A DNA stretch of 61,460 bases, counting the filler. It is 10 parts of 10 records of this genome, joined end to end, with 100 filler letters (N's around TTAATTAATTAA, not from the genome) between each part and the next. Parts side by side here need not be neighbours in the genome. Positions count along the whole stretch, not along the records: positions 17,249 to 27,140 come from SRR7504441_6957; 9 more parts are not named here. One strand, written 5' to 3'. The notes under the pieces were generated by a model. The model saw nothing but the letters and a program-made list of their open reading frames with translations. It did not search any database and had not been told where the DNA came from. Positions 1 to 61,460 of this stretch are shown here, in pieces. Every line of letters starts with the position of its first letter. Within the stretch, counting starts at the first letter, position 1. A program made the position numbers and the translations under genes.

Positions 1-2040
1 AATGCTGCTGAACCCTGCCAGTGCACCGCAGGGCTTAGCACCCACATCGAGCAGGGAAGGTCGTGAATAGAAATTTTGAAATATGAAAAGTGACACAGTA
101 TGTCACAATTGGCCACCTCAGTGGCCTCGACGTTCAGTCGCGTCTCGTCGCCAATTGGAACTACGACAGTTCTGTCCTTGACATACACCTGGCCATACAA
201 TTCAGTCACAGCACAGTCAGATTCCGTCAGTTGCCTTGGTCTGGCGCGAGGGCTTATCTGCATAAAGGCCCGCCCAGTCGGCCAAGCTCCAGCCGCGAAG
301 CAACAGCACAGCCTCGACACATAAGAAGTCTGCAATTGAGTCTCCAACCGCCTGCAAGCTGAGCTGGCCACTGCCACTGGCTTGTTGCACTGACCTGGTT
401 GAGCAGTTTGGCGCAGCCCAAGATCCGGTGCAGTGCGGTCTCTCGTTTGCTCAACCTTGTGCTGCATTCAGGATGTGGCCGGGGATCAGGGGGCACCGGA
501 GTCCCGCCTCTTGCAGTTGCCCCAGGTTGGCCACTACCAGCTCTACCACCTGCGACCGCTGGTCCACAGCGCGACTGGTGGGGCACCCAGTCCTTGATGA
601 TGGCCGTGCCATGCCCATTGGCTTCAAAGTACACCCCTGCACAGTAGTTGTAAGTCTAGTGCGCTAGGCCTCAAGGTACAAGCCACATGCTACTACCCAA
701 CCCCTCGCCCGAAACCTAATCCTACTGACCGATGTCGAACTCCTCGGCAGCATGGTGGCAATACTTGACCCCTGTTTTGGCATACACGCACCTGGTCAAA
801 ACACGATATGAGCCCCCCTCTCCGGCGGCACATACGCAATGCCCTTGCTTGTTACGTAGTCGTATGCAGCTCCATTTGCGTACGCTGTCTGGACAATTCC
901 TAGCTGGACCTTGTCCGCCAGCCCAGCAAGCTGCACTTGCTCGCTCAAGAAATCCGCGATCAGCACTGCAATCTTGTCGCCGTCGAACAGAACGAAATCC
1001 GGCTCGTTTGAGAAATAGACAATCCGATCAGCGTCCCCGTCAAAGCTGGCTGCCCGTGCCACGCACGGCGCATTGGCTGGAGCCAGCCGCTTCTTCTGTG
1101 CAAACTCGGCCCCACAGCCCACATTCAGCGCTGCAGGGTCTTCGAGGGGGCTGGCATTGAACGGTAGCAGATCGAGCCCTGTGAGCTCAGCAATCTGCCC
1201 TACGTGCAGCGCGCCGACTCCGTTGGCGCAGTCGATATGCAGCGGGCCAGCCTTGTGAGTTGGAGTGTCTCCGAGCACTTGGAAGAAGCCTTCGGCCAGT
1301 TTGTGGTAGTAGCCATCAACGGAGGCCCAGGCTGCCTCACCCCTCCCATGCGAGTAGACCACATGGTGCAGCTGAGGGGTAGTCACCACGCCGATTTCGC
1401 AGACCTTGCCCCCGACTGCCTCTATCCCGGCCACGCACAGCTGCTTGAGGCGGTCAGACGACTCTCGGGTGTCCCATCCGAGGACAACAAGCCCGCCGCA
1501 AGGGGTGAGTCCACGGAGGGCGGTGATGATGCCCTCTGCCTGGGCTATCCTCAGAAGAGTCTCCACTGGATGGGGCGAGTTGGCCAGCTCAGTGCAGTAC
1601 GGCTCCCAGGCCCCGTCGAGCATCCCGCCGGACGGGTCGGCCAACTTCATCCCGTTGTCTTCCGGCGGGTTGTGGCTGGCGGTCACCATGATTCCCACCG
1701 CCCCGGCGCTGCGGGCCGCCCTGAGGACCGCCAGCATGCCCATGCGCAGGCAGGTACTCTCCAGCCGGTCTGCCCTGTCGCGGAACCCCGCGGTGCCGTA
1801 CGCCAAGGCGCGGCCCTCGGGCAGGGGCACTGAGTCAGCCAGTTCGAACACTCGGGCCAGGTCCACAGCGCCCGAATGGGCTGGCTGCGCGGGACGCGCG
1901 GTTTTCGCAGTCGGCCTGGTGCTGGGCGCCGGGCGGGTTTGCTCGAGTCGATCGATCGCGGACATGATGCGGTCAATCTCATCCATTTGCACGGCCATAC
2001 CGAGGAATCCTGCGGCGGACCGGCTTTGTCCGTTGGACAT
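1..2040 (-). CDS. PGM3: Phosphoacetylglucosamine mutase (PGM3/AGM1), intron-containing, 3' end runs off the window; start at 2040 or 1998
   Basis: Motifs YGTAGFR, TASHNP, DCANGVG, SFDGDADR, QTAYANG, YFEANGHGT and spliced NQ|AVGDSIAD...RQTK|VYVKDR. Confidence 0.95.
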
Positions 2041-2104
2041 TCACTGATCAGGCGGGGTGCTTACAGCACAGCACTGGGCGGGCCCGGTGGTGCTCACGAG
2101 CGGC

Positions 2105-3226
2105 ATGCTGAACAAGGTGCGCCCGGCCCGCGGCCAGCCCAATCACCTGCCGCGGACAGTGCTGCCCCTGGCTCTTCCCCCCAGCCAAGAGCGCCGCTGA
2201 GGCCGAGCAGTCCGAGGGCCTGATCTCCGCAGACCCGCAGGCCAGCCCCTGCCAGTCGCCAGCCTGACCCGGCGGGCGCAGGCGGGCTCAGGATCGCCAG
2301 GCCAGGCACACAGCCAGGCCCGGGTGATCCGAGTTTACCGTTGGACAGGACGATCAGGCCGCGCATGAGGAGTCAGGCGCGCCTGTCTCTGAATTCAAGT
2401 GCCCGGGCACTGGTGCTAGGGCGGGACGGAGGGCAGGGAGGAGATGGAGCAGCTGAGCAACATCGTGGCGCTCATGCTCGCCGAGGCCGTGTTCGCTTAC
2501 GAAAACTCGTTCGAGATCAAGGTAAGCTGCTTATTGTTAGGGCGCGGCTAACGGACACTGCAGCTGAGCGACCAGTTTGCGATGATGTTCGACATGCAGG
2601 CAAGCCGCTGGGATTCCAGCACTGACGGCTGGGCAGCTCTCCTTCTCGTTCGACTCTCTAAAGGCTAATTGATAATACGGCGCCTGTCGAACTGTTGGCA
2701 GGAGGCTGAGAAGCAGCTGATGAACGCGCTCTCCGAGATTTTCGACAATGAGGTGGGCACCGGACAGTATGCGCTGACAGGGGCGCAGGCGGCCAGCAAG
2801 TGGTTCTTCGAGCAGCTGGACCACCACATGCTCGACTATGTCAACTCGCTCACGCCGCCCCAAAAGTACCCGTGCCTGCTTGACGGCAGCTCACTCTCGG
2901 AATAGATGGGAGTACAAGGCCCGGTCCGGGCTGGGCCGGCCCGAGAAGATTGGCGTGGTGACGTCTGGCGGTGCGTCGAAGCACCGGCAGCTGGGCTGAG
3001 CTTGTGGGCAGTGGGCGCGCCTGCTAGGACCAGCGAAGACTCGGTTCAAATTACTGTCCAATACTGGGATCACACGTGCGGGCGAGGCGGGCCGTTCAAG
3101 TGCCGCGATGCCCGGCGGCGGAGTGAGGAGTTGGGCAGGTATGAAGTTCAGCTAATGCGGTTTGGGGTAGTGTCGGGCCGGTCCGACGACGTGGCTCTCA
3201 TGAAAAAGAAGAAGGATATCCAGTAA
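2105..3226 (+). CDS. Small multi-exon hypothetical protein; C-terminus weakly resembles a dynein-light-chain-like fold
   Basis: Hand-spliced exons from ~2444 give MEQLSNIVALMLAEAVFAYENSFEIK|LSDQFAMMFDMQ|LSFSFDSLK|EAEKQL...KKKKDIQ*; 5' exons uncertain. Confidence 0.55.
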
Positions 3227-3465
3227 CCAGCCGACCGGATGATGTGTGCATACAATGCGAACATACTAATCGATCGTATGCATGCATGAATGCCGGCATT
3301 TGTACATATTTAAAATGTTAGCTGGGAGGTTATAATCTCAAACCGGCCGAATATTATTTATACGGTTATGCTGACAATCATTGCCTCAGGCATTCAGTTG
3401 GCATCGCAGTGTTCATCAGCCTCAAGCAGTCACAGTTCGCCAGCGTTAATCGATCCCGCTGCACA

Positions 3466-4961
3466 ATGCCGGCAAGCCCTCGCCTGCCCCCCAAGGTCTG
3501 AGTGTGTTGCAGATCCAGCACCCGACGGACGATGACCACATCTTCACCGAGTACACGATCGGACCGTACACCATCGAGACCTACGGCGACGTGGACTCGG
3601 TCTGGGAGAACCTGTGCGAGAAGCACGGCTACGCCGAGGTGGTCGACCAGAACGAGCTCATGATGGAGCTGCCCTGGTGCAAGGGGGTGATGAAGCCCGA
3701 CGAGCGCCACCCCCGCCCGCCGTTTGACCCGCACCCGCAAGAGCTCGACTTCTCGGCCCCGCACGGGCTGGTCTCGCCCGAGCAGGACACGATCGAGTGG
3801 GTGGAGAACTACCAATCCAAGGCCGAGTACCCGAGCATGCTGTTCGCCGGGATGACCTACTACGGGTTCGGGGCGCGCAGCTGCAAGTCCGACGGGTCGT
3901 GGACGGTGGGCCAGATTAAGGTGATGCTCTCGGAGATCTTCAAGGGCCTGGAGAACCCGGGCGATGACGATCCTGAACAGTTTGATATCATTGTGGGCAA
4001 CCGGTGCAGAGCCAACCACGAGCGCATTCGCGACATCTTCCCGAAGATCCACGACGAGGGCCTGCACTGCCAGATGTCGATTTTCCCGCGGTTCAAGACC
4101 AAGCGCGGGTACTGGATGACAACGCTGCACAACGCGCACCGGTTTGATCCCGAAGACATCATGGTGCGGGCTTTCTGCGAGGGGGGGGGGGGGTGATCCA
4201 GGTCATAGGTGGAGTTAGAGAAAATCAAGGCCAAGGAGCGCGAGATTGAGGAGCGTGAGAAGCCGCAGACCAAGACTGGAGTGAGCGCTCCTAACAGCAA
4301 ATGATGATGGGGCAATGTGTGCAGGTGCTGTTCCCAGGCCAGGGTACTCAGACAGTCGGGATGGGCAAGCTGTTGGTGGACGGCCCGCATGGCGACGCCG
4401 CCAAGGAGGTCTATGAGAAGGCTTCGGCTGTGCTTGGGTATGACCTGCTCGACATTTGCCTGAATGGCCCCAAGGAGAAGCTGGACGAGACACAGTATTC
4501 ACAGCCAGCGGTGGTGGTGACCTCGCTTGCAGCGATGGCGGTGCACGAGAAGGACAATGAATTCCATGCGGCCATGATTGCCGGGTTCTCTCTGGGCGAG
4601 TATGCTGCACTCATCTATGCCGGTGCGATCGATTTTGAGGATGGCATGAAGCTGATCAAAATCCGGGGTGATGCGATGGACGAGGCCGCTAAGGCAACTA
4701 ACGGCGGGATGGTGAGCGTGATTGGACTTGCTGACGAGAAGATTGAGGAGCTGATCGCTGAAGCCAAGAAATCTACTGCGGGCTGTGCTGACGAGCCGAT
4801 CCAAATTGCCAACCACCTGTTCCCTGAGGGCCGCACGTTGAGTGGCAACAAGGATCTGTGCCAGTGGTTCGTAGACAATGCCAAGGGGCACGGAGCCAAA
4901 AATGCAAAAATGCTTCCAGTGGCGGGGGCCTTCCATTCTGGGTACATGTTGCCAGCCCAGG
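3466..4961 (+). CDS. Unknown N-terminal domain (partly ubiquitin-like) fused to malonyl-CoA:ACP transacylase (FabD/MCAT); 3' truncated by spacer
   Basis: Introns 3472-3512, 4164-4208 and 4281-4324 join the frames; MCAT motifs LFPGQG, TQYSQPA, GFSLGEY, RGDAM, GAFHS. Confidence 0.85.
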
Positions 4962-5061
4962 NNNNNNNNNNNNNNNNNNNNNNNNNNNNNNNNNNNNNNN
5001 NNNNNTTAATTAATTAANNNNNNNNNNNNNNNNNNNNNNNNNNNNNNNNNNNNNNNNNNNN
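4962..5061. other. Artificial contig spacer
   Basis: N-run / TTAATTAATTAA (stops in all six frames) / N-run. Confidence 0.98.
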
Positions 5062-5088
5062 TACGAGTACGAGTACGAGTACGAGTAC
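5062..5088. repeat. (TACGAG)n hexamer microsatellite at a contig end
   Basis: tacgagtacgagtacgagtacgagtac. Confidence 0.9.
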
Positions 5089-5203
5089 AGTCGGTGACGT
5101 CGACGGACTAGTAAGTCTTACAGTCTGCTAACAGTCTACCGGCGGTAGTCTGCCGGTTCAATGTACATGTCTACGTTGTTTAGCTATAGTTTATCTAATT
5201 CAT

Positions 5204-6179
5204 CTAATCGGGTTCCAACACTAGCTCTGCCAATTCCAAAAGCGGAGGCAGCTCGTCGTCCACATCCTCCTCGTGACCATCCAACTGATCGAGGCTCGCG
5301 TTCCCTGCGATGAACTCCCCAGAGACCGGGTCCAGCATGAACCCTCCGGCTGGGCCTAGCATCGCCCTTCTTATCTTGTGGTAGCCAGGCGCCCGCATGA
5401 GCTCGTCTCGCGCCGCTAAAACCACGCAGAAGAGAGCGCGGCACCGGCATTGCTCGTACCAGCCGCCTTCTGGCGTGCCGTACGGTTTTGTTTGGTGGAA
5501 CGCATCCCCTCGCACCAGCACCGCCTCCCCGGGCTTGTACCAGTACGTACGCTCGGGACCGAGCAGCTCTGGGTCGCCGGCACCGTACGCTTCTGGGTTC
5601 TCGTCCGCTCTCCAGCAGTGCAGCCCTGCTAGGCCGGGCGGGTGCGGGAGCGCGGGCGTGAGCAACGACACTATGTGCGGGCTCTGAAAGTCCGAGTGCA
5701 CCGTCGGGCGCCGGCTGGCTCTGCCCAGGATGTACTGGGCGTTGGATGCCACCCAGCGGCCGCCGAGCAACGGGCCCAGCCATTGCTCTACAGGACGGCT
5801 CAGCAGCTGGAGGCTCGCTCGGGAGGCCGGATTGAGGTAGCGGTTGTACTCGTCGGGCTGGCCGCCGCCCTGCGATGAGAGCCACAGCGCGCCCAGCTCC
5901 GGGCATTCGAGGCCGGTCCCTCGCCCGTCGTCAGTAAGGGCCCGATCGAGCAGCCGAACCAGCGGCCGGCAGAATCCAGTCGCCAGCCCGTCGGGCAGCT
6001 GCACCAGGGCAAAGCCGGTCCGGGAGAGGCACTCCGGGACTGGCTCGCTGCCAGCCGACGGCCCTGGGCCCGGATCGGCCTCCCCGATCGCCCCCTTCAG
6101 TCCCAGCAACACCACCGGCCCCCGGGCCGCGGCAAAGGGCAGCGTAAGTCCGTTGGAGCAGCGCAGCCCGGCACTGCAT
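5204..6179 (-). CDS. Putative 2OG-Fe(II) oxygenase-fold protein (start uncertain)
   Basis: HSD...FHQT...R spacing (VHSDF, GEAVLVRGDAFHQT, RALF) typical of double-stranded beta-helix dioxygenases. Confidence 0.55.
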
Positions 6180-6205
6180 TGCCAGGCGCTAGGTGAGACG
6201 GTAGC

Positions 6206-8200
6206 ATGTTCTCGCAGGGCGGCGGGGCGGCGCGGCGGGCGACCAAGCAGCCGCGGGATGGCTCGGTGGTCCAGAAGGACTGGGGGATGTACGACGAGAT
6301 CATCGAGCTGCTGCTGGCGGCCGGGTACTTCAGGGTTCGGATCGCCGGGCTGTCCGAGTTCGACAAAGTGATCGGCGGGCTGTGCTGGTGCATCACCAAC
6401 TCGCTCGAGGCGCTGGACGTCGACATCTTCTTCCAGGAGAATCCGTCGATCGGCCAGAAGATCCGGATCTCCGAGTCGGTCACAGGGGCGCTCCAGAAGA
6501 TGGAGTGCAAGTACACCCTCGAGCCGCACCAGATCCAGGGCGAGGACTTCCGGGGGATCTATCCCGTGATCCAGTGGCTGGTCAAGAAGGTGATGGCCGT
6601 CCGCCAGGCCTCCACTGCCCGGCTCTTTTCGGAGGCGCTTTTTCATAAGTCGCATCTGCACCCACTCGACGTCGAGCACGCCGACCGACAGGAGCAAGCC
6701 GCGCTGCCGTTCGTGCGGCGGCTCGAGTCGACGTTTGCCAAACCGGTCCGCCGGTTTCGTCGGACGGAGAAGATAGATTTTGCGAGTGAGGAGGCTCACG
6801 TGCAGTATGTGCTGCTGGAGTACGGCGACCTGAGCGTGGCAGGCGGGGCGGCAGGGGAGGGGCAGCAGCAGGAGCTGGCCGGGGGGCGGGCGGGGCTGAC
6901 CAGCCTGAAAGACGGGCTGACCAGCCTGAGCCTGAAGGGTGAGGAGGAGCAGGACGAGCAGGATGAGGAGGACGAGGAGGAGGAGAACCTGATCGACGAT
7001 GAGATGAGAGCAAAGTTGGCCGGGGCCAAGACCTCTGGCAAGGTCTCGGGCCGGGAGGTGGGCGGGCTGGTCCAGCAGGGCTCCGACGCCATCCGGCAAG
7101 CTGCGAGTGACTACGCGACCAGTCAGGAGGACGCTGAGCAGCTGCAGGCCAGACTAGCGGGCGGGCTGACAGAGGCTTTCCAACGGCAGCTGAGCTCTCT
7201 CCAGGGCCAGTGCGAAACGGCCGAGCTGCGTCACCAGAAGCTCGAGTCGGTGAACGAGGAGCTGCAGCGCGAGCTGAGCGAGCTGCTTGCTGAGCTGAAG
7301 CAGCATGGCGAGGACAACGAGCGGATGACTGCAGAGCTGGAGGAGATGGAGAAGCAGAAGACCCCGGAGAACATGGTGGACCTGGACCGGCTGCGGGCGC
7401 TGGTGGTACTCAACGAGGCGCTCAAGATGCAGGAGCAGAAGTTCAAGGAGAGCTGCAAGGTGTACGGCGTGCGTGCGCCGGTGCAAGCAGGGGGGCAGGC
7501 GCAGCGGGACTCGCTCGTGGCTAAGATCCAGTCAGACATGGGCGGGGACGAGGTGGACCGGGAGGAGCAGCAGCGGCTACAGCAGATAGAGGAGGTGTAC
7601 GCGAAGGACCTCGCAAAGTTCACCCGGGTGCCTACCCAGCCAGCTGATGGGCTGAGTGGTGGGCAGGTGCGGCAAATGCTGGCAAAGAAGAACCAGGAGG
7701 TGGCCTTCGTGCAGCGCCGGATCGAGGAAGTGCCCACCAGGACAGAGCTCACCCAGTACCAGCGGCGGTTTGTCGAACTCTATGAGCAGGTGGCCTCGAA
7801 GCTGGATGAGACCCGAAAGTACTTTGATACGTTCAACAATCTGCAGGTTTGGGGCGCCAGTCGGGCCGGGTTGAGCCCGCTGGGGCAGGATCGCAGGACC
7901 TTTTACGGGCAGGAGCTGGACCTGATGAATCAGATATACAATCAGTATGGCCAGATTGGTAACGACAAGGCCAAGAAGACAAACTACAATAAGCAGCTGG
8001 AGCAGATCAAGACTGGGATAGAGGGGAGTGTAGATAAGATCAAATTGAAAGTTGGCCAGCACGTGTCGGAGCGAGACACATTACACGGCCGGTACAATGC
8101 CTTGCAAGAGCGGCAGCGGGCCTACTTCAAGGCTTGCCGCGAGTTCCAAGAGGAGTGCGACAAGAACGAGTACTTGCTCTCCTTGGCTGAGCAACAATAG
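6206..8200 (+). CDS. CCDC93: Coiled-coil domain-containing protein 93 (CCC/Commander complex)
   Basis: LLLAAGYFRVRIAGLSEFDKVIGGLCWCI, LEPHQIQG, VPTRTELTQYQRRFVELY; three in-frame introns 7460-7498, 7628-7666, 7847-7888. Confidence 0.95.
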   Translation: MFSQGGGAARRATKQPRDGSVVQKDWGMYDEIIELLLAAGYFRVRIAGLSEFDKVIGGLCWCITNSLEALDVDIFFQENPSIGQKIRISESVTGALQKMECKYTLEPHQIQGEDFRGIYPVIQWLVKKVMAVRQASTARLFSEALFHKSHLHPLDVEHADRQEQAALPFVRRLESTFAKPVRRFRRTEKIDFASEEAHVQYVLLEYGDLSVAGGAAGEGQQQELAGGRAGLTSLKDGLTSLSLKGEEEQDEQDEEDEEEENLIDDEMRAKLAGAKTSGKVSGREVGGLVQQGSDAIRQAASDYATSQEDAEQLQARLAGGLTEAFQRQLSSLQGQCETAELRHQKLESVNEELQRELSELLAELKQHGEDNERMTAELEEMEKQKTPENMVDLDRLRALVVLNEALKMQEQKFKESCKVYGVRAPVQAGGQAQRDSLVAKIQSDMGGDEVDREEQQRLQQIEEVYAKDLAKFTRVPTQPADGLSGGQVRQMLAKKNQEVAFVQRRIEEVPTRTELTQYQRRFVELYEQVASKLDETRKYFDTFNNLQVWGASRAGLSPLGQDRRTFYGQELDLMNQIYNQYGQIGNDKAKKTNYNKQLEQIKTGIEGSVDKIKLKVGQHVSERDTLHGRYNALQERQRAYFKACREFQEECDKNEYLLSLAEQQ

Positions 8201-8542
8201 TAGTAACAATAGTACTGGTATTGACATAGAATTGAATGCCCAATAGTACATGTAATCAACATGATTGTAATCATGCATGTAATGACGATTGTACAGTAAC
8301 TGTTGCGGACCCCATTAATTTTGCATTTATTTTCATGTCCAGACTCGTGCGCGAGCTTTGGACTAGATGCATAAAATTATGAATGCATGATCATGCATAC
8401 GCCGGAGATCGAACGAAAGACCCACAGGTTGCAGCATAATTATACCCCACCGTGACCCCTCTCCCCATCAAAGAGATTGAATCGTCAATCTGCGGAGAGT
8501 ACACCCCTAGTACGGCACACCCCCCCAAGACCCCCGGGCGCA

Positions 8543-9954
8543 CTAAGCGCCGCACTTGGCCACAATCCCTGCCACTTGCTCCTCTGTCACGCCCGTGGCC
8601 GTGATGGCGTGGATGAATGAGCCCCCACAGCGGACAAACTGCGGACCGTACTTGAACGAGTTGTCAATGTGCAGCGTCAATCCCCAGTCGAAATCCGGGC
8701 ACGGTGCCTCGGCAGGAAAGGGGTAGCCTCCGTCCGCCTTTCTCGGAATGTCAATCGGCACGGGCTTGCGCTCGCCGCCCGTTGCGGTGATGTTCTCCTT
8801 GGTAATGGCCCGGTATGCGACCTCCGCCTTCTCGCTGGCAATGGAGCCGCCGGCGTCGTTGGTGGCGATGATGTTGTCGAAGGGAATCCCCATGGCTTCA
8901 GCAAAGGTCCCGACCCAGGCGGCCCACTGTTCCCCGGGGATGAGCCGCCAGGATGCAGTGTCGGTAGACACCACGACGCCCTTGGCTTGCAGGTCCTTGA
9001 TGGATTTCTTGATTGCGTCGATGCGCCCCTGACCACCGAACCAGTCCTTCCAGTTGGGATCCGCTTTCATCAGCGCCTTGGCAAGTTTCTTCATGTCGTC
9101 AGGAGTGAGCCCTTCTCCGCCCTCCTTCACTGTGGAGTTCACGATGGTCTTGGGGTCGGGGAAACCCTTCGGGGTCGGGTGCTCCTTGAACATGTCCTTG
9201 CCCTTCTCGTTCATGCAGGGCTTGCCTTTGGTGCATTTGCCGTTGAGTTGGAGGACGATGTTGTCGTTGAGCATCTCGGCCAGCTTGTCGCCCTGCTCCA
9301 TCGTCCCGTCAAAGTCGAAGAAGACATACTTCGGGCACTTGCCCTCGCCCTCGAATACGGGGCCACAGCCGGTTGTCTCCTTGCACGATTCCACGGTGCC
9401 GAGGTCCCCGTTCGTGCCGTCCGGCGTCCCCAGCCGCTTATTGTTGTACGTCTCCGCCTCCTTCATGATCTCCGTCTGGCCACATCGAAGGTGCCCTCTG
9501 CCGCAAGCAGCAGTTCCCTCCGCCTGGGCTTGAATGAGCTTGGTGGCCACCTTGGTGGTAATCTGGTCATCCTCTTGTGACCCAACCTCTGGTGCGACTG
9601 GTTCCACTGGTTCGACTGGTGCGACCTCTGGTGCCGCTGGCCTGAAGACGTTTGACCAAAAATTGTGAAAAGGATTCCAAATCGGAGCCTCGGCCCCTGC
9701 ATCTCTTTCCTGACTTTGAGTTCGGAGCTGGTTGGCCACGAGCTCGGACTTCGGAACGCGTTCCAGGGAGCGGGCGGTGGCAGGGCCACGGGTGGCGACG
9801 TCTGTGGCAGGCCTGGAGCCCAGGAACTGGCTGAGCTCGGCTGGCTTCGTCACATCTGCGGGTGAGGCCTCGATGAACTCATTGTCGGGGACCGCCAGGT
9901 AGTCGGCGCTGGTTGGGAGGGCGACGGTCAGGCCGGCGGCCACCGCGAGCGCGA
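8543..9954 (-). CDS. Probably secreted HAD-superfamily hydrolase-like protein, 5' truncated
   Basis: Hydrophobic N-terminus, VFFDFDGT (motif I), TAS (motif II), HIDNS (motif IV-like); single long ORF. Confidence 0.6.
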
Positions 9955-10054
9955 NNNNNNNNNNNNNNNNNNNNNNNNNNNNNNNNNNNNNNNNNNNNTT
10001 AATTAATTAANNNNNNNNNNNNNNNNNNNNNNNNNNNNNNNNNNNNNNNNNNNN
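9955..10054. other. Artificial contig spacer
   Basis: N-run / TTAATTAATTAA / N-run. Confidence 0.98.
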
Positions 10055-10754
10055 GGCGCTCAGCATCCAGCGGGTGTACCGAGGCTACCAGGCTCGCCGG
10101 CCGCACCTGTACGCTCGAATTAAGCGGCAGCTGCTTCTGGCCAATATGCAACTGGCCAAAGTGAATGCGCAGATGTCTAGCCTGAATGGCCAAAGTGAAG
10201 ATAGCCGCCCTGTCTATCTGGTACACCTTGAGGCTCGCATCAGGCTTGTATTTGCAAACCCGTTTGAGGCCGAGGCAGTCAGCAAGAGCGACATGCTTTG
10301 GACGATCTACGACGAGAACGAAACTGCCTGCACACAAGTCGCGACATTTGGTGTTAACAGCGGAGCTGACGGCGCCAACCTGGTTTGGAGCAGTCGCAAG
10401 AGTAACCGTGACAGTTGTCCTTCCAAAGGTCATACCTGGTTCCTTGAGCGTTCGTCGAATGAGAGTAACAGTTACATCATCAGGAGCGCAATGCATCCTG
10501 GCAAATGCCTTCACTTAAAAGACGGCAAGACCGCATCCAGAACGCGCGTGCATCTGTGGAGCATTCTTCGCGACACCGATCCCAACGTGGCCAACCAGCA
10601 GTGGCTCCTCGGCGAGTGTGAGATATCCGGGACGGTGAACTACCGGAGCTTTCATGAGATCCAAAGCAAAAAGGACCCGGCTTACAAATTGTCCTGTAAG
10701 CTTGTACCAAAAAAAGGGGGGGGATTCGTTCGGAGAATGAGCATACAAGCGTGA
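10055..10754 (+). CDS. 3' part of a protein with an IQ motif and a ricin-B-like lectin domain
   Basis: IQRVYRGYQARR; HPGKCLHL...VHLW...NQQW. Confidence 0.65.
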
Positions 10755-10965
10755 GCGCTCATTAGTCCTTGAGCTGGTCTTGCAGCGTGCACGCGAACGT
10801 GCGAATGCTCTCAGCGAGAGGGTCGGAGCGATTAATATTACTCGTACGAGTACTCGTATGTGTGCAACGGACAAAGCATGGTATTAAATATAAAGAGGCA
10901 TTATATATATCATTATTTCTCGCCATGAAATCACGCATGGTTGCAAAGCGCGTCCTCACGCCGCG

Positions 10966-12255
10966 TCAATCGCAGATCGGGCCTTTGCGCGGCCTTCGCG
11001 GCGTCCCGCCTCCACCAATGCGCCCCGGAGCATTGTTGGACACCACCTGGAGAGCTTGAAAGATGGCGAGCAGGTCCGCGTAGAGCTCGTGCTCGGCCTT
11101 GGTCACGCTGCCCGCAACGTCGGGGGGGGCTACCCCGTGGGGGTAGGCCATGCTGAAGCCGTACTGCGACCGCATCTCCGCGTTGACGGCGGCGTCCATG
11201 CATATCGCCACCAGGTTTTTGTTCTTCCCCGGCCCCTTGCCAGTGCCGTCGACGAGATACGCGCCGTAGTCCACCATCGCGGCCTTGATCTTACCCCCGA
11301 CCACCGTGGTCGTCTTCACTGCCGCCGCCGTCTCGGACTCGATGGCCAATAGCGCGCCGGGGGCGACGTACCGGTTGACCCCCAGGTAGCCCCCCGACGA
11401 CGTGTTTCTCTTGTTATCCCACCCCCCGTTGCTCCCCGTTGCAGGCCAGACGTATTGCGTCCTGCCCCCATTGTCCCCCGTGCTCGGGCTGAGCTGAGAC
11501 GCTCCGTAGTACCACCAGTTGGCTAGTTCGATCTTGAGCGCATGCGCGATGGGGGGGGCGTCCGGCATGAGCTCGCCCAGACGAATACTGCCGCCGATCG
11601 AGGACAGCCCGCTGCCGCCGTGGGCGCCGCCGACGCCGTCGCCCAGGATACTCGTGACGTTGCTGAAACGCTGTGGTCCGCCATCGGTGGTGTTGCCCCA
11701 CCGCGCAAGGAGCGGCGATGGGTAGTAACCACAGCGATAGGCGGGCTGCATCTGGACGAGCGTCACATTATCCTCGAGGAGGATCGCCATGGCATTATTG
11801 TTGCTCTGGTTGTTGGCGGAGCGGCAGTTGGAGCCGTCGCTCTTGGCGGGGCCGCCCTCGCAGTCAGACGCAGAGGTCCATTCCCGCGGCAGGCGAATGC
11901 GCGACACGCACCCGTCGAGCTGGCGCGAGAGGGCGTCGTCCGCACCACTGCACGGGATGCCCGTGCGCGAGTGTTTCTGAATCGCGCAGTGGTCGTCGGC
12001 ACCCCAGTCTCCCTGGTTGTACCAGTCGGTCAGAGGGTCGTCCGCGGTCACCCGAAGGATAAAGTCCTGATCGTTGTGGAAGTTTCCCGGCGGCCCGCGG
12101 TAGTCGCCCGGCTCGAACAGGTGGGCCGGCTTGAACACCGCCCCGCTTCCGATGGCTGTATTCCAGATCGAGTCGGCCGTAAACGGCTCCAGGAATCGGT
12201 CACGGCATGGCGGTGGAGACGCCAGCGCCGCGAGGACGAGGGTGAGACCCGACAT
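10966..12255 (-). CDS. Intronless secreted hypothetical protein, Gly/Asn/Trp-rich, bacterial-like
   Basis: Signal-like MSGLTLVLAALAS; PFTADSIWNTAIGSGA, GAHGGSGLSSIGGSIRLGEL, YGAYLVD. Confidence 0.75.
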   Translation of the reverse strand: MSGLTLVLAALASPPPCRDRFLEPFTADSIWNTAIGSGAVFKPAHLFEPGDYRGPPGNFHNDQDFILRVTADDPLTDWYNQGDWGADDHCAIQKHSRTGIPCSGADDALSRQLDGCVSRIRLPREWTSASDCEGGPAKSDGSNCRSANNQSNNNAMAILLEDNVTLVQMQPAYRCGYYPSPLLARWGNTTDGGPQRFSNVTSILGDGVGGAHGGSGLSSIGGSIRLGELMPDAPPIAHALKIELANWWYYGASQLSPSTGDNGGRTQYVWPATGSNGGWDNKRNTSSGGYLGVNRYVAPGALLAIESETAAAVKTTTVVGGKIKAAMVDYGAYLVDGTGKGPGKNKNLVAICMDAAVNAEMRSQYGFSMAYPHGVAPPDVAGSVTKAEHELYADLLAIFQALQVVSNNAPGRIGGGGTPRRPRKGPICD

Positions 12256-12289
12256 GCGCTTCCGTTGGACAGCAGGCCGGGCGTTAGGA

Positions 12290-15200
12290 ATGACGCGCTG
12301 GTGGCCGGCCGAGGCGGCCCCCGAGGAGGATGGCGGCCCGGAGCCGGCGGAGCAGCTGGAGCCGTCGCCGCTCAGCGAGCCGGTAGTCCGGATGGGCCAG
12401 GCCGCCGTCGAGATCCCGGACTGGGACGGGCGGGCCGTGGTGACTCTCTGGCGCGACGGCGACAGCAGCCAGCCGCTCACGGTGCGGCTGGCCGCCCGGG
12501 ACGGCTCGGCGGTGGCCGGGGTTCACTACCGGCTGCCGGCGGCCGGGCTGGAGGCTCAGTTCGGGCCCGGGGCCAGCTCGGCGGTGCTGGAGCTGCCGCT
12601 GGAGCGGGACGCGGCAACGGTGGCGGACGTGAGCTGGACGGTCGAGCTGAGCACCCCGGGCGAGGAGGCTGGGTACACGGTGTCGGCTCTGGCCCGGTGC
12701 GTGTGCACGATCCGTCACACTGAGTTCGAGGGCCCGACCGTCGAGTGGAGCGAGCAGCAGGTGGAGGTGCTCGAGAACGAGGGGTACGCCTGCCTCCAGA
12801 TGCGCCGGAACGGGGAGCTGAGCCAGCCGCTGAGCGTGCCGTTGCGGACGGTGGAGGGGGTCGGGTTGCACGCCGGCCGGGCGGATTACGACTTCGTGCC
12901 GGGCGAGTACATTGCTGAGTTTACGCCCGGCGAGGCCACGACTGTGGTGGAGGTGTGCGGGCTGGCCAACGGAATCTAACGGTAACGGACAGGTGTCCAT
13001 ACTGGACGACGAAGAGATTGGGAAGGAGCATAAGCCGGACCGGCACTTTGAGGTTTGGATCGAGCCGGCGGAGGAGTACCGCGTGGTGCGGAGCGCGAGT
13101 GTGGCGGTGACGGTGCAGGACGCGGACTTCAGGGGGCGGGGGTGGGTGCACGAGGTGGTGGACGCCACTGCGTTCAAGGTCATAATGCTCGTGTTTACGT
13201 TCTACGCTCTGGTGGGCACTGACATTGTGAGTATTGGCCTAGGCTGCGAGCGACTCACTGCGTGGGGCAGTGGATTCTAACGGTCGATTATGATCAAGGG
13301 GTGGACGACTTTGAGACCGCGCTGGTCATCATCACCATAGCGGCGTTCTGTTTCGAGATTGTGGCCATGTGCATAGTGTATCGGGCCGATTACTGCCCGT
13401 CCACCAGCTTCGTGATGGACTTCGTCGCGATGGCAGCCATGGTGCTAATGCTCCCTTGGATCAGGCAATACGTCGTCTTTGACGCCTCGCTCGCCCGGGT
13501 GAACCGGGTGGGCAAGGTGGCCGCCCGAGCCAGCCGGGCGGTCAAGTGCGGGGCTATTATTGGAAAGTGCTTCAAGTTGGCAACTGGACTTTGGTCTTGG
13601 TGGATGGAGCCTGGCGAGATGCCCCAGATCAAAGCGATCCGCCTGGCCGAGCTGAGCGAGCCGGACAGAATCGCCGAGACCGACTTGATGTCCGAGGCCG
13701 AGCGGGGCGCCGTTTTCGTGTTCGGCGGCCCTGAGGTGAGGGCGACGCTGCTCGGATCGATGCAGCCCAAGGAGTGGCTCGCTGTCCTGGGGCCCCAGTC
13801 CCCGTGTCCTCACCCGCTGACCGGCCAGGAGAAGGCCGAGATTTATCTCTATGCGAGGCCGGCTGGGCGGGCTGCCCTGATTGCACTCGCCGCGCCGTCG
13901 ATCAGACGGGAGGCGTTTGAACATTTGTCAGCCGACGACAAGATCGCTGTGCTGGTCAGAATGAACTCAGCACAGCGGGCGGCCACTGCCATCGGAAGCC
14001 CTTCCGCTAATGGGGACAGAAGCGAGGCGAATGGGCGTCGGGCAGAGGACTGGAAGGCCCTCTATGCAATGGCCTCACTCACAGACAAAGCTCGGCTTCT
14101 CACGTTATTCTCAGACGCGGATCGGGTGGATGCTGTGCGTGAAATGACCAGCGAGCAGCGCCGCAAAATCGTCAAAATGATGCATACGACTTATGAAGAG
14201 GCAGAAGAGCATCTGGACGAGAGCAAAAAAGCCGATGCAATCTGTGTGGCCGCCACGGTTTTCGTGGCGATGGACCGTCATGAGAGAAAGAAAGCTATTC
14301 CATTGTTGGGCCCGGAAGAGAAGCATGAGCTAGAAGAAGCCATGAAGCAGATTCGGCGAGCGCATCAAGGCGAGGCGTCTCATACCGACGGTTCGCCCAT
14401 GGCCATGTCCCCGAGTGGCCGGGTGTGGTTCGGAGAGCGGGTTATGATGGAGCAGGAGACGGTCAGCGCCGAAGACCTAGCACAATTGACGCGAGGCTTG
14501 GGTGGCGTCCAAGACAATGCAGAACAAATCGAACTGGGTGCAGTCGAGGACATGGCAAACGAAAGCTGCGGGGAAATCGCGGCTGGCGTGGAGGCCCGAG
14601 TTCAAGCGGACGATGAACTGAATCCGCATTTGACACAAGTCAGAGCAGTGTATCAATCACTGGAGCCGGGTCCGCTTTGCCCTGCAAGCGCCCAAGATGC
14701 CCAGCAAGCCGCAGGGCCGGTATCTGTGCAAGAAAGCGAGGTGCGCGGCCAATTCGCGGATGGGCTCTCGAGTGGGCCTGAAGTGGAAAGCTCCGGAGTA
14801 GAGGGCTCGGGAGTGGATTCAAGCCCAGCGATTGGACCTGGCGTCGGCTCAGGCAGTGGCATGGAGGCTAAAGATTCACTGGATGGGCCCGCAGACGGCA
14901 ACGGAGTCGTGATCGAAGTAGCTGAAGGCGGGCAATCGGGCGCAAAGGGCCAGTCAGACGAGCTGGTCAGCCTTGTCCCGACTCCAGAGGCCAAAGAGGC
15001 TGCTGATGCAAAGATCAAGGCTGACAAGCGACTCCGTGGCCATTTGGCTCAGCAGCAAGAAGCGAAAGACAAAGCCGACCTGCAGATGATAGACGATGTC
15101 GGCCACATAGGAGCGGTGTTGCTGCAACAGCTGGCCACAAAGGTGATTGTTTTGATGATTCTGACAATGCTAATCTTCGCTTTACTCTCAGTCGATCCAT

Positions 15201-17148
15201 TGCCGACTCAACAGACGTACGGACTGGATGCGCTCCTGTCCGCCGAACAGACCTACTCTGCCAGTTCAAATGCGTTCACGTTGAACATGCAGATGTATAA
15301 GTACGGCTATCTACCAGACTACAGCGGGTCTCCAGGCTCTAAATACAACAAGAAGCAGGCGCTGCTATACCTGAAGATAAACGGAGTTTTATATAACAGT
15401 GGCCTCGACACAGATCAGCTGGACAATCGGCGCGATTTTGATGAGCTGGTTGGGTTTGTCCCGAGCGATGGCGGTTGTAGTTTCAGTCCGGCCTCTCTGA
15501 AGGAGGATTTGATGAGTTCGAGCTGTGCGACTGCAGCAATATGGGATTATAAAGACTTGGCGGTTCAAGCTGCATGGTTCAACATCATTGCGGTTGTGCT
15601 GATCGTGGTTTTGATTCTGCTAGGACTAGCTGCCATGGCAAGCGATTTCCACGATTTGATGGCACGACCAGCCGGGGCAATGTTTGCAGTGACTGTTCTC
15701 GTCCAGGCCATTATTAAGCGCGTCGAAGGTCTGATCGCAGACTTGAAGGGGAACGACAAGGTGGATGATCAGGGCAACATCATCGTGGCGGAACCTATCG
15801 ACGTGGCAGATCTGGCCAACGTGATTGGGATGGAATACCAAGAGATCCACCGGACTTTGATCCAGCTGGTACACGACAGCGAGGTGTCGTTCAGCATGCG
15901 CTTGCCGGCGCAACGGAACGCGATCACGCGCATGCATTCCAAAGTTGTGCTGCTTCAGGCTAGACTGCAAATTTGGTCTGAAAACGAGGATGCTTGCAGG
16001 AAAGAGCTGGTTCTTGTGCTCGAGAGCTTCGGCATCCTGCCGCCTCACTTCCATAAACTAATGGAGCAGCTTGGTGCGTTGAGTACAGCCTTTGAACCGC
16101 GTGACGCTGAGCCAACGACACCGCGTGCTCAGCGCATGGTCGAGGAGCTTGTGATTGACTTCACCACTAAAGCTTTGGGCGACACGGCGCAGCTCATCAA
16201 ACAGAAACCAAATCTGTCTGATCTCATCAAGAAGACAACCGACATTCCTGGCTTGGTCAATTTGCTGCGGCATGTGCACCAAGAGGCAGTAGCTCAGGCT
16301 CTGGACGAGCTAGGCGACGAGATCTCGATACCTCCCGATTTCTTCCCATCCGATCCCAATCCAAGTGTCCTGATGGAAAAGACAGACCTCCTGCTTTCGA
16401 ATTGCGGCTCTCCTCGCTCAATAGCGGCCCTCCAAAAGCTGAAAGAGAGTCGGTTGGAGCAGGTAATGGACAATCTCGACAGGGCGACGAGCGCGCATGG
16501 TGTCAGCGGTGCAGCAGACAGCCTGACCTCCGAGGATGCGGTGGCAGTGCTCGCTAATATGTTGAAAGCAGACACACTCCTACCACCCGGGTTTCTGTCT
16601 GTTTATGACAAGCGCATGATGGAAGCACTTCTCGAATTTGTAAAAAATGGCGCCGACGACGGGGACAGGTCAGAAGAGGGAGCCAGGCCGTATTCCGCAG
16701 CGAAAGTGACTTCGTGGATCCGGCTGGCGAACTCGATGGTCCTAAAGAACTCAACATTCGAGCCTGGATTGTTCGGGCGCGCAGACAAGTGGCTGGTGCT
16801 CTTCACAATCGCGCTTGCGGCTCCGATTCCGAACCAATTTGCCACCAGAAGACAGCATCTAAATCACCAGGTCAAAGTGTTTGCAGACGACCCCGAGTTC
16901 TTCCCCAATGGGAGGCCGGAGCAGCTCCTGCAGGCTCTGCAACGGATCGAGCAAATGCGAGCCGAGGGGAGTCCGTTCGCAATAGTGATCCAAGCCGCAA
17001 GAGAGGTGTTGAAGAGCCTGCCAGTCGATTCGACCGGAGTTGTTTGCACAGTCACTCTTTCAATGGAGAATGATTCGATACCTGCGGGGTCGGCTGAGAG
17101 ATCGAGCTTCGAGCTGCAGTTCCGCAGTGACATTGCTTTTATTTTAGG
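12290..17148 (+). CDS. Large membrane protein: two Calx-beta domains, S1-S4 voltage-sensor-like helices, helical repeats, S5/S6-like TM pair; 3' truncated
   Basis: Calx-beta motifs (DGSAVAGVHY, FTPGEATTVVE|VSILDD); S4-like LARVNRVGKVAARASRAVK; two short introns join ORFs 12131, 12912 and 13262. Confidence 0.75.
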
Positions 17149-17248
17149 NNNNNNNNNNNNNNNNNNNNNNNNNNNNNNNNNNNNNNNNNNNNTTAATTAA
17201 TTAANNNNNNNNNNNNNNNNNNNNNNNNNNNNNNNNNNNNNNNNNNNN
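17149..17248. other. Artificial contig spacer
   Basis: N-run / TTAATTAATTAA / N-run. Confidence 0.98.
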
Positions 17249-17706
17249 CCGATCTGACCGAGCCAAGCCTGCTTGCTGCAGTTACCTGGATGGAGCGGCA
17301 TATGCCGAACGAGAAGAAGAGTACGGTTGCCTTAGACCGGCAGTACGAGGCAAGAAAAAAACCGAAGCTGCTCCGCGGTGATCCACCCCGGCAGCACCTC
17401 CTCCTGCCCCCCCGCTGCTTTTTCCGGATCCACCATTCTGTCCGGATCCAAACATAGATCTAGACTCTTGAGTCTAGGGACCTACCGGTAGAGTCCTGCC
17501 AGAAGCAGGCGGTGGAGACTGGAGAGCCTTTAAAATCCGAGTCCAGCCGCAACTATGTTTCGACTTAAAGCTTGAATGGCGCGCTTTAAAATTTCTAGAC
17601 CGGTCTAGTACCTCTAAACTTAGAGATACATGCATAACTGCACTTAGTCTAGTCTAGATAGACCGTCGCCACCGTTCAGTGGCGTGTGACCGGATGCAAG
17701 CCAGGT

Positions 17707-19108
17707 TCAGTTGAATGAGCTACGGGCAATCACCGGCGACCCGAGCCCAGCTTCGGGCGGCCCGCCGTCGAGCAGCCCATGTTCGTCCTGGAGCTCCGGG
17801 TCGTCCTGCTTGAGCAACTGGTGGACCGGCTCGTCATACTGAAACCAGCGGGGGGCACAGCCGTCGAACCGGAGGATCCCGTTGTGGATGAAGGTCCCGA
17901 GCACCATCACGCCAAACCCGAGCACCTGCAGCGGGGAGGCCACCTTGTCCCACTTTTCGCCGTATCGACCATTGGTGGCTTCATACAGGATCAAGTCGAC
18001 ACTGAACACCAGGATGGTCCGGCAGGCGTCCACCAGCGTCCGGTGGACTGAGCTGAGTGTTTTGGCCACGGCCAGCCCGCAAAAGTTGTAGAAGGCTATC
18101 GAGAACCAGTACGAACACACCAATGCAGCCAGCAGCGCGTTGTTGGAGAAGAGGGTCGCTGCATCGAGAGCGTCCTCGTGAATCCCGTCGCCGTCTTTGC
18201 ACCAGTCCTCGGTGCACTTTTTGAACGGGATCCAGTATACGAGCGGGAGCACCACTGCGAGCATGGCGATCATGCCGGTGATTCCCTCGCAGCCGACCAC
18301 AAACTCTGGCGGAAGCTGCCTGGCCTTGAGGAACTTCTCCTCCACCACCATCTGGAAGGCGCTCATCACCTGCCGCCCAGTATTAGCGTCCACTGTGCAT
18401 ACTAGTAGCGCTACAGCAGTGTCACCTGCGAGACTACCACCAGCAGGTTGCCTAGCATCACCAAAGAGGCCGACTGGTGCTTGGACGAGCTGGACCCAAT
18501 GTACGAGGCCCCGCCCACCAGCGACACCCCGGCGATCACAACAAGGATCCCGACCCACTGGTAGTCTTTGATCTTCCGCTTGAGGAAGACCACGGTGAAC
18601 AGCCCGGTGAAGGCGATGATCGAGCCTCGGAGCATCTGGAAAACGCTGGCCGAGGTGAACAGCAGCCCAATCCCGGACATGGTGGTCCCCCCGAGGTCGC
18701 ACCTGTCCGTCCGTCACTTTTCGTTGGTGGCTGTCGGCAGCACATGGCCGGGATCACGCACACGAGGCAGTCCGACGTCAGGCTGCGCGTCACCGGATGT
18801 TCCGACTCAGCAGGCCGGCGCGTGCGGGTGGCCACGGCGTAGTAGATCATCAGGGTGGCCTCGCCACTGAACATCACCAGCGTCTGGGTCCAGGGCTTTT
18901 GGAACTTGCGCTGACCGTGGTGCGGGCAATCCTCGGCGTCGTCGGTGGCGTCCACGCCTGCCCGGCCGGTGGAGCAGGTGTTGTAGCCCATCTTCTTGGC
19001 AATCGTGTTGACCGATCCAAAGAAGAGCATCCCGGCCACCAGCAGCAGCGCCATCCCCATTCCGCCGCCCTTCTTGCCCCCGCCACCAAGCACGCACCGC
19101 AGCCCCAT
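17707..19108 (-). CDS. SLC35F6: SLC35F6-like drug/metabolite (nucleotide-sugar family) transporter
   Basis: GSVNTIAKK, FQKPWTQTLVMFSGE, ASVFQMLRGS, QMVVEEKFL, SIAFYNFCG, HRTLVDACRT. Confidence 0.85.
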
Positions 19109-19167
19109 GATCCGGCGAACGGTCGGGAGGCCAACCGGCCGCAGTGCTGCGGGGGACGCCGGCCGGG

Positions 19168-20372
19168 ATGGCCGGGGAGGTGGAGCGGCGGTCGGCGGCC
19201 GGGCTGTCGCCGGAGCAGATCCGGGTGGTGCTCGACGGGGCGCAGCAGCCGCTGGTGCTCGAGTCGGCCATCGAGCGCTGGCCGGCCCGGGGCTGGAGCC
19301 CTGGACGGCTGGCCGAACACTTCGGGAGCGCACCGGCCCAGCTGCGCTTCCACCGACGGGATCCGGGCCGGACCCCGTGGGAGGGCGAGGGGGAGCATCG
19401 GGTGGGCTGCCGGCGGGCAGGGCGGGAGCGGCCGGGGCAGGAGTCCTCGCTGGGCGAGTTCTGCGCCTGGCTGGAGGACGAGCCCGTCTCGAAGCGGCCC
19501 AAGGGCCAAGGGCTGCCGCACCGGGCCGGCTGGTCAGGCTACTGCGCGTACAAGTACTTCCATCAGGCGGCCAGAGTCGCACGGCCCCGCTGAGCCCGGC
19601 GGCAGCTGTTCGCAGAGCACCCGGCGGCACTCGAGGCTGTGTGCTGGGACCAGCTCGGTGCGCGGCGGCCGGATGGGTCGGAGCCAGGGGCAGGGCTGGG
19701 GAACGGGGGGGGCGAGTCGGTGCTGTGGCTGGGGAGCGAAGGGGCGTGCACCCCTTGCCACTACGATACATATGGGACCAACGTGGTCGCTCAGCTTCAT
19801 GGGACCAAACAGTGGTCGCTCTGGCCGCCTGGTGCGGTCATGCTCTCAGCCGGGCCGAGTCGGCGGGCCAGAGTGCCGGCTGCGGGCCACACGCACTCCG
19901 TACGAGGAGTCCTCTGTCTTCTGCGCCCAGCCTGAGCTGCCAGCCGCGCTGACGGTGCAACTCAGCCCAGGCGAGGTGCCGCCGCCCGGGGTGCAGGCTG
20001 CAGCCAGGGCAGGTGCTGGCTGTCCCGCGCCATTGGTGGCACCTGGTCCGGTCCGAGTCTGTCAGCCTGAGCGTTAACCTGTGGCGGACGCACCCGCGGG
20101 ACCGGGAGGAGGCGGCCAACGAGGCCGTGGTCCGGCTAGTCAGTCGGGCGGTGTACGATAGCTGTGGGGCGCCCGAGAGCCAATGGCTCAACCCAGGCGA
20201 GCAGCTGTGCCCGGGTCGGTCCTGCCTGCAGGCGCTGTCCGAGCTGCTCGGACAAGAGGCGGGCCCGGCCGAGCTGGTGGACGCGCTGGCCGATCGTGAG
20301 GTGGTCGAGCTTGTGGTGGCCAAACTCAAGGCGGCAGCTACTTCTAGTGCTCTAACAGACCATCCGGGCTAA
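19168..20372 (+). CDS. HSPBAP1: JmjC-domain hydroxylase, HSPBAP1-like
   Basis: LWLGSEGACTPCHYDTYGTNVVAQLHGTKQWSLWPP and VPRHWWHLV (HxD...H); several short introns. Confidence 0.8.
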
Positions 20373-20710
20373 ACACAAAGGGATTCGCTCGAGTGTGTTG
20401 GGTCGTGTACGTTTGATGAGATGATTCATAGATACACTGTAAACAAATTCAGAAGCTGCTAAGTTCCCATCTGAAAAGATGGGACAGGAGGCCTTTACGC
20501 GATTAAAGCGTCCTCTTGATTAAAAAAGAAACTGTTGTATAGTTTCTATTGAACTATCCTTGTTGGGAGGCTGGAGCGTGGGCCCACTGGGCCGAGGTGG
20601 GTCATCGGATCGGCTGCTCAAGATCTTGATTCCGTTACTGTGGATTGGAAGCCGAGTAAGAGCTGGTCGATGGGTCCCCGTCTGACGCCGAGCGGAGTGG
20701 GAGCGGCGGC

Positions 20711-23700
20711 ATGAACTCGGAGCCGTCGATCTCGAGCTGGATCGACCCGCCCAACCCTTGCCACCGATGGAACCCGGCCACCTCGGTCAGCTTCCCGTTC
20801 CCCGAGGGGACCGGCCGGGGGTACAGACTCTTCCGCTGGGTCTTCCGCCGGTACCACAACCTGCTGGCCCCGGAGCTCAACAAGCTGCTCGCACATGAGG
20901 GCCCGCCCCCCTCGTTCGACCACCTGCTCGGCTGCCTCGAAGTGCCGGTGGCTAGCTCCGGTGAGGCCGTGATGCTGCTCTGCGCGCAAAGCTGCGGGGA
21001 CACCTTCGCGTTCGAGGAAGTCGACGGCGGCCGGATCCGGGTGATGCTGCGCGAGTGGTCCCCCGCCGACGCCCAGGAGGCGCTCGAGGCCGACGAGGCC
21101 ATGCGCGACAAGACACGCCGGGAGCGGGCGCTGTGGGCCTTCTTGTGCTCCGGCGGGGCGCTGCCGGTGCGGGCCTGGGTTGTCTCGGGGCTGATGCTCA
21201 CCCGGGCGGCGATGGACCTGTTCCCTGTGGTGATGTCGGAGGTCCGCCGCTTCCACGCCGAGTGCGCCCAAGAGGCCGGTCAGCTCAGGCACCACGCGTG
21301 GACCAGAAAGGCCGGCCGCCGGCCAAACTTTCGCTGGATAAACAGTAACCCGGCCATGTCCTGGGCGCTCGAGCCCAGCGATCGGCCGGAGGTTCTCCGG
21401 CTGCCGCTAGAGCTGGTGGACCGGCCGGCCGCTGAGGCAGTCCAGGGAGTGCTGGTCGGCGGGTGTGCGCAGGACCCTGGGATGATAGAGCTAGGGTTTG
21501 CACCGCCGATAGGGTCAATCGGGGAGCTGCGGCGGACCGTGCTGGAGGAGCTGCTGTACGAGGGGGTCCCGGCCACCGAGAACGACACGTTTGGGCTGTT
21601 TGTGGATTGGACTTCTACGTACGAGGGCGACCCATCCCAGTATGAGTCGGATTGTCAAGTGCTATGTACGGTGCTCCAGGCGGTCGGCTCGACCCAACAG
21701 CTGCGCGAGCGGGCGGCCGAGGTGCGGGCCGGCCTGTCGGCTGGTGAGTCGAGGCAGGTGCGCGGGCTTTGTGAGTCGTGGGCGCTTAAGCAGCACCTCG
21801 ACATAGCAGCGAGCTGCCAGCTGATCCAACAGCTGCTTGCGTGCGCTAACCGGCTCGACCCGGCAACCGCCGAAGCGTACGATAAGCTGAGCGGGGGGGC
21901 GCTCGAGTCCGTGCTCGCGCTCGAGCGCTCACATTTGATATACAACTGCCTGGCTGTGCTTTCTGGCCCGAGAGACCCCCGGCAGCCACAGGCACCGGGC
22001 AGGCGGGCGGGGCTGAGCGGGGGGCAGGCCAAGCGGGCCTTCTTCGAGCAGCTGAGCAAGCTCCGGATGAGTGGGACCGCCCCTGGCTCTGACGATCAGA
22101 TGCTCCAGCAGCTGAGGCTCAGACTGCAGGTGCGGTGTGCGGTGCTCCAACTGACTGGGGGCAGGCAACTGACACGGACTGGATCAGAGCAGCCCACACC
22201 GGCTGGGCCAACAGCTCTGTCCAGCTCCAGTCGACCATCAGCACCTGGCTGCACGAGCAATCAGCAGTCCAGCGCACGCTTTGGTTATACGGAGAGACCG
22301 GCGCGGGCAAGTCTGGGCTGCTCGCACAAATCGTGGACCAGTACCAGGGTCCGGAGCTGCTCGCCGCCCACTGGAGCATGCAGGGCGCCACCAGCGCCTC
22401 GCTCCACTCGGCCCTCTGCTCGCTGGTGCCTCGCGGGATGTTCTGAGTTGAGCCGGCGGGCCAGGCGCATCAGCTGGCGGCCCAGTCGCCGCGGCTGCTC
22501 CGGGCGATGCTGCAGCAGCTGGCGAGCGAGGGGACCGCACCACTCAACCAACGGACAGTGGCTGAGCTGTGCTCTCTGCTGTTTGTGGAGCCGTTTCTTG
22601 CACTCGAACCGACTCCTCAGCCGGTGCCAGACAATGATTGATCGATCGATTGACCCGGCGCAGGTGCTGCTGGTGCTGGATGGCGTGGACAACTGGCGGA
22701 CGCACGAGCTCGAGCAGCTCTGGCAGATCCTGCCCAGCCTGCAGGGCCGGGCCCGGGCGCTCCCAGGAGTTGTGCGTGTGGTGCTCTCATGTGAGTCCGA
22801 CCCGTCGATGCTCGGACTGCAAGAGAGCCCCGCGGTGCTCCCAGTGCAGGTCGAGCCCTCGGCCGGCTCGATGGAGGCGGTGCTCCACGCAGCGCTGGTC
22901 GAGAGGGCGGCCACCGAGGAGCAAGCCGAGTCGGCGCAGATGCTCGTGGTGCAGGCTCAGGCTCTGAGGGCGGCGATGAGCCCGGGCGGCTGGCAGCAAG
23001 TGCACTGGGTCAGCGCGATGCTCCAGTACGATGCGATGGTTGCCCGGGTGTACGGGAGCAAGCCCCTCCCAATCAGCCAGTGCAGCTGGGCACAGGGCGC
23101 CCAGCTTCAGGCGCTCCACCGGACACACTTTGAGCAGATGGCGCGCACCATGCTCGCGCACCAGCCCGAGACGGGGCTCACGCTGGTCCACTTGCTCTTC
23201 TCGCTGCTCCAGCTGGTCTGCGCGCTGGGGGGCGAGCCAATCAGCTTTGACATGCTGGCTCGGGTGCTCAATCCGGCTGACTCGCCGCACGTTGTCTCAC
23301 TGCTCCAGACGCTCGCCCAGCACCTGGCGCCACTCATGCACGGCCGGTATCTGGTGCTCGGCCGGTCGGTCCGCTGGTGGCTTACCCGCACAAACACAAA
23401 CGAGATGGCGCAAGCGCTCGGGGTGCCGCCCCTGAGCGTTGAGCCTCACCAGCTGATCATTACGGCGCTCCGGCAACGACCGGACAGCTGTGCGCTGGCC
23501 AAGGAGCTGGCGGAGCTGTTCGTGGCCTCAGGCCAGACTGAGAAGGCGCGCGAGCTGCTGAGCGTGGTGTCCAAGCCGTCAGTGGAGCTGGTGACATACT
23601 TGCTTGCGCTTCACCAGTGGGCAGCTGACAGCAACGGGGCACGCGAGGTGAGCTCGCCTGCTGGCCACAGGGCTCACTGGCAGGCAGGTGCTGCAACACG

Positions 23701-26700
23701 TGCTGGCGCACACGGAGATCGAAGTCACTGCCGCCATGTGGGCGGCTGGGTTGGCGTCGTGCGCAATGGAAGGCTGTCCACAAGCGGCCGAGCGCTGCTT
23801 TGGCGAGATGCGTGAGGCAGGCGCTCTGGCAGAGATCACCACGTACAATCTCATGATCGTGGCCTACTGCCGGGCCCAGCAGCCGGATGCAGCCACTGTC
23901 TGGATATCCCACATGAACGACGCTGGAGTGGCTGCCGACTTGGTCAGCCTGCGGACTCTCGTGTGTGCCTATGCCGAACTGCACAGGTCAGACCAGCCAG
24001 CGCTAGGCCTGAATCTAACTCCTGCGAGGGCAGGCCGGAGCAGGCACTCCGATGGCTGGGCCAGATGGAGTGCGCTGGGTTTCTGCCCGATTCAGCCCTG
24101 TGCACACAGGCATGCCTGCACGGTGGGCTCTGTGAGCCAGATGACAGGTGATCGATTCATGCACTGAGGCTGGAGCCGGGTTCCGGTCAGCGGCCGAGCG
24201 GATTCTGCAGCTTATGTGTGACCTTTCGCGGAGTCTGCACGCCGACACGATCAATGGGTGGCCCGGTCGGCTGGTCAAGTGCTGACTGGCGGGCAGGATA
24301 CTTGATTTTGACCTGGAGCACGCCGAGCCGAGCATGGAGGCGATCAGCAGGGTGGCGGAGGGCTGGCTGGACTGGATGAGGGCGCACCGTGTGGCGGCCA
24401 CAGTGGAGACGTACAACTTGATCATTGCTGCCATGTCGGAGACAGCAGACGAGCCCGAGCAGGTTTCGCGCTGGCTGGACGCCATGGGCCAGCAGGGGCT
24501 CTCACCAGACGTGAACTCGATCATCCACGTGGCAGAGTCATACGCACAGGCCAAGCAGCCGCACGAGGCCGCCTGGTGGCTGCAGCAGCTGCCTAGCTTA
24601 GGACTCCAGCCGTCTGCTCAGAGCTTTGAGTGTGGGGTGCGGGCCTATATTGAAGCCGGGATGCCGCAGGAAGCCTTGACCTGGCTGCACAAGCTCTGGG
24701 CTTCTGGGCTCTCGATGAGTGACACCACGCTGCTCGCACTTGTGTGTGAGGCGTTTGTGCAAGCCGGCGAGCTTGACATCCTCACAGTCGAGTGGCTTGA
24801 GTCGGTGCTCCGCCAGTCACGACTCCAGCCAGACACTATGCTATGCGACCGGCTGGTGAGCTCACTACTGCACGCCAAGCACGTGAACAAGGCTGTGCAG
24901 TGGATGGAGTGGTTTGTGCAGATCCGGGTGCTTCCAGAGATCCGGACACTCACGATGCTCATCACTGCTCTCGCCGCTGCACGAATGCCGGTGGAGTGTG
25001 CGATGTGGATCAACCACATGGAGAACTTGGCCGGTGTCAAACCGTGCACTGTGCACTACAATGCAGTGATCGCGGCCTTTTCTCGCTCGGGACAGGCAGA
25101 GATGGCCGCGTGGTGGCTCAACCACATGCAGGCGAAAGGAGCCCAGCGGGATGTGGTCAGCTTCTCCACTGTAATATCAGCATACGCTGCCGCCAAGAAG
25201 TGCGAGGAGGCAGCTGAGTGGCTCGAAGCGATGAAGGTGGCTGGGGTCCAGCCCGACATCATCTCTTACAACACTGTGATCTCGGCGTACGCTGCCTCCA
25301 AGCGCCCGGAGGAGGCTGCTCACTGGCTCACCTGCATGCGCCAGGCGAGAATCGAGCCCGACGTCTTCAGCTACAACACGGTGGTATCAGCGTATGCTGG
25401 CGCCCGCCGGGCCTCGGAAGCGGCCGAGTGGTTGAACAGGATGCGCGTTGCTGGAGTCCAGCCGGACGTGGTCAGCTTCAACACTGTCATCTCAGCCTAC
25501 GCTGGAACCAACGAGCCGCACCAGGCGGTGCTCTGGCTGGAGTCGATGAAGGAAGCGCAGATCGAGCCGGACGTAGTCAGCTATAACACTGTGATCTCTG
25601 CGTTTGCCACTGCCGGCGAGCCGCTGGAGGCAGCAGCCTGGCTGGAGAAGATGTCGCGTGAGGCCTCGCTCAACCCGGATGTGGTGAGCTACTCCACCGT
25701 GATCTCGGCGTATGCGAATGTGGCAATGGCAGCCGAGGCCGCCGAGTGGCTCAAGCGGATGCAGCACGCAGGAGTAGAGCCCAACGTGGTCAGCTTCTCC
25801 AGCGTGATCTCTGCATATGCGGCAGCCAAGCAGCCGAACGAGGCTGGGTGGTGGCTGGAGGCCATGAAGCAGTCCGGGATAGAGCCCAACGTAGTAAGCT
25901 TTTCCGCCGTGATCTCTGCATATGCGAGCGCTCGCCAGCCTGATAAGGCAGCCGAGTGGCTCAACAAGATGCGCGCCTCCGGGATCGAGCCAAACGTGGT
26001 GAGCTTCTCCACTGTCATGGATGCCTATGCGCGTGTGGGCGCGCTCGGGCCGTGCCAGTGGTATCTGGACGAGATGATCGGGCTCGGGCTGAGGCCGAAC
26101 AGGTACACGTACGGCGCTCTGCTGCAGGCGTGCGGCCGGTGCAACGAACCGCAGCTGGCTTGGATGTATTTCGAGCGGCTGCTCTCGGAAGGAGTCGAGC
26201 TGCACAAGTTTCTGTTCGACTGGCTCGAGCGGGTGCCATGCTTGATTGAGCGAGTGCTGACAGTCGGGCAGGTGCTGGGCGAGCAGTCGTTTGAATACTT
26301 TTGCCACACACACGGGCTGTCACTGGACGCGATCCGAGCTGGCAACTACAGGCACGCGCTCAACCAGGGCTCGGCGGCCCAGAACCCACTGCACGACGAT
26401 AAGCAGCCACCTCCGCCCAAGGGCGGGGCCAACCGGAAAGCCAAGGCGCGCGGGCAGGTCGCCCGGTCCAAGCAGAGCAATGGAAAGCACTCGAGGACGC
26501 GGCAGCACCAGCACCATAACAGCAAGGGCGGCGGCGGCAGGGGGCAACGCAATCGGGGCAAGGGTGGAGGTGGCCGGGGGCAGCACGGATCACAGGGCCA
26601 GAATGGATCAGCTGGCAACAGTGGCAGCAGTCGGCAGCCCCAATCTGGCATGGCGGTGGCACCTCCGCCCCCGCCCATCGAAGCTGTGTGGGACTACCAG

Positions 26701-26889
26701 CAGCCACAGCCGGCACAGAAACAACCAGCTCAGCAGCAGCCAGCTATTGCGCCCGTAGGTGGGCTGCCAGCTGCCCCACTTGCAGCACGTAGTGGGCAGC
26801 AAATGTGGCGGGTCCGAGGCACTGGCCAGGAGCCTAGCGACAACAGCCAATCCAAATGGAATATACAACAGTTTATGACTCAGAACTAA
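20711..26889 (+). CDS. ~1,940-aa protein: unknown N-terminal domain + NACHT/STAND-like P-loop NTPase + PPR array + low-complexity tail
   Basis: Nine introns (21992-22027, 22130-22164, 22426-22464, 22624-22663, 23648-23687, 23987-24033, 24110-24147, 24258-24296, ~26232-26270) give a continuous frame; Walker A GETGAGKS, Walker B VLLVLDGVD; 35-aa PPR repeats. Confidence 0.8.
25048..26205 (+). repeat. About 11 canonical P-class pentatricopeptide repeats (105-nt period, one 108 nt)
   Basis: Repeating VVS(F/Y)(N/S)TVISAYA...EAAEWL..M...G(V/I)(Q/E)P(D/N). Confidence 0.95.
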
Positions 26890-27140
26890 CTTTTCAAAAT
26901 GACCAGATCGAAATTAACTATTTTAACCCTCCAGAAAAGGAGGGACCGTAATTGCTTTTCAAAATGACCACGTCGGGTAGGACGATCAACTACAGATTGT
27001 AGACTAGTACTACAGGACTTCCGTGTAGACCAGACTGGAACTACTACTTCGCTCAATTCAGTCCACTCTGAATCAGAGTTCTCAGTAGTCAGGTCCGTCA
27101 GTGAGCTTTTAAACTTATGTAACATGTAACAACTGAATTA

Positions 27141-27240
27141 NNNNNNNNNNNNNNNNNNNNNNNNNNNNNNNNNNNNNNNNNNNNTTAATTAATTAANNNN
27201 NNNNNNNNNNNNNNNNNNNNNNNNNNNNNNNNNNNNNNNN
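27141..27240. other. Artificial contig spacer
   Basis: N-run / TTAATTAATTAA / N-run. Confidence 0.98.
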
Positions 27241-28297
27241 TGAACAAATAGCTGCCCGCTCGGCTGGCCGGGGGCCGCGGGCCGGAGGGACCAGTTTTGC
27301 TCGGACGGGTTTCCGTTGAGCTCAAAGATGTTCAGCAGGTCGTAAAACTGCCCGTGCGTGTCGCCGCACACTGTCATCCGTTTGTCCTCGTCGAAGTTAA
27401 CCCGCGTGAGCGACGGCGCCGCCACCTGCCCGCGCCGCTCGCCGCCGCCCGGCCGTAGCAGCGCACATGCTTGCGCCGCATTGCTATCAGGATCTGGAAT
27501 ACGTATCTGCCACCGCCAGTCAGCCAGTCCAGCGGCAGCCATTAGGTACTTGCGGTGGATAGACTTCTCCTCCTTGAACCACTGCATCATCTCGAGCACT
27601 GCCCCGCAGCTCAGCCGCTCGGCTGTGCCAGCTCGCACCAGACTCGATAGTCGGCGGCGAAGGTATGTGTGGGCCTTTATACGAGTCGTCCACCACTGCC
27701 CCGGGTGAGAGCGAACCCCGCCGGGCGCACCGATCTCCTCGGGGTCGAGAGTATCGCTCAGCAACTGCACGTCGTGGTCCCCGCTGATTGCATCTGCGAA
27801 CGCCTGCTTCTTGAGCTCCTTGCGGCACTCCTTGAGCTTATCCCGCGCCACCTTATCCTTGGGCTCCAGTTCCACCGCCTGCCCCCTGCTCGGCTGTCCC
27901 GCCCGGAATGGCCACCAATTTGAACGCCGCGGCCGCCTCCTTGAGCTTCCCCAGCCCGATGAACGCGCAGCCCTTGCGGTACGACGCCTGCGCCGCCGCT
28001 CGCAGCGTCAGAGCGGCCGCCAGGAGCCTTGGCGTTGGTCGGCTCGAGCCCGAGCGCGCTGGAGGCGTCCTCGATCACCGAACCCCAGTTCTCCATCCTG
28101 AGGTGGGCCATGGCCCGGTTGTTGAACAGCACGGCCAGCGGGAGCACGGCGATCCCCTGCGAGTACAGGTCCACCGCATCCTGGTACTGGCCAGCTGGCC
28201 CACTGATCAGCCCCGGCCGGCCGCAGCGCTCACCTTTGAACACCTCGTTGCCCTGCGCTTTGAACGCAAGCGCAGCTTCCTCTGTCTCTGTCGACAT
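27241..28297 (-). CDS. PPP5C: Serine/threonine protein phosphatase 5 (TPR + PPP domain), 3' truncated
   Basis: KAQGNEVFK, NRAMAHLRMENW (TPR); TVCGDTHGQFYDLLNIFELNG; eight short introns traced. Confidence 0.93.
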
Positions 28298-28500
28298 CCT
28301 CCCGCCGGATCCCGGACGCGCGCCTTCGTCTGACTGTTCAACCTAGGAATTCCCCTCCTAAAAATGAACACAAATAAATGAGTGAGAGAGGGTTCCTGGC
28401 ATCCGAGTCTATACTAACTGAGTGACTATGACTATCTAACTAAAAACAATGTCCATTTATTCAGTTACTGATCTATCGAGCTAGCTCAATACAAGCTTAG

Positions 28501-29295
28501 CTAGCTCGGCAGGCGACGCAGCTCAAAAACACCCTCGGTATCTGGGTCAAGCTCCATGCCATTGGCGTAGTGTTCCGGTGCTAGCCGCTCCACTATTTCA
28601 AAGTAACTAGGCAACAGCTGCCAGAACAGCTCGTGGGCAGCAAGCACCCTATGTTTGAGCCCGATCACCACGACCGTGTGCTCGTCGCATAGCTGGCTCA
28701 TACAATTGAGCAGCGGCCGGATCGATTGCACCTCGTACACCACGTCCGCGGCGAGCAGCCAGCTCACCGGCGGCGCCAGCCGGTCGAGCGGCTTGCCCCA
28801 TTCGAGTGGCAGCGGCTCCACCGTTACATCGTTCCGGCGCAGATTGTCCGACAGATCCGCCAAGTTGTGCTCGGTGCCCCAGTCCTGGACAAAAGCTGAT
28901 CACTCCCAGGAGTGCGCAAGACGATTAAACAATTAAACTAAGTAGTCTTAATCAACCTGCTCCGTGGCCACAACCCGCAGCTCGGCCGGGCCCAGCCGGG
29001 CGGCCACCATCGAGGGCAACCCGGCCGAACCAGCCCCAAGCTCGACGCAGACCCCACGCGACCCCGCCAGCCGCTGAGCCAACCCCGATCCAGCCAGCGC
29101 CCGGGCGAGCATCAGCCCACCATCCCACATGAAGGCACCAGTGCCGCTTCCCCGGCCACTCTCGCTCCAGTACGGCACCAGCACCTGGAGCGGGCCGACC
29201 GCCGGATTGGAAAACTCAACCGGCACCAGCCCGTCTGAATCGCCCATCCCGGCAGAGCAGCCGGCGTACAGGCGGCTCAGCAGTTTATCGCACAT
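28501..29295 (-). CDS. METTL21/Methyltransf_16-type SAM-dependent protein methyltransferase (start 29295 or 29247)
   Basis: TGAFMWDGG, VELGAGSAGLP, LEWG, LAADVVY; one ~72-nt intron. Confidence 0.85.
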
Positions 29296-29835
29296 GGACG
29301 GCTCCGCTTCCCGTGCTGTGTGTGTACTGTACAGTGGCAGACCTGTGGCCGACCTCTTGTCACGGTGGCGATAATTTTCAGGCGATAATTATTATTTTCA
29401 GGGGGTTTTATAAAATCAGCCGGCCTGCCGAGTAGCCGAGTGACGGGTTGACGGCGAGGTCGGTCGCACGCGGCACCTAGTCGGCACCTCAATATTAATT
29501 TATTGGAGCTCGGACACTCCCGACAGTCCCAAAGCTTGGGTTTATCCCAACGGTTAGCCTTTGGTGATCAGTTGAGCCACAATTCTCGGAATCGTGTTTG
29601 AGATTTGCATCTCGTGAAGAGAAAACTAAGAGTTAGTTTTTAGATACATATTAAAAGAGCACAATCATGCAATACGAAGACATTGTGCCGGTATCACCAC
29701 CCCTCTGTCGAAAAGCCCAATGCGTAAGCACGATCAATGATGCATGACGGCTCACACTCAAACATACTCGTATTTGATTATGTCAATCATGCTGTAGGAT
29801 CGATGCTGTGTGGTCGACGGGTTTGACGACCGACC

Positions 29836-30996
29836 TTAAGTGGTGTCGGTGCAAGCTTCGATAAACCTCAGCTTGGTCTCCCAGTACTTCTTGCCGCCCT
29901 TCTCCCACCTGCCCTGCCTGACCAGCCGCCATCGACCGGCCAGCTCACAAGTCGTTGTGCCCGGCCTGGAAGCTCTCGATCGAACACGCAGTGGATCCGG
30001 TGGCCGCCTTGTGCAGTCTATTCATTTGCTCAGCCGGCACGATCTCGTCTTCAGTCGACGAGAGCATCAACAGAGGGTAGCTCACTGCACCCTGCTCAGT
30101 GCCCTAGCCGGGCTGGCAGCCGCACCCTGCCCGATGATGTCGATGCTCCGCCACTGCAGACGGAGGAACTTCTTCTCGAGCCTCGGTGACCAGTTGACTG
30201 CCCACCCGAGTGGGGGGAAGACCGCGCCTACCATCTCTGCAATGCAAGTAAACGTGTTCTCCACAATCACGCCGGCCGGTGCGATCTCCGGCTCCCTGCG
30301 CCCGGCTTAGAGGTCGGCCGACCGCAGGTCGCACTCGGCTGCCAGCTTTGCCGCGAGGTGTAGTGCGACCGCCCCTCCGAGTGACCGGCCAGTGATGAAG
30401 ATCTTGCGCGCATCTATCCTGCCTTGGCCCGCCCGCTGCCAGAGCCATCTGCGCCCCGTCAGGCTGCTGGCTGGTGCGCAGGCACCGGAGCGCGGCCTCG
30501 GCGTCCTGGATGAGCCCGTGCTGGGAGGGCTGGCCCTCGGAGAATCCAAACCCGCGGTAGTCAAAGTAGAACAAGTTGACCTTAAGCCTCTGAGAGGTCC
30601 ACTTGGCCTCTGGCAGCCGGAGCCCGATGTTGCCCGCGTTCTCGTGGCAGAAGAGCAGGGTGGGCCGGGTGCTCTCTTGGGCCGTTGGCATCCACCACCC
30701 GTGCACCCGGAGCCCGTCCACCGGCAGCCAGACCTCCTCGAACTGGAGGCCTTGGTCGTTGGGCGAGACCAGTCCACGCGGGTTGTCGAGCGGGGTCTTG
30801 ATCCCCTGGATCACCGGGATGTACAGCAAGCTCTCCTGGTAGGCGATCAGGTAGCACACCAGCCCCAAGATCAGCAGCCCGCCCAATGCCACCTGCCCCC
30901 AACTCACCCAGCCGACCCACCCGGCACCAGTGAGAGCGGAAACGCCCCGCTCACCACCATGAGCCCGGTCAGCCCGAGCAGCAGCGCCCCTTGCAT
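29836..30996 (-). CDS. ABHD13: ABHD13/BEM46-family alpha/beta hydrolase
   Basis: YQESLLYIP, CHENAGNIGLR, DYRGFGFSEGQPS, GRSLGGAVA, VENTFT. Confidence 0.9.
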
Positions 30997-31286
30997 CCCG
31001 ACCGAGGGCAATGGCCGGTATTGCGTTACTTGGACCAACGCGCCGTGCGGGTAGATCGAGCTATCAGTTTACTTCCAGTTTACTATTGATCAATTAATAC
31101 AAGAGAGCACGGTGTCCCCTAGTTGCACGGTGTCCCGCTCTCGATGAGGAGGACGCCATCATCAAGAAGCACGTGTACCGGTGTACGCGCGCCGCGGAGG
31201 TGGTATGGAGGTGGTTCGAAATCGAAACAAACAGCCGAAATCGACCTACCGGTACATTAGGTTGTGCAAACTTGATAGTGTGTTTC

Positions 31287-31386
31287 NNNNNNNNNNNNNN
31301 NNNNNNNNNNNNNNNNNNNNNNNNNNNNNNTTAATTAATTAANNNNNNNNNNNNNNNNNNNNNNNNNNNNNNNNNNNNNNNNNNNN
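31287..31386. other. Artificial contig spacer
   Basis: N-run / TTAATTAATTAA / N-run. Confidence 0.98.
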
Positions 31387-34300
31387 CACAGCCTTCTTCT
31401 TCGTCACCCGGGGCGCTGGCTTCTTCTTGGCAGGCGCTGGCTTAGCAGGAGCATCATCAAAGTCCTCATCATCATCCATCATGCTCCAAGACGGGGCAGG
31501 CTCGGTCTGCTTTCGCTGCGCCAGTCGCTCCATCAGTGACAAGGGCTCGTTGCTCGCTTGCTCTGCCTCCTTGGGCAAAGCTGCAGCCTTCTTTGCTGCA
31601 GGCCGCGCTGCTGGCTTGGCACGAGGTGCCTTGGCAGCAGGCTTCTTCTTAGCCGCCTGCGAGCACGGCATCAAAACATCTAGTTGATCACGGGAGCGTT
31701 CACCTTGCCCTCGAAGTCCGAATCCTCGTCCGAGCCGTCGTCAAAGTCGAAGTCATCGAGCTCATCAGAGTCGTCCATCACCTTCATCAGCTTCTTCTTG
31801 GCAGCAGCCTTGGCTTTGCCTTTGCCTTTCTTGGCGTTCGCCTGCCAGCAAATCATCAGACCATTTTTATTCAGCCTGAAGCGTTGCCTTGAGCTTGATC
31901 TTCTGCTGCTTGTTCTTCTGCGCCTCGATGGCCGCCTCAAACTCGGAGAGTGCCTGGTCTAGTTCGTCTAGATCCTCCTCAAACAGATCTGTCAATGTCT
32001 TGCCTTCGAGTGTATTAAGCTCCTCGAGCTTTCCACTGGCCTCTTCTTGGAGCTTCATAATCTTTTCTAGGGTGAGGCTCCACATAGGCATGCCAAGCAG
32101 GTAGTCGTACCCTCCCGGGAGAATCTCAGCTGGGGCATCCTCGTCGTCTTCGCCTTGCTCCTCGTCCACAACCTCAGCCTTCTCCTTGGAGAATTGCTCG
32201 AACCCGAGGTTGGCGAGTTCGACCAGCAAATCAGCCTTCTTCTTCTTGGCCACCACGAGCTCTTCGTCTACCACCATCTGAATGAACCGCTGCCTGTTGT
32301 CCAGCTTGGACCACTCCTTCCGGAGCTTCTTGAGCATGAAGTCCTTCCGATCTCCGAATACCTTCAGTCGAAGCTGGTAGAAGTCACTCAGCACTTCCAG
32401 ACAAGATGAATACTTCTTGATCCGACCCTCAAAATCGAACAAGTGCATGTTGGAGCTGGCAACCGAAGAGGTGAGTTTAAACTTCTTGTGCAGGCCTTCG
32501 GCTTGAGCGGCAGCCATATTCTCTGGACTGAGGGTTACCACGAAGTGAGCCTTGGTGTCGGTGTGGTGTTCTTCGAAGCCCTGGATGAAAGCGTCCTTCT
32601 TTTTGCCTTCACCTTCAATCCGCTCCTCGAGCCATTCCTTATAGTCCTGCCAGCTCAAGCTCACTGACTCTGTTTAGCATGCAAACAGACCTGCGTCCAT
32701 TTTTTCAGAGGCAACTCAGTGATTTCGACAGTGGTGTCGTCTAATGCTTGGATCACTCCGTATGTAGTGAAGCTGGAGGGGTCTTTCTCCTTAGGCTCGA
32801 CCAGGCCAGTGAACCCACGATACCATGGCACCATTGGCTCCATCTCTTCATTGCCGATCAACCGCTTGAGATTGGCAACGATGTCGTGCGGGTTGAAGCA
32901 CGGCACATCCGAAGACCAGCCAGTTCCAATCCCCGAAGCACCTGCAGCAATGTCAATCGCCAGAAGATTCAGGTGGGCAATTACCGTTGACCAGCGACAT
33001 TGGGATCAGCGGGACGTAGTACTCCGGCTCCACACTCATCCCGTCGTCGGTCAGATGCCGGAGTACTTGGTCATCCAACTCGTTGAAGATCACACGAGTG
33101 ATTGGCGACAGCTGAGTGAACACGTACCTCGGGCTGGCTGCGTCCTTGCCACCCTGAAGCCGGGTGCCGAACTGGCCATTGGGCATCAGCAGATTGATGT
33201 TGTTGGAGCCAAGGAAGTCTTGTGCCATGTTGATGATCTGCCAAACCGCGAATAAGTACCCGATTGCAATAATTCCACTCACAGTGCCGCACAGTGAAGC
33301 CTCACCGTGGTGGTAGGCTGCGTGCTCCGATACATACCTGGCCAGCAATCAGAATCCAGCCAGACTTAATCAATCACCCGGCCAGCTGCGCAACCTTGAT
33401 CTCGTTCTTGAGCTTGCGCTTGAAGCATGCGAACAGCACCTTCCGCTGGCCTGGCTTGAGCCCGTCAACCTGCAGCGGTGTGAGCCCAGCCAGAGTATGC
33501 CCAGTTACCATCGACGGGATTGAGCGCAGGTTGTCAGCCATGGAGAAGTGGATGAGCTCGTTGTGCACAAAGTCAGAAAAGTCGATTGCTTCTTGCGTGT
33601 GGTCCACAAACGATTCCGGGTCGAAACCATTCAGCCACTCTTTGCGCGCGTCGGCCTTCTTCTTGTTGAACGCCATGTCCAGATCTTGCTCGTTGTGGTC
33701 GCCGGTGTAGGAGAAGTCGAGCTGGTGCAGCTCCAGGTTTGAGAAGTACTCCTTGGCCTCGGCCGATGTGCTGGTACCCAGACCTTTGTAATACTTGATC
33801 TTCCAGCCCTTGCCGTCGTCGTGCTGCTCCTTCCACTGCGCGTACTCGGTCTGGGTGAAGAACGAGTGCGAGCTGCTGCCCTTGGTCACCTTGACAATCG
33901 GGGTGACAAACTCCTGCAGGAAGCCAGGGATCTGGAGCAGCGACGGCCAGAACGTGGCTATCATGTTGATCACCAGCCCCTTGATGTGCGAGCCGTCGTG
34001 GTCCTGGTCGGCCATGATCAGGATGTGCCCGTACCTGAGCGACTTAGTGTCGGTGTACTTCTTGCCGTGCTGCAGGCCCATGATCTGCTTGATGTTGTTG
34101 ATCTCCGCGTTCTCCATGATCTGCTTGTGCACCGCGTCCCGCACGTTGAGTAGCTTACCCTTGAGTGGGAACACCCCGTAGTGGTCCCGGCCGACCACCC
34201 CGAGCCCACTGCCGCACCCTCAGCCACTCGTTCGGGTCGGCTGCTACCTCACTGCGAGCGCCTTGGCTGAGTCCCCCTCAGTCAGGATCAGCGAGCACTG

Positions 34301-35730
34301 GCTCGCATTCTTGCCGCCGGCCTGCCGCCGGTTGAGCTGATTGGGGCAGGTGGGCACCTGGTTGGCGTCGTCCAGCTTTGCGATCCCCGAGACCCGGCCC
34401 TTCTTCTTGCCATCTGTTCGCTTGAGCTCGTTCCCGGCCTTCATTTTGGCCCAGTTCAAGATGTTGTCCACCACCCCGCACCCGAGAACCTGCTTGATCA
34501 GCTTGTCGCTCAGCGCGCAGCTCGACCCGAACGCCGACGCTTTGGTTGTCATGTACTCCTGAGATCGGAGTGAGTGCGCCAGCAATTAATCAATCAACTG
34601 ACCTTGGTCTGCGAGTTGAACGCTGGGTTCTCGACCAGGCAGTTCATGTAGATGGCCAGCTGGTTCTTGATGTGGGTCGGCTTGATCGGGACGTTCTTGT
34701 GCTTCTTCTTGAACATGTCGAGGAACTTGGTGACCAGCTGGTCTGCCACGTAGTCCAGGTGCTTTCCACCCTTGGAGGTGCAGATCGAGTTGACGAACGA
34801 CACCTGCTGGAACGTGCCGTCGCTCACCGAGATTGCGACCTCCCAACGGTCATTCACACGCTCGTACATCAGCGGGCTTTCGCTGTCGGCCGAGATGTAA
34901 AGGTTGATGTAATCCTTGAACGTCTTGATCGGGAGGTTCTTGCCGTTGAGCGACACTTTGACCGACCTGCCGGTGCAGCCCGCCATGTCGTACACCCGCT
35001 TGGTCATCAGGGCCACCATCTGGCCGTCGAGGTAGCTCATCCCGAACCGGGCCAGGTCGGGCTTGAAGCTTATCTTGGTCCAGTCGGCCTTGCCCACCCC
35101 GCTAGTCTTGATCTCCGGGCTGCTCCGCTCAGACATGTTGTTCCGGTACACCTGCCGGAACTTGCGCCCGCGCACGCTGTCGTTGCACTCGACCACGAAC
35201 TCGGTCGAGTAGATGTTTGTGAGCTTGGCCCCAAACCCGTTCCGGCCGCCGGTCACCTTCTTCTTGCCGTCGTCGAAGTTGCTTGAGGTGAGCAGCTCGC
35301 CGAACACCAGCTCGGGCACGTACACCTGGTGCTTGGTGTGCTTCTCCACCGGGACGGTCTTGCCGTTGTTGAGCACCGAGATCATCCCGTTCTCCTGGTC
35401 GATCTCCACCGCCAGCAAGTTCATCGAGTCGTCCCGCTGCTTGTTGTCGGCCGCGTTGACCAGGATCTCGTCGAAGATCTTGTACAGCCCGGGGGCGAAC
35501 GTGATGTCCTTGCGGGCCATCTTGCCGGCGGCCTCGTCCCAGACCCACATGTTCTCGCTCTGGTGCTCCACCGCCCCGATGTACGCGTCGGGCCTGAGCA
35601 GGATGTGCTCGACCTGGGTCTTCTTGTCGTAGTCCAGCGTGTCATCCTTGACGCACGGGCTCTTCGGGGTGAACTCCGCGCTCGAGTTGGCCCCGGCCGA
35701 CTGCTTCAGTGGCCGCTTCACAGCTGCCAT
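31387..35730 (-). CDS. TOP2: DNA topoisomerase II, 3' truncated
   Basis: EHILLRPDAYIG, EILVNAADN, GGRNGFGAK, TEGDSA, PLKGKLLN, DQDHDGSH, DGLKPGQRK, AASPRY; ten short introns. Confidence 0.99.
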
Positions 35731-35796
35731 GATGGTTTGTAATGAAAAGTGAGCGTTTCCGTTGCTTTTGGGCACGGCAACCCGCACCGCTGTACC

Positions 35797-36756
35797 ATGG
35801 AGCCGGGTGCCCGGCCGGAGGACGCGCCCGAGGATGCGCCTGAGCACTGCCCCGGGACCCAGTCGGAGCGGGCGGGCAAGTCGGCGGCGTGCGAGGGCTG
35901 TCCCAACCAGAGCATCTGCGCCTCAGGCCAGCCGCGGCTGCCGGACCCGGAGGTGGGCCAGGTGGCGCGCAACCTGGCCCAGGTCCGGCACAAGGTGCTG
36001 GTGCTCTCCGGCAAGGGCGGGGTGGGCAAGAGCACAATGTCCTGCCAGCTGGCCCGCGGCCTGGCCCGGGACCCGGACCGCGAGGTCGGGCTGCTGGACA
36101 TCGACATCTGCGGCCCGAGCGTCCCGATCATCATGGGGCTCCGGGGGGAGGGCGTGCACAAGAGCAACCTCGGGCTGGCGCCGGTGTACGCGGACGACAA
36201 CCTGGCGGTGATGAGCATCGGGTTCCTGCTGTCGGACCAGGACCAGGCGGTCATATGGCGAGGGGACAAAAAGACCGGGATGATAAAGCAATTCCTAAAG
36301 GATGTGCACTGGGACGCCCTGGACATCCTGCTGGTGGACGCGCCCCCGGGCACCTCGGATGAGCACCTTGCGGTCAACAGCTACCTCAAGGACGCCGGGG
36401 TGGACGGGGCGATCATTGTGACCACCCCGCAGGAGGTGGCGCTGCTCGATGTTCGCAAGGAGATCAACTTTTGCCGCAAGGCCGGGATCAAAGTGCTCGG
36501 GGTGGTCGAGAACATGAGTGGATTCGTCTGCCCAAACTGCAGCGGGACCTCCCAGATCTTCGAGGCGTCTAGTGGGGGGGCGGCCAAGATGTGCGTGGAG
36601 ATGGGAGTTCCGTTGCTGGGCCAGTTGCCACTGGATCCCAAGCTACTCCAGGCGTGCGAGGCCGGCAACTCGTTCTGGGAAGAGGCCGGCGAGGGTAGCC
36701 CGACGCTCGCAGCACTAGATGGGATAGTCAACGCACTCGACGCCGCATTGCAATAA
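35797..36756 (+). CDS. NUBP1: Cytosolic Fe-S cluster assembly factor NUBP1/Nbp35
   Basis: N-terminal CPG...[37 protein letters not shown]. Confidence 0.97.
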
Positions 36757-37011
36757 AAAGTGAATAAAAAGACGGTGTCGTACTGAGTGCGTACTCGTAC
36801 GAGACTAGTCTTGTACATAGTCATCGTAGTCATACTCAATTATTATTAATTAATGGTTAATGGTTTTAAGATCACTCCCTATGGATATTCGGAATGGAGT
36901 TGTGATAGCACCGTTGATCTAGACAATGTAGAAAACTCAGTAGCATTGACTCAGCATTGATCATTGATTAATAGATTGTTCAAGCCAGTGAAGCCACTTA
37001 ATTTTGGAGCT

Positions 37012-37743
37012 TTAGTTGGGGCCTAACCGGGCTATTTGTCGCTTCTGCCAGTCGCGTGTTTCTTGGTCCAGCGCAGTTAGAGCGGTGTGCTTGTTCACCC
37101 GACCAAAGAACGAGCCTGGGCTCCCCTGCACATTGTGCTCGGTTCCGTGGAATAGGCACACAAGCACTTCGTAGCTGTATTCTTCGAGCTCTTGGGTCCT
37201 TTGCTGGGCCATCCGCTTGACCTGCGCCTGGTAGCTCTGCCTTGGCTTGTTGATAAGCACAGTCTCGAGCATTCCGCGCTTGGCATCGCCTCGGACTCGC
37301 GCCAGTTGCTCGGCATCGAAACCTGAGGCATAAAAACCCATGAGCAGGCCCAGGCCCAACAATCCTAGCGCTCGCCTGATAGAGGGCCGGTCTGGACCTC
37401 CACCGCCCTGCCCAGCCGATCAGTCTGAGCAACTAGCCCAGACGGACCAGCTATCCATCTCTTGGTCGCCCATCACGGCCAACTCCTTGGCACTCGGCCT
37501 GCGCTCGATCGCCTGGAGCGCCGCGTCGAGCTTCTGCTGCTGGAGATCCCGCTTGTCAAGCACGGCCTCCGCCTCGCGCTCGACCCCCCACTGGGCCGCC
37601 GCCATCTCCATCTTCTGCCGCCGCTTCTGCTCCTCGTCCGAAACCCAGCTGCTCTCGGCCGAATGCTCTCCTAGCTTGGCCTCCTCCTCCGCTGCAGCCT
37701 TGCTTGCCTCCTCCTCAGCAGCCTTCCTCGCTGCCTCCTCCTC
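37012..37743 (-). CDS. 3' part of a hypothetical protein (EAAK-rich coil plus hydrophobic segment)
   Basis: Two coding-like ORF pieces separated by a probable intron; no family recognised. Confidence 0.55.
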
Positions 37744-37842
37744 NNNNNNNNNNNNNNNNNNNNNNNNNNNNNNNNNNNNNNNNNNNNTTAATTAATTAAN
37801 NNNNNNNNNNNNNNNNNNNNNNNNNNNNNNNNNNNNNNNNNN
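37744..37842. other. Artificial contig spacer
   Basis: N-run / TTAATTAATTAA / N-run. Confidence 0.98.
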
Positions 37843-38790
37843 NGCAGCCGGGCTGGCTCTGCGGGCGGCGGCCGGGTGCGGGCTGCTCCGGCCGGCCTGA
37901 CCGGCGGGCAGCGAGGGTCGTCTGGGCGAGGCCCGCTGGAGCGCAGATCGCTGGCCGGAGCCATTGGCGCTGGCACGCTGCGAGGGTGTGCGGCCGGAGG
38001 GGCTTAGAGGCTCAGGGCGGGGCCAGGCGATAGGTACTGGTGCGTGTGGGGCGCAGACAAAAGAGCTGTCAGAGAGCTCTGCGCCGGGCTGACGCTGCCG
38101 GCGGACGGGCGGGTGGGGCGTGGGAGGTCGGATGCGGGTGATCGGCCGGTCAGGTCACGTTCGCCGGCTTGTCGGAGCACTTGCTGCAGCCGGTGCGGGC
38201 CAGTTTCAAAGTGCTGGCCAAGATTAAGTTCACTGTAGCCCCCGGCTCGCCCGGGCAGTCAGGCCGGGCCAGATGCTAGTCTACCGCGCCGGCGGGTTGG
38301 ACGGGGGCGGGACTGAGCTGCTCGAGCCGGGCGATGCCGAGCGCGTGACTGAGCACTGGGAGCACTCTGACGAGCTCAGCTATGTGCAGGCCAGGATCCG
38401 GTGAACCCTTGCCCAGCACAGAGCGGACGGCCGGCAGGGACGGCCCGACCGCCTGTGTGCGCGGCCCGGAAGGGGAAGCGGTGGCCTGGGGGCTCACGCA
38501 CAGCGAGGGCGCGGTGAGGCTGCTGAATGGATCGTGTCGTTACTGGCCGGGTGCAGATCGGTGCGGTGTTTACTATGCCCGAGCACAGGAGGCAAGGGCA
38601 CGCACTTGCAGTGGTCAGGGCGCTGGTGGGCCGGACTCAAGCGCTGGGCCGGACGGCTTATTGCTTTGTGCGGACCGACAATCAAAGCTCGTTGCAGTTG
38701 TTCGCTAGATGCGGATTCGAGCCAGTCGAGCCTGCCGTGTTCTGGCTCATGGGACAAGCGCTGACAGACGATAGCGACTCGGAAGATTGA
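37843..38790 (+). CDS. GNAT (FR47/glycine N-acyltransferase-like) acetyltransferase, 5' truncated
   Basis: IGAVFTMPEHRRQGHA...NQSSLQLFARCGF (GNAT motifs A and B). Confidence 0.8.
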
Positions 38791-38891
38791 TGTTAAATTG
38801 ATTTTATTTGATTGAAGCGGTTGAAGCGCACGAATCGGCTACGAATCGGCATTGCCGTTAGCCGGTTCCGAAGAGCCCGAGCAACTGGTCG

Positions 38892-41800
38892 ATGCCGTGC
38901 TGCGGAGGCAAGCCGTGTGGCGGCCCGAGCGCGCCCCGGGCGCTGGCTCCAGACAGCCGCTACCCCGCTCCGCCCGTGGAGGAGCACCGCTGGCGCCAGT
39001 CGGCCGCGGCGCCCCAGTTCGACAGCCCGAGCCGGTGCGGGGCCGACCCGCCGTACACGTACTCCGGGGCCCATCTGCACGCCTGCCACTTCCCGCTCGG
39101 CGGCTTTGGGGCCGGAAACGTGATGCTGTGCGGCGACGGCACACTCCAAGGGTGGACCGTGCGCAACCAGTGCCGGGCCGACGACGGTGCGCCGCTACAT
39201 CGTAGGAGTAGGGATGGGGTCGTATTCAGTATCCTCGGCTGCTAACTCAGCGCCCGGGCTGCTCTTCTGACCCCGGGGGCTCAGGCGGGCCGGGCGACGC
39301 GCCGCTGCCCATGGACGACATGCCGTGCAACTTCTTCGGGATCCGGGCCCACGCGGCCGGCCAGCCTGCTGTCCAATTCGTGCTCGCCTCGCCTGAGAGC
39401 TACACCGTGGCCAATCAGGCGCTGCCCGCCCACCGGGAGGCGGCGGTGAGTCGACAGGCGGTCGAGCGGCTGGAGCAGCTGCCTGGGGTGCGCGGGCTCA
39501 GCATGGTTGGCAAGTACCCGGTGGCTGAGCTATCGTACGACGTGCCCGGGCTGCCTGTCGAGCTCAAGCTCGAGGCGCTCAACCCGCTGATACCGAACGA
39601 CCCGAAGGCCTCGGGCCTCCCGACCGCCGTGTTCAGCTTCAGTGTGCACAACCCGGGGACGGGCGCGGTGGCAGTTGATTTGTTTGAGTCACAGATGAAC
39701 ATGGTCGGTTGGGACGGTCAGACTGACTGCACCGGGGGCAACACTCCCTTCTGGGGCGGGAATGACAACAAGCCGTTCGCCAGCAGCACGCTCGCCGGGC
39801 TCGAAATGTCCAACCAGACTGTGGCCGCCGATGACGAGGCTTTTGGCACACTGGCAGTGGCTGCCGTCCAGCAGGATGGCGTGGCCGTCTCGGTACTCGC
39901 CGCCTATGAGAGCGAGCAGCAGCTGTGGGACGCCTTCTGCGCTGGCAAGGCCACCCCGGCCGGCTCGACGCCCAGCTCTGCAGGCTCGGCCAGCGGCAAG
40001 TCGTGGTGTGGGGCGGTTGTGCAGAGTGTGACAGTGCAGCCTGGCCAGACCGCCACACTCAAGTTCATCCTGGGCTGGCACTTCCCCAACCGCGGGCGCG
40101 AGTCGAGCGTGGGCAACACCTACGCCAGCCGACTGCCGAGCAGGCTTGGCAATATGTACAACAACTGGTTCAGCGACGCGCTCAGCGTGTGCACGTATGT
40201 GCAGCAGCACTCGGACTATCTGGTGGAGAGCACCCGTGTGTACAGGGATACGCTGTTCGGGAGCAGCCTGAGCCCCGAGCTGCTCGATACGGCTGCTGGG
40301 AGGCTGGCCACGATGCGGTCAGCTACGATGTTCTGGACAGAGGCAGGGCTAGTGCTCGGGACGGAGGGCAACGGCTGCTGCCCGCTCAACTGCAGCCACG
40401 TGTATGGCTACACCACCCTGCTCGAGCGGCTGTTCCCTGAACTGGCCAAGGACATGAGGATCAGCGATTTTGTGCGGAACTTTGACCCAAAAATCGGTGT
40501 GACGATGCGTTTCGGGAATCAAGGCTTTGCAATCGACGGGGCGCTGGCCTCTGTGATTAAGACCTACCTGGTGGTCCGGCAGGCCGACCCGACAGTCGCT
40601 TGGCTGCCGCAAGTGTGGCCGAACGTCAAGGTGCAGATGCAGATCCTGATGACCAGCTTTGATGACGGCACCGGCGTGATCCGAGTGGCGCAGCAGAACA
40701 CTTACGACACAGCGATGCTCGGAGCCAACACCTTCATCGGCTCATACTACGTCACGGCGCTTCGAGCAGCCGGGCAGATGGCCAGGCTGATGAAGGATCC
40801 CGAACTGGCCAGCGCATATGAGGCCAGGGCCATGCTGGCTGTACAGAACTACGAGCGAATTTGCTGGAGAGAGGACTACGGTTACTACGTGGCCGACGTG
40901 ACGATCAAGGACTGCCAGAATTCGTACGGGCCGGGTTGCTTCGTGGACCAGCTGTGCGGGATCGGGCTCTCGAGCGCCTGTGGGCTCGGCCACGTGTTTG
41001 ATCCGCAGCACGAGGCCAGTGCGAGAGCGGCGATCGCCAAGAACAACATGGTGAGCTGCCCGCCATTCCACGACCTGCAGAAGCACTTCTTCGACGGGGA
41101 TTCGGGGATCACGGTGTGCAGCTACCCGAACGGCAAGCTCGGGCAGGGCATGAAGTACGAGAGCCTGGTCAGCTCCGGGTTCACCTCGCCTGTGATCGCT
41201 GGCTGCGTGCTCGACCGGAACCTGCCCGACGCAATCAAGATCGCTGGCAAGCTACGCGAGCGTCACGATGGCAGGAATCGGTCGCCCTGGAACGAGCCGG
41301 AGTGAGCCGGCAGCTCGGGCCGGGCGCTCACTGGCTGCAGGTGCGGACTGCTCTACAGCCGGGCGATGGCACACTGGTGAGCCGAGCGAGCCACCAGCTG
41401 AGCAACTGGCAGGAACATCTTCGACCAGTGCTGCGGGCACAAATACGACAGCACGAGCGGCGAGCTCTGCTTCGACCCACGGCAGAACCCGGAAACTTTC
41501 GAGTGTCTGGTGGTGATGCACCAGGGCTGGTCAGCTTGCCTGCAGCTGGCCGTATTCAGGCCGGGGGCAGGGGCCAGTACCGTCAGACAGGACCATCCGG
41601 GCTGGCTGCTGGCAAGCTCACACTCAGCTGCCTGATGGGCCAGATGCAGCTGACCAGTCTGACTGCGGTGGGTTTGCTCGCAGCAGCTGGGTTTAGGCTA
41701 GGCCAGGTGAGCTCTGCGACCAAAGCGAGTGCCACTCTGGACGGGCAGTCGGTGTCGGCCTCAATCAGTGGTGGCAAGGTCACGCTGGGCAGTGGGCTGG

Positions 41801-42090
41801 CGATCAAGCAAGGCAGCACACTCACTATCACGCTTGGGGCCAACCCAGGCGACGCGCTCATCACTGTGCTGGCAGACAGCCCAGCCGGAGCAGAGATCAG
41901 GAAGCGACCGGCGGTACAAGCCAAGCAGCAAAGCTTTGGCCAGACACAAGCAGTTGCAATGCCCGTCGCAGCACTGCCCAACCGAGCTGGCGATTGGCCG
42001 TTGCTCGTGCTCGCAGCCATCTTGATCTTTGTGCTGGGAGCTGTGTTTGGTGCTTGGGGTATTGGTGCCCTGAGCCAGCTGTACGTATGA
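38892..42090 (+). CDS. GBA2: GH116 / non-lysosomal glucosylceramidase-like glycosidase with C-terminal TM helix
   Basis: FPLGGFGAGNV, GTEGNGCC.NC.HV, QNTYD, DQLCG, RHDGRNRSPWNEPE|CG..YSRAM. Confidence 0.88.
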
Positions 42091-42269
42091 TTGTCATCAT
42101 GATGTCCTCAATCTTATCCTCACTCAATTTACTGTACAATCAATTACTTGTAGTATCTGTTTTGCACAGTGTCATGTAACATTATATTGATCGGCTAGGA
42201 CAAGCTAGTAAATGTAGCCGCCTGATCAAAGCACAATGATTCTGAATAGCTTTTTATTTATACTGCTCA

Positions 42270-44462
42270 TTAATTGTATGAATTCTGTTGCCCTTTGCCA
42301 CAGACAGCACAGGTGCCACTCACCGCCATGGGCCTTTGATGCTGCCTGCCTCGCCCAGCCGGCGTGTCTTGCCAGTCTCGCCCATCACGCGGGGCTGGGT
42401 CGGCTTGGCGCTCTGCTTGAACCCAACCATCTTCGAGTCCTCGCGGTAGACCTCTAGCAGCTCCGGCCCGGTCACTTGCTCGGCCCGGTCGATCACCCGC
42501 CCGACCAAATCGGTTATCCCGATGCACTTGTATTGGAACCCGGCAAACAGGTCGTGATGGCTCCGGATGGCCGGCGGGGCCTGCGCGAGCATCTGGACTG
42601 TGGAGAGCGTCTGGTCGGACACGCACATGTTCTGGTCCATGGTCATCTGGTCGGCGACCAGCTGCGAGATCGGCTCGCCGTCCTCATTCTGCCACACGTT
42701 CTGCGGGATCTGTTTGTGCTCCTCGTCCAACCCGTCCACGAACTGCTGCCCGCTCGACACCTCGACCGCCTCGTCCTGGATGGTGTTGGCCTCCGCGAAG
42801 ATCAGGTCCATCTTGCGCTTGACGCCGTCGAGCATCAAGCACGCCTGCGTCCTCATCTCCCTCGCCTCCACGTGCAGCAGCGCATTCGACTGCCTCACCT
42901 GCCCGGCCTCAGCCCCGCCCCAACGGCCGTGCACCTTGCTCGGGCTGGCCAGCGGCGACAGGCTCTTGGGCGAGAGCACTAGCGCGGACGCATTCGCCTG
43001 CTCGGGCTTGGGCTTGTTTGTCTCGGTCCGCAGCTGTGAGTTGGCTGTCTGGCTGTAGAGCGTAGAGCTCTGTGACACGCGCGGGACCCGCCGCTGCTCC
43101 TTGAGCTGGCCGTAGTAGCTCGGCTGGCCGCTCGGGGTCGCCTTGCCCAGGGTAGTGGCTCCGCTCTCTTCAGGCAGCTGGCTGAGCCTCTGGGCACGTG
43201 AGAGTGGGCTTTGTGTCGGGGCAGGCGACTCCTCCTCGAGCGGCATCGGGGTCTCGTAGAACTTGGCCCGGAGCTCAGCCAGCGCCTTCTCCCGCTCCTT
43301 GAGCCGGACCGACCCGCGCTTGTGTGCCGCCTTCTTGCCCTGTTGCGGTGCTCGCGAGCCCTTGTGCGCACGGTCCTCCTCCTTCCGGAGGCACCTCTTG
43401 ATCTTGTCGGCTACCGAGCACGGCGGCGCCACCCTGCGCCCCGCTCGCCCTGGGCCAGCCGGCCTGGCGGCACCGGGTGGCCGGCTGGAGGTCAATGGCG
43501 AGCACGGTGTCGCTTTCTGGGGCGGCTCGCGCCATCTCCATTGCGGGGACCGCGCCGATCTGACTGAGCTGGGGGGCCGGGTGCTTGGCCAGTTCGGAGT
43601 CGGGCACCCGCTGCACCAGCTGGGCGAAGCTCCGCTCGAGCCACGGGTTGGCCCATTGCGGCAGGCTGCACCCCCAGATGAGCGGCACGTGACACGGCTC
43701 AGCTGCCTGGCATACGAGCCAAAGTCTGAAGCCACCAGCTCGACCAGCGTGCCGGCCGCCTGCTTACAGTCGAACATCTGCCCCTTGCTCAGCCGCTGCC
43801 GGGCTGCCGCCGCTGACCTCGCACGCCACCAGGAAGCTGAGCGTGCCCGCAGGTGTGAGACCCATAGCCTGGCAGAGTCAGCACAGACCGGGGCTGCTGG
43901 TACCGGCAGGTTGCGCTCGGCGATCTCGAGCGAGTTTTGGAGCGCGCCGTGCTGCACTTGGAACTCCTCCTTGAGCACCTTGAACACGGTGCTCGCCGAC
44001 GCGTCGCCCGCGATCTGCCGCTTGCCCTGCCCGGCCGTCAGCCCCGGCCCCGGCCGGCCGGCCGCCTCCTCGTACGCCTGCTCGAGCTGGGCCAGGTTCT
44101 GGCGGGTGCGGACCACCAGTTCTACCGTCTCCCGGTTTTGGAGGAACGAGAAAAACTGGCGGAGCGCCTCGAGCTGGAGCACCGACCGGGTCCACTCGCG
44201 CGGTCCGAAGGCCTCCGGGCTGAGGTAGATGGCCCCAATCCCGCACACACTGGCCCGGCCGCTCAGCCCGGCGGCCAGCGCTGCCAGCGCACACGCGGCG
44301 GTCCTTTGCGACAGCCCCGCGAATGTATCCGGACTCGCGGACGGCCACCGCTCGGTTGACGTTGAGGTACTTTTCGGAGGCCGGGCCGGCCTCGCCGTCG
44401 GTGATCTCGATGATGAGCGCTTGGTCCCCGTCCACCTTCCAGCCCTGCGGGAGCTGCGGCAT
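42270..44462 (-). CDS. Multi-exon hypothetical protein
   Basis: Start MPQLPQGWKVDGDQ; coding-like blocks separated by ~40-nt GT..CAG segments; no family recognised. Confidence 0.65.
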
Positions 44463-44641
44463 CCTGTCTCGCGGCGGTCCCAGTCGCCCACCAGCCCAGG
44501 CAGAGCAGTGCCTCGAACACAACGGCTCTCACCAAACAACCGTTGCTCTTGTTTGCTTGCAAACACCCAGCCCACGCGCACAGCGCCGGCCTCGGTGTTG
44601 GGTTCCCTCGGTGTTGGGCGCGGCCGGCGGAGCGTCGAGCC

Positions 44642-47600
44642 ATGGTGGGGACCACGCCGCATCTGCTCCCGGTGCGCCCGGGGCTGGCTGGCCCGGCTGG
44701 CTCACCCTGGGGCCGCAGGGCATGCCAGTCTGGATGCACAACCAAGGCGACAGCTGGAGCCGCGCCGTTCTCGTCAAACCGGAGGGCGCCGGCAAGCCAG
44801 GCTGCTGGTGCCCCGCGCCCGGACCGCTGCCCCCCTGACCGCCCGGCAGGTTCGCCCGCCTGGCCGACGATCCGCTCAATCGGCGGAACGTGTCGTGCCA
44901 CGTCGACCAGCTGCTCGCCCGATGCGAGGACGAGGACGAGGCCATGTCCGGCAACCTGACGGTGCCCGGCCGGCCGGATCGGCTCACCCGGCCGGCAGTC
45001 GCTGCGCGAGGTCTCGGAGCCGGAGGTTATGAGCGCGCTGGCCCGGCGGTATGCAGTCGGTGCGCCGGTGGGCGGGCCGGCCGCCAGCCGGTGGGCCAGA
45101 TGAGGTGTTCACGTACGCGGGGCCGGTGCTGGTGTCGATGCGGCCGATGGCGGCGCTGAGCAGCTACACCGGCCAGAAGCTCAAGGAGTTCCACTATGCG
45201 CGCGCCTCCGACACACCGCACCTGTGGACTGTCGGAGCGCAGGCGTACCGCTCGATGGTCAAGCAGCAGCTCTCGCAGACCGTGCTGCTGACCGGGGCGG
45301 CCGGATCGGGCAAGAGCTTCTGCCTCCGCCAGCTGGTCCGGCAGCTGCTGGATGGGAGCACTCTGAGGCTCGATGAGCCGGGCAAGAAGCTCAACAGCTC
45401 GCTCATGATCCAGCAGCTCGAGGCTTCGATGGAGATGCTCCGACTGATGGGCTCGGTGGCCATCGCCGACAGCCCCGAGTCCTCCCGGTACGTGACAGTC
45501 GTCGAGGGCCAGTTTGACGCCGAGCCCGCTCTGGTCGGAGTCGGGCTGCAGGCTGTGCTGCTCGACAAGTCGCCGCTCACAGTCGGGCACAACGGGTTCT
45601 CTTTCCAGATGCTCCACCTGCTCTCCGATCGCGGGGCCGCACGGTACAAGTTCCTGCACATCGAGCCCGGGGCCCAGTTCCGGTACTTGGGAGACAGGCA
45701 GCTGCCCAAGGTGGCGCCAGTAGGCCAGAGTCTAGCGGGGACCGCCGACTGGGAGATCGTGCTGCGCTGCCTGGAGCTGCTCGAGGTGAGCCGGAACGAG
45801 ACCTCCTTCTTCCTGCAGCTGCTCGCGGCCGTGCTCCACCTCGGGAACCTGGACTTTGTGAACGAAGGAGTGAATGACCAAGGCTCGGAGATGTCTCGCG
45901 CAATGCCGAGCGACCTCGGCCTGTTCAAGCTCATCTGCCAGCTGCTCTGGATAGAGGAGGAGCTGGTGCTCGAGGCGCTGGTCGGCAAGAGCCCGGACGC
46001 GCCCGACATGAAGCACAAGGGCCGCACGCTCGAGGGCAAGCTCCCGACCGTGGCCCAGGCCCGGCACAACGCGGATTTGATGGCCCAGACCGTGTATCAG
46101 GTGGCGTTCGACTGGGTGGTGGCCACCAACAATCACCTGCTGGCCAACCTGGAGCGCGAGGCGGGCACGGCGTTCCGTCTGAATCTGATGGATGTGCCCG
46201 GGCTGGTGCAAGACGGGACTTATGGCGGGCTTTGCTCCAACCTGATGTTTGAGATGGTCCAACAACGGATATGGCGCAACTTCCTCGGGGGGCCGGCCGC
46301 CAAGCTGCTCGCCGAGGGGATCGACTTTGCAATCCAGCGCCCGGCAGCCGACGGCGTGCTCGAAGTGATTGTGGGCGGGCAGTACCCAGGTGTGCTCTCT
46401 ATCATGTCGGAGATCCACTCGATGACCAAGGAGACGCTCTGCATGCTGCTCAGCAAAATGCGCCAGGTCGAGCCGAGCCAGTCTGTACTCTCAGCAGTGA
46501 GCGAGCAAGGTTTCACTGTCTCCCACACCGGCGGTGACGTGAGCTACGACTCAGAGCTGGTGCTGGCGGTGTGCGGCGGGCTGTTCGGGCTGGACATCGG
46601 GGTGGTGCTCCAGCAGAGCGGGAACCGGATCCTGCGCGGCGGGGCTGGGATGCTCCCGCAGGGTGCCAATGCGTTCGAGGGCTTCAAGGCTCTCGCTGAG
46701 ACGGCGCTCTCCGCGATCAATCCTTACTCGACTCACGTGGTGGTTTGCCTCAACCCGAGCCACCAGCCGATCGGCCGGGCCGACGTGCAAACCGCTCATG
46801 ACTGCGACCACGCGCTGGTGATAGCCCAGGTGCGAGGCTCGGTGCTGCCCGAGCTGCTCCACTGGGAACGGAACGGATTCACCGAGTGGATCCCACACGG
46901 CCAGTTTGTACGCGAGTACCGGTACCTGCTCTCGGAGGACGATCTTACCAGCATGCCGCTCAAGCAGCTCTGCCTCAAGGTGCTCTCGGCCACGCTGCCG
47001 CCGGATGCGTACGCGATCGGCGACCGGCACGTTCTGCTCAAAGGCGACAAGACCCGCGCACTGGCCGCCCACCTGGCCGCCCGGCGCGAGGCCGCCGCGG
47101 TGGCGATCCAGGCGCGCGCGCGCGGAGTGATTGGCCGGATCCGGTTCCGGCGGCTGTGGCGGATCAAGAACACGGCAGCGAACGACCTGAAGCGTGTTTT
47201 GCGAGGGTTCAAGCAGCGGGAGGAGTTTGAGCTGACCCGGATCCGGATGCTCGAGGCCCAGCAGCTGCTCGGACGAGTGGCCCGCGGGCACCTGGCCCGG
47301 CTGTCAATGATCGACCACAAGCCGTCAAAGTACTTTTGTGCGGCGTACAACGCCTGGAACAGCGGGCTGACCATCTGGGAGAAGGCGTACCACGCCGCTG
47401 TCACGTTCAAGAAGCTGTACCGCGGGCACTCTGTCCGCAAGTGGTACTGGGGCTACACCGACAAGAGCGGCCGCGAGATGATCGGATTCCGCGAGTGGAA
47501 GATCAGCGCGTACACCGTCATCCAGAAGCACTACCGCGGCTACCTCGGGCGCCGCCGGGCTGCAGCAATGGCCACTCGGGTGTACGCGGCGTGCGTGATC

Positions 47601-49316
47601 CAGGAGAGCTACATCAAGCACTTGGTCCGGCTCAACGCCTACTCGACCCGGATCCAGCGCTGGTGGCGCGCTATCATGGCCGAGAGAGCGTTTGGGTGGG
47701 TGCACATGAAACTGAGTGACGCGGCGCTCAAGATCCAGCGAGTGTTCCGCGGGCACAAGGGCCGCGACTTGGCGGCCAAGTGCGGAGTGATCAACACGTG
47801 CTGGGACCTTTGGATCGCCGCTGTCAAGATCCAGCGCTGGTTCCGGCCACTGCTCGAGGACATCATGATCCGCCGGAGGTCGCGTGCCGCCACCAAGATC
47901 CAGAGGGCCTGGCGCTCGGCGGTTGCGCGGGCCGCCTGGCTGTGGGTGCACTGCCAACTCAACGACTCGGCTACCCAGATCACCAAGGCGTACCGCGGGT
48001 ACAGCTCGCGCAAGAAGACGCTCGCGCTCAAGGCAAGCTCGCACCACCAGTCGATGCTAGATCAGCCACTGGCCGCCCGGACTCGCTCGGCCGCGCTGGG
48101 TCCACTGGGCGGCGGTCCCGACGGCGGGTCCACCACCCAGCGCTCGGAGCAGTCCGAGTCGGAGTGGCACCAAGGCCCCGATGCCAACTGGCGGGACGAC
48201 ACAGACAGGGGCGCTACCCAGCCGGCAGGCGGGTACGCCGCTGCTGGTGGCGCCACCGCTGGTCCCAATGGGGCCACCCGTGGCCCTGTCGCAGGGATGG
48301 AGCAGCAGCGGCCGCGCCGGCCCAAGTTCTCGCTGACAAAGCCGAGCGCCTCCAACATCACCGACGCCAAGGCGGCTGAGCGCAGGCGAGCGGGTGCTGA
48401 GCCGTTCACTCCGATGATCAACGAGAAGTCTCAGACGATGAAGCGGTCCGGGCGGGTTGAAGACAGGTTGGAGCAGGCGCACAAGGCGCACCTGGAGCGG
48501 ATGGAGGCCCAGCGCCGGGCCAAGCTGGAGAAAGACATGGAGCAGAACTCGAAAGGGTACAAAATGAGCAAGGCGTCGCGTCGGATGACCTCGCAGTACG
48601 GAAGCATCTATGAACGGTTCCCAATGTACGAGAAGCAGGCCAAGGCCAACCTAGACAAGGCGCGCGAGGAGCAGGGCAAGGCCGAGGAGCAGACTCTCAC
48701 ATTCCACCCCAAGATCACTAAGCCAGCCCAGGCGATGGAGCGGACCCCGGCCGTGTGGGAGCAGTGGTACCGAGACAAGTACAAGCGGCTCAAGGAGCTC
48801 GAGCGGGCCGTGCGCTGCCAGGAGGCCCAGGATGTGCGCGACCCGCAGATCTCGCGAGGGACCGCCAAGCTGGCCGCCAAGCGCAAGGACGCTGACAAGT
48901 CGGTGTACGACAGGCTGTACGCCTACCAGGGCAAGTACCGGGAGAACCGGGAGAATCTGATTCGTGAGGAGGAGCAACGGTACAGCCAAGAGACCAGTAC
49001 CACAGCCAGAAAGCCTTACAGGCCGTCCAAAAAGCAGGTGCGAGTGGAGGACGACTCTGGCACCGCCTCGCAAATGTTCTCGAGCATAGCAATGCAAAGT
49101 GGCGATGTGCGGCATTCGTACCAACCGACAGTCAGCGCAAGATCCACAGAGATCATGCGTCAAAAGCAGGAGCGAGCACTGCAGATGCTTGAGGGGTCTG
49201 GGCAGGAGTCACTTGGGTCGCGGGTCGAATCACAACTCGGGGACCGTGCACATCAGCGCAGCCTTGACCAGTGGAATAGCATGTTAAATAGTTTCAAGGA
49301 GGACTTTGATCGATAG
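44642..49316 (+). CDS. Divergent myosin-like protein: SH3-like N-terminus, degenerate motor, many IQ motifs, repeat-bearing tail
   Basis: TYAGPVLVSMRP, PHLWTVGAQAYRSM, LTGAAGSGKS, AAVLHLGNL, FTVSHTGGDVSY, VVCLNP; multiple IQxxxRG motifs. Confidence 0.88.
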
Positions 49317-49661
49317 GGCATCTCAGGTTTGGCAAGCACCTTCTATACCAGGCTGACTTGGAACAAATTGTGACGCAATAATGTTGACTGATCAGTCAAC
49401 TATGGTCTGTTGTGATAAACAACAGTTCCTGGAACCACAAAAAAGACAATGTACATGTCACATCCAATACATCCAATACACATCCTATGGCATGGACATG
49501 GGCACAAGGGTACAACATTCAATGATTTTTAGAACAATCGTGATTGACGATGATTAAAAATTTACAGACATACAAGATTTCATGTACATACCAATATAAT
49601 TAATAAGTGTCAATCAATACGGTACATGTATTAAATGTTACATGAAGAATTCAAGTCACCG

Positions 49662-50093
49662 TTAGCTTGCACCCGGGCCGCGCGAGGGTGTTGCCGCCAA
49701 TGCCCTTGTATTCGTGGGTGTCTCAGCAATACCCACTTGCTTCAATTGTGTCGCTTTTCTCATTTTGGATACTCCAGCACTCGTGAGCCTCCACGGATTG
49801 TGTACATTCCGCTGGTACAATGCGTCCCTGGAGTTATCGAAGCTTGGACAGACACCCGCATCACTGAGCTCAGCTTCGATTATCGACTGAAGTTCAGTTT
49901 CAGACCATCTTTGTACACCATCGCTATCCCGCTCAACTTGAACAAGGAGGCGACAAAGAAATCCATTCAATGGATCATAAATGATCTCAATGGATGGCAG
50001 AGGTTTCCCAGCCCATCGACTATCGTCAGCCTCTGTCCAGGCAACTTTCCTCTGCGATGACCCGGATTGGCGAATGACAACATCTTGCATGTT
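49662..50093 (-). CDS. 3' part of a hypothetical protein
   Basis: Open frame from the spacer to a stop followed by AT-rich convergent intergenic DNA. Confidence 0.45.
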   Translation of the reverse strand, partial: NMQDVVIRQSGSSQRKVAWTEADDSRWAGKPLPSIEIIYDPLNGFLCRLLVQVERDSDGVQRWSETELQSIIEAELSDAGVCPSFDNSRDALYQRNVHNPWRLTSAGVSKMRKATQLKQVGIAETPTNTRALAATPSRGPGAS

Positions 50094-50193
50094 NNNNNNN
50101 NNNNNNNNNNNNNNNNNNNNNNNNNNNNNNNNNNNNNTTAATTAATTAANNNNNNNNNNNNNNNNNNNNNNNNNNNNNNNNNNNNNNNNNNNN
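50094..50193. other. Artificial contig spacer
   Basis: N-run / TTAATTAATTAA / N-run. Confidence 0.98.
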
Positions 50194-50383
50194 ACCATGA
50201 CGGGTACTCTTAGGTACTCTTGATTGAAATTATTACTTAATGAAAAATCTTGTTGAATAGTTCAATCAACCCAACTGTAGCCGTGTACACTTACTAGCAG
50301 TAGTTGGAATGCACACCCACAAGAAAATTACTAAATTTATTTATAGTTTTTGTGGCTGCATAATCACTACATGATTGTATTCA

Positions 50384-50950
50384 TCAATTTCGCAGTGCAT
50401 TGTCATAATTTCGCAATGCGTCGTCAAGAATTGCTACTGTCGCATCTGACCTAGTCGAATTGTTGCGTGCACTTTTTGTGGAATTGGAATCACTCTTGAT
50501 CCCCAAAGCCTGTTTTGCTTCATCGATTGCCTTCTTTTCCGCCTTTTTCGTCTTTCTTGCCAGATCCTCCAATCCAGCAGCCTTGAGTTTTCTCAGGCGT
50601 TCTGCTAGAACACTAGTCGGCTTTACTCGTACTGTGGCTTTGGCTTTGTCCGAGCTTTGACTTTGTGAAGCTGAATTTGAGGGCTCCTTCTGCTTTGTCC
50701 TCGTCTTAGTTTTAGTTGTGTTGCTACCTGGTGATGGTGATGCAGCAGCTTTCTTTTTGGTGCCATTAGTTGACGTCTGATTCAAGCTGACGTTCCGTGA
50801 GCTTTCTGTGTCTTTGGTCGTCGTTTGATTTGCTCCTTTTGAAGCTTTCTCGCTCTTTTCGATCTCCTTCTCCTTGCTCTTTGCCCTCAGGTGATAGTTT
50901 GCTGGCTTCTTGAGGCTTTGGGGGAGCTTTTTGTTTTAAAGCTGCCGCAG
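50384..50950 (-). CDS. Fragment of a Lys/Ser-rich low-complexity protein
   Basis: ORFs 50766-50993 and 50384-50785 with charged composition; no clear start. Confidence 0.45.
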
Positions 50951-52020
50951 CCGAGAAGCTGGCCGAACTGACAAAGAAAGAGGAGGCTGTCAAACAGGAG
51001 GCTCAGCGAGCAAAGGAGAAAGCCAAGGCTGAGAAGAAGCAAAACGATGGAACAGCGCCGACTCAAGGAGGAAGAAGCCAGAAAGGAGAAAGAGGTGGCA
51101 GATGCTAGGCAGAGGATTGAAGAAGAGAAGATAAAGAAACTCGAAGCAGAAGAACTCAAAAGAAAAAATGAAGAAGCCATGAAGCTCAAGGCAGAGGAGG
51201 AGGCTAGAGTGCAGGCCGAACTTGAGAGGGCAGCTGCTGAAGCTGCAGCAGTACAGTTAGAGAGAAGAATTGCTGCCTCTTCCAAGCGTGCTATCGGCTT
51301 CTATTGCGAGAAGTATCAGGCAGGAGTGTTTTTTCACTGGAGAAAGATTCATGAAATGCACAATTATGTCGTCCGTGTTCTATCCCGAGTCCAAGCCATG
51401 CTACAGAACTCCGATCTGTATTTGTTTTTCTACAAACTAAAGCACCACCGAATATGCACAATTGAACACAGGCTTAGAGGTGTCTCTGCTATGAAGGTGC
51501 TTGACACAAATCGAAGCTCTCGCTTCATTCAAAAGTGGAGAATTGTTCTTAAGTCGTCTGAGGTCTTAATTTCAGCACTTGAAATGGGTCGGTCACTATG
51601 GGAGGAGGCTTGTGCAGACTTTGGAGGACAATATTGAAGAGGTCTAGCCCTAGTGTGTTGAACCGACTGGTGATGCCCATCCGCCAATCATGCAACACCA
51701 TATGTAAAAGCTTGAATACGCAGACACTGCAGTTTTGGAAAGATACCGAGACTGCCTTTGATTCAATCGCATTTCCTCATGATGTGCAAGAAATGCGCCA
51801 ACTGGGCCTCGTATTTGAGGCATTGGCGCGGGGTCACTATGAATCGATTCTACATGGGTGGTACTGTGACAGCCCAAGACAAGGAGATTCCAGCATCGAG
51901 TCACAGCACATTGATCAACCAAAACCAGTCATAGAGACATTGCTGAACTCAAAGCAGTCCTTTCACTGTGATGGTGGTGCGAGGGCAAAGCATTACTTGC
52001 GAGCACTGAAACTGTGCTAA
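50941..52020 (+). CDS. Fragment(s) of an E/K/A-rich coiled-coil protein followed by Sfi1-like W-spaced helices; possibly chimeric or pseudogenised
   Basis: AAAEKLAELTKKEEAVKQEAQ then EQRRLKEEEARKEKE in another frame; frame breaks near 51045 and 51637. Confidence 0.5.
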
Positions 52021-52296
52021 CGATTGTGAAAGCACCCCAAATCTCGAGCCAGCTAGATATATTATAAGCTACCACAGATCCATAACTAGTGTTAGACCGT
52101 ACTAGGGTCACATTGTTGCATAATTGTTGCAATGTAACAATGCCGTAACAATGACATTGTCATCTCGTATAATGATCAAGATGGTCACGATTCCAAAATT
52201 GAAAAATGTTAAATAAAATCTTATTGCGATCAGTCGTGTAGCGAGTACTAGTGACTTTATCATCTGAAGCCACACAAGCGCGCAAGCAACAAGGTA

Positions 52297-54010
52297 TCAC
52301 TTGTAAAAATCAGAAGTGGTGTACTCTTTCCACGGAGTATCAGCAAACATGATGTTTCGCAGAAAGTCTGGACCGGTAAATTTACCTTTTACGCATCGTC
52401 GCCAATACACCCATCGTGGAAAGACTTTCTCGTGAATTGTCCACAGCAGCCTTGAATCCTTACGCTGATCGAAGAAAAAGCTTTCGAGAGATTCGTCTTC
52501 GAATGCACTCTCTGCAAATCAGCATCATGTGTCATGGGTCATGGGGCATGGGATTCTACTGTGAGAGAGCTTACCTGCTAGCAGTAGGCGGTTGGGAGCG
52601 GTCATAGTGGCATTTGCTGTGTAGCCCCAGTACCTGTAAGCTCATGAGGGTAAATCTCTACTCGAACGCCTCAAGCGACCTTGTGCCCCACTCTAGGTCG
52701 AGCTCCCTTCCTTTCTTCAAAGAGAGAAGGTTGTGCATCACTGTCTTCACCTGGTCGTTTGCTGCCTGTCACCCGCCAGTTTCAACCGGCGGATTCCATC
52801 GAGCATGAGCACCGCAGACGTCTTCATTGTTTCTGTGGTTGCGCAATCACCCAGCCCAAATACATTATCAAAGCGCACTGACTGCAATGTGTGCTTGTCC
52901 ACTTCAACAAATCCCTGTAGGTCCGAAAGGGCCGAATATCTAAGAGCCTCGATTGGTACTGGTGCACACTGTTGTCAGTCTAGAATGCTGCGGACCGACC
53001 TTGCTGCGGCGTCACGTGGATCAAATCAAACTCTTCAGTGCTAAACCTGAGCCGTCCGTCGCCGTCTGCCGCTGCAAATACGGCCTGGTTTTGGTCCGGC
53101 CTGGCGTGCTCTCAGCACATGCCGCGGGGGCAGCTCTGCCTGATTTCAACCAGCTGCTTGCTGTGGCAGACTTGGATTGCACTCTTGGCAGAACAGGCCT
53201 CGAGTGTCTCTCTGTACTTCTTGACTGGGTAAAGCTCGTCAAGACCATTCATCAGCACCACTGGGCTGCTGCCCCGAATTCCCTGTTCTCTTAAACGGTG
53301 CTCGACTAGAAACATTGCCGAGTGTGTGGCCGCAGTGCACGCCGACCGGTCTCGTGGGTGTGTGAACAGCACTCGCCCCCCGCCAAACTCGTCCAGCGCT
53401 CGGCGCATATGTTCCACCCCGCCTTCCAGGTGGGTGGTGTGCACCCGTGAGCGCATCTCGAGCGCCTCGGACAGCCCGGGGACCGCCTGGATCTCCGGTC
53501 GGGTTCCGGCGGCCACCACCAGCATATCGTACCCGACCTGCCCGCGGCTCAGCCGGACCGGCCAGGGGGCACCTTGCTCCCATCGGCCGTATACACAGCG
53601 TTCTCGCTGGGCTCGAACTGTACCACGGCGTCTTGGATCCACTCGGCCTTTTTATGAATCAGTTTGGCCAGCGGTCGGCTGTCCATCGGGCTCCCGGTGC
53701 ACCCCGCGGCGGTCCAGGAGCGCTGGCCAGCAGTGATCGGCCAGCCGGCCGGCGGGTGCCTTGTAGTGATGGGTCTCCGACGGGTCGATCACGGCCACCC
53801 GCTTGGTCTTGCTCCCGGGGAATCGCCACAGCTTGCGGGCGAGCGCATTGCACAAGCCCAATCCGCCGGCCCCGGCCCCGACCACGAGCACCTGATTGGC
53901 CCAGCGGCTCAGCCCGAGCTGCAGCCCCGGGCCTGCCCCACCTCGAAGTGCTTCCGCTCCGCCGCAGCCGAGCACAGCCCCCTCCTCCCTGCCGGCAGAG
54001 CCCGCAGCAT
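52297..54010 (-). CDS. SQOR: Sulfide:quinone oxidoreductase-like flavoprotein with mitochondrial-type presequence
   Basis: VLVVGAGAGG, IDPSETHHY, YDMLVVAAG, FVEVDKHTLQ, VFGLGDC, ESFFFDQRK, YW..CVKGKFTGP. Confidence 0.85.
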
Positions 54011-54073
54011 CGTCTCGGGCGTGCGGCTGCAGTTAAACGGATTTTATCATCACGCTGGCACACCGTGGGCGCG

Positions 54074-54685
54074 ATGAAGCGGCGTTCGTGCAGCCCGGCT
54101 GAGGGTGACGCACCGAGCTGCCGGGCTCGAAGCAGGAGCCCCGGCCCAGACAGCCCCTCGAGTGCGGTCCGGCCGTGGGGCAGTTTCTCGGGTGCGGTCC
54201 AGTGCCCGGATGGCGCGGTGCTAGCAGACAGCAGGGCCCGGCTGCGCGGCTCTGTGCAAGCGGTGCGGCGGAGCGGGCGGAAGCTGCTGTTTGTTGAGTG
54301 CCGGAGCGACCAGCCGGCGGACGGGGTAGTCCAGCTGGTGCTGAACGCCAAGTACTGCGGACCAGACCTGGTGGCGCGGCTCGGGCAACTTCTGGCGGTC
54401 GGGGACGGGCTGCAGGCCGAGGGCCTGGTGGGCCGGACCAGGACCGGCCAGGACTCTCTCTCGCTCTTCGTCACACAGGCCACGCTGTCGCAGATGCGCG
54501 AGCCTGCGAGGCTTCTGAGGCTGTTTTCAGCGGTGGGCGACGGCTCATGGAGCCCGGAGCAAGCGGCGGAGGCGTTGGGGCTGACCGGACAGGCGCAGCT
54601 GATCCAAACGGTAGCGGCGGCTCTGCAGCCTGAACGAACGCTCAAGGCAGACAAGCGGCGCGAGGTAGAGGCTGGCAGGCTGGCG
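54074..54685 (+). CDS. OB-fold (tRNA anticodon-binding-like) domain protein, 3' truncated
   Basis: LRGSVQAVRRSGRKLLFVE...QLV...LAVGDGLQAEGLVGRTRTG. Confidence 0.7.
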
Positions 54686-54785
54686 NNNNNNNNNNNNNNN
54701 NNNNNNNNNNNNNNNNNNNNNNNNNNNNNTTAATTAATTAANNNNNNNNNNNNNNNNNNNNNNNNNNNNNNNNNNNNNNNNNNNN
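54686..54785. other. Artificial contig spacer
   Basis: N-run / TTAATTAATTAA / N-run. Confidence 0.98.
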
Positions 54786-56135
54786 AGTCGTTCGTATCAC
54801 GCTCCTCCTGATCGCCAGCATTCTTTATGAAGAATCGGTGCAGCTGCCGCATCAACGGCCCCGTCGGCTCACTCCATGGCGCCATCCGCTGAATATAGTG
54901 CAACCGCTCGGCAATCGATTGCTTGCTGTGCGGCACCGAGCCGGGCCCACGCAGCCGCTGGTTGGTCTCGTCGAACAGGCCGACCAGCACCGCCAGCGCC
55001 ACGCACACCGCAGCGTCCCTCCGGCCCGGCGAGACTACGAGCACGGCTCGCCCGGCCCCGAGCAGCATCCTCGCAAACTCTAGCACCGCTGGCAGCTGCC
55101 GGCCTGGCCCAAAGCTCGCCAGGCCTGGTGAGCTAGTCACCCAGCGCGTCCCTGGCTTGGGCACCCCCGGTGGACTGCTTGTCTGGCAAAGTCACCCGCA
55201 GCACCTGCACCTGACCAAAGCTGGCAGCGCGCCCAGGCCGCAGACACCTGCTCCGGAAGCCCCGATGGCTCGCCGCCGCACCACACCACCCCTGCTATTC
55301 GCTCGGCCGCAAGATCGACCCCAGCTGTCTGGCCTACCCACAGCCTGCTCTCACCCAGTCGGACTGCGGGCTCCTCCCACAGCTCTTCCGGCCAGCCCCA
55401 CCACGCCGCAGCGGTCAGCCCGCCGGCCCAGCCCTCCTGATCGTCCCCCGCGCCCTGGACGTACCGCCAGGTACCGTCCAGCCAGCTCGGATCGACACAC
55501 GGTGGACACCCTGTAGGAGACGAGGCAGACAAACAGACGAGCGGGTGGAAATCGAGCTGCGTGTAGTCCGGAGCCGGGTCCTCCCAGAATAGTGAGTCCG
55601 CGTGGATCCACAGCGGCCGGATCGGCTTGTGCAGCCGGCCGGCGAACGGCTCGAGCAGCCGCGCCTGGTTGAGCTGCTGCTCCCACTGGCACAGCTTGCC
55701 CTCTATCTGGTGCCGCTCGCTCGCGGGGATCGTTGGGGCCAGGCACAGCTCCGTGGGCTGCCCGAGCGCCCGGCTGACCAGGCAGGCCCATATGGCCGCC
55801 GTCTTGGACAGGGCATCGGGCAGGGTCTTGCCCTTGGTGGTCGAGTCCACGATCAGCACCCCGCCCCGCTCGAGCACCGCGGTCAGCACGTTCAGGTTGA
55901 GCCGGCGCAGACTGAAGTGATGCTGCCCGGCGTGCCCGTCGGTCGACTTAAAGTAGCACAGCGCGTCCGGCCGCCGGCAGTACCAGGCGCCGGCCCGCAT
56001 ATTGGCGAACAGCGGCAGCTTGGCGGCCCGGGCCACCAGGTCCACGAACCGGGCGTCGGCCTCGATCGACCGGAGCCTGTCGTGCTCCAGCCTGTCGAGC
56101 GCCCGACGCAGGCACGCGTGTGAGCCAGGCTCCAT
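54786..56135 (-). CDS. RIT1: Initiator tRNA A64 2'-O-ribosylphosphate transferase
   Basis: RLRSIEADARFV, ANMRAGAWY, YFKSTDGH, FSLRRLN, IVDSTTKGK.LPDALSKT, YVQGAGDDQEGW. Confidence 0.93.
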
Positions 56136-56204
56136 CCCTGCGCGGCGCTGCCTCCTGCCTCTCCCCGGGTGGTTCGCCGGGCGGTCCGCGTCAGACTGAG
56201 AGCA

Positions 56205-57124
56205 ATGCCTCTGGAGCCCGTGGAGGTGCCGGGGAAGGGCCGGGGGTACCTGGCCGAGGCGGCGCTGTCGGAGGGTGAGGCAGTGCTCTGCCGCTACCCC
56301 GACCTGGCGGTGCTCTACACCCAGCCGGCCCGCACCCAGTGCGCCAGCTGCTTCCAGCCGGCCGCGAACGGCTGGAGCTGCACCGAGTGCGGATCCTTCC
56401 GGCTGTGCGCCCAGTGCGACCAGCCTGGGCTCAGGGCCTGGCACGGGCACGAGTGCGCGCTCTTCCTCACCGTGCCCCCCGGGATGCGCTCGGGTGACAC
56501 TGACTACCTCCGGTTCGTGCTGCGCTTCGTGGCCTGGCTGGCCCACGGCCCGCCGCCCGGGCTGCCGGACGGTAGCGGGACCGGGGTGCCCGGCCAGTTC
56601 AGTTCGCTCTGCCACAACCGCGAGGTGCAGACCGCCGAGTTCCTGAGCTGGACCGAGCAGTTTGCAAACCTATTTGGGGCGCACCGGCTGCTGGGCGAGG
56701 TGGTGACGCCCGAGCAGCTGGCCGAGCTGCTGTGCAAGATCCGGGCCAATGCGCTCGGGTTCCCGTTCTCGGATACCGAGATCTTGGGCTGGTGCTTGGA
56801 GGAGCAAGCTTCGGTGTTCAACCACAGCTGCTCAGCTAATTGTTTTATCGAATGCAGTGCGGCACCGATCAGTCAAAAGTCTGATCGGCTGGCAGGTGAA
56901 CGAGGGGAGCTGCGTGTGCGGACCAAGCGCCCAGTTGAGGCGTCAGAGGTGCGTGAGGTTTCTGAACAATGGTGACCGGTTTGCAGGAATTGACGCTCTC
57001 TTACATCGACATGTCTGACCTCGAGATGTTGCAAGATGTAGACAAGCGTAGAGCGCATCTGCGTGAAACCTATTGTTTCGAGTGTGAATGCGTACTGTGC
57101 TGTACACAACTAGAAAATAAGTAG
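56205..57124 (+). CDS. SMYD-type SET + MYND lysine methyltransferase
   Basis: GKGRG, CASC..CTEC..C..C..H..EC, FNHSC, ELTLSY, FECECVLC. Confidence 0.9.
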
Positions 57125-57348
57125 CTATAGTAAGTTATTTTGAGTGTCGACTACAGGATTTTAGAGGCTCGTAAAATCGATAGGGGCAAAGTGCTCGATT
57201 TGTGCCTGGAGTGCACCCAAATCTCGCAAGAGATGTTCCCTCAATTCCCACCTGCAAGCGGTCCTCATTTTCACCCTTTTGCAATCATTTCAGACCCATG
57301 CATTGCATAAAAGTTAGGAGCATTTCAAGAGGTTCTGAAGCTCACCTG

Positions 57349-57684
57349 CTAAAAGTCCTTCGGAAAGTTTGCAAGAATTTGGTGCCGAAACACATTCGCC
57401 GCCGCCCCGAACAGTTTGATCACTGCCTGAATCGCAACCGTCCCGAGCCGCATCAGCTCCAGTTGCGAGATGACCAGGATCAGCTGGAGCATCGCGTCCA
57501 GGTCCAGCTGGTCGCCCCCCGCCGGCTCGTCCCGAGGCACGTACAGGTACCCCTGGACGAACCCAGCCAGCCGATTGAAAGGCCCCGCCAGGTGCCTCGC
57601 ATCTGGCTTCTTGGCCGCCTGCGCCACCGCGCTGCGAGCCGTGGCCAGTAACGCCATCCCCGAGGCCGCCTCCTGGTCTGTCAT
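57349..57684 (-). CDS. Small hypothetical protein
   Basis: Coding-like ORF divergent from MED31; ends uncertain. Confidence 0.5.
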   Translation of the reverse strand: MTDQEAASGMALLATARSAVAQAAKKPDARHLAGPFNRLAGFVQGYLYVPRDEPAGGDQLDLDAMLQLILVISQLELMRLGTVAIQAVIKLFGAAANVFRHQILANFPKDF

Positions 57685-57784
57685 CCGCTCACTCACGCTG
57701 GTTGGGCTCGCGGCATCCCCCTGCTCACGCCTCAGAGGCGCTTCTTTGCTCCACACGGCAACAACGGACATTCGAGACATCAGC

Positions 57785-58233
57785 ATGTCCACCGAGGAGC
57801 AAGATCGGTTCGAGACCGAGCTCGAGTTTGTGCAGTGCCTGTGCAACGTGCGCTACCTGCATCGTGCGCCAACGATCGGCCCCGGGCTGACCGGCCGGCA
57901 GACCTGGCCCAGCACCGGTTCCTGGACGAGCCGGACTTCGTCAACTATCTGGACTACCTCCAGTACTGGGCCCGCCCCGAGTACGCCCGGTGCCCGAGCC
58001 GCCCGACGTGGGCTGATCCCGGGCCAGGTTTATCGTGTACCCGCAGTGCCTCCAATTCCTCCGGCTGCTTCAGAACTCCGCCTTTCGGAAGGAGCTGAGC
58101 AAGCCTGAGGCGCCCGGCTGGCCCGCGCCCGGGAGAGCGAGGGCAGGTGGTCGAAATGATCGCCGGCCAGCAGCACTTTTACTGGCGGAGGAATCTAGTG
58201 ACGCGGCCGCCGGAGCCCCCTGCCGCCTCGTGA
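57785..58233 (+). CDS. MED31: Mediator subunit 31 (SOH1)
   Basis: RFETELEFVQCLCN, FVNYLDYLQYWARPEYA, YPQCLQFLRLLQ; three introns. Confidence 0.95.
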
Positions 58234-58282
58234 GCGGCTGCGGCTGGCGGATGCCGGGCCCGGGGCGCTGCGGAATGGAGGG

Positions 58283-58382
58283 NNNNNNNNNNNNNNNNNN
58301 NNNNNNNNNNNNNNNNNNNNNNNNNNTTAATTAATTAANNNNNNNNNNNNNNNNNNNNNNNNNNNNNNNNNNNNNNNNNNNN
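58283..58382. other. Artificial contig spacer
   Basis: N-run / TTAATTAATTAA / N-run. Confidence 0.98.
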
Positions 58383-58572
58383 ACTCGGTGCTTGTGAGCA
58401 CCAACAGGCAGACTAGTACTACCGTAGATAAACACACCGGTGAAGTGAGATTTGATTTGACGATGCATGCCCGCGCGGGTTCTCTGCGAGCAAGTTCGGC
58501 ACCGGCGAGCCGAGCCTCCAGCAGGGTATCGCGCGAGAGCATCCAGCAGGGTATCGTGCGAAGGCCCAGCCC

Positions 58573-61460
58573 ATGAGCCACCGAGCCACAGCGACGGCCA
58601 AACCACCAGTGCCCAACTCGAGCTGCCACGGCGACGCCAGTGCCGCAGTGACCCAATTATGCACCGACGCCGCGGACCAGTCACTCGAGCAGCTGCAGTC
58701 GCAGAACGCGATGCTGCGAGCCCAGATTCAAGCGGTCGAGTCGGCATTCGGCGCGGCCAGGGCGATTAACCGGGAGCTTGAGCGCCAGCTAGCCCAAGCA
58801 CAGCTCCTGAGCCCGCAAGAGCAGATCCAGCATACGGCGCATCAGATGCTAGCGCTGGTGCTACCTCTGCTGCCGCCCTCAGCTCTTCACCTGGTGCACA
58901 GGCAATTGGTAGAAGGTCAGCTTGAGCTCGAGCGGCAGCACCAGGCCAAGTGCGCTGAACTGAAGCAGCAGCATACGCTGGAATGCGAGAATATACACCG
59001 GGACAACGCAATCCAGTGCGCACTCAAGCTGAAGTGCGAGGCAGAGTGTGAGGATTTGAAGCGACAGCACGCTGAGCAGTGCGAACATTACTCGCTGGTC
59101 GAGACACAAGTGCGTAACAGTCTTGCGGCGGAGTGTGAGGACGCGTGTGAAAGGATGCGTGAAGAGTGCAACCAGGAGTTTGCGGCTGAGTTGATGTCGC
59201 TTTCGGCGCAATTGGCTGAAGCAAATGCACGCGCTGATAGCGTGACACAGGCGCTTGGACGCAGCCAGGAACAGCTCGCAGCGGTCAAAGCTGATTCTGT
59301 TTGTTTCAAGCTTCAACTCAATCAAGCCCGGATAGAGCTGCAACTGCTATCTGATGGATCGACGAGGGATGAAGACCGAGTAACGATACAGCTAAAAGCG
59401 TGGAAACAGGCTCACAATGAGCTGAGCCAAGAGGTCGCATTGATCGAGCAGAAGCTGCACCAGAGTACAGTCCAGCTACAACTCAGTCAAGCGCAAGCAA
59501 AAGGTGCGGATGCAATGAAGTTCGCATTGCGAAGTTATGAGGTTCCCGAGTCTCCGAGTAGCCTTAGCGCTGTTTCGATTGAAATTAAGAATGCAGCACT
59601 TACAGCTGAGGTCGACGCATTGAAATCAGTGCTCGAGCATCAGTTCCGAAAGCTCAGAACAACAACAAACAATCAAGGCGAAGTGATCCACTTACGAGCA
59701 GAGCTTGCGGCTTTGGCATCATCAGAGTTGACACGCCACCAAGACCAAGTTGGTGACAGTACAGAGGTATCCAAGGTCGCTGCAGCTGAGGCAGCTCGAG
59801 CATCAATGGCAACTGATGTATCGAGGCTCGCTCTTGAGCTCAAGTCATATCAAATAAAAGGGTACACGCTGGCTGCTGAAGGAGCAAAACTTGCTATTCT
59901 TCTGAAAGGGGCCGATCAAACATTAAAGACTCTGATGCACATTGTTGAGCAGCAGATAGAGGCAGGGCAGGAAGCGAGCGTAGCGCAGGTGGCCTCTTCT
60001 GTGGAGCTTCACGAGCTCAGAGCTATGTTCCAGTGTGGCCAACAACCCTCTTCTACTGTAGGGGCGAGGGATTGCTATTCATATGAAGACCTGGAGCACG
60101 AAGTGGTCGCACTCACACTTGCGTTAGACCAGAAAAGCAGTGCCGAGAAGCTGTTGAAGCAAGAGTTAGAACAGGTGCTGAAAGATGCAGCGAAGTGGAG
60201 ATGGCTGCAACAGAACCAAGGTTTAATGGTGCCGCACGCTGAAGTCATGGCAGCACAAAATACATCTCAATTGCTTGAGCAGGGTCTCACGCAAGCACTT
60301 GTTGCAAATCAAGAGGCTTTTGAATCAGATTTATCCCAGCTGACAGTACTCCGCAATGCTATTACAGAGTCCCGTGCTGATGCAGCTTTTGCTCGAGCAG
60401 AGCTTAACTCTCTTACTCTTCAAATGTCAACCAGTGACCCAGACGGCAACACAGACAGAGCCCATAAATCCGAGATTGCGGCAAAGGTGACCCAGAAGGA
60501 TGAGCTGTCTCGGATCATGGACTCGCCAGAGAAGTTTCGCACCATCAGTGATGCCTTCACCCAGATGCTGGATGTGGATTCGTCTAAAGTGTCAATCGGA
60601 CTGTTGAAAGAGGAGTTTCCAAAGCTTGCAATGAAACTTGACCTGCCACAAGACACTGCAGGATTAGAGGGAGTTTCACGGTTCCTAAGCAGCCTCGAGG
60701 GAGAAGTATCCAAAGTATCATTTCCTCAGTACGAACAGCTCCTTCGCCGTTGCCTTGGTGTATTCTGCCCTGTGAAGTCAGCTGTCGACAAGAGTTGCGA
60801 TGAGCCAGGGGTGGGTCAAGTGAAGACACCAGATTCGAAGGCAAGCTTATGGAAAGAGATCTCGCACAGGCTTGAGATTTGGGATCTACAGCAGCAGCTG
60901 GTGGATGCAAAAGCTGCATGTGATGGACTACAACAAGCACTGGAGGTTGCCCATACCAATGCAGATTATGAAGCTCAGTTAGCCGAGGACTCTTTCCTAC
61001 AGCTTGGACAGACTAAGGACATGCTCAAGAAGAGCGAGCATATGCTCCAACTCGTTGCATTCGAGCTCGAAGAGTCACGGACTGACCTTGAACAGACCAA
61101 GGACATGATGCATCAGGGCGAGCAGAAATTTCAGCTAATTATGCTCGAGCTCGAAGAGTCACGGGCCGACCTGGCACGTAGCTTAGCACAGAGAACCGAT
61201 CATTTGTCCCAGATTAGGATCCTGCAGGCTAAGATGGACCAGGAGCAGGCAGAAAAAAAACAGCTCAAAGCAGATGTGCAGTGTTACGAGGCTGAACTCG
61301 GAAATACGTCCGATGAGCTAGCTGTTGTGCTGCATCGGCAGGTTCAGAGTTGCTATGAGAGCATAGTTGCATGGTGTGACGGTCAGATACCATGCTGGCA
61401 AGATCTCATCACACTACATGCATGCGACGCCTGTGGTGTCTTGAAGCGGTTCAATCTGGT
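58573..61460 (+). CDS. Long coiled-coil protein (>950 aa, runs off the window; absent from the ORF track)
   Basis: Frame from ATG 58573 appears open to the window end; heptad-rich; degenerate EF-hand-like region ~60480-60760; duplicated QTKDM...ELEESR.DL. Confidence 0.8.
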   Translation, partial: MSHRATATAKPPVPNSSCHGDASAAVTQLCTDAADQSLEQLQSQNAMLRAQIQAVESAFGAARAINRELERQLAQAQLLSPQEQIQHTAHQMLALVLPLLPPSALHLVHRQLVEGQLELERQHQAKCAELKQQHTLECENIHRDNAIQCALKLKCEAECEDLKRQHAEQCEHYSLVETQVRNSLAAECEDACERMREECNQEFAAELMSLSAQLAEANARADSVTQALGRSQEQLAAVKADSVCFKLQLNQARIELQLLSDGSTRDEDRVTIQLKAWKQAHNELSQEVALIEQKLHQSTVQLQLSQAQAKGADAMKFALRSYEVPESPSSLSAVSIEIKNAALTAEVDALKSVLEHQFRKLRTTTNNQGEVIHLRAELAALASSELTRHQDQVGDSTEVSKVAAAEAARASMATDVSRLALELKSYQIKGYTLAAEGAKLAILLKGADQTLKTLMHIVEQQIEAGQEASVAQVASSVELHELRAMFQCGQQPSSTVGARDCYSYEDLEHEVVALTLALDQKSSAEKLLKQELEQVLKDAAKWRWLQQNQGLMVPHAEVMAAQNTSQLLEQGLTQALVANQEAFESDLSQLTVLRNAITESRADAAFARAELNSLTLQMSTSDPDGNTDRAHKSEIAAKVTQKDELSRIMDSPEKFRTISDAFTQMLDVDSSKVSIGLLKEEFPKLAMKLDLPQDTAGLEGVSRFLSSLEGEVSKVSFPQYEQLLRRCLGVFCPVKSAVDKSCDEPGVGQVKTPDSKASLWKEISHRLEIWDLQQQLVDAKAACDGLQQALEVAHTNADYEAQLAEDSFLQLGQTKDMLKKSEHMLQLVAFELEESRTDLEQTKDMMHQGEQKFQLIMLELEESRADLARSLAQRTDHLSQIRILQAKMDQEQAEKKQLKADVQCYEAELGNTSDELAVVLHRQVQSCYESIVAWCDGQIPCWQDLITLHACDACGVLKRFNL

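Follow-up and report, generated by a model that had tools for sequence, protein, structure and literature searches.

Introns of five conserved genes

The window analysed here, i.e. the whole stretch of 61,460 nucleotides, in which parts of ten records of one genome are joined with filler, contains five genes for conserved proteins in which introns have been located: PGM3/AGM1, PPP5, TOP2 and SQOR on the minus strand, and MED31 on the plus strand. The G+C content is 0.52-0.65 across the window (about 60% overall) and 0.81 at third codon positions (GC3), and we regard the sequence as nuclear and its source as a marine eukaryote rich in G+C, with very short introns, mostly of 35-47 nt. The closest relatives of PGM3 and TOP2 reach only 58-61% identity, and the best named relatives are scattered among oomycetes, red algae and chytrids.

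As judged from protein conservation and coding potential, each of the five proteins (PGM3, SQOR, PPP5, MED31 and TOP2) is restored by the removal of introns that begin with GC and end with AG. Removal gives a continuous conserved protein on both sides of four introns (PGM3, PPP5 and two in SQOR) and on one side in MED31, while removal of the intron in the TOP2 tail is backed by coding potential, not homology. GC at the 5' end and CAG at the 3' end are present in all six. The introns are listed below; the slash marks the boundary between exon and intron.

PGM3, minus strand
189..234, GC-AG intron (PGM3/AGM1), 46 nt, AAG/GCAACT...CCAG; exhaustive placement scoring
352..394, GT-AG intron, 43 nt; placement scoring against homologues
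637..729, GT-AG intron, 93 nt; placement scoring against homologues
792..835, GT-AG intron, 44 nt; placement scoring against homologues
PPP5, minus strand
27879..27915, GT-AG intron, 37 nt; PPP5 homology
27988..28027, GC-AG intron, 40 nt, AAG/GCTCCT...GCAG; PDB PPP5 coordinates and TPR register
TOP2, minus strand
31842..31887, GC-AG intron in the C-terminal tail, 46 nt, AAG/GCAACG...GCAG; coding potential on both sides
32647..32690, GT-AG intron, 44 nt
32942..32984, GT-AG intron, 43 nt
33338..33377, GT-AG intron, 40 nt
33470..33508, GT-AG intron, 39 nt; in frame and stop-free
34209..34247, GT-AG intron, 39 nt
34322..34357, GT-AG intron, 36 nt; in frame and stop-free
34559..34602, GT-AG intron, 44 nt
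SQOR, minus strand
53723..53759, intron 1, GC-AG, 37 nt, AAG/GCACCC...CCAG; homologue placement scoring
53538..53572, intron 2, GT-AG, 35 nt; homologue placement scoring
53101..53139, intron 3, GC-AG, 39 nt, CAG/GCAGAG...CCAG; absent from the original prediction
52959..52999, intron 4, GT-AG, 41 nt; score tied with GC..GAG at 52948-52988
52766..52812, intron 5, GT-AG, 47 nt; top score
52634..52691, intron 6, GT-AG, 58 nt; the other GT donor, 52679, gives 46 nt
52512..52574, intron 7, GT-AG, 63 nt, CAG/GTAAGC
MED31, plus strand
57864..57901, GT-AG intron, 38 nt; Med31 profile coordinates
57990..58027, GT-AG intron, 38 nt; Med31 profile coordinates
58110..58146, GC-AG intron, 37 nt, GAG/GCGCCC...GCAG; anchored on the upstream side only

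For PGM3, every intron placement, with any end dinucleotides, was scored against 8 of 120 PGM3 homologues. The best score around 189-234 is obtained by the removal of 46 nt, with four offsets tied; a G at position +1 and a 3' AG occur together in just one of the four, the GC..CAG one, and a search for an in-phase GT..AG option returned none. The PPP5 intron is located by the alignment to chain 1wao, where the upstream exon extends to residue 75, the middle exon has a length of exactly 24 codons and the alignment resumes at residue 100 with the next exon; according to the TPR profile, the TPR register continues unbroken across the removal of 27988-28027, where no in-phase GT..AG option was found. 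In MED31, both the alignment to the Med31 profile (positions 50-78) and the alignment to PDB MED31 stop at the donor 58110. An in-phase GT..AG option was also sought for 58110-58146, with no result, and exon 4 has no PDB match at E values up to 10 and no Pfam match.

The two GC-AG introns of SQOR are located by comparison with homologues. For intron 1, the removal of 37 nt scores best both against the relative P0241, the only useful one of the five matches in a representative search with exon 1, and against three independent SQR homologues; 53723-53759 is the sole G..AG placement at this removal length, and conserved residues are lost with the GT options. For intron 3, the GC placement has the top score (118) against the ORFs of L001, L003 and L005, compared with 96 for the best GT alternative, whose acceptor is GAG, and the alignment to PDB SQOR extends to the donor. 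The highest-scoring placements for introns 4 and 6 are non-canonical. A search for longer SQOR homologues with an SQOR exon gave no matches, and in the 3' half of the gene, the two further frames of the read-through had no SQOR match in the PDB.

The TOP2 tail scores strongly as coding sequence on both sides of 31842-31887 (about +23 upstream, about +22 downstream), and a stop codon occurs six codons beyond the donor; all G[TC]..AG options at this site are GC, including the other donor, at 31875.

The requirement for several GC-AG introns in conserved proteins, as originally proposed, is thus borne out by two-sided anchors in PGM3, SQOR and PPP5 and by an upstream anchor in MED31. We infer the use of the GC donors from protein conservation because no RNA read or contig crosses any junction: the six RNA contigs (one marine metatranscriptome run, share 0.06) are located on 20986-21280 and 25269-26236 only, and are exon pieces with no joints, which speak neither for splicing nor against it.

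Intervals with alternative structures

The original prediction had named eleven GC-AG introns. All eleven intervals do begin with GC and end with CAG on the strands given for them, and an exonic AG precedes ten, as had been claimed. Five, those starting at 189, 27988, 31842, 53723 and 58110, are supported by the analysis above, while the other six, all on the plus strand, either allow a GT-AG intron instead or are dispensable:

2600..2636, plus strand, small gene 2444-2905 of no known family; a GT-only parse is possible
2664..2701, plus strand, the same gene; the GT intron 2648-2701 makes the donor at 2664 needless
3472..3512, plus strand, after a two-codon first exon; the donor depends solely on an ATG-CCG start
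19567..19605, plus strand, JmjC/Cupin_8 gene; an in-frame stop makes an intron necessary, and the donor is ambiguous
21992..22027, plus strand, 36 nt in a 1051-codon ORF; in frame, stop-free and not required
24110..24147, plus strand, N-terminal region of a PPR gene; weak coding scores

The gene at 2444-2905, which has no Pfam family and no Atlas look-alike, has a codon score of 56.6 for the GT-only parse (2648-2701), versus 64.4. At 3472-3512, the acceptor is plausible, with coding sequence from 3513, and GT alternatives are present. The donor options of the JmjC/Cupin_8 gene are GC at 19567, GC at 19570 and GT at 19576 (30 nt); its upstream exon has no PDB or Pfam match, and for its downstream exon the matches are confined to FIH/JMJD5, in the region of the iron site. 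The interior of 21992-22027 has a codon score of +1.6, and an RNA contig is located close by, outside the interval. At 24110-24147, GT alternatives are present, but with GAG acceptors.

The total of at least 11 GC-AG introns among about 50 has therefore not been upheld: five of the 11 are backed, one more (SQOR intron 3) has been found, and the ab initio gene finder yields no intron total. This gene finder, which relies on codon usage, was rejected as evidence for GC donors because GC and decoy donors are not told apart by it: when the donors are left unconstrained, known ones are placed 1-2 codons off, and with decoy second donors the counts are 15 for GC, 14 for CC and 10 each for CT, GA and AG.

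Frequency and signals of the GC-AG introns

The anchored census comprises 18 GT-AG and 6 GC-AG introns in five genes of one 61-kb window (6/24, p=5e-7). Among the homology-anchored introns alone, the GC-AG share is 5/23, or 22%, with an exact 95% CI of 7-44%, a wide interval owing to the small sample of five genes from a single window of 61 kb (p=1e-5 against 1.3%). The reference value is the share of about 1.3% that the cited part of PMC3033335 gives for 2.46 million introns of animals, plants and fungi. The claim that GC-AG introns are unusually frequent is upheld by both counts and, as far as protein conservation can tell, GC instead of GT starts about one fifth to one quarter of the very short introns of this GC-rich marine eukaryote.

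The six GC donors (GCAACT, GCAACG, GCACCC, GCAGAG, GCTCCT and GCGCCC) match the U1 consensus poorly, as had been noted: A is present at +4 in two of six, and G at +5 in none, compared with 9/18 GT donors (p=0.037). Since the GT donors are degenerate as well (GTGCCC three times, GTAGCA, GTGGCC), a weak 5' site is a trait of all these introns. An exonic AG precedes the donor in 6/6 GC introns and 8/18 GT introns (Fisher p=0.022); as background, AG precedes GC in coding sequence in 127/1900 cases (6.7%). The length is 35-47 nt in 21/24 introns. The AG at all six GC donors and the narrow lengths are in keeping with part of the original proposal, in which a relaxed recognition would rely on exonic AG and intron length; the weak donors, however, also occur in GT introns.

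The strongest conserved signals are at the 3' end: the acceptor is CAG in 24/24 introns, and a branch-like motif, CTSAY or GGCTGA, is located near the 3' end of part of the introns; the first 19 introns include 5 with GGCTGA, where 0.36 would be expected (about 14-fold). A strict CT[GC]A[CTG] between 24 and 6 nt from the 3' end is present in three of the six GC introns (PPP5, TOP2 tail and SQOR intron 3); the others have looser or farther matches, except for MED31, which has none. The inner G+C content is 0.68 in GC-donor introns versus 0.64 in GT-donor introns (p=0.29, first 19 introns), and two of the six GC introns are AT-rich (0.41 and 0.49); because the GC-donor introns are not GC-richer (p=0.29 and 0.32), a simple drive by local composition has no support.

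Assignment to the minor, U12-type introns was considered and rejected: the U12-type donor motif is [AG]TATCCTT, which agrees with PMC3033335, and none of the six GC donors is of this type. A scan of the window for the combined signature (AG/G-N, branch motif, CAG, 35-46 nt), with the expected numbers taken from the antisense rate, has found on the sense strand 14 matches for GC (about 5.5 expected), 17 for GT (6.4 expected) and 12 for GA (17.8 expected); the scan is weakly specific, with at least 4 of the 14 GC matches located within Pfam- or homologue-aligned exons. An Rfam scan of the window gave no matches, and no snRNA or splicing-factor gene is present in the window.

Comparison with known GC-AG introns

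Introns of this type are unusual in comparison with model organisms, where they make up roughly 1%, as originally stated, but not in comparison with several GC-rich algae with abundant GC donors; abundant GC-AG introns are not new as such, since they are in print for a few GC-rich algae. The GC-AG introns of model organisms usually remain close to consensus at the other donor positions, unlike the donors found here, which depart from it at +4 to +6. In animals, plants and fungi, too, GC-AG introns are U2-type, with C at +2, a normal AG acceptor and a preference for exonic AG, but their share there is lower than here by a factor of about 17 to 20 (PMC3033335, in the part cited).

In the portions of the published accounts cited here, the GC-AG share is 39.6% in Aureococcus, 22.2% in Micromonas pusilla and 7.7% in Chlorella, and is linked to G+C content (PMC3033335); it is 14-17% in pelagophytes (10.1101/2024.10.30.620910), and GC donors are cited at 25.6% for M. 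pusilla CCMP1545 and at 50% for Emiliania huxleyi (PMC4815162). High G+C content (0.52-0.65) and a GC-donor share above about 10% (5/23 to 6/24) also occur together in this window. Aureococcus anophagefferens and Pelagomonas calceolata are likewise GC-rich marine protists, with 14-40% GC donors and ordinary AG acceptors (PMC3033335; 10.1101/2024.10.30.620910), though their introns, as given there, average 103-177 nt, against mostly 35-47 nt here. M. pusilla CCMP1545, also marine, shares the abundance of GC donors (22-26%), a GYGC-type donor after exonic AG and a CTGAC-type branch motif (PMC4815162, PMC3879977), but 79% of its GC donors are reported there to belong to introner elements, which are repetitive and measure about 180 nt, whereas the introns here are four times shorter and supply none of the 20 largest direct-repeat families of the window. 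E. huxleyi, another marine alga rich in G+C, in which the share of GC donors is very high, is comparable by percentage alone (PMC4815162).

Origin of the GC donors

We consider it likely that these are U2-type spliceosomal introns in which C replaces T at donor position +2 in about one quarter to one fifth of cases, and that the cause is as follows. In very short introns, the splice sites would be paired across the intron, and the recognition information would be contained mostly in the length, the branch site and the 3' CAG; with the information located elsewhere, T at +2 would be under weak selection, and GC-biased mutation or gene conversion could turn GT donors into GC donors wherever pairing of the exonic AG (U1, U5) keeps the site usable. 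The same has been proposed for Aureococcus, M. pusilla and Pelagomonas, in the passages cited, with a link to high G+C content (PMC3033335; 10.1101/2024.10.30.620910). Iwata and Gotoh call the origin of the abundant GC-AG pattern an enigma (PMC3033335).

The GC-AG calls could alternatively be tracing errors, caused by nearby GT donors, intron retention or broken genes, with a true share of 1-2%. The six original intervals with GT alternatives or no requirement for an intron, the RNA contigs that cross no junction and the inability of the ab initio models to distinguish GC from decoy donors are in keeping with such errors, yet PGM3, PPP5, MED31 and the TOP2 tail have no in-phase GT..AG option, in both SQOR GC introns conserved residues would be lost with the GT options, which also have the lower scores (96 versus 118 in intron 3), and random misplacement would not produce an AG before six of six GC donors over a background of 6.7%; we consider this explanation extremely unlikely. 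It is also very unlikely that the GC donors are those of introner elements, a young family of introns that propagate themselves, as in M. pusilla CCMP1545, where about half of the copies with AG/GYGCGT donors have GC: GTGCCC (three times), GTGCGC, GCGCCC and GCACCC do resemble the GYGCGT type of those elements, as described in the cited part of PMC3879977, and the short motifs GGCTGA and CTGGC are common to many introns, but of the direct-repeat families in the window, at least 60 in number, the 20 largest are N masks, PPR repeats and short chance matches, with no intron family among them, a hand count puts the identity of two MED31 introns at about 58%, introns of 35-47 nt fall far below the CCMP1545 elements in length, and two of the six GC introns are AT-rich.

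An altered recognition of the 5' splice site, through U1 or U6 snRNA, through U1C, Luc7 or Prp8, or independently of U1, with AG/GY defining the donor and a GC class carrying C at +5, would agree with the lack of G at +5 and the exonic AG at all six GC donors, and with the near-consensus donors usual for the GC-AG introns of model organisms. The numbers are small, and the U1 5' end is canonical in Aureococcus and Micromonas, published analogues with as many or more GC donors (PMC3033335, in the part cited), so we hold this reading to be unlikely. Slightly less doubtful, though still improbable, is the reading in which the 5' site of a marine lineage has been reduced to AG/GY, and the GC class, with C and never G at +5, would be recognised by an early spliceosome that has been modified, or with no stable pairing to U1, specificity coming from the length of 35-47 nt, the GGCTGA-type branch site and the invariant CAG.

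With the preferred reading of U2-type introns with relaxed +2, this ultra-short-intron case joins a small number of GC-rich protists in which GC donors are abundant. Should the lineage have no relationship to pelagophytes, Mamiellales and haptophytes, this would speak for a relaxation of the T at +2 that has arisen repeatedly and convergently under GC pressure. For annotation, gene finders that accept only GT would break or truncate about one third of the genes here, with at least one GC donor needed by each of PGM3, PPP5, SQOR, MED31 and TOP2, and introns that are in frame and lack stops, TOP2 34322-34357 for instance, would be taken as coding.

Gene content and composition of the window

Judged from its sequence, the window is an ordinary eukaryotic gene array with genes on both strands; its GC content is 52-65% along the 61,460 bases and reaches 81% at third codon positions (5,849 training codons), and no Rfam family was matched in it. 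The genes that are listed below come from Pfam scans of stop-to-stop ORFs, conducted on sets of 120, 117 and 105 proteins.

Genes of the window identified by Pfam scan of ORFs
1-2040, minus strand: PGM3/AGM1
In the window: acyltransferase
In the window: CCDC93
In the window: Calx-beta/ricin-lectin protein
In the window: JmjC/Cupin_8 gene
In the window: NPHP3_N gene
In the window: PPR protein
In the window: PPP5
In the window: lysine methyltransferase
In the window: TOP2
In the window: NUBPL
In the window: GH116
In the window: myosin
In the window: SQOR homologue
In the window: Rit1
In the window: MED31

Among the 120 listed matches for each protein, the closest relative of PGM3 is 58% identical and that of TOP2 is 61% identical, both of environmental origin, and the named relatives are taxonomically scattered; only one public run, a marine metatranscriptome, matches part of the DNA of the window. 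On account of these distant, scattered relatives and the marine match, we take the source to be an unplaced marine protist. RNA contigs from the marine run map to the PPR gene and to 20986-21280; the PPR gene (25101-26048, plus strand) contains 8 tandem units of 105 nt, corresponding to 35-residue PPR repeats. A run of about 13 G at 4181-4195 (plus strand), directly at the end of ORF 3450-4193, is possibly an assembly-prone homopolymer. Each of the nine N blocks (4962-5061, 9955-10054, 17149-17248, 27141-27240, 31287-31386, 37744-37843, 50094-50193, 54686-54785 and 58283-58382) consists of 44 N, 12 bases and 44 N, and PPP5 and the TOP2 tail region are each interrupted by one of them, which also restricted the sequence onto which reads could be mapped.

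Frequency of GC-AG introns

Our census of anchored introns, i.e. those tied to a conserved protein by homology, together with one intron of the TOP2 tail that is anchored by coding potential, comprises 24 introns: 18 are GT-AG and six are GC-AG. For the homology-anchored introns only, the GC-AG share is 5/23 or 22% (exact 95% interval 7-44%), with p=1e-5 against a rate of 1.3% and p=0.005 against a rate of 5%. The original prediction had listed at least 11 GC-AG introns among about 50: all 11 intervals do read GC...CAG on the strands assigned to them, 10 of the 11 donors follow an exonic AG, and the enrichment (5/23 to 6/24) is real; six of the listed introns are unanchored, so that neither number is confirmed and "at least 11" is overstated, and at least one true case, SQOR 53101-53139, had been missed.

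Introns of PGM3 and TOP2

In order to establish both the reality of an intron and its GC donor, every placement between two in-frame anchors was tried, with any end dinucleotides, and each spliced peptide was compared with homologous proteins; a gap-free best length, combined with a 3' AG, fixes the position of the donor. In PGM3, scored with 8 of 120 homologues, the best placement removes 46 nt, and the identical peptide is obtained from four offsets; 234..189 is assigned as GC-AG, being the sole offset of the four with G at +1 and a 3' AG. Three more PGM3 introns, of 44, 93 and 43 nt, are GT-AG, as are all seven introns placed by homology in TOP2 (36-44 nt), which was also scored with 8 of 120 homologues. 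Two TOP2 introns, 34322-34357 (36 nt) and 33470-33508 (39 nt), both on the minus strand, are in-frame and stop-free; such introns pass as coding in an ORF-based reading, and thus the long ORFs of the window may hold similar hidden introns.

The TOP2 tail intron (31842-31887, minus strand) is situated in a lysine- and acid-rich, poorly conserved tail, with coding scores of +23.4 upstream and +22.0 downstream and a stop six codons beyond the donor; all possible G[TC]..AG links are GC (donor 31887 or 31875), none of them being GT.

Introns of PPP5 and MED31

The exon upstream of the PPP5 GC intron (27988-28027, minus strand) matches the PPP5 chain of PDB entry 1wao as far as residue 75-76, and the exon beyond the next intron, a GT-AG intron of 37 nt, begins at residue 100; the middle exon of 72 nt supplies exactly the missing 24 residues, and the register of the TPR profile is unbroken over the GC intron, passing from position 2 to position 3. 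In MED31, two GT-AG introns of 38 nt were placed by Pfam coordinates, and the donor of the claimed GC intron (58110-58146, plus strand) coincides with the end point of the Med31 profile and of the alignments to PDB MED31 structures; there is no in-phase GT alternative to this donor, and the last exon on its own gave no match in PDB and Pfam searches.

Introns of SQOR

The search with the N-terminal exon of SQOR returned 5 matches, including one useful relative, P0241. Against this reference, the highest-scoring excision at 53723-53759, one of the listed introns, is 37 nt long, and the sole G..AG placement of that length is GC-AG, scoring 152 versus 156 for non-splice termini; the second intron is GT-AG (35 nt). 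A metagenome scan yielded five loci carrying bacterial-type SQR genes, and the translated ORFs of three (L001, L003 and L005) were used as references, L002 and L004 being left out as near-copies. With these references all seven SQOR junctions were rescored, and both calls based on P0241 were recovered. The rescoring also revealed an extra GC-AG intron of 39 nt at 53101-53139 (minus strand, CAG|GCAGAG), with a top score of 118 from three independent SQR homologues; its strongest GT competitor reaches 96 and would end in GAG. The top-scoring placements of introns 5 and 7 are GT-AG. In introns 4 and 6, the highest canonical scores, both from GT-AG placements (189 and 115, respectively), lie below those of non-canonical ones (208 and 128), and for intron 4 the GT-AG score is equalled by a GC..GAG option; both entered the census as GT. 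PDB searches with exons 3 (residues 97-228), 5 and 8 confirm that the gene encodes SQOR.

P0241 is a 219-residue SQOR fragment, 67% identical over its best stretch to 53115-54032 (minus strand), and is the sole fairly close relative found for any gene of the window, which suggests that environmental data hold organisms related to the source.

Anatomy of the anchored introns

An exonic AG precedes the donor in 6/6 GC introns versus 8/18 GT introns (Fisher p=0.022), the background of AG before GC in coding sequence being 127/1,900; G at +5 occurs in 0/6 GC donors versus 9/18 GT donors (p=0.037). Poor GT donors are numerous too (GTGCCC three times, GTAGCA, GTGGCC). The acceptor is CAG in all 24 introns, and 21 of them are 35-47 nt long, the remainder being 58, 63 and 93 nt. 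Of the first 19 introns, 5 contain the branch-like motif GGCTGA, versus 0.36 expected, and TGCTGG and TTGCTG are frequent upstream of the CAG. Across the 24 introns, conservation is higher in the 3' half than at the donor, TGCTGG(C)CAG 3' ends recur, and the exon base just after the acceptor is G in 18.

Explanation of the GC donors

The GC introns belong to the U2 type and carry C at +2. Mis-tracing, as the source of the GC calls, is largely excluded for the six anchored introns. Ab initio counts are no proof of GC usage, since a codon-usage gene finder that was offered a decoy second donor used the decoys as well as GC (GC 15, CC 14, CT 10, GA 10, AG 10). A signature scan on the sense strand gave a modest excess of GC (14 versus about 5.5) and of GT (17 versus 6.4) and no excess of GA (12 versus 17.8), with at least 4 of the 14 GC matches being false.

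Abundant GC-AG introns are a phenomenon already in print: 1.3% overall, 39.6% in Aureococcus, 22.2% in Micromonas pusilla and 7.7% in a Chlorella (Iwata and Gotoh 2011, PMC3033335); 25.6% of donors in CCMP1545, with 50% cited for Emiliania huxleyi (van Baren et al. 2016, PMC4815162); and 14-17% in Aureococcus strains and about 14% in Pelagomonas (2024 preprint, 10.1101/2024.10.30.620910). The published introns measure 100-190 nt, in contrast to 35-47 nt here, and the lineage here is probably a different one; a limited literature search returned no report of a genome that combines frequent GC donors with introns near 40 nt in length. The Micromonas GC donors have been linked to introner elements, whose donors read AG|GYGCGT (Verhelst et al. 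2013, PMC3879977); an introner origin is not supported here, as the direct-repeat search of the window yielded no repeated intron family among the 20 largest of at least 60 families. An altered 5' recognition machinery would be a further candidate, and is not seen in the published analogues. Iwata and Gotoh describe canonical U1 5' ends, tie abundant GC-AG to G+C content and term its origin an enigma. In the window, GC-donor introns are not enriched in GC relative to GT-donor introns (p=0.29, first 19 introns).

The original reading, relaxed 5' splice-site recognition, is reasonable as a hypothesis. The reality, frequency and sequence context of the introns are shown, and for the mechanism we infer that very short introns would be read chiefly via their length, branch site and CAG; position +2 would consequently be under weak selection, and GC-biased mutation or conversion could fix GC donors at any site that stays functional through a preceding exonic AG.

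Unanchored candidates

None of the six other claimed introns (2600, 2664, 3472, 19567, 21992 and 24110) could be anchored. The first two fall in a short gene (2444-2905, plus strand; about 114 codons), with neither a Pfam family nor an Atlas look-alike, for which two structures are possible: one GT intron and a pair of GC introns that flank a micro-exon of 27 nt, or two GT introns; the GT-only parse (2522-2563 and 2648-2701) is complete, with a codon score of 56.6 versus 64.4 for the parse with two GC introns. The candidate 3472-3512 rests on a first exon of two codons. At 19567-19605 an in-frame stop makes an intron necessary, and two other donors do nearly as well, namely GC at 19570 and GT at 19576, the latter giving an intron of 30 nt; PDB and Pfam searches with the upstream exon returned no homologue. 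For 24110-24147, GT alternatives are present and the coding signal is weak. The interval 21992-22027 (36 nt) is in frame, stop-free and neutral in codon score, and is not required as an intron, although in-frame, stop-free introns do occur in TOP2 of the same window. Further candidate GC-AG introns from the gene finder or the signature scan, unanchored by homology, are 19957-19996 (plus, GGT|GCAACT), 23996-24033 (plus, CCA|GCCAGC), 43666-43706 (minus, CAG|GCAGCT) and 44027-44065 (minus, GAG|GCGGCC).

Follow-up and report, generated by a model that had tools for sequence, protein, structure and literature searches.

Positions 20711–26889 (plus strand) of the window, that is, of the whole 61-kb stretch of DNA analysed, are best read as a single gene with eight exons (Table 1). 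The predicted protein, of ~1,934–1,965 residues, is composed of an N-terminal domain, a P-loop NTPase, a helical region, an array of degenerate and then canonical PPR repeats, and a low-complexity tail. This domain order, first read from the letters alone, is borne out by Pfam and the gene model. We put the odds at about one in two that this is one nuclear gene for a protein of ~1,950 residues in which a divergent STAND NTPase with its helices, a PPR superhelix and an RGG tail make up an RNA-triggered switch. From its sequence, this marine microbial eukaryote protein could be a candidate sequence-specific RNA sensor, with a head domain, a nucleotide-switch module and a PPR array.

Splicing of seven short introns, those demanded by frames and stops (35–59 nt each, all GT–AG), gives one open frame of 1,959 codons, and the proposal that four separate ORFs here belong to one gene is largely upheld by this result. 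A CTGAC-like branch box lies ~10–15 nt upstream of the AG in most of the seven. Translated unspliced, the stretch from exon 2 through intron 2 to exon 3 contains one stop. The initial annotation had counted nine introns; seven were reproduced as forced, and the other two are in-frame candidates only. For its introns to add up to 353 nt, intron 6 would have to be 38 nt long, and the sole open-frame option found at that length is a GC–AG intron at 24110–24147. Intron 6 has 15 open-frame solutions, five of them with a GT donor, and because its boundaries are ambiguous the protein is 1,934–1,964 residues long, not exactly 1,941.

Table 1. Features of the predicted gene and its flanks (positions in the window)
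Feature	Position	Strand	Description
Upstream ORF	20670–20714	+	14 codons; TGA overlaps main ATG (ATGA)
Start codon	20711	+	ATG
Exon 1	20711–22129	+	N-terminal domain, 473 aa
Candidate intron in exon 1	21722–21757	+	36 nt, in frame
Intron 1	22130–22164	+	35 nt, GT..CTGAC..CAG; frame 2 to 1
Exon 2 (P-loop exon)	22165–22425	+	Walker A GETGAGKS at 22291–22314
Intron 2	22426–22464	+	39 nt, in frame, TGA inside
Exon 3	22465–22623	+	53 aa; separates Walker A from Walker B
Intron 3	22624–22663	+	40 nt; frame 1 to 2
Exon 4	22664–23647	+	328 aa; Walker B, sensor-1-like strand without Arg, helices, weakly TPR-like end
Intron 4	23648–23687	+	40 nt; frame 2 to 0
Exon 5	23688–23986	+	Earliest Pfam-significant PPR repeats
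Intron 5	23987–24033	+	47 nt, GT..CTAAC..CAG
Exon 6	24034–24131	+	
Intron 6	24132–24190	+	Acceptor ambiguous: 24190 gives 59 nt, 24175 gives 44 nt
Exon 7	24191–24257	+	Starts at 24176 if intron 6 is 44 nt
Intron 7	24258–24296	+	39 nt, in frame, TGA inside, GT..CTGAC..CAG
Exon 8	24297–26889	+	Degenerate then canonical PPRs, short helical end, RGG/Q-rich tail, TAA
Tandem repeats	25153–26205	+	Ten units of 35–36 aa; nine near-identical P-type PPRs
Candidate intron in exon 8	26233–26271	+	39 nt, in frame
Stop codon	26887–26889	+	TAA
21-nt direct repeat, 3′ flank	26890–26975	+	16 nt exact, contains UUUUCAAAA

The P-loop NTPase and the N-terminal domain

The Walker A (22291, frame 1) and Walker B (VLLVLDGVDN, 22664, frame 2) motifs lie where they had been placed earlier and are separated by 97 residues once the introns are removed. 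Walker A has the form GxxxxGK[ST], and in Walker B the hhhhD stretch precedes a small residue and another acidic one. The Asp-Gly-x-Asp pattern of Walker B is one that we take to be a NACHT trait. Pfam families were scored exon by exon. The best Pfam match of exon 2 is NPHP3_N (E = 1e-6, 29.5 bits; cut-off, 24.8), which spans profile positions 10–74 only (65 of 164) and covers the P-loop exon alone. The NACHT (16.3 bits against 26.7, E = 0.0087), NB-ARC (15.1 bits against 23.5, E = 0.014) and nSTAND_NTPase5 (E = 0.03) models score below their cut-offs on this exon, and AAA_16 is also among the weaker STAND-family matches. Of 14 prokaryote genomes used as controls, 7 have a match to the model PF24883 above its cut-off, so the exon 2 match denotes a broad P-loop group, not a specific family; a search of E. 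coli K-12 with this model gave no match. The other family matches of exon 2 in Pfam, PADLOC and NCBIfam are generic P-loop proteins, such as Hda, ZapE, HerA and AAA_22, and the Walker B exon alone matches no NTPase family in the three collections. Exons 1, 3 and 4 have no match in PADLOC or NCBIfam save one to FimV_Cterm (E = 0.045), and Pfam returned nothing meaningful for the first 179 residues of exon 4 or for the relatives P0001 and P0003. Sequence searches of the PDB gave generic P-loops for exon 2 (best E = 0.18) and no match at E ≤ 10 for an exon 4 profile.

The region after Walker B shows both likeness to and divergence from STAND proteins. STAND proteins usually have a sensor-1 Arg just past the next strand downstream of Walker B, and we take the S-C-E-S of exon 4 (…VVLSCESDP) and the S-T-V-S of P0003 (…LVVSTVSPP), aligned by eye, to be that place; the Arg is missing from both. 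Without it, ATP hydrolysis may be impaired or differently done. The AF2 model of exon 4, which is of low confidence (pLDDT 51.2), has a strand at residues 2–6, a helix, strands at 38–42 and 58–60, and then helices only. This predicted order of elements after Walker B fits a STAND-like NTPase at low confidence, and Foldseek found nothing in the PDB at E ≤ 0.001 with this low-confidence model. The neighbors of exon 4 in a protein-language-model Atlas include TPR, WHD_NWD1, WHD_MalT and DUF7779 at 0.87–0.92, the last three at 0.87–0.88, values that the Atlas rates as leads only, and TPR_19 matches the end of exon 4 below its cut-off (E = 2.9e-4).

Co-folding of the exon 2, 3 and 4 peptides with ADP scored 0.48, compared to 0.00 for the best control, a verdict of weak support. 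The mark is reached by 51 of 78 complexes of solved structure and, among mismatched pairs, by 2 of 108. With scores of 0.60 or less, only 5 of the 78 solved complexes reach it, as do all four passing mismatches (of 180). At least 53% of contacts agree between the ADP runs, with partner pLDDT of at least 47. This pass may just mirror a resemblance to solved P-loop folds.

The earlier assignment to NACHT therefore stands in part, with NPHP3_N above its cut-off on the P-loop exon only, NACHT below its own and no sensor-1 Arg. A divergent STAND-type NTPase, NACHT/NPHP3_N-like, is the best explanation of these findings, and we infer that the STAND fold continues beyond the P-loop.

The N-terminal domain, ~470 residues encoded by exon 1, has a conserved core at about residues 28–340. 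It has no family match in Pfam, PADLOC or NCBIfam and no usable match in the protein-language-model Atlas, and its fold model, of low confidence (pLDDT 58.3), found nothing in the PDB with Foldseek at E ≤ 0.001. The fold models, a check suggested at the outset for the spliced protein and run here on single exons, are too poor to place HD1 or WHD. Over 66–69% of its length, the domain has 62% identity to P0004 and 59% to P0005, two metagenomic relatives, and the ORFs of both part from exon 1 exactly at the GT of 21722. Judged from these sequences, a conserved, lineage-restricted domain is the best explanation. The start of the protein, a Met, 4–10 residues and DPPxPxH, is common to P0005, and the first 12 residues include acidic ones. 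The absence of an obvious organellar presequence, noted earlier, is in agreement with both observations, and the protein is probably cytosolic.

The PPR array and its possible ligands

The protein has ~22–24 PPR or PPR-like repeats, an approximate total since the degenerate repeats were segmented by eye. Pfam matches are strongest in exon 8 (PPR_2, E = 2.6e-94 over 13 stretches; PPR, E = 7.9e-75 over 11 stretches) and significant in exon 5 (PPR_2, E = 1.2e-9; PPR, E = 3.3e-9). A claim that the PPRs start inside exon 4 was withdrawn because its tail matches the canonical repeats at a BLASTP E-value of 21. Nine of the ten tandem units are exactly 35 residues long, and TRF reports a 105-nt period with 76% matches in the repeat region.

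PPR proteins recognize bases through position 5 (N, S or T) together with the last position (D, N or S) of each repeat. In all nine canonical repeats here, position 5 is N or S and the last residue is D or N, with the pairs running SD, ND, ND, ND, ND, SN, SN, SN, SN. Under the PPR code these repeats presumably spell roughly 5′-GUUUUAAAA-3′. The degenerate upstream repeats at model residues 1026 and 1168 have R and I at position 5. The predicted target GTTTTAAAA, allowing up to one mismatch, occurs six times in the window against 2.1 expected, a number that 4 of 100 shuffles reach and that is not informative. In the 3′ flank, the first copy of the UUUUCAAAA-containing direct repeat begins one base past the stop; the repeat is found in two exact copies within the window, where 0.15 would be expected, and to tie it to the PPR array would be speculation.

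STAND proteins are activated when a ligand on the repeat arm releases an ADP-locked state and the molecules oligomerize. In the proposed mechanism, the PPR array would bind single-stranded RNA, and this ligand, like those of other STAND proteins, would let the NTPase module leave its ADP-locked state. Release would lead to nucleotide exchange and self-association, which would gather the N-terminal domains so that they could act. The RNA binding, the switching and a possible part in defence are inferred.

The same gene and switch could instead carry a superhelix that binds a protein or peptide ligand, as TPR arms do. TPR-like arms are the rule among STAND proteins, and code residues are lacking from the degenerate end of exon 4 and from several degenerate upstream repeats. 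The exact retention of base-recognition pairs in nine of nine canonical repeats and the RGG-rich tail behind the array argue against such an arm, which we regard as unlikely.

We are similarly doubtful that the protein is a housekeeping PPR factor, organellar or cytosolic, for RNA stabilization, processing or translation, in which the P-loop module would serve as an accessory NTPase, or be a degenerate domain for nucleotide binding, and would not be a receptor-like STAND switch. Characterized PPR proteins are mostly gene-specific RNA maturation factors. The missing sensor-1 Arg and the generic P-loop character of the matches other than NPHP3_N would suit such a factor, as would its occurrence as a single copy within the 61 kb and the 50–62% identity to its relatives, a level expected of a stable orthologue. 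However, the N-terminus is not presequence-like and its start is shared with P0005, the large N-terminal domain, NTPase and repeats have the STAND layout, and the protein-language-model leads point toward STAND winged-helix families. Against the RNA-triggered switch, immune NLR families are often expanded, whereas the search for paralogues suggested earlier, at a scope of 61 kb, found none on the other nine contigs of the window.

The RNA-triggered switch can also be worded in a narrower form. The protein would then be a eukaryotic NLR-like receptor with a code-reading PPR sensor arm, in which a defined single-stranded RNA, for instance a U/A-rich one of viral origin or escaped from an organelle, its core close to GUUUUAAAA, would drive the STAND switch and assemble a novel N-terminal effector, and the UUUUCAAAA repeat could give feedback. 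At this level of detail the proposal is improbable.

Continuity of the gene

Composition, codon-position GC and intron style are uniform along the gene. GC3 exceeds GC1, and GC1 exceeds GC2, in the model frame of all eight exons. From 20590 to 26817 no 80-nt stretch falls below 45% GC, and such AT-rich troughs are present on both flanks. The reading frame of the P-loop exon (22093–22443) has no Met upstream of Walker A and so cannot begin a separate gene. Removal of intron 5 rebuilds a 35-residue repeat that scores 13.4 on a matrix of the canonical repeats, compared to −3.0 for the best of 200 shuffles, and the 35-residue periodicity is kept through introns 5 to 7. The same intron class is seen on a neighboring contig, where a conserved but unrelated TPR gene has a 39-nt GT–AG and a 40-nt GC–AG intron. 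None of the four minus-strand ORFs tested across the gene contains a Pfam family.

Relatives lend comparative support to two junctions, exon 3–exon 4 and intron 4, which their sequences suggest are conserved. In P0003, exon-3-like sequence passes straight into exon-4-like sequence, and residues 3–20 match exon 3 residues 34–51 at 17 of 18 positions. In P0001, similarity ends just after “…GARE”, and the sequence then matches a +1-frame reading of the start of exon 5 (10 of 17 residues, E = 3e-5), so that a non-conserved spacer at intron 4 is followed by exon-5-like DNA. HMMER, run with exon 4 over the full set of 1.84 billion representatives, found only three short fragments and no full-length relative. 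Word-index searches with exons 4 and 2 gave nothing at longer lengths, and of 92 pattern matches in a metagenome contig scan with a single protein, none was confirmed.

Six contigs from an oligo-dT RNA library match positions 20986–21280, 25269–25536 and 25959–26236. They derive from one run and match exons 1 and 8 with 0–2 differences per 151–268 nt; two scraps of 22–27 nt come from another contig. The RNA mapping called for initially thus places exons 1 and 8 in an RNA library, and in these three covered segments no splice junction is spanned by a read or contig.

It is highly unlikely that two adjacent genes, or a model artefact, account for the locus, with an NTPase gene ending at ~23812 or 24285 and a PPR gene starting at the ATG of 24334. 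An 851-codon frame does open at that ATG, intron 6 is ambiguous and no RNA read bridges the region. The gap between such genes would nevertheless be at most ~50 nt and GC-rich, whereas the flanking spacers are AT-rich and 225–450 nt long, and the repeat period is unbroken over introns 5 to 7. Exon 5, 40 nt past the Walker B exon, is already significantly PPR, an adjacency kept in P0001, so the NTPase–PPR fusion survives even under a two-gene model. A misjoin of two organisms or loci within the contig at 17249–27140 would be in keeping with a window of ten contigs joined by artificial spacers, which indicates a binned or fragmented assembly, but is barely credible given the uniform composition, codon-position GC and intron style along the gene and the near-identity of both gene ends to RNA-library contigs of one run.

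Precedents and significance

A C-terminal repeat arm and an N-terminal domain flank the NTPase in one polypeptide of the gene model, as in the STAND layout. The same tripartite layout is found in NACHT/NPHP3_N STAND proteins with TPR arms, such as nephrocystin-3, NWD1-like proteins and fungal NLR-like NACHT/NB-ARC-TPR proteins. Likeness to this group lies in the NPHP3_N best match, the hhhhDGxD Walker B and the exon 4 leads to WHD_NWD1, WHD_MalT and DUF7779. In contrast to it, this protein has P-type PPRs with RNA-code residues instead of TPR, WD40 or ANK repeats, no sensor-1 Arg, an N-terminal domain that matches no known effector family, and a NACHT score below the cut-off.

P-class PPR proteins, such as PPR10 and the Rf-like proteins, are essentially PPR-only or joined to RNA-enzyme domains, and are targeted to organelles. 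Our protein shares with them the tandem 35-residue repeats, the code residues and an array able to read ~9 or more nucleotides, but has ~950 residues of N-terminal domain and NTPase in front, an RGG tail and no presequence. Several animal NLRs (NLRP1, NLRP6, NOD2 and NLRX1) have been reported to bind RNA, using LRR or other regions and no base-by-base code. The likeness is in the concept of an RNA-responsive STAND receptor; PDB searches with exon 2 and the exon 4 profile found no sequence relation to them.

Closer in domain content is PaAvs5-3, a bacterial STAND defence protein (AVAST type 5), for which a preprint describes predicted PPR repeats, an nSTAND3/AAA+ module and a SIR2-type context, and discusses the PPR-like arm as a protein-ligand binder (bioRxiv 10.1101/2025.07.08.663546). 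Both proteins join a STAND NTPase to a C-terminal arm annotated as PPR, PaAvs5-3 being bacterial and this protein eukaryotic. Among the PADLOC Avs models, Avs5 matches no exon, none matches exons 1, 3 or 4, and Avs2 gives short P-loop matches only (26–28 residues, E = 0.0027–0.0077); by family model, the protein does not belong to AVAST/Avs. Plant NLR-ID lists include PPR_1 and PPR_2 among integrated domains, from genome annotation only (PMC4759884). In those predicted proteins, a STAND NTPase of the NB type likewise occurs together with PPR_1/PPR_2, and the PPRs are an extra beside the LRR sensor, whereas here the PPR array takes the place of the sensor and LRRs are absent.

Beyond PaAvs5-3 and the plant NLR-IDs, literature searches found no described NACHT/STAND–PPR receptor, and supplementary architecture tables may list such fusions; in a Ciliophrys preprint, NACHT/STAND and PPR terms occur separately. 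The initial annotation knew of no characterized NACHT–PPR protein, and the literature searches found none either, although predicted STAND–PPR proteins are in print. The combination is therefore not wholly without precedent, and none is known to have been characterized as an RNA-reading receptor.

The conserved ~310-residue N-terminal domain without a known family is a candidate new effector or adaptor module. STAND and NLR receptors recruit many repeat types as sensors, and to our knowledge nearly all characterized sensors of this kind recognize proteins or small ligands. An arm made of PPRs differs from these because its target is in principle readable from the protein sequence. If the RNA-triggered switch proves true, the protein would be a naturally occurring receptor that couples recognition of an RNA sequence to a nucleotide switch, and it would bear on the evolution of protist innate immunity, the roles of PPRs beyond organelles and the design of RNA-triggered switches.

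Gene structure and continuity of the reading frame

The gene lies entirely within the contig at 17249-27140, one of ten contigs strung together in the window. Nine artificial spacers separate these contigs, so that neighbors across a spacer need not be neighbors in the genome. With all frames translated and the sequence read, a model with eight exons and seven introns stays open without a break for 1,959 codons, starting at ATG 20711 and ending at TAA 26889. All seven introns are GT-AG, five have a GTG[CA] donor, and most carry a CTGAC- or CTAAC-like box ~10–15 nt 5′ of the acceptor. Introns of this class also interrupt an unrelated, conserved TPR gene on the next contig: one is GT-AG and 39 nt long, the other GC-AG and 40 nt long, with CTGAT/CTGAC boxes. 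Excising the 39-nt intron restores a TPR that can be aligned to solved TPR proteins. Introns this short, and GC donors, are thus normal in this organism.

Features of the gene and its surroundings
Feature	Position	Strand	Description
Intron 1	22130-22164	+	35 nt, changes frame
Intron 2	22426-22464	+	39 nt, in frame, stop codon inside
Intron 3	22624-22663	+	40 nt, changes frame
Intron 4	23648-23687	+	40 nt, changes frame
Intron 5	23987-24033	+	47 nt, changes frame
Intron 6	24132-24190	+	59 nt, changes frame, boundaries ambiguous
Intron 7	24258-24296	+	39 nt, in frame, stop codon inside
Candidate intron	21722-21757	+	36 nt, in frame, stop-free, splice signals as in the seven
Candidate intron	26233-26271	+	39 nt, in frame, stop-free, splice signals as in the seven
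Direct repeat, 21 nt, two copies	26890-26910, 26955-26975	+	16 nt exact; first copy one base past stop codon, second 65 nt later
Upstream gene, same contig	19594-20369	+	Cupin_8 (JmjC-like) domain (E=7e-7, 2e-6), its coding sequence divided between two or more frames
Upstream ORF	20670-20714	+	14 codons; TGA overlaps main start codon (ATGA)
TPR-containing gene, next contig	27241-28342	-	PP5-phosphatase-like continuation (GDTHGQ motif)
Nine spacers	4962-5061, 9955-10054, 17149-17248, 27141-27240, 31287-31386, 37744-37843, 50094-50193, 54686-54785, 58283-58382		each 44 N + TTAATTAATTAA (six-frame stop linker) + 44 N

The initial annotation had proposed nine introns totaling 353 nt. Seven introns plus the two stop-free candidates account for the number, and the candidate in exon 1 is supported because the ORFs of two metagenomic relatives, P0004 and P0005, lose all similarity to exon 1 exactly at its GT. 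The total needs a 38-nt intron 6, for which the sole solution found is GC-AG (24110-24147). Fifteen open-frame solutions were listed for intron 6, and in a 44-nt version (24132-24175) the branch-to-acceptor spacing matches the other introns at least as well as in the 59-nt version.

Several lines of evidence argue that the P-loop and PPR parts belong to one gene, as first proposed, and we put the probability of a single gene with an NTPase–PPR fusion at roughly 85–90%. In the model frame, GC3 (0.73–0.85) exceeds GC1 (0.60–0.79), which exceeds GC2 (0.43–0.54), in all eight exons. Window GC is 55–69%; AT-rich troughs of 80–450 nt lie on either side of the gene, and within 20590-26817 every 80-nt stretch has at least 45% GC. 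In the P-loop frame (22093-22443) Walker A is not preceded by any Met, so this frame must be spliced to an upstream exon. P0003, a 90-aa protein from a related organism, is identical to exon 3 residues 34–51 at 17 of 18 positions and runs without a gap into exon 4 residues 2–63, across the predicted junction of these exons. In P0001, a relative of 169 aa, identity to residues 188–328 of exon 4 is 56%, and the similarity ends directly after the last exon 4 residue; ~15 codons farther on, P0001 matches the +1-frame reading of the exon 5 start (10/17, E=3e-5). At the intron 4 site P0001 thus has a spacer that differs in length and is not conserved, followed by exon-5-like DNA, which is the appearance of an intron. 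Removal of introns 5 to 7 leaves units of 32–39 aa that keep the PPR periodicity. Joining the sequence over intron 5 rebuilds a unit of exactly 35 aa, which scores 13.4 on a canonical-repeat matrix, compared to a highest value of −3.0 in 200 shuffles.

Division into two genes is the alternative; in its most conservative form the second gene would begin at ATG 24334. Contigs from one public oligo-dT marine metatranscriptome run match the gene with 0–2 differences, although DNA can occur in an RNA library; the matches fall at 20986-21280 (exon 1) and at 25269-25536 and 25959-26236 (both exon 8), and none crosses a splice junction. Even with a start at 24334, the significant PPRs of exon 5 (PPR_2, E=1.2e-9) would still be joined 40 nt past the Walker B exon. 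The single-gene model and its domain order are well supported.

About 340 nt separate the end of the upstream Cupin_8 gene from ATG 20711. The ATGA overlap between the short upstream ORF and the main start codon could couple termination to re-initiation.

N-terminal domain and P-loop NTPase

Exon 1 (473 aa) has no match in Pfam, PADLOC or NCBIfam and no usable Atlas neighbor. Its residues ~28–340 are 62% and 59% identical to P0004 and P0005, with long invariant blocks, indicating a real, constrained domain. The AF2 model is poor (pLDDT 58.3), and fold searches with it gave nothing over background. P0005 shares the conserved start, in which acidic residues occur; an organellar presequence is thus not indicated, in agreement with the initial annotation.

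Exon 2 carries the Walker A motif GETGAGKS. Its best Pfam match is NPHP3_N (PF24883; E=1e-6, 29.5 bits against a cut-off of 24.8, profile positions 10–74 of 164), and AAA_22, NACHT (0.0087), NB-ARC (0.014), nSTAND_NTPase5 and AAA_16 all match below cut-off. In control six-frame searches PF24883 gave hits in 11 of 14 genomes from well-known prokaryotes and passed its cut-off in 7, so the exon 2 match, like others near the cut-off, means a NACHT-like P-loop only and not kinship with nephrocystin-3.

Exon 4 begins with the Walker B motif VLLVLDGVDN, 97 residues past the Walker A lysine. Its low-confidence AF2 model (pLDDT 51.2) shows strand, helix, strand, strand and thereafter only helices, an order that suits the latter half of an ASCE/STAND core with helical domains after it. 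STAND proteins usually carry a sensor-1 Arg at the corresponding place; it is absent there from both this protein and P0003. Searched alone in Pfam, exon 4 matches only TPR_19, under cut-off. Its language-model neighbors, rated as leads only, are bacterial TPR proteins (0.90–0.92) and, at 0.87–0.88, clusters with the STAND winged-helix families WHD_NWD1, WHD_MalT and DUF7779. A full HMMER scan of 1.84 billion representatives found just three fragments related to exon 4. In the database relative P0002, both ends look like translated sequencing-adapter sequence, and homology to exon 4 is confined to the middle (~residues 8–79).

Peptides of exons 2, 3 and 4 co-folded with ADP scored 0.48, compared to 0.00 for the best control, a result of weak support. 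Such a pass can stem from resemblance to solved P-loop folds. The runs had at least 53% of contacts in common and a partner pLDDT of at least 47. In calibration, 51 of 78 solved complexes reached the mark, as did 2 of 108 mismatched pairs; with a score no higher than 0.60, only 5 of the 78 did so, along with all 4 passing mismatches (of 180). Overall, the assignment as a STAND-type NTPase is probable but incomplete. As for the more specific NACHT assignment first made, the Walker motifs are in line with it, the NPHP3_N match covers part of the profile on the P-loop exon, the NACHT model scores below its cut-off and the sensor-1 Arg is absent; membership of the NACHT clade is unproven.

PPR arm, tail and 3′ flank

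The arm is unmistakably P-type PPR. It has 22 contiguous units of 32–39 aa at model residues 956–1732 (counted by eye), preceded by two weaker helical hairpins. Exon 8 contains 13 PPR_2 and 11 PPR stretches in Pfam, with further ones in exon 5, and the last ~170 residues combine RGG-type runs with a high content of G, R, Q, N and S, bearing out the repeat array and low-complexity tail originally described. Nine consecutive near-identical units lie at 25153-26100, eight of them exactly 35 aa. Adjacent units are ~76% alike at the DNA level, so the duplications are not recent. Residue 5 and the last residue of the nine units are SD, ND, ND, ND, ND, SN, SN, SN and SN, which we take to spell a predicted G-U-U-U-U-A-A-A-A in the published PPR code.

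The direct repeat in the 3′ flank has two matches in the window, both at this site, compared to 0.15 expected. Its exact part includes TTTTCAAAA, and the repeat contains UUUUCAAAA. The resemblance of UUUUCAAAA to GUUUUAAAA, the RNA target that the PPR code of this same protein predicts, is suggestive only.

Relation to known architectures

STAND/NLR proteins have the same layout, an N-terminal domain, a P-loop NTPase and a helical-repeat arm. The nearest named relatives by profile, NPHP3_N/NACHT-type proteins, have TPR arms, whereas the arm here is P-type PPR. A full-text literature search found no characterized NACHT- or STAND-PPR receptor, as the initial annotation had supposed; supplementary architecture lists may hold more. 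Two precedents for combining STAND and PPR exist: the bacterial protein PaAvs5-3 has a sensor arm with predicted PPR repeats (preprint, bioRxiv 10.1101/2025.07.08.663546), and PPR_1 and PPR_2 are listed among the domains fused to plant NLRs (survey, PMC4759884). The present protein joins a STAND-like switch and a PPR arm to a new N-terminal domain and a tail of RGG type. It may sense RNA, and any immune role would be equally putative.

Follow-up and report, generated by a model that had tools for sequence, protein, structure and literature searches.

The window, which is the whole stretch of DNA that was analysed (61,460 bases), is GC-rich. The runs holding parts of this stretch are labelled marine metagenome, and the neighbouring genes in the window are ordinary eukaryotic nuclear genes. 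On the (+) strand, an ORF at 24334-26889 gives eleven in-frame motifs when cut at 25048-26205. The first ten (25048-26100 in window coordinates) are consecutive 35/36-residue P-class PPR motifs. These are R1 (25048-25152), R2 (25153-25257), R3 (25258-25362), R4 (25363-25467), R5 (25468-25572), R6 (25573-25680, with 36 residues), R7 (25681-25785), R8 (25786-25890), R9 (25891-25995) and R10 (25996-26100). The residues at positions 5 and 35 of R1 to R10 are ND, SD, ND, ND, ND, ND, SN, SN, SN and SN; these pairs and coordinates are exactly as described in the initial annotation, and R1-R10 are in frame. The capping motif R11 (26101-26205) carries GH, a pair without a known code.

Membership of the P-class PPR family is clear, as the tandem motifs of about 35 residues exceed the curated cut-offs of the Pfam profiles PPR_2 (E = 2.6e-94, 309.6 bits; cut-off 30) and PPR (E = 7.9e-75, 242.5 bits; cut-off 25). 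With a profile built from the ten repeats, R1-R6 score 55-69 bits per repeat. Helix B of the motifs contains a conserved tryptophan.

The array appears to be the C-terminal part of one predicted gene of eight exons and about 1,930 residues, not a stand-alone gene. The modelled protein consists of an orphan N-terminus, a NACHT/NPHP3_N-like NTPase, about 22 PPR/PPR-like motifs (eleven degenerate ones, then the ten readable repeats and R11) and an RG/Q-rich tail. All features are on the (+) strand. Seven GT-AG introns are modelled: one spans 149 nt, and the other six 35-47 nt each. All seven, read by eye, end in CAG, and six of them have a YTNAY element near the 3' end. An intron of this kind also occurs in PP5, another gene of the window.

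Exon 1 (20711..22129) is an open frame from an ATG and encodes a 473-residue N-terminal region of no recognisable family. Intron 1 (22130..22164, 35 nt) shifts the frame, contains CTGAC and ends in GGGCAG; its removal links the exon 1 frame to the Walker A frame of exon 2 (22165..22425), which encodes the P-loop of the NACHT/NPHP3_N-like NTPase. Intron 2 (22426..22464, 39 nt) is in frame and contains a TGA, the sole stop codon between exons 2 and 3. Exon 3 (22465..22623) encodes the NTPase segment leading from Walker A to Walker B and is followed by intron 3 (22624..22663, 40 nt). The spliced joint of exons 3 and 4 is matched by a contiguous protein fragment of the relative P0096. Exon 4 (22664..23647) encodes Walker B, a helical region and the first TPR/PPR-like helices. 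In the relative P0094, similarity reaches the donor of intron 4 (23648..23687, 40 nt) and is then lost.

Exon 5 (23688..23986) encodes PPR-like motifs with the pairs A/E and N/D and the first half of a motif with R/D. The ORF at 23688-24164 is matched by Pfam PPR_2 (E = 2.6e-09, 37.5 bits; cut-off 30), and exon 5 is also matched by the profile built from the ten repeats. Intron 5 (23987..24033, 47 nt) lies inside one PPR motif; splicing it out gives a motif of exactly 35 residues, which is matched by the repeat profile over positions 2-35. Exon 6 (24034..24147) completes the R/D motif and begins a long irregular one. Intron 6 (24148..24296, 149 nt) has the least certain boundary; its 3' end has CTGAC and GGGCAG, as in other introns. 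An alternative acceptor at 24350 is also in phase. A micro-exon within intron 6 (24211-24257) was rejected because the frame needed at 24334 would break.

Seven degenerate PPR-like motifs (24297..25047), placed by profile matches and manual register, lead up to the readable block. Their pairs are T/E, N/D, I/S, E/S, L/D, D/E and T/C; a canonical pair is found in only one of the seven, and in two of the eleven upstream motifs overall. Beyond the block, 26101..26232 encodes R11 and then the beginning of a C-terminal segment that is conserved. Intron 7 (26233..26271, 39 nt) is in frame and hidden in the long ORF; it contains CTGAC and ends in GGGCAG. This stretch is absent from the relative L001, and the DNA contig X2 record 11 continues through it. 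The last exon (26272..26889) encodes the conserved segment and a low-complexity tail rich in RG and Q, and it includes the stop codon. It has no matches in Pfam or NCBIfam, and RG-rich tails of similar character are found in L001 and P0110. Two further in-frame stretches resemble introns but were not accepted as such: 23264-23308 is conserved as protein in P0094, and removal of 24746-24787 would shrink a PPR motif to 24 residues.

The same region could also be read as two genes: an organelle-type PPR protein starting from near 24334, and an unrelated upstream NTPase gene, with the apparent introns between them due to chance. The ATG at 24334 starts an ORF of 851 residues, intron 6 is the weakest call in the model, and no transcript contig bridges the two parts. 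Contigs from the oligo-dT RNA run (X1) lie on exon 1 (20986-21280) and on the array, with 99-100% identity; in the RNA and DNA runs only small contigs are found on the gene, none of which crosses a predicted joint or bridges the NTPase exons and the array; no splice joint is listed for these runs, and uncovered parts of the gene carry no information either way. However, the ATG at 24334 falls within helix B of a PPR motif, and the helix A of that motif is encoded upstream of intron 6. PPR motifs also extend upstream via exons 5 and 6 into exon 4, which carries Walker B, and the spacing between two such genes would be only 183 nt. Two separate genes are improbable.

Several hallmarks of STAND NTPases can be located in the predicted protein. 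The Walker A motif (GETGAGKS) lies in 22165-22425, where Pfam NPHP3_N (PF24883) matches above its cut-off (E = 1e-06, 29.5 bits; cut-off 24.8). The same exon is matched by NACHT (E = 0.0087) and NB-ARC (E = 0.014); its matches to Avs2 models are insignificant. A Walker B motif (LLVLDG) was recognised by eye; in the spliced model it follows the P-loop at a distance of about 100 residues. It has no profile match and is kept as LLFIDG in P0096. C-terminal repeats are present in the predicted model: in exon 4, Walker B and the first TPR/PPR-like helices occur together (a weak match to TPR_19, E = 0.00029, covers residues 267-303), and the array is joined to exon 4 through phase-compatible predicted introns. 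The NTPase module beyond exon 2 has no family match in profile searches of Pfam, PADLOC and NCBIfam, where the helical and winged-helix domains typical of STAND proteins would lie after the NTPase core, and the putative NACHT/NPHP3_N-like membership is drawn from one exon of 87 residues.

A phmmer search with exon 4 against 1.84 billion representatives gave only three fragment relatives, P0094 (56% identity), P0095 (49%) and P0096 (53%). A pattern search with exon 4 alone gave 92 matches, none of which is a relative. The AlphaFold2 model of exon 4, made from a 4-row alignment, is helical and of low confidence (pLDDT 51.2). No NACHT, NB-ARC or NPHP3_N Pfam entry occurs among the 199 PPR relatives listed; this is weak evidence, because the NTPase in the window is itself barely detectable. 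The N-terminal 473 residues have no matches in Pfam, PADLOC, NCBIfam, PDB or Atlas, and the AlphaFold2 model of this region has a mean pLDDT of 36.6. P-class PPR proteins usually, though not always, act in mitochondria or plastids. The first 30 modelled residues hold acidic residues and, by eye, no clear organelle presequence; the true start is uncertain.

PPR motifs are associated with a residue-to-base code. Passages of Barkan 2012 (PMC3420917) state that PPR tracts lie parallel to the bound RNA and that the N,D pair binds U more tightly than C (Kd about 3 nM for U and 17 nM for C). In the code as given in part of Yan 2019 (PMC6468296), TN and SN specify A, TD and SD specify G, and ND specifies U. 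Base-specifying pairs of this established code (ND, SD, SN) are present in ten of the eleven motifs of 25048-26205. By this code, U G U U U U is the predicted reading of R1-R6 (25048..25680), and A A A A that of R7-R10 (25681..26100). Together with the parallel polarity, the pairs thus predict from N to C the RNA 5'-UGUUUUAAAA-3', using a code derived from land-plant proteins. The code reading in the initial annotation gave the same target and agrees with these passages of the two papers. The annotation also expected the target to be rare in the coding sequence of a GC-rich host; consistent with this, UGUUUUAAAA has no exact match on either strand of the window.

The array is probably the best-preserved section of a P-class PPR solenoid, and its likely job would be holding single-stranded RNA. 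Ten successive bases would be read, with the protein running N to C parallel to the RNA 5' to 3', and some tolerance of C would be expected at the U positions. Nine of the eleven motifs upstream of the readable block have pairs which are given no base in the code used; the true binding footprint could thus be longer than predicted, contain gaps or differ from the prediction.

The order of the pairs is mildly non-random. Five U, one G and four A can be arranged in 1260 distinct ways, and 48 of these (3.8%) contain at most four runs. This much of the block arrangement described in the initial annotation stands. The annotation went further and described a very homogeneous array, recently expanded by tandem duplication of blocks so that specificity was reprogrammed under diversifying selection. 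The succession of four ND and then four SN pairs would suit such a history. So would the mean pairwise protein identity of the ten repeats, which is 48% (range 26-69%); plant PPR motifs are usually less alike than this. The DNA argues otherwise: mean pairwise identity is 58% (range 36-71%), and identical amino acids are encoded by the same codon across repeats in only 45% of cases. Tandem Repeats Finder reports a single array of 1.8 copies with 76% matches. Repeats which share a code are no more alike than repeats which differ, either in protein (0.46 vs 0.50, permutation p = 0.89) or in DNA (0.57 vs 0.58, p = 0.71), and a duplication origin of the blocks is not supported by this result. Nor does the analogy with the repeats of fungal NLRs hold, for which a passage of PMC4986451 gives a criterion of >85% internal identity; the mean here is 48% and the maximum 69%.

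Comparison with relatives points in the same direction. Between L001 and the array, synonymous sites are saturated (pS 0.887) and pN is 0.045; 239 of 258 codons are the same in protein. The 19 replacements all fall at repeat positions 15-34; helix A and positions 5 and 35 are free of them. The 5/35 pairs are the same in all seven comparable repeats: L001 keeps the pairs of R5-R6, all four SN pairs (R7-R10) and R11. The frame of L001 is broken by a one-base gap near 25826, which could reflect either an error in the contig or a pseudogene in this relative. At 73% identity, P0152 keeps ND in R4 and N5 in R5. P0110, which has 83% identity over 60 residues in the region of R11 and the start of the C-terminal segment, keeps N35 of R10 and the G/H of R11. 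Within the population, where the annotation had proposed to look for diversifying selection in metagenomic reads, all six variants found in the metagenome contigs of runs X1-X3 are synonymous. The best full-length database relatives of the array have only 35-36% identity. Nine longer relatives of the array were matched, and none of them shares the N-terminal part; for P0087 against exon 4, the best E is 0.093.

Judging from these comparisons, the specificity pairs are fixed by strong purifying selection, and the diversifying selection at ligand-contacting positions which marks hypervariable NLRs is not seen between the array and L001. Since the pairs are invariant under saturated synonymous divergence, one RNA target appears to have been preserved and not reprogrammed; since they are held by purifying selection, the blocks would reflect one conserved element and not recent duplication. 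The initial annotation had itself named invariant repeats across relatives as the observation that would speak against its proposal, and such invariance is what the relatives display. With low DNA identity, mixed codon use, very low pN/pS and an internal identity below the 85% of fungal NLRs, a recent expansion is very improbable. The target is more plausibly one conserved RNA element, which the 4xND and 4xSN blocks would mirror.

The solenoid might instead be a protein-binding sensor, as in TPR-type STAND proteins, with 5/35 pairs inherited from a PPR ancestor and no RNA binding today. Two points favour this: STAND sensor repeats normally bind proteins, and canonical pairs have been lost in the upstream half of the array. 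Against this, all ten consecutive motifs carry canonical base-specifying pairs, and among solved structures the nearest are those of RNA-bound designer PPRs and of PPR10. The pairs and all of helix A are invariant, whereas positions 15-34 vary, which fits a constrained RNA-facing surface. A protein-binding role is distinctly doubtful, and RNA binding is preferred.

Taken as a whole, the locus probably encodes a conserved RNA-reading PPR array which closes a NACHT/NPHP3_N-like NTPase protein of a marine protist. The array looks like the tail of a much larger switch-type NTPase protein and not like a sensor that duplicated recently and evolves fast. Binding of RNA by the solenoid would be coupled to the NTPase switch, by analogy with ligand binding in other STAND proteins, and the RG-rich tail would contribute non-specific affinity for RNA. 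An endogenous AU-rich transcript is the most likely target. An organellar location is the leading candidate, at somewhat under an even chance; a cytosolic or nuclear location is less likely, though a serious candidate, and a foreign origin is a minor possibility.

A foreign or misplaced target is central to the reading of the protein as an NLR-like innate immune sensor. The solenoid would recognise conserved foreign RNA (for example from a marine-protist virus) or mislocalised organellar RNA, and binding would free the NACHT-like NTPase to oligomerise and activate the orphan N-terminal domain. An orphan N-terminus, a STAND-type NTPase and helical repeats are indeed the architecture of NLRs. 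No copy of the predicted target occurs in 61 kb of host DNA, no clear organelle presequence is seen by eye at the modelled start, and the RG/Q-rich tail is unusual for an organelle-imported protein. There is also a precedent in bacterial Avs5, a STAND protein with PPR-type repeats as described in part of PMC12931631. The specificity pairs are, however, frozen across relatives, and immune sensors more often diversify. The window contains no paralogue, the relatives found are fragments only, and the N-terminal region has no match to a known death or effector domain. An immune role is unlikely on this balance. In its most specific form, a eukaryotic STAND receptor would have a ligand readable from sequence, with UGUUUUAAAA RNA switching the NTPase and an entirely new N-terminal effector; such a receptor is quite unlikely. 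A conserved element of a protist RNA virus and an escaped organellar transcript are examples of ligands for it.

For the preferred reading, a conserved PPR array on an NTPase protein, it should be noted that a readable PPR code is ordinary for the PPR family. The unusual point appears to be the position of the array behind a NACHT/NPHP3_N-like NTPase in one large predicted protein. To our knowledge, the ligands of almost every STAND/NLR-type protein have been found only through experiment, and among helical-repeat families PPR alone has a validated residue-to-base code. The predicted fusion therefore offers a concrete ten-base ligand prediction for a STAND-type protein. If both the fusion and the binding are true, the NTPase-plus-repeat design is used for RNA sequence reading in a eukaryote.

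Fungal NLRs and nephrocystin-3 have an NPHP3_N/NACHT NTPase followed by TPR, ANK or WD repeats. Like them, the predicted protein has a P-loop NTPase matching NPHP3_N on the N-terminal side of a long helical solenoid, with a variable N-terminus in front. Unlike theirs, the repeats are PPR with RNA-code residues and not TPR, ANK or WD. The hypervariable fungal NLRs differ further in having >85% internal conservation, against 48% here, and in diversifying selection on the ligand-facing surface, which is under purifying selection in the array. In flowering plants, Restorer-of-fertility-like PPR genes are in conflict with mitochondrial genes and diversify at their code positions, which has led to comparisons with resistance genes. 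The code positions of the array are, in contrast, invariant among relatives, and the protein has a predicted NTPase.

In the literature searched on PPR combined with NACHT, STAND NTPase or NLR, only a remark on bacterial Avs5 was found. The AVAST type 5 protein PaAvs5-3 combines a STAND NTPase with C-terminal repeats annotated as PPR, as here; this comparison is by description, from part of PMC12931631. Avs5 is prokaryotic and has a Sir2-like effector and an nSTAND3 domain, and its predicted PPR-type repeats are discussed in terms of protein ligands.

The repeats themselves are closest to maize PPR10 (PDB 4m59) and to the designer proteins dPPR-U8C2 and dPPR-U10 (PDB 5i9g, 5i9f), which have the same 35-residue helix-turn-helix tandem motifs. 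The array aligns in register with dPPR-U8C2 (5i9g, E = 1e-90) and with 4m59 (E = 2e-70), and it shares with these proteins the specificity positions and the pairs ND, SN and SD. Unlike the designer PPRs, the array is a natural protein of a marine protist, known here from sequence; unlike both PPR10 and the designer PPRs, it would stand behind about 1,300 residues, which include the predicted NTPase and the degenerate motifs.

The open reading frame at 24334-26889 (+) encodes 851 residues, and positions 25048-26205 within it divide into eleven in-frame PPR motifs. All lie on the plus strand and have 35 residues, except R6, which has 36. Their pairs at residues 5 and 35 are ND in R1 (25048-25152), SD in R2 (25153-25257), ND in R3 (25258-25362), R4 (25363-25467), R5 (25468-25572) and R6 (25573-25680), SN in R7 (25681-25785), R8 (25786-25890), R9 (25891-25995) and R10 (25996-26100), and GH in R11 (26101-26205). 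The residues and coordinates in the initial annotation were right; re-cutting the region into motifs gave the same pairs. The protein matches Pfam PPR_2 (E = 2.6e-94) and PPR (E = 7.9e-75). Positions 5 and 35 are the code positions, because the array aligns in register with designer PPR 5i9g (E = 1e-90) and maize PPR10 4m59 (E = 2e-70). The array adds a new member to the P-class PPR family.

Among the combinations reported by Barkan et al. (PMC3420917), T,N is specific for A and T,D for G, and N,D favours U over C, with a Kd of roughly 3 nM for U and 17 nM for C; PPR tracts lie parallel to their RNA. In Yan et al. 2019 (PMC6468296, section 14), TN/SN is assigned A, TD/SD G and ND U. Read from N to C with this code, which is derived from land-plant and designer proteins, the ten pairs spell a predicted target of 5'-UGUUUUAAAA-3', in which C would be partly tolerated at the U positions. 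The readable code described previously is correct under published assignments, though ordinary. There are no exact matches to TGTTTTAAAA on either strand of the window. With one mismatch there are two, against 0.46 expected (8 of 100 shuffles reach two), and the degenerate form YGYYYYAAAA occurs four times in the window. The one-mismatch matches lie at 50932, inside an AT-rich island (50001-52000; GC 0.435 vs about 0.6 elsewhere in the window), and at 49527, just upstream of it.

Full-length database relatives of the array are at most 35-36% identical within the size classes searched; all are PPR proteins of a generic type, with dinoflagellate and plant sequences common among them. Three partial pieces are closer. 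One is a 1,385-base metagenome contig, L001, which spans the end of R4 to the stop codon and is 76.7% identical to the window DNA across 772 bases. The same residue is encoded by 239 of 258 aligned codons (pN 0.045; pS 0.887, with synonymous sites saturated). All 19 replacements fall at repeat positions 15-34, sparing helix A and residues 5 and 35; each of the seven repeats R5-R11 has an unchanged pair. A one-base gap at about 380-400 (window about 25826, inside R8) breaks the L001 frame, and may be a contig error or the mark of a broken copy. The protein fragment P0152 (59 residues, 73% identical) keeps the ND of R4 and N5 of R5. A second fragment, P0110 (83% identity across 60 residues), retains R10's final residue as well as the G/H motif and the stretch after it, and likewise ends in an RG-rich tail. 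Small contigs of 99-100% identity from three marine metagenome runs show six differences, all synonymous and at third positions. Purifying selection acts on the RNA-facing helix and the code pairs, as these relatives show. The initial annotation had treated diversifying selection as a possibility; invariant repeats across relatives, the result it named as counting against that reading, are what occurs, and the fixed code pairs and low pN relative to pS in L001 contradict its evolutionary gloss. No paralogue was found within the window.

The repeats had also been described as very homogeneous and recently duplicated. Pairwise identity among R1-R10 averages only 48% for protein (range 26-69%) and 58% for DNA (36-71%), and the 105-base unit reported by Tandem Repeats Finder is present in just 1.8 copies, with 76% matches. 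Where two repeats have an amino acid in common, codons agree in 45% of cases. With positions 5 and 35 excluded, same-code repeats are no closer to each other than different-code repeats, whether in protein (0.46 vs 0.50; permutation p = 0.89) or DNA (0.57 vs 0.58; p = 0.71), and neighbouring and distant repeats hardly differ (0.51 vs 0.48). Neither part of the description is borne out. The block order is mildly non-random: four or fewer runs arise in 48 of 1260 possible pair orders (3.8%). We conclude that the repeat blocks mirror the target sequence rather than recent duplication. A truly homogeneous array of the type envisaged occurs outside the window in P0001, the top-scoring database match (1,254 residues, on a 1.9-Mb contig), which combines about 19 near-identical 32-residue PPR-like units with a precomputed Pfam annotation as a metallophosphoesterase.

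The ATG at 24334 sits within helix B of a PPR motif; further motifs are present upstream in other frames, linked by short GT-AG introns. Seven introns (+) are placed: 22130-22164 (35 nt); 22426-22464 (39 nt), which takes out the sole stop codon between exons 2 and 3; 22624-22663 (40 nt), whose junction is matched by P0096, a contiguous fragment of a relative; 23648-23687 (40 nt); 23987-24033 (47 nt), which splits a PPR motif that has exactly 35 residues after splicing; 24148-24296 (149 nt), the least certain; and 26233-26271 (39 nt), in frame, concealed within the long ORF and absent from L001. Read by eye, six of the seven start with GTG and one with GTC; CAG closes every one of them, and in six a YTNAY element lies a short distance upstream of the 3' end. 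The PP5 gene (27189-28297, minus strand) has a similar 39-nt in-frame intron at 28195-28233 (GTGAG...CTGAT...GGCCAG). It seems that this genome uses very short introns, and that long ORF scans run through them.

The spliced model has eight exons and about 1,930 residues. Exon 22165-22425 encodes the P-loop GETGAGKS and matches Pfam NPHP3_N (29.5 bits, cut-off 24.8; E = 1e-06) and, more weakly, NACHT and NB-ARC. Exon 22664-23647 opens with a Walker B-like LLVLDG, kept in P0096, and closes with TPR/PPR-like helices; the NTPase and the repeats therefore share an exon. Its relatives are only three fragments among 1.84 billion representatives, and its predicted fold is of low confidence (pLDDT 51.2). 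The remainder of the NTPase module has no profile match in Pfam, PADLOC or NCBIfam. The N-terminal 473 residues match nothing in Pfam, PADLOC, NCBIfam, PDB or Atlas and fold poorly in prediction (pLDDT 36.6). Eleven PPR-like motifs separate the NTPase from R1; two carry ND, one RD, a pair that according to Yan et al. 2019 (PMC6468296, section 14) recognises neither A, C, G nor U, and eight a pair without an assigned base. A conserved segment and then an RG/Q-rich tail follow R11. The sequence supports a predicted gene model in which the array and a STAND-type NTPase are physically joined.

The window comes from the nuclear genome of a eukaryote with GC-rich DNA. CCDC93, GH116, myosin, PP5, Rit1 and phosphoacetylglucosamine mutase are among the neighbours, and the sequencing runs that contain parts of it carry the label marine metagenome. 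Three other long open frames are present: 13262-17197 (+; 1,312 residues; weak Pfam MgtE_N, 5.7e-08), 42323-44662 (-; 780 residues; no Pfam match) and 58573-61458 (+; 962 residues; weak DUF7310, 2.8e-04). Nine sites in which 12 bases are flanked on each side by 44 N (4962-5061, 9955-10054, 17149-17248, 27141-27240, 31287-31386, 37744-37843, 50094-50193, 54686-54785 and 58283-58382) were read as masked stretches; one cuts the PP5 gene.

The RNA bound by the array would be a conserved, single-stranded element that has UGUUUUAAAA at its core. The NTPase could convert this binding into a switch of conformation or oligomeric state, and the RG-rich tail may contribute unspecific RNA affinity. The target RNA might be organellar: to our knowledge almost all PPR proteins studied so far act in organelles, and the predicted target is AU-rich and conserved, but the same protein model contains a large NTPase and a low-complexity tail, and no presequence is obvious by eye.

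What is unexpected in this gene model is not the code but the NTPase that precedes the PPR array. No eukaryotic NACHT-PPR protein was found in a literature search; a bacterial Avs5 with PPR-type repeats is noted in PMC12931631. Hypervariable fungal NLR repeats, for which Dyrka et al. 2014 (PMC4986451) give a criterion of >85% identity across at least 100 residues, differ from this array, which is far below that level. Its motif register is common to designer PPRs and maize PPR10, and the gene model has the same order as the NLR/NPHP3 design: an NTPase, then helical repeats.
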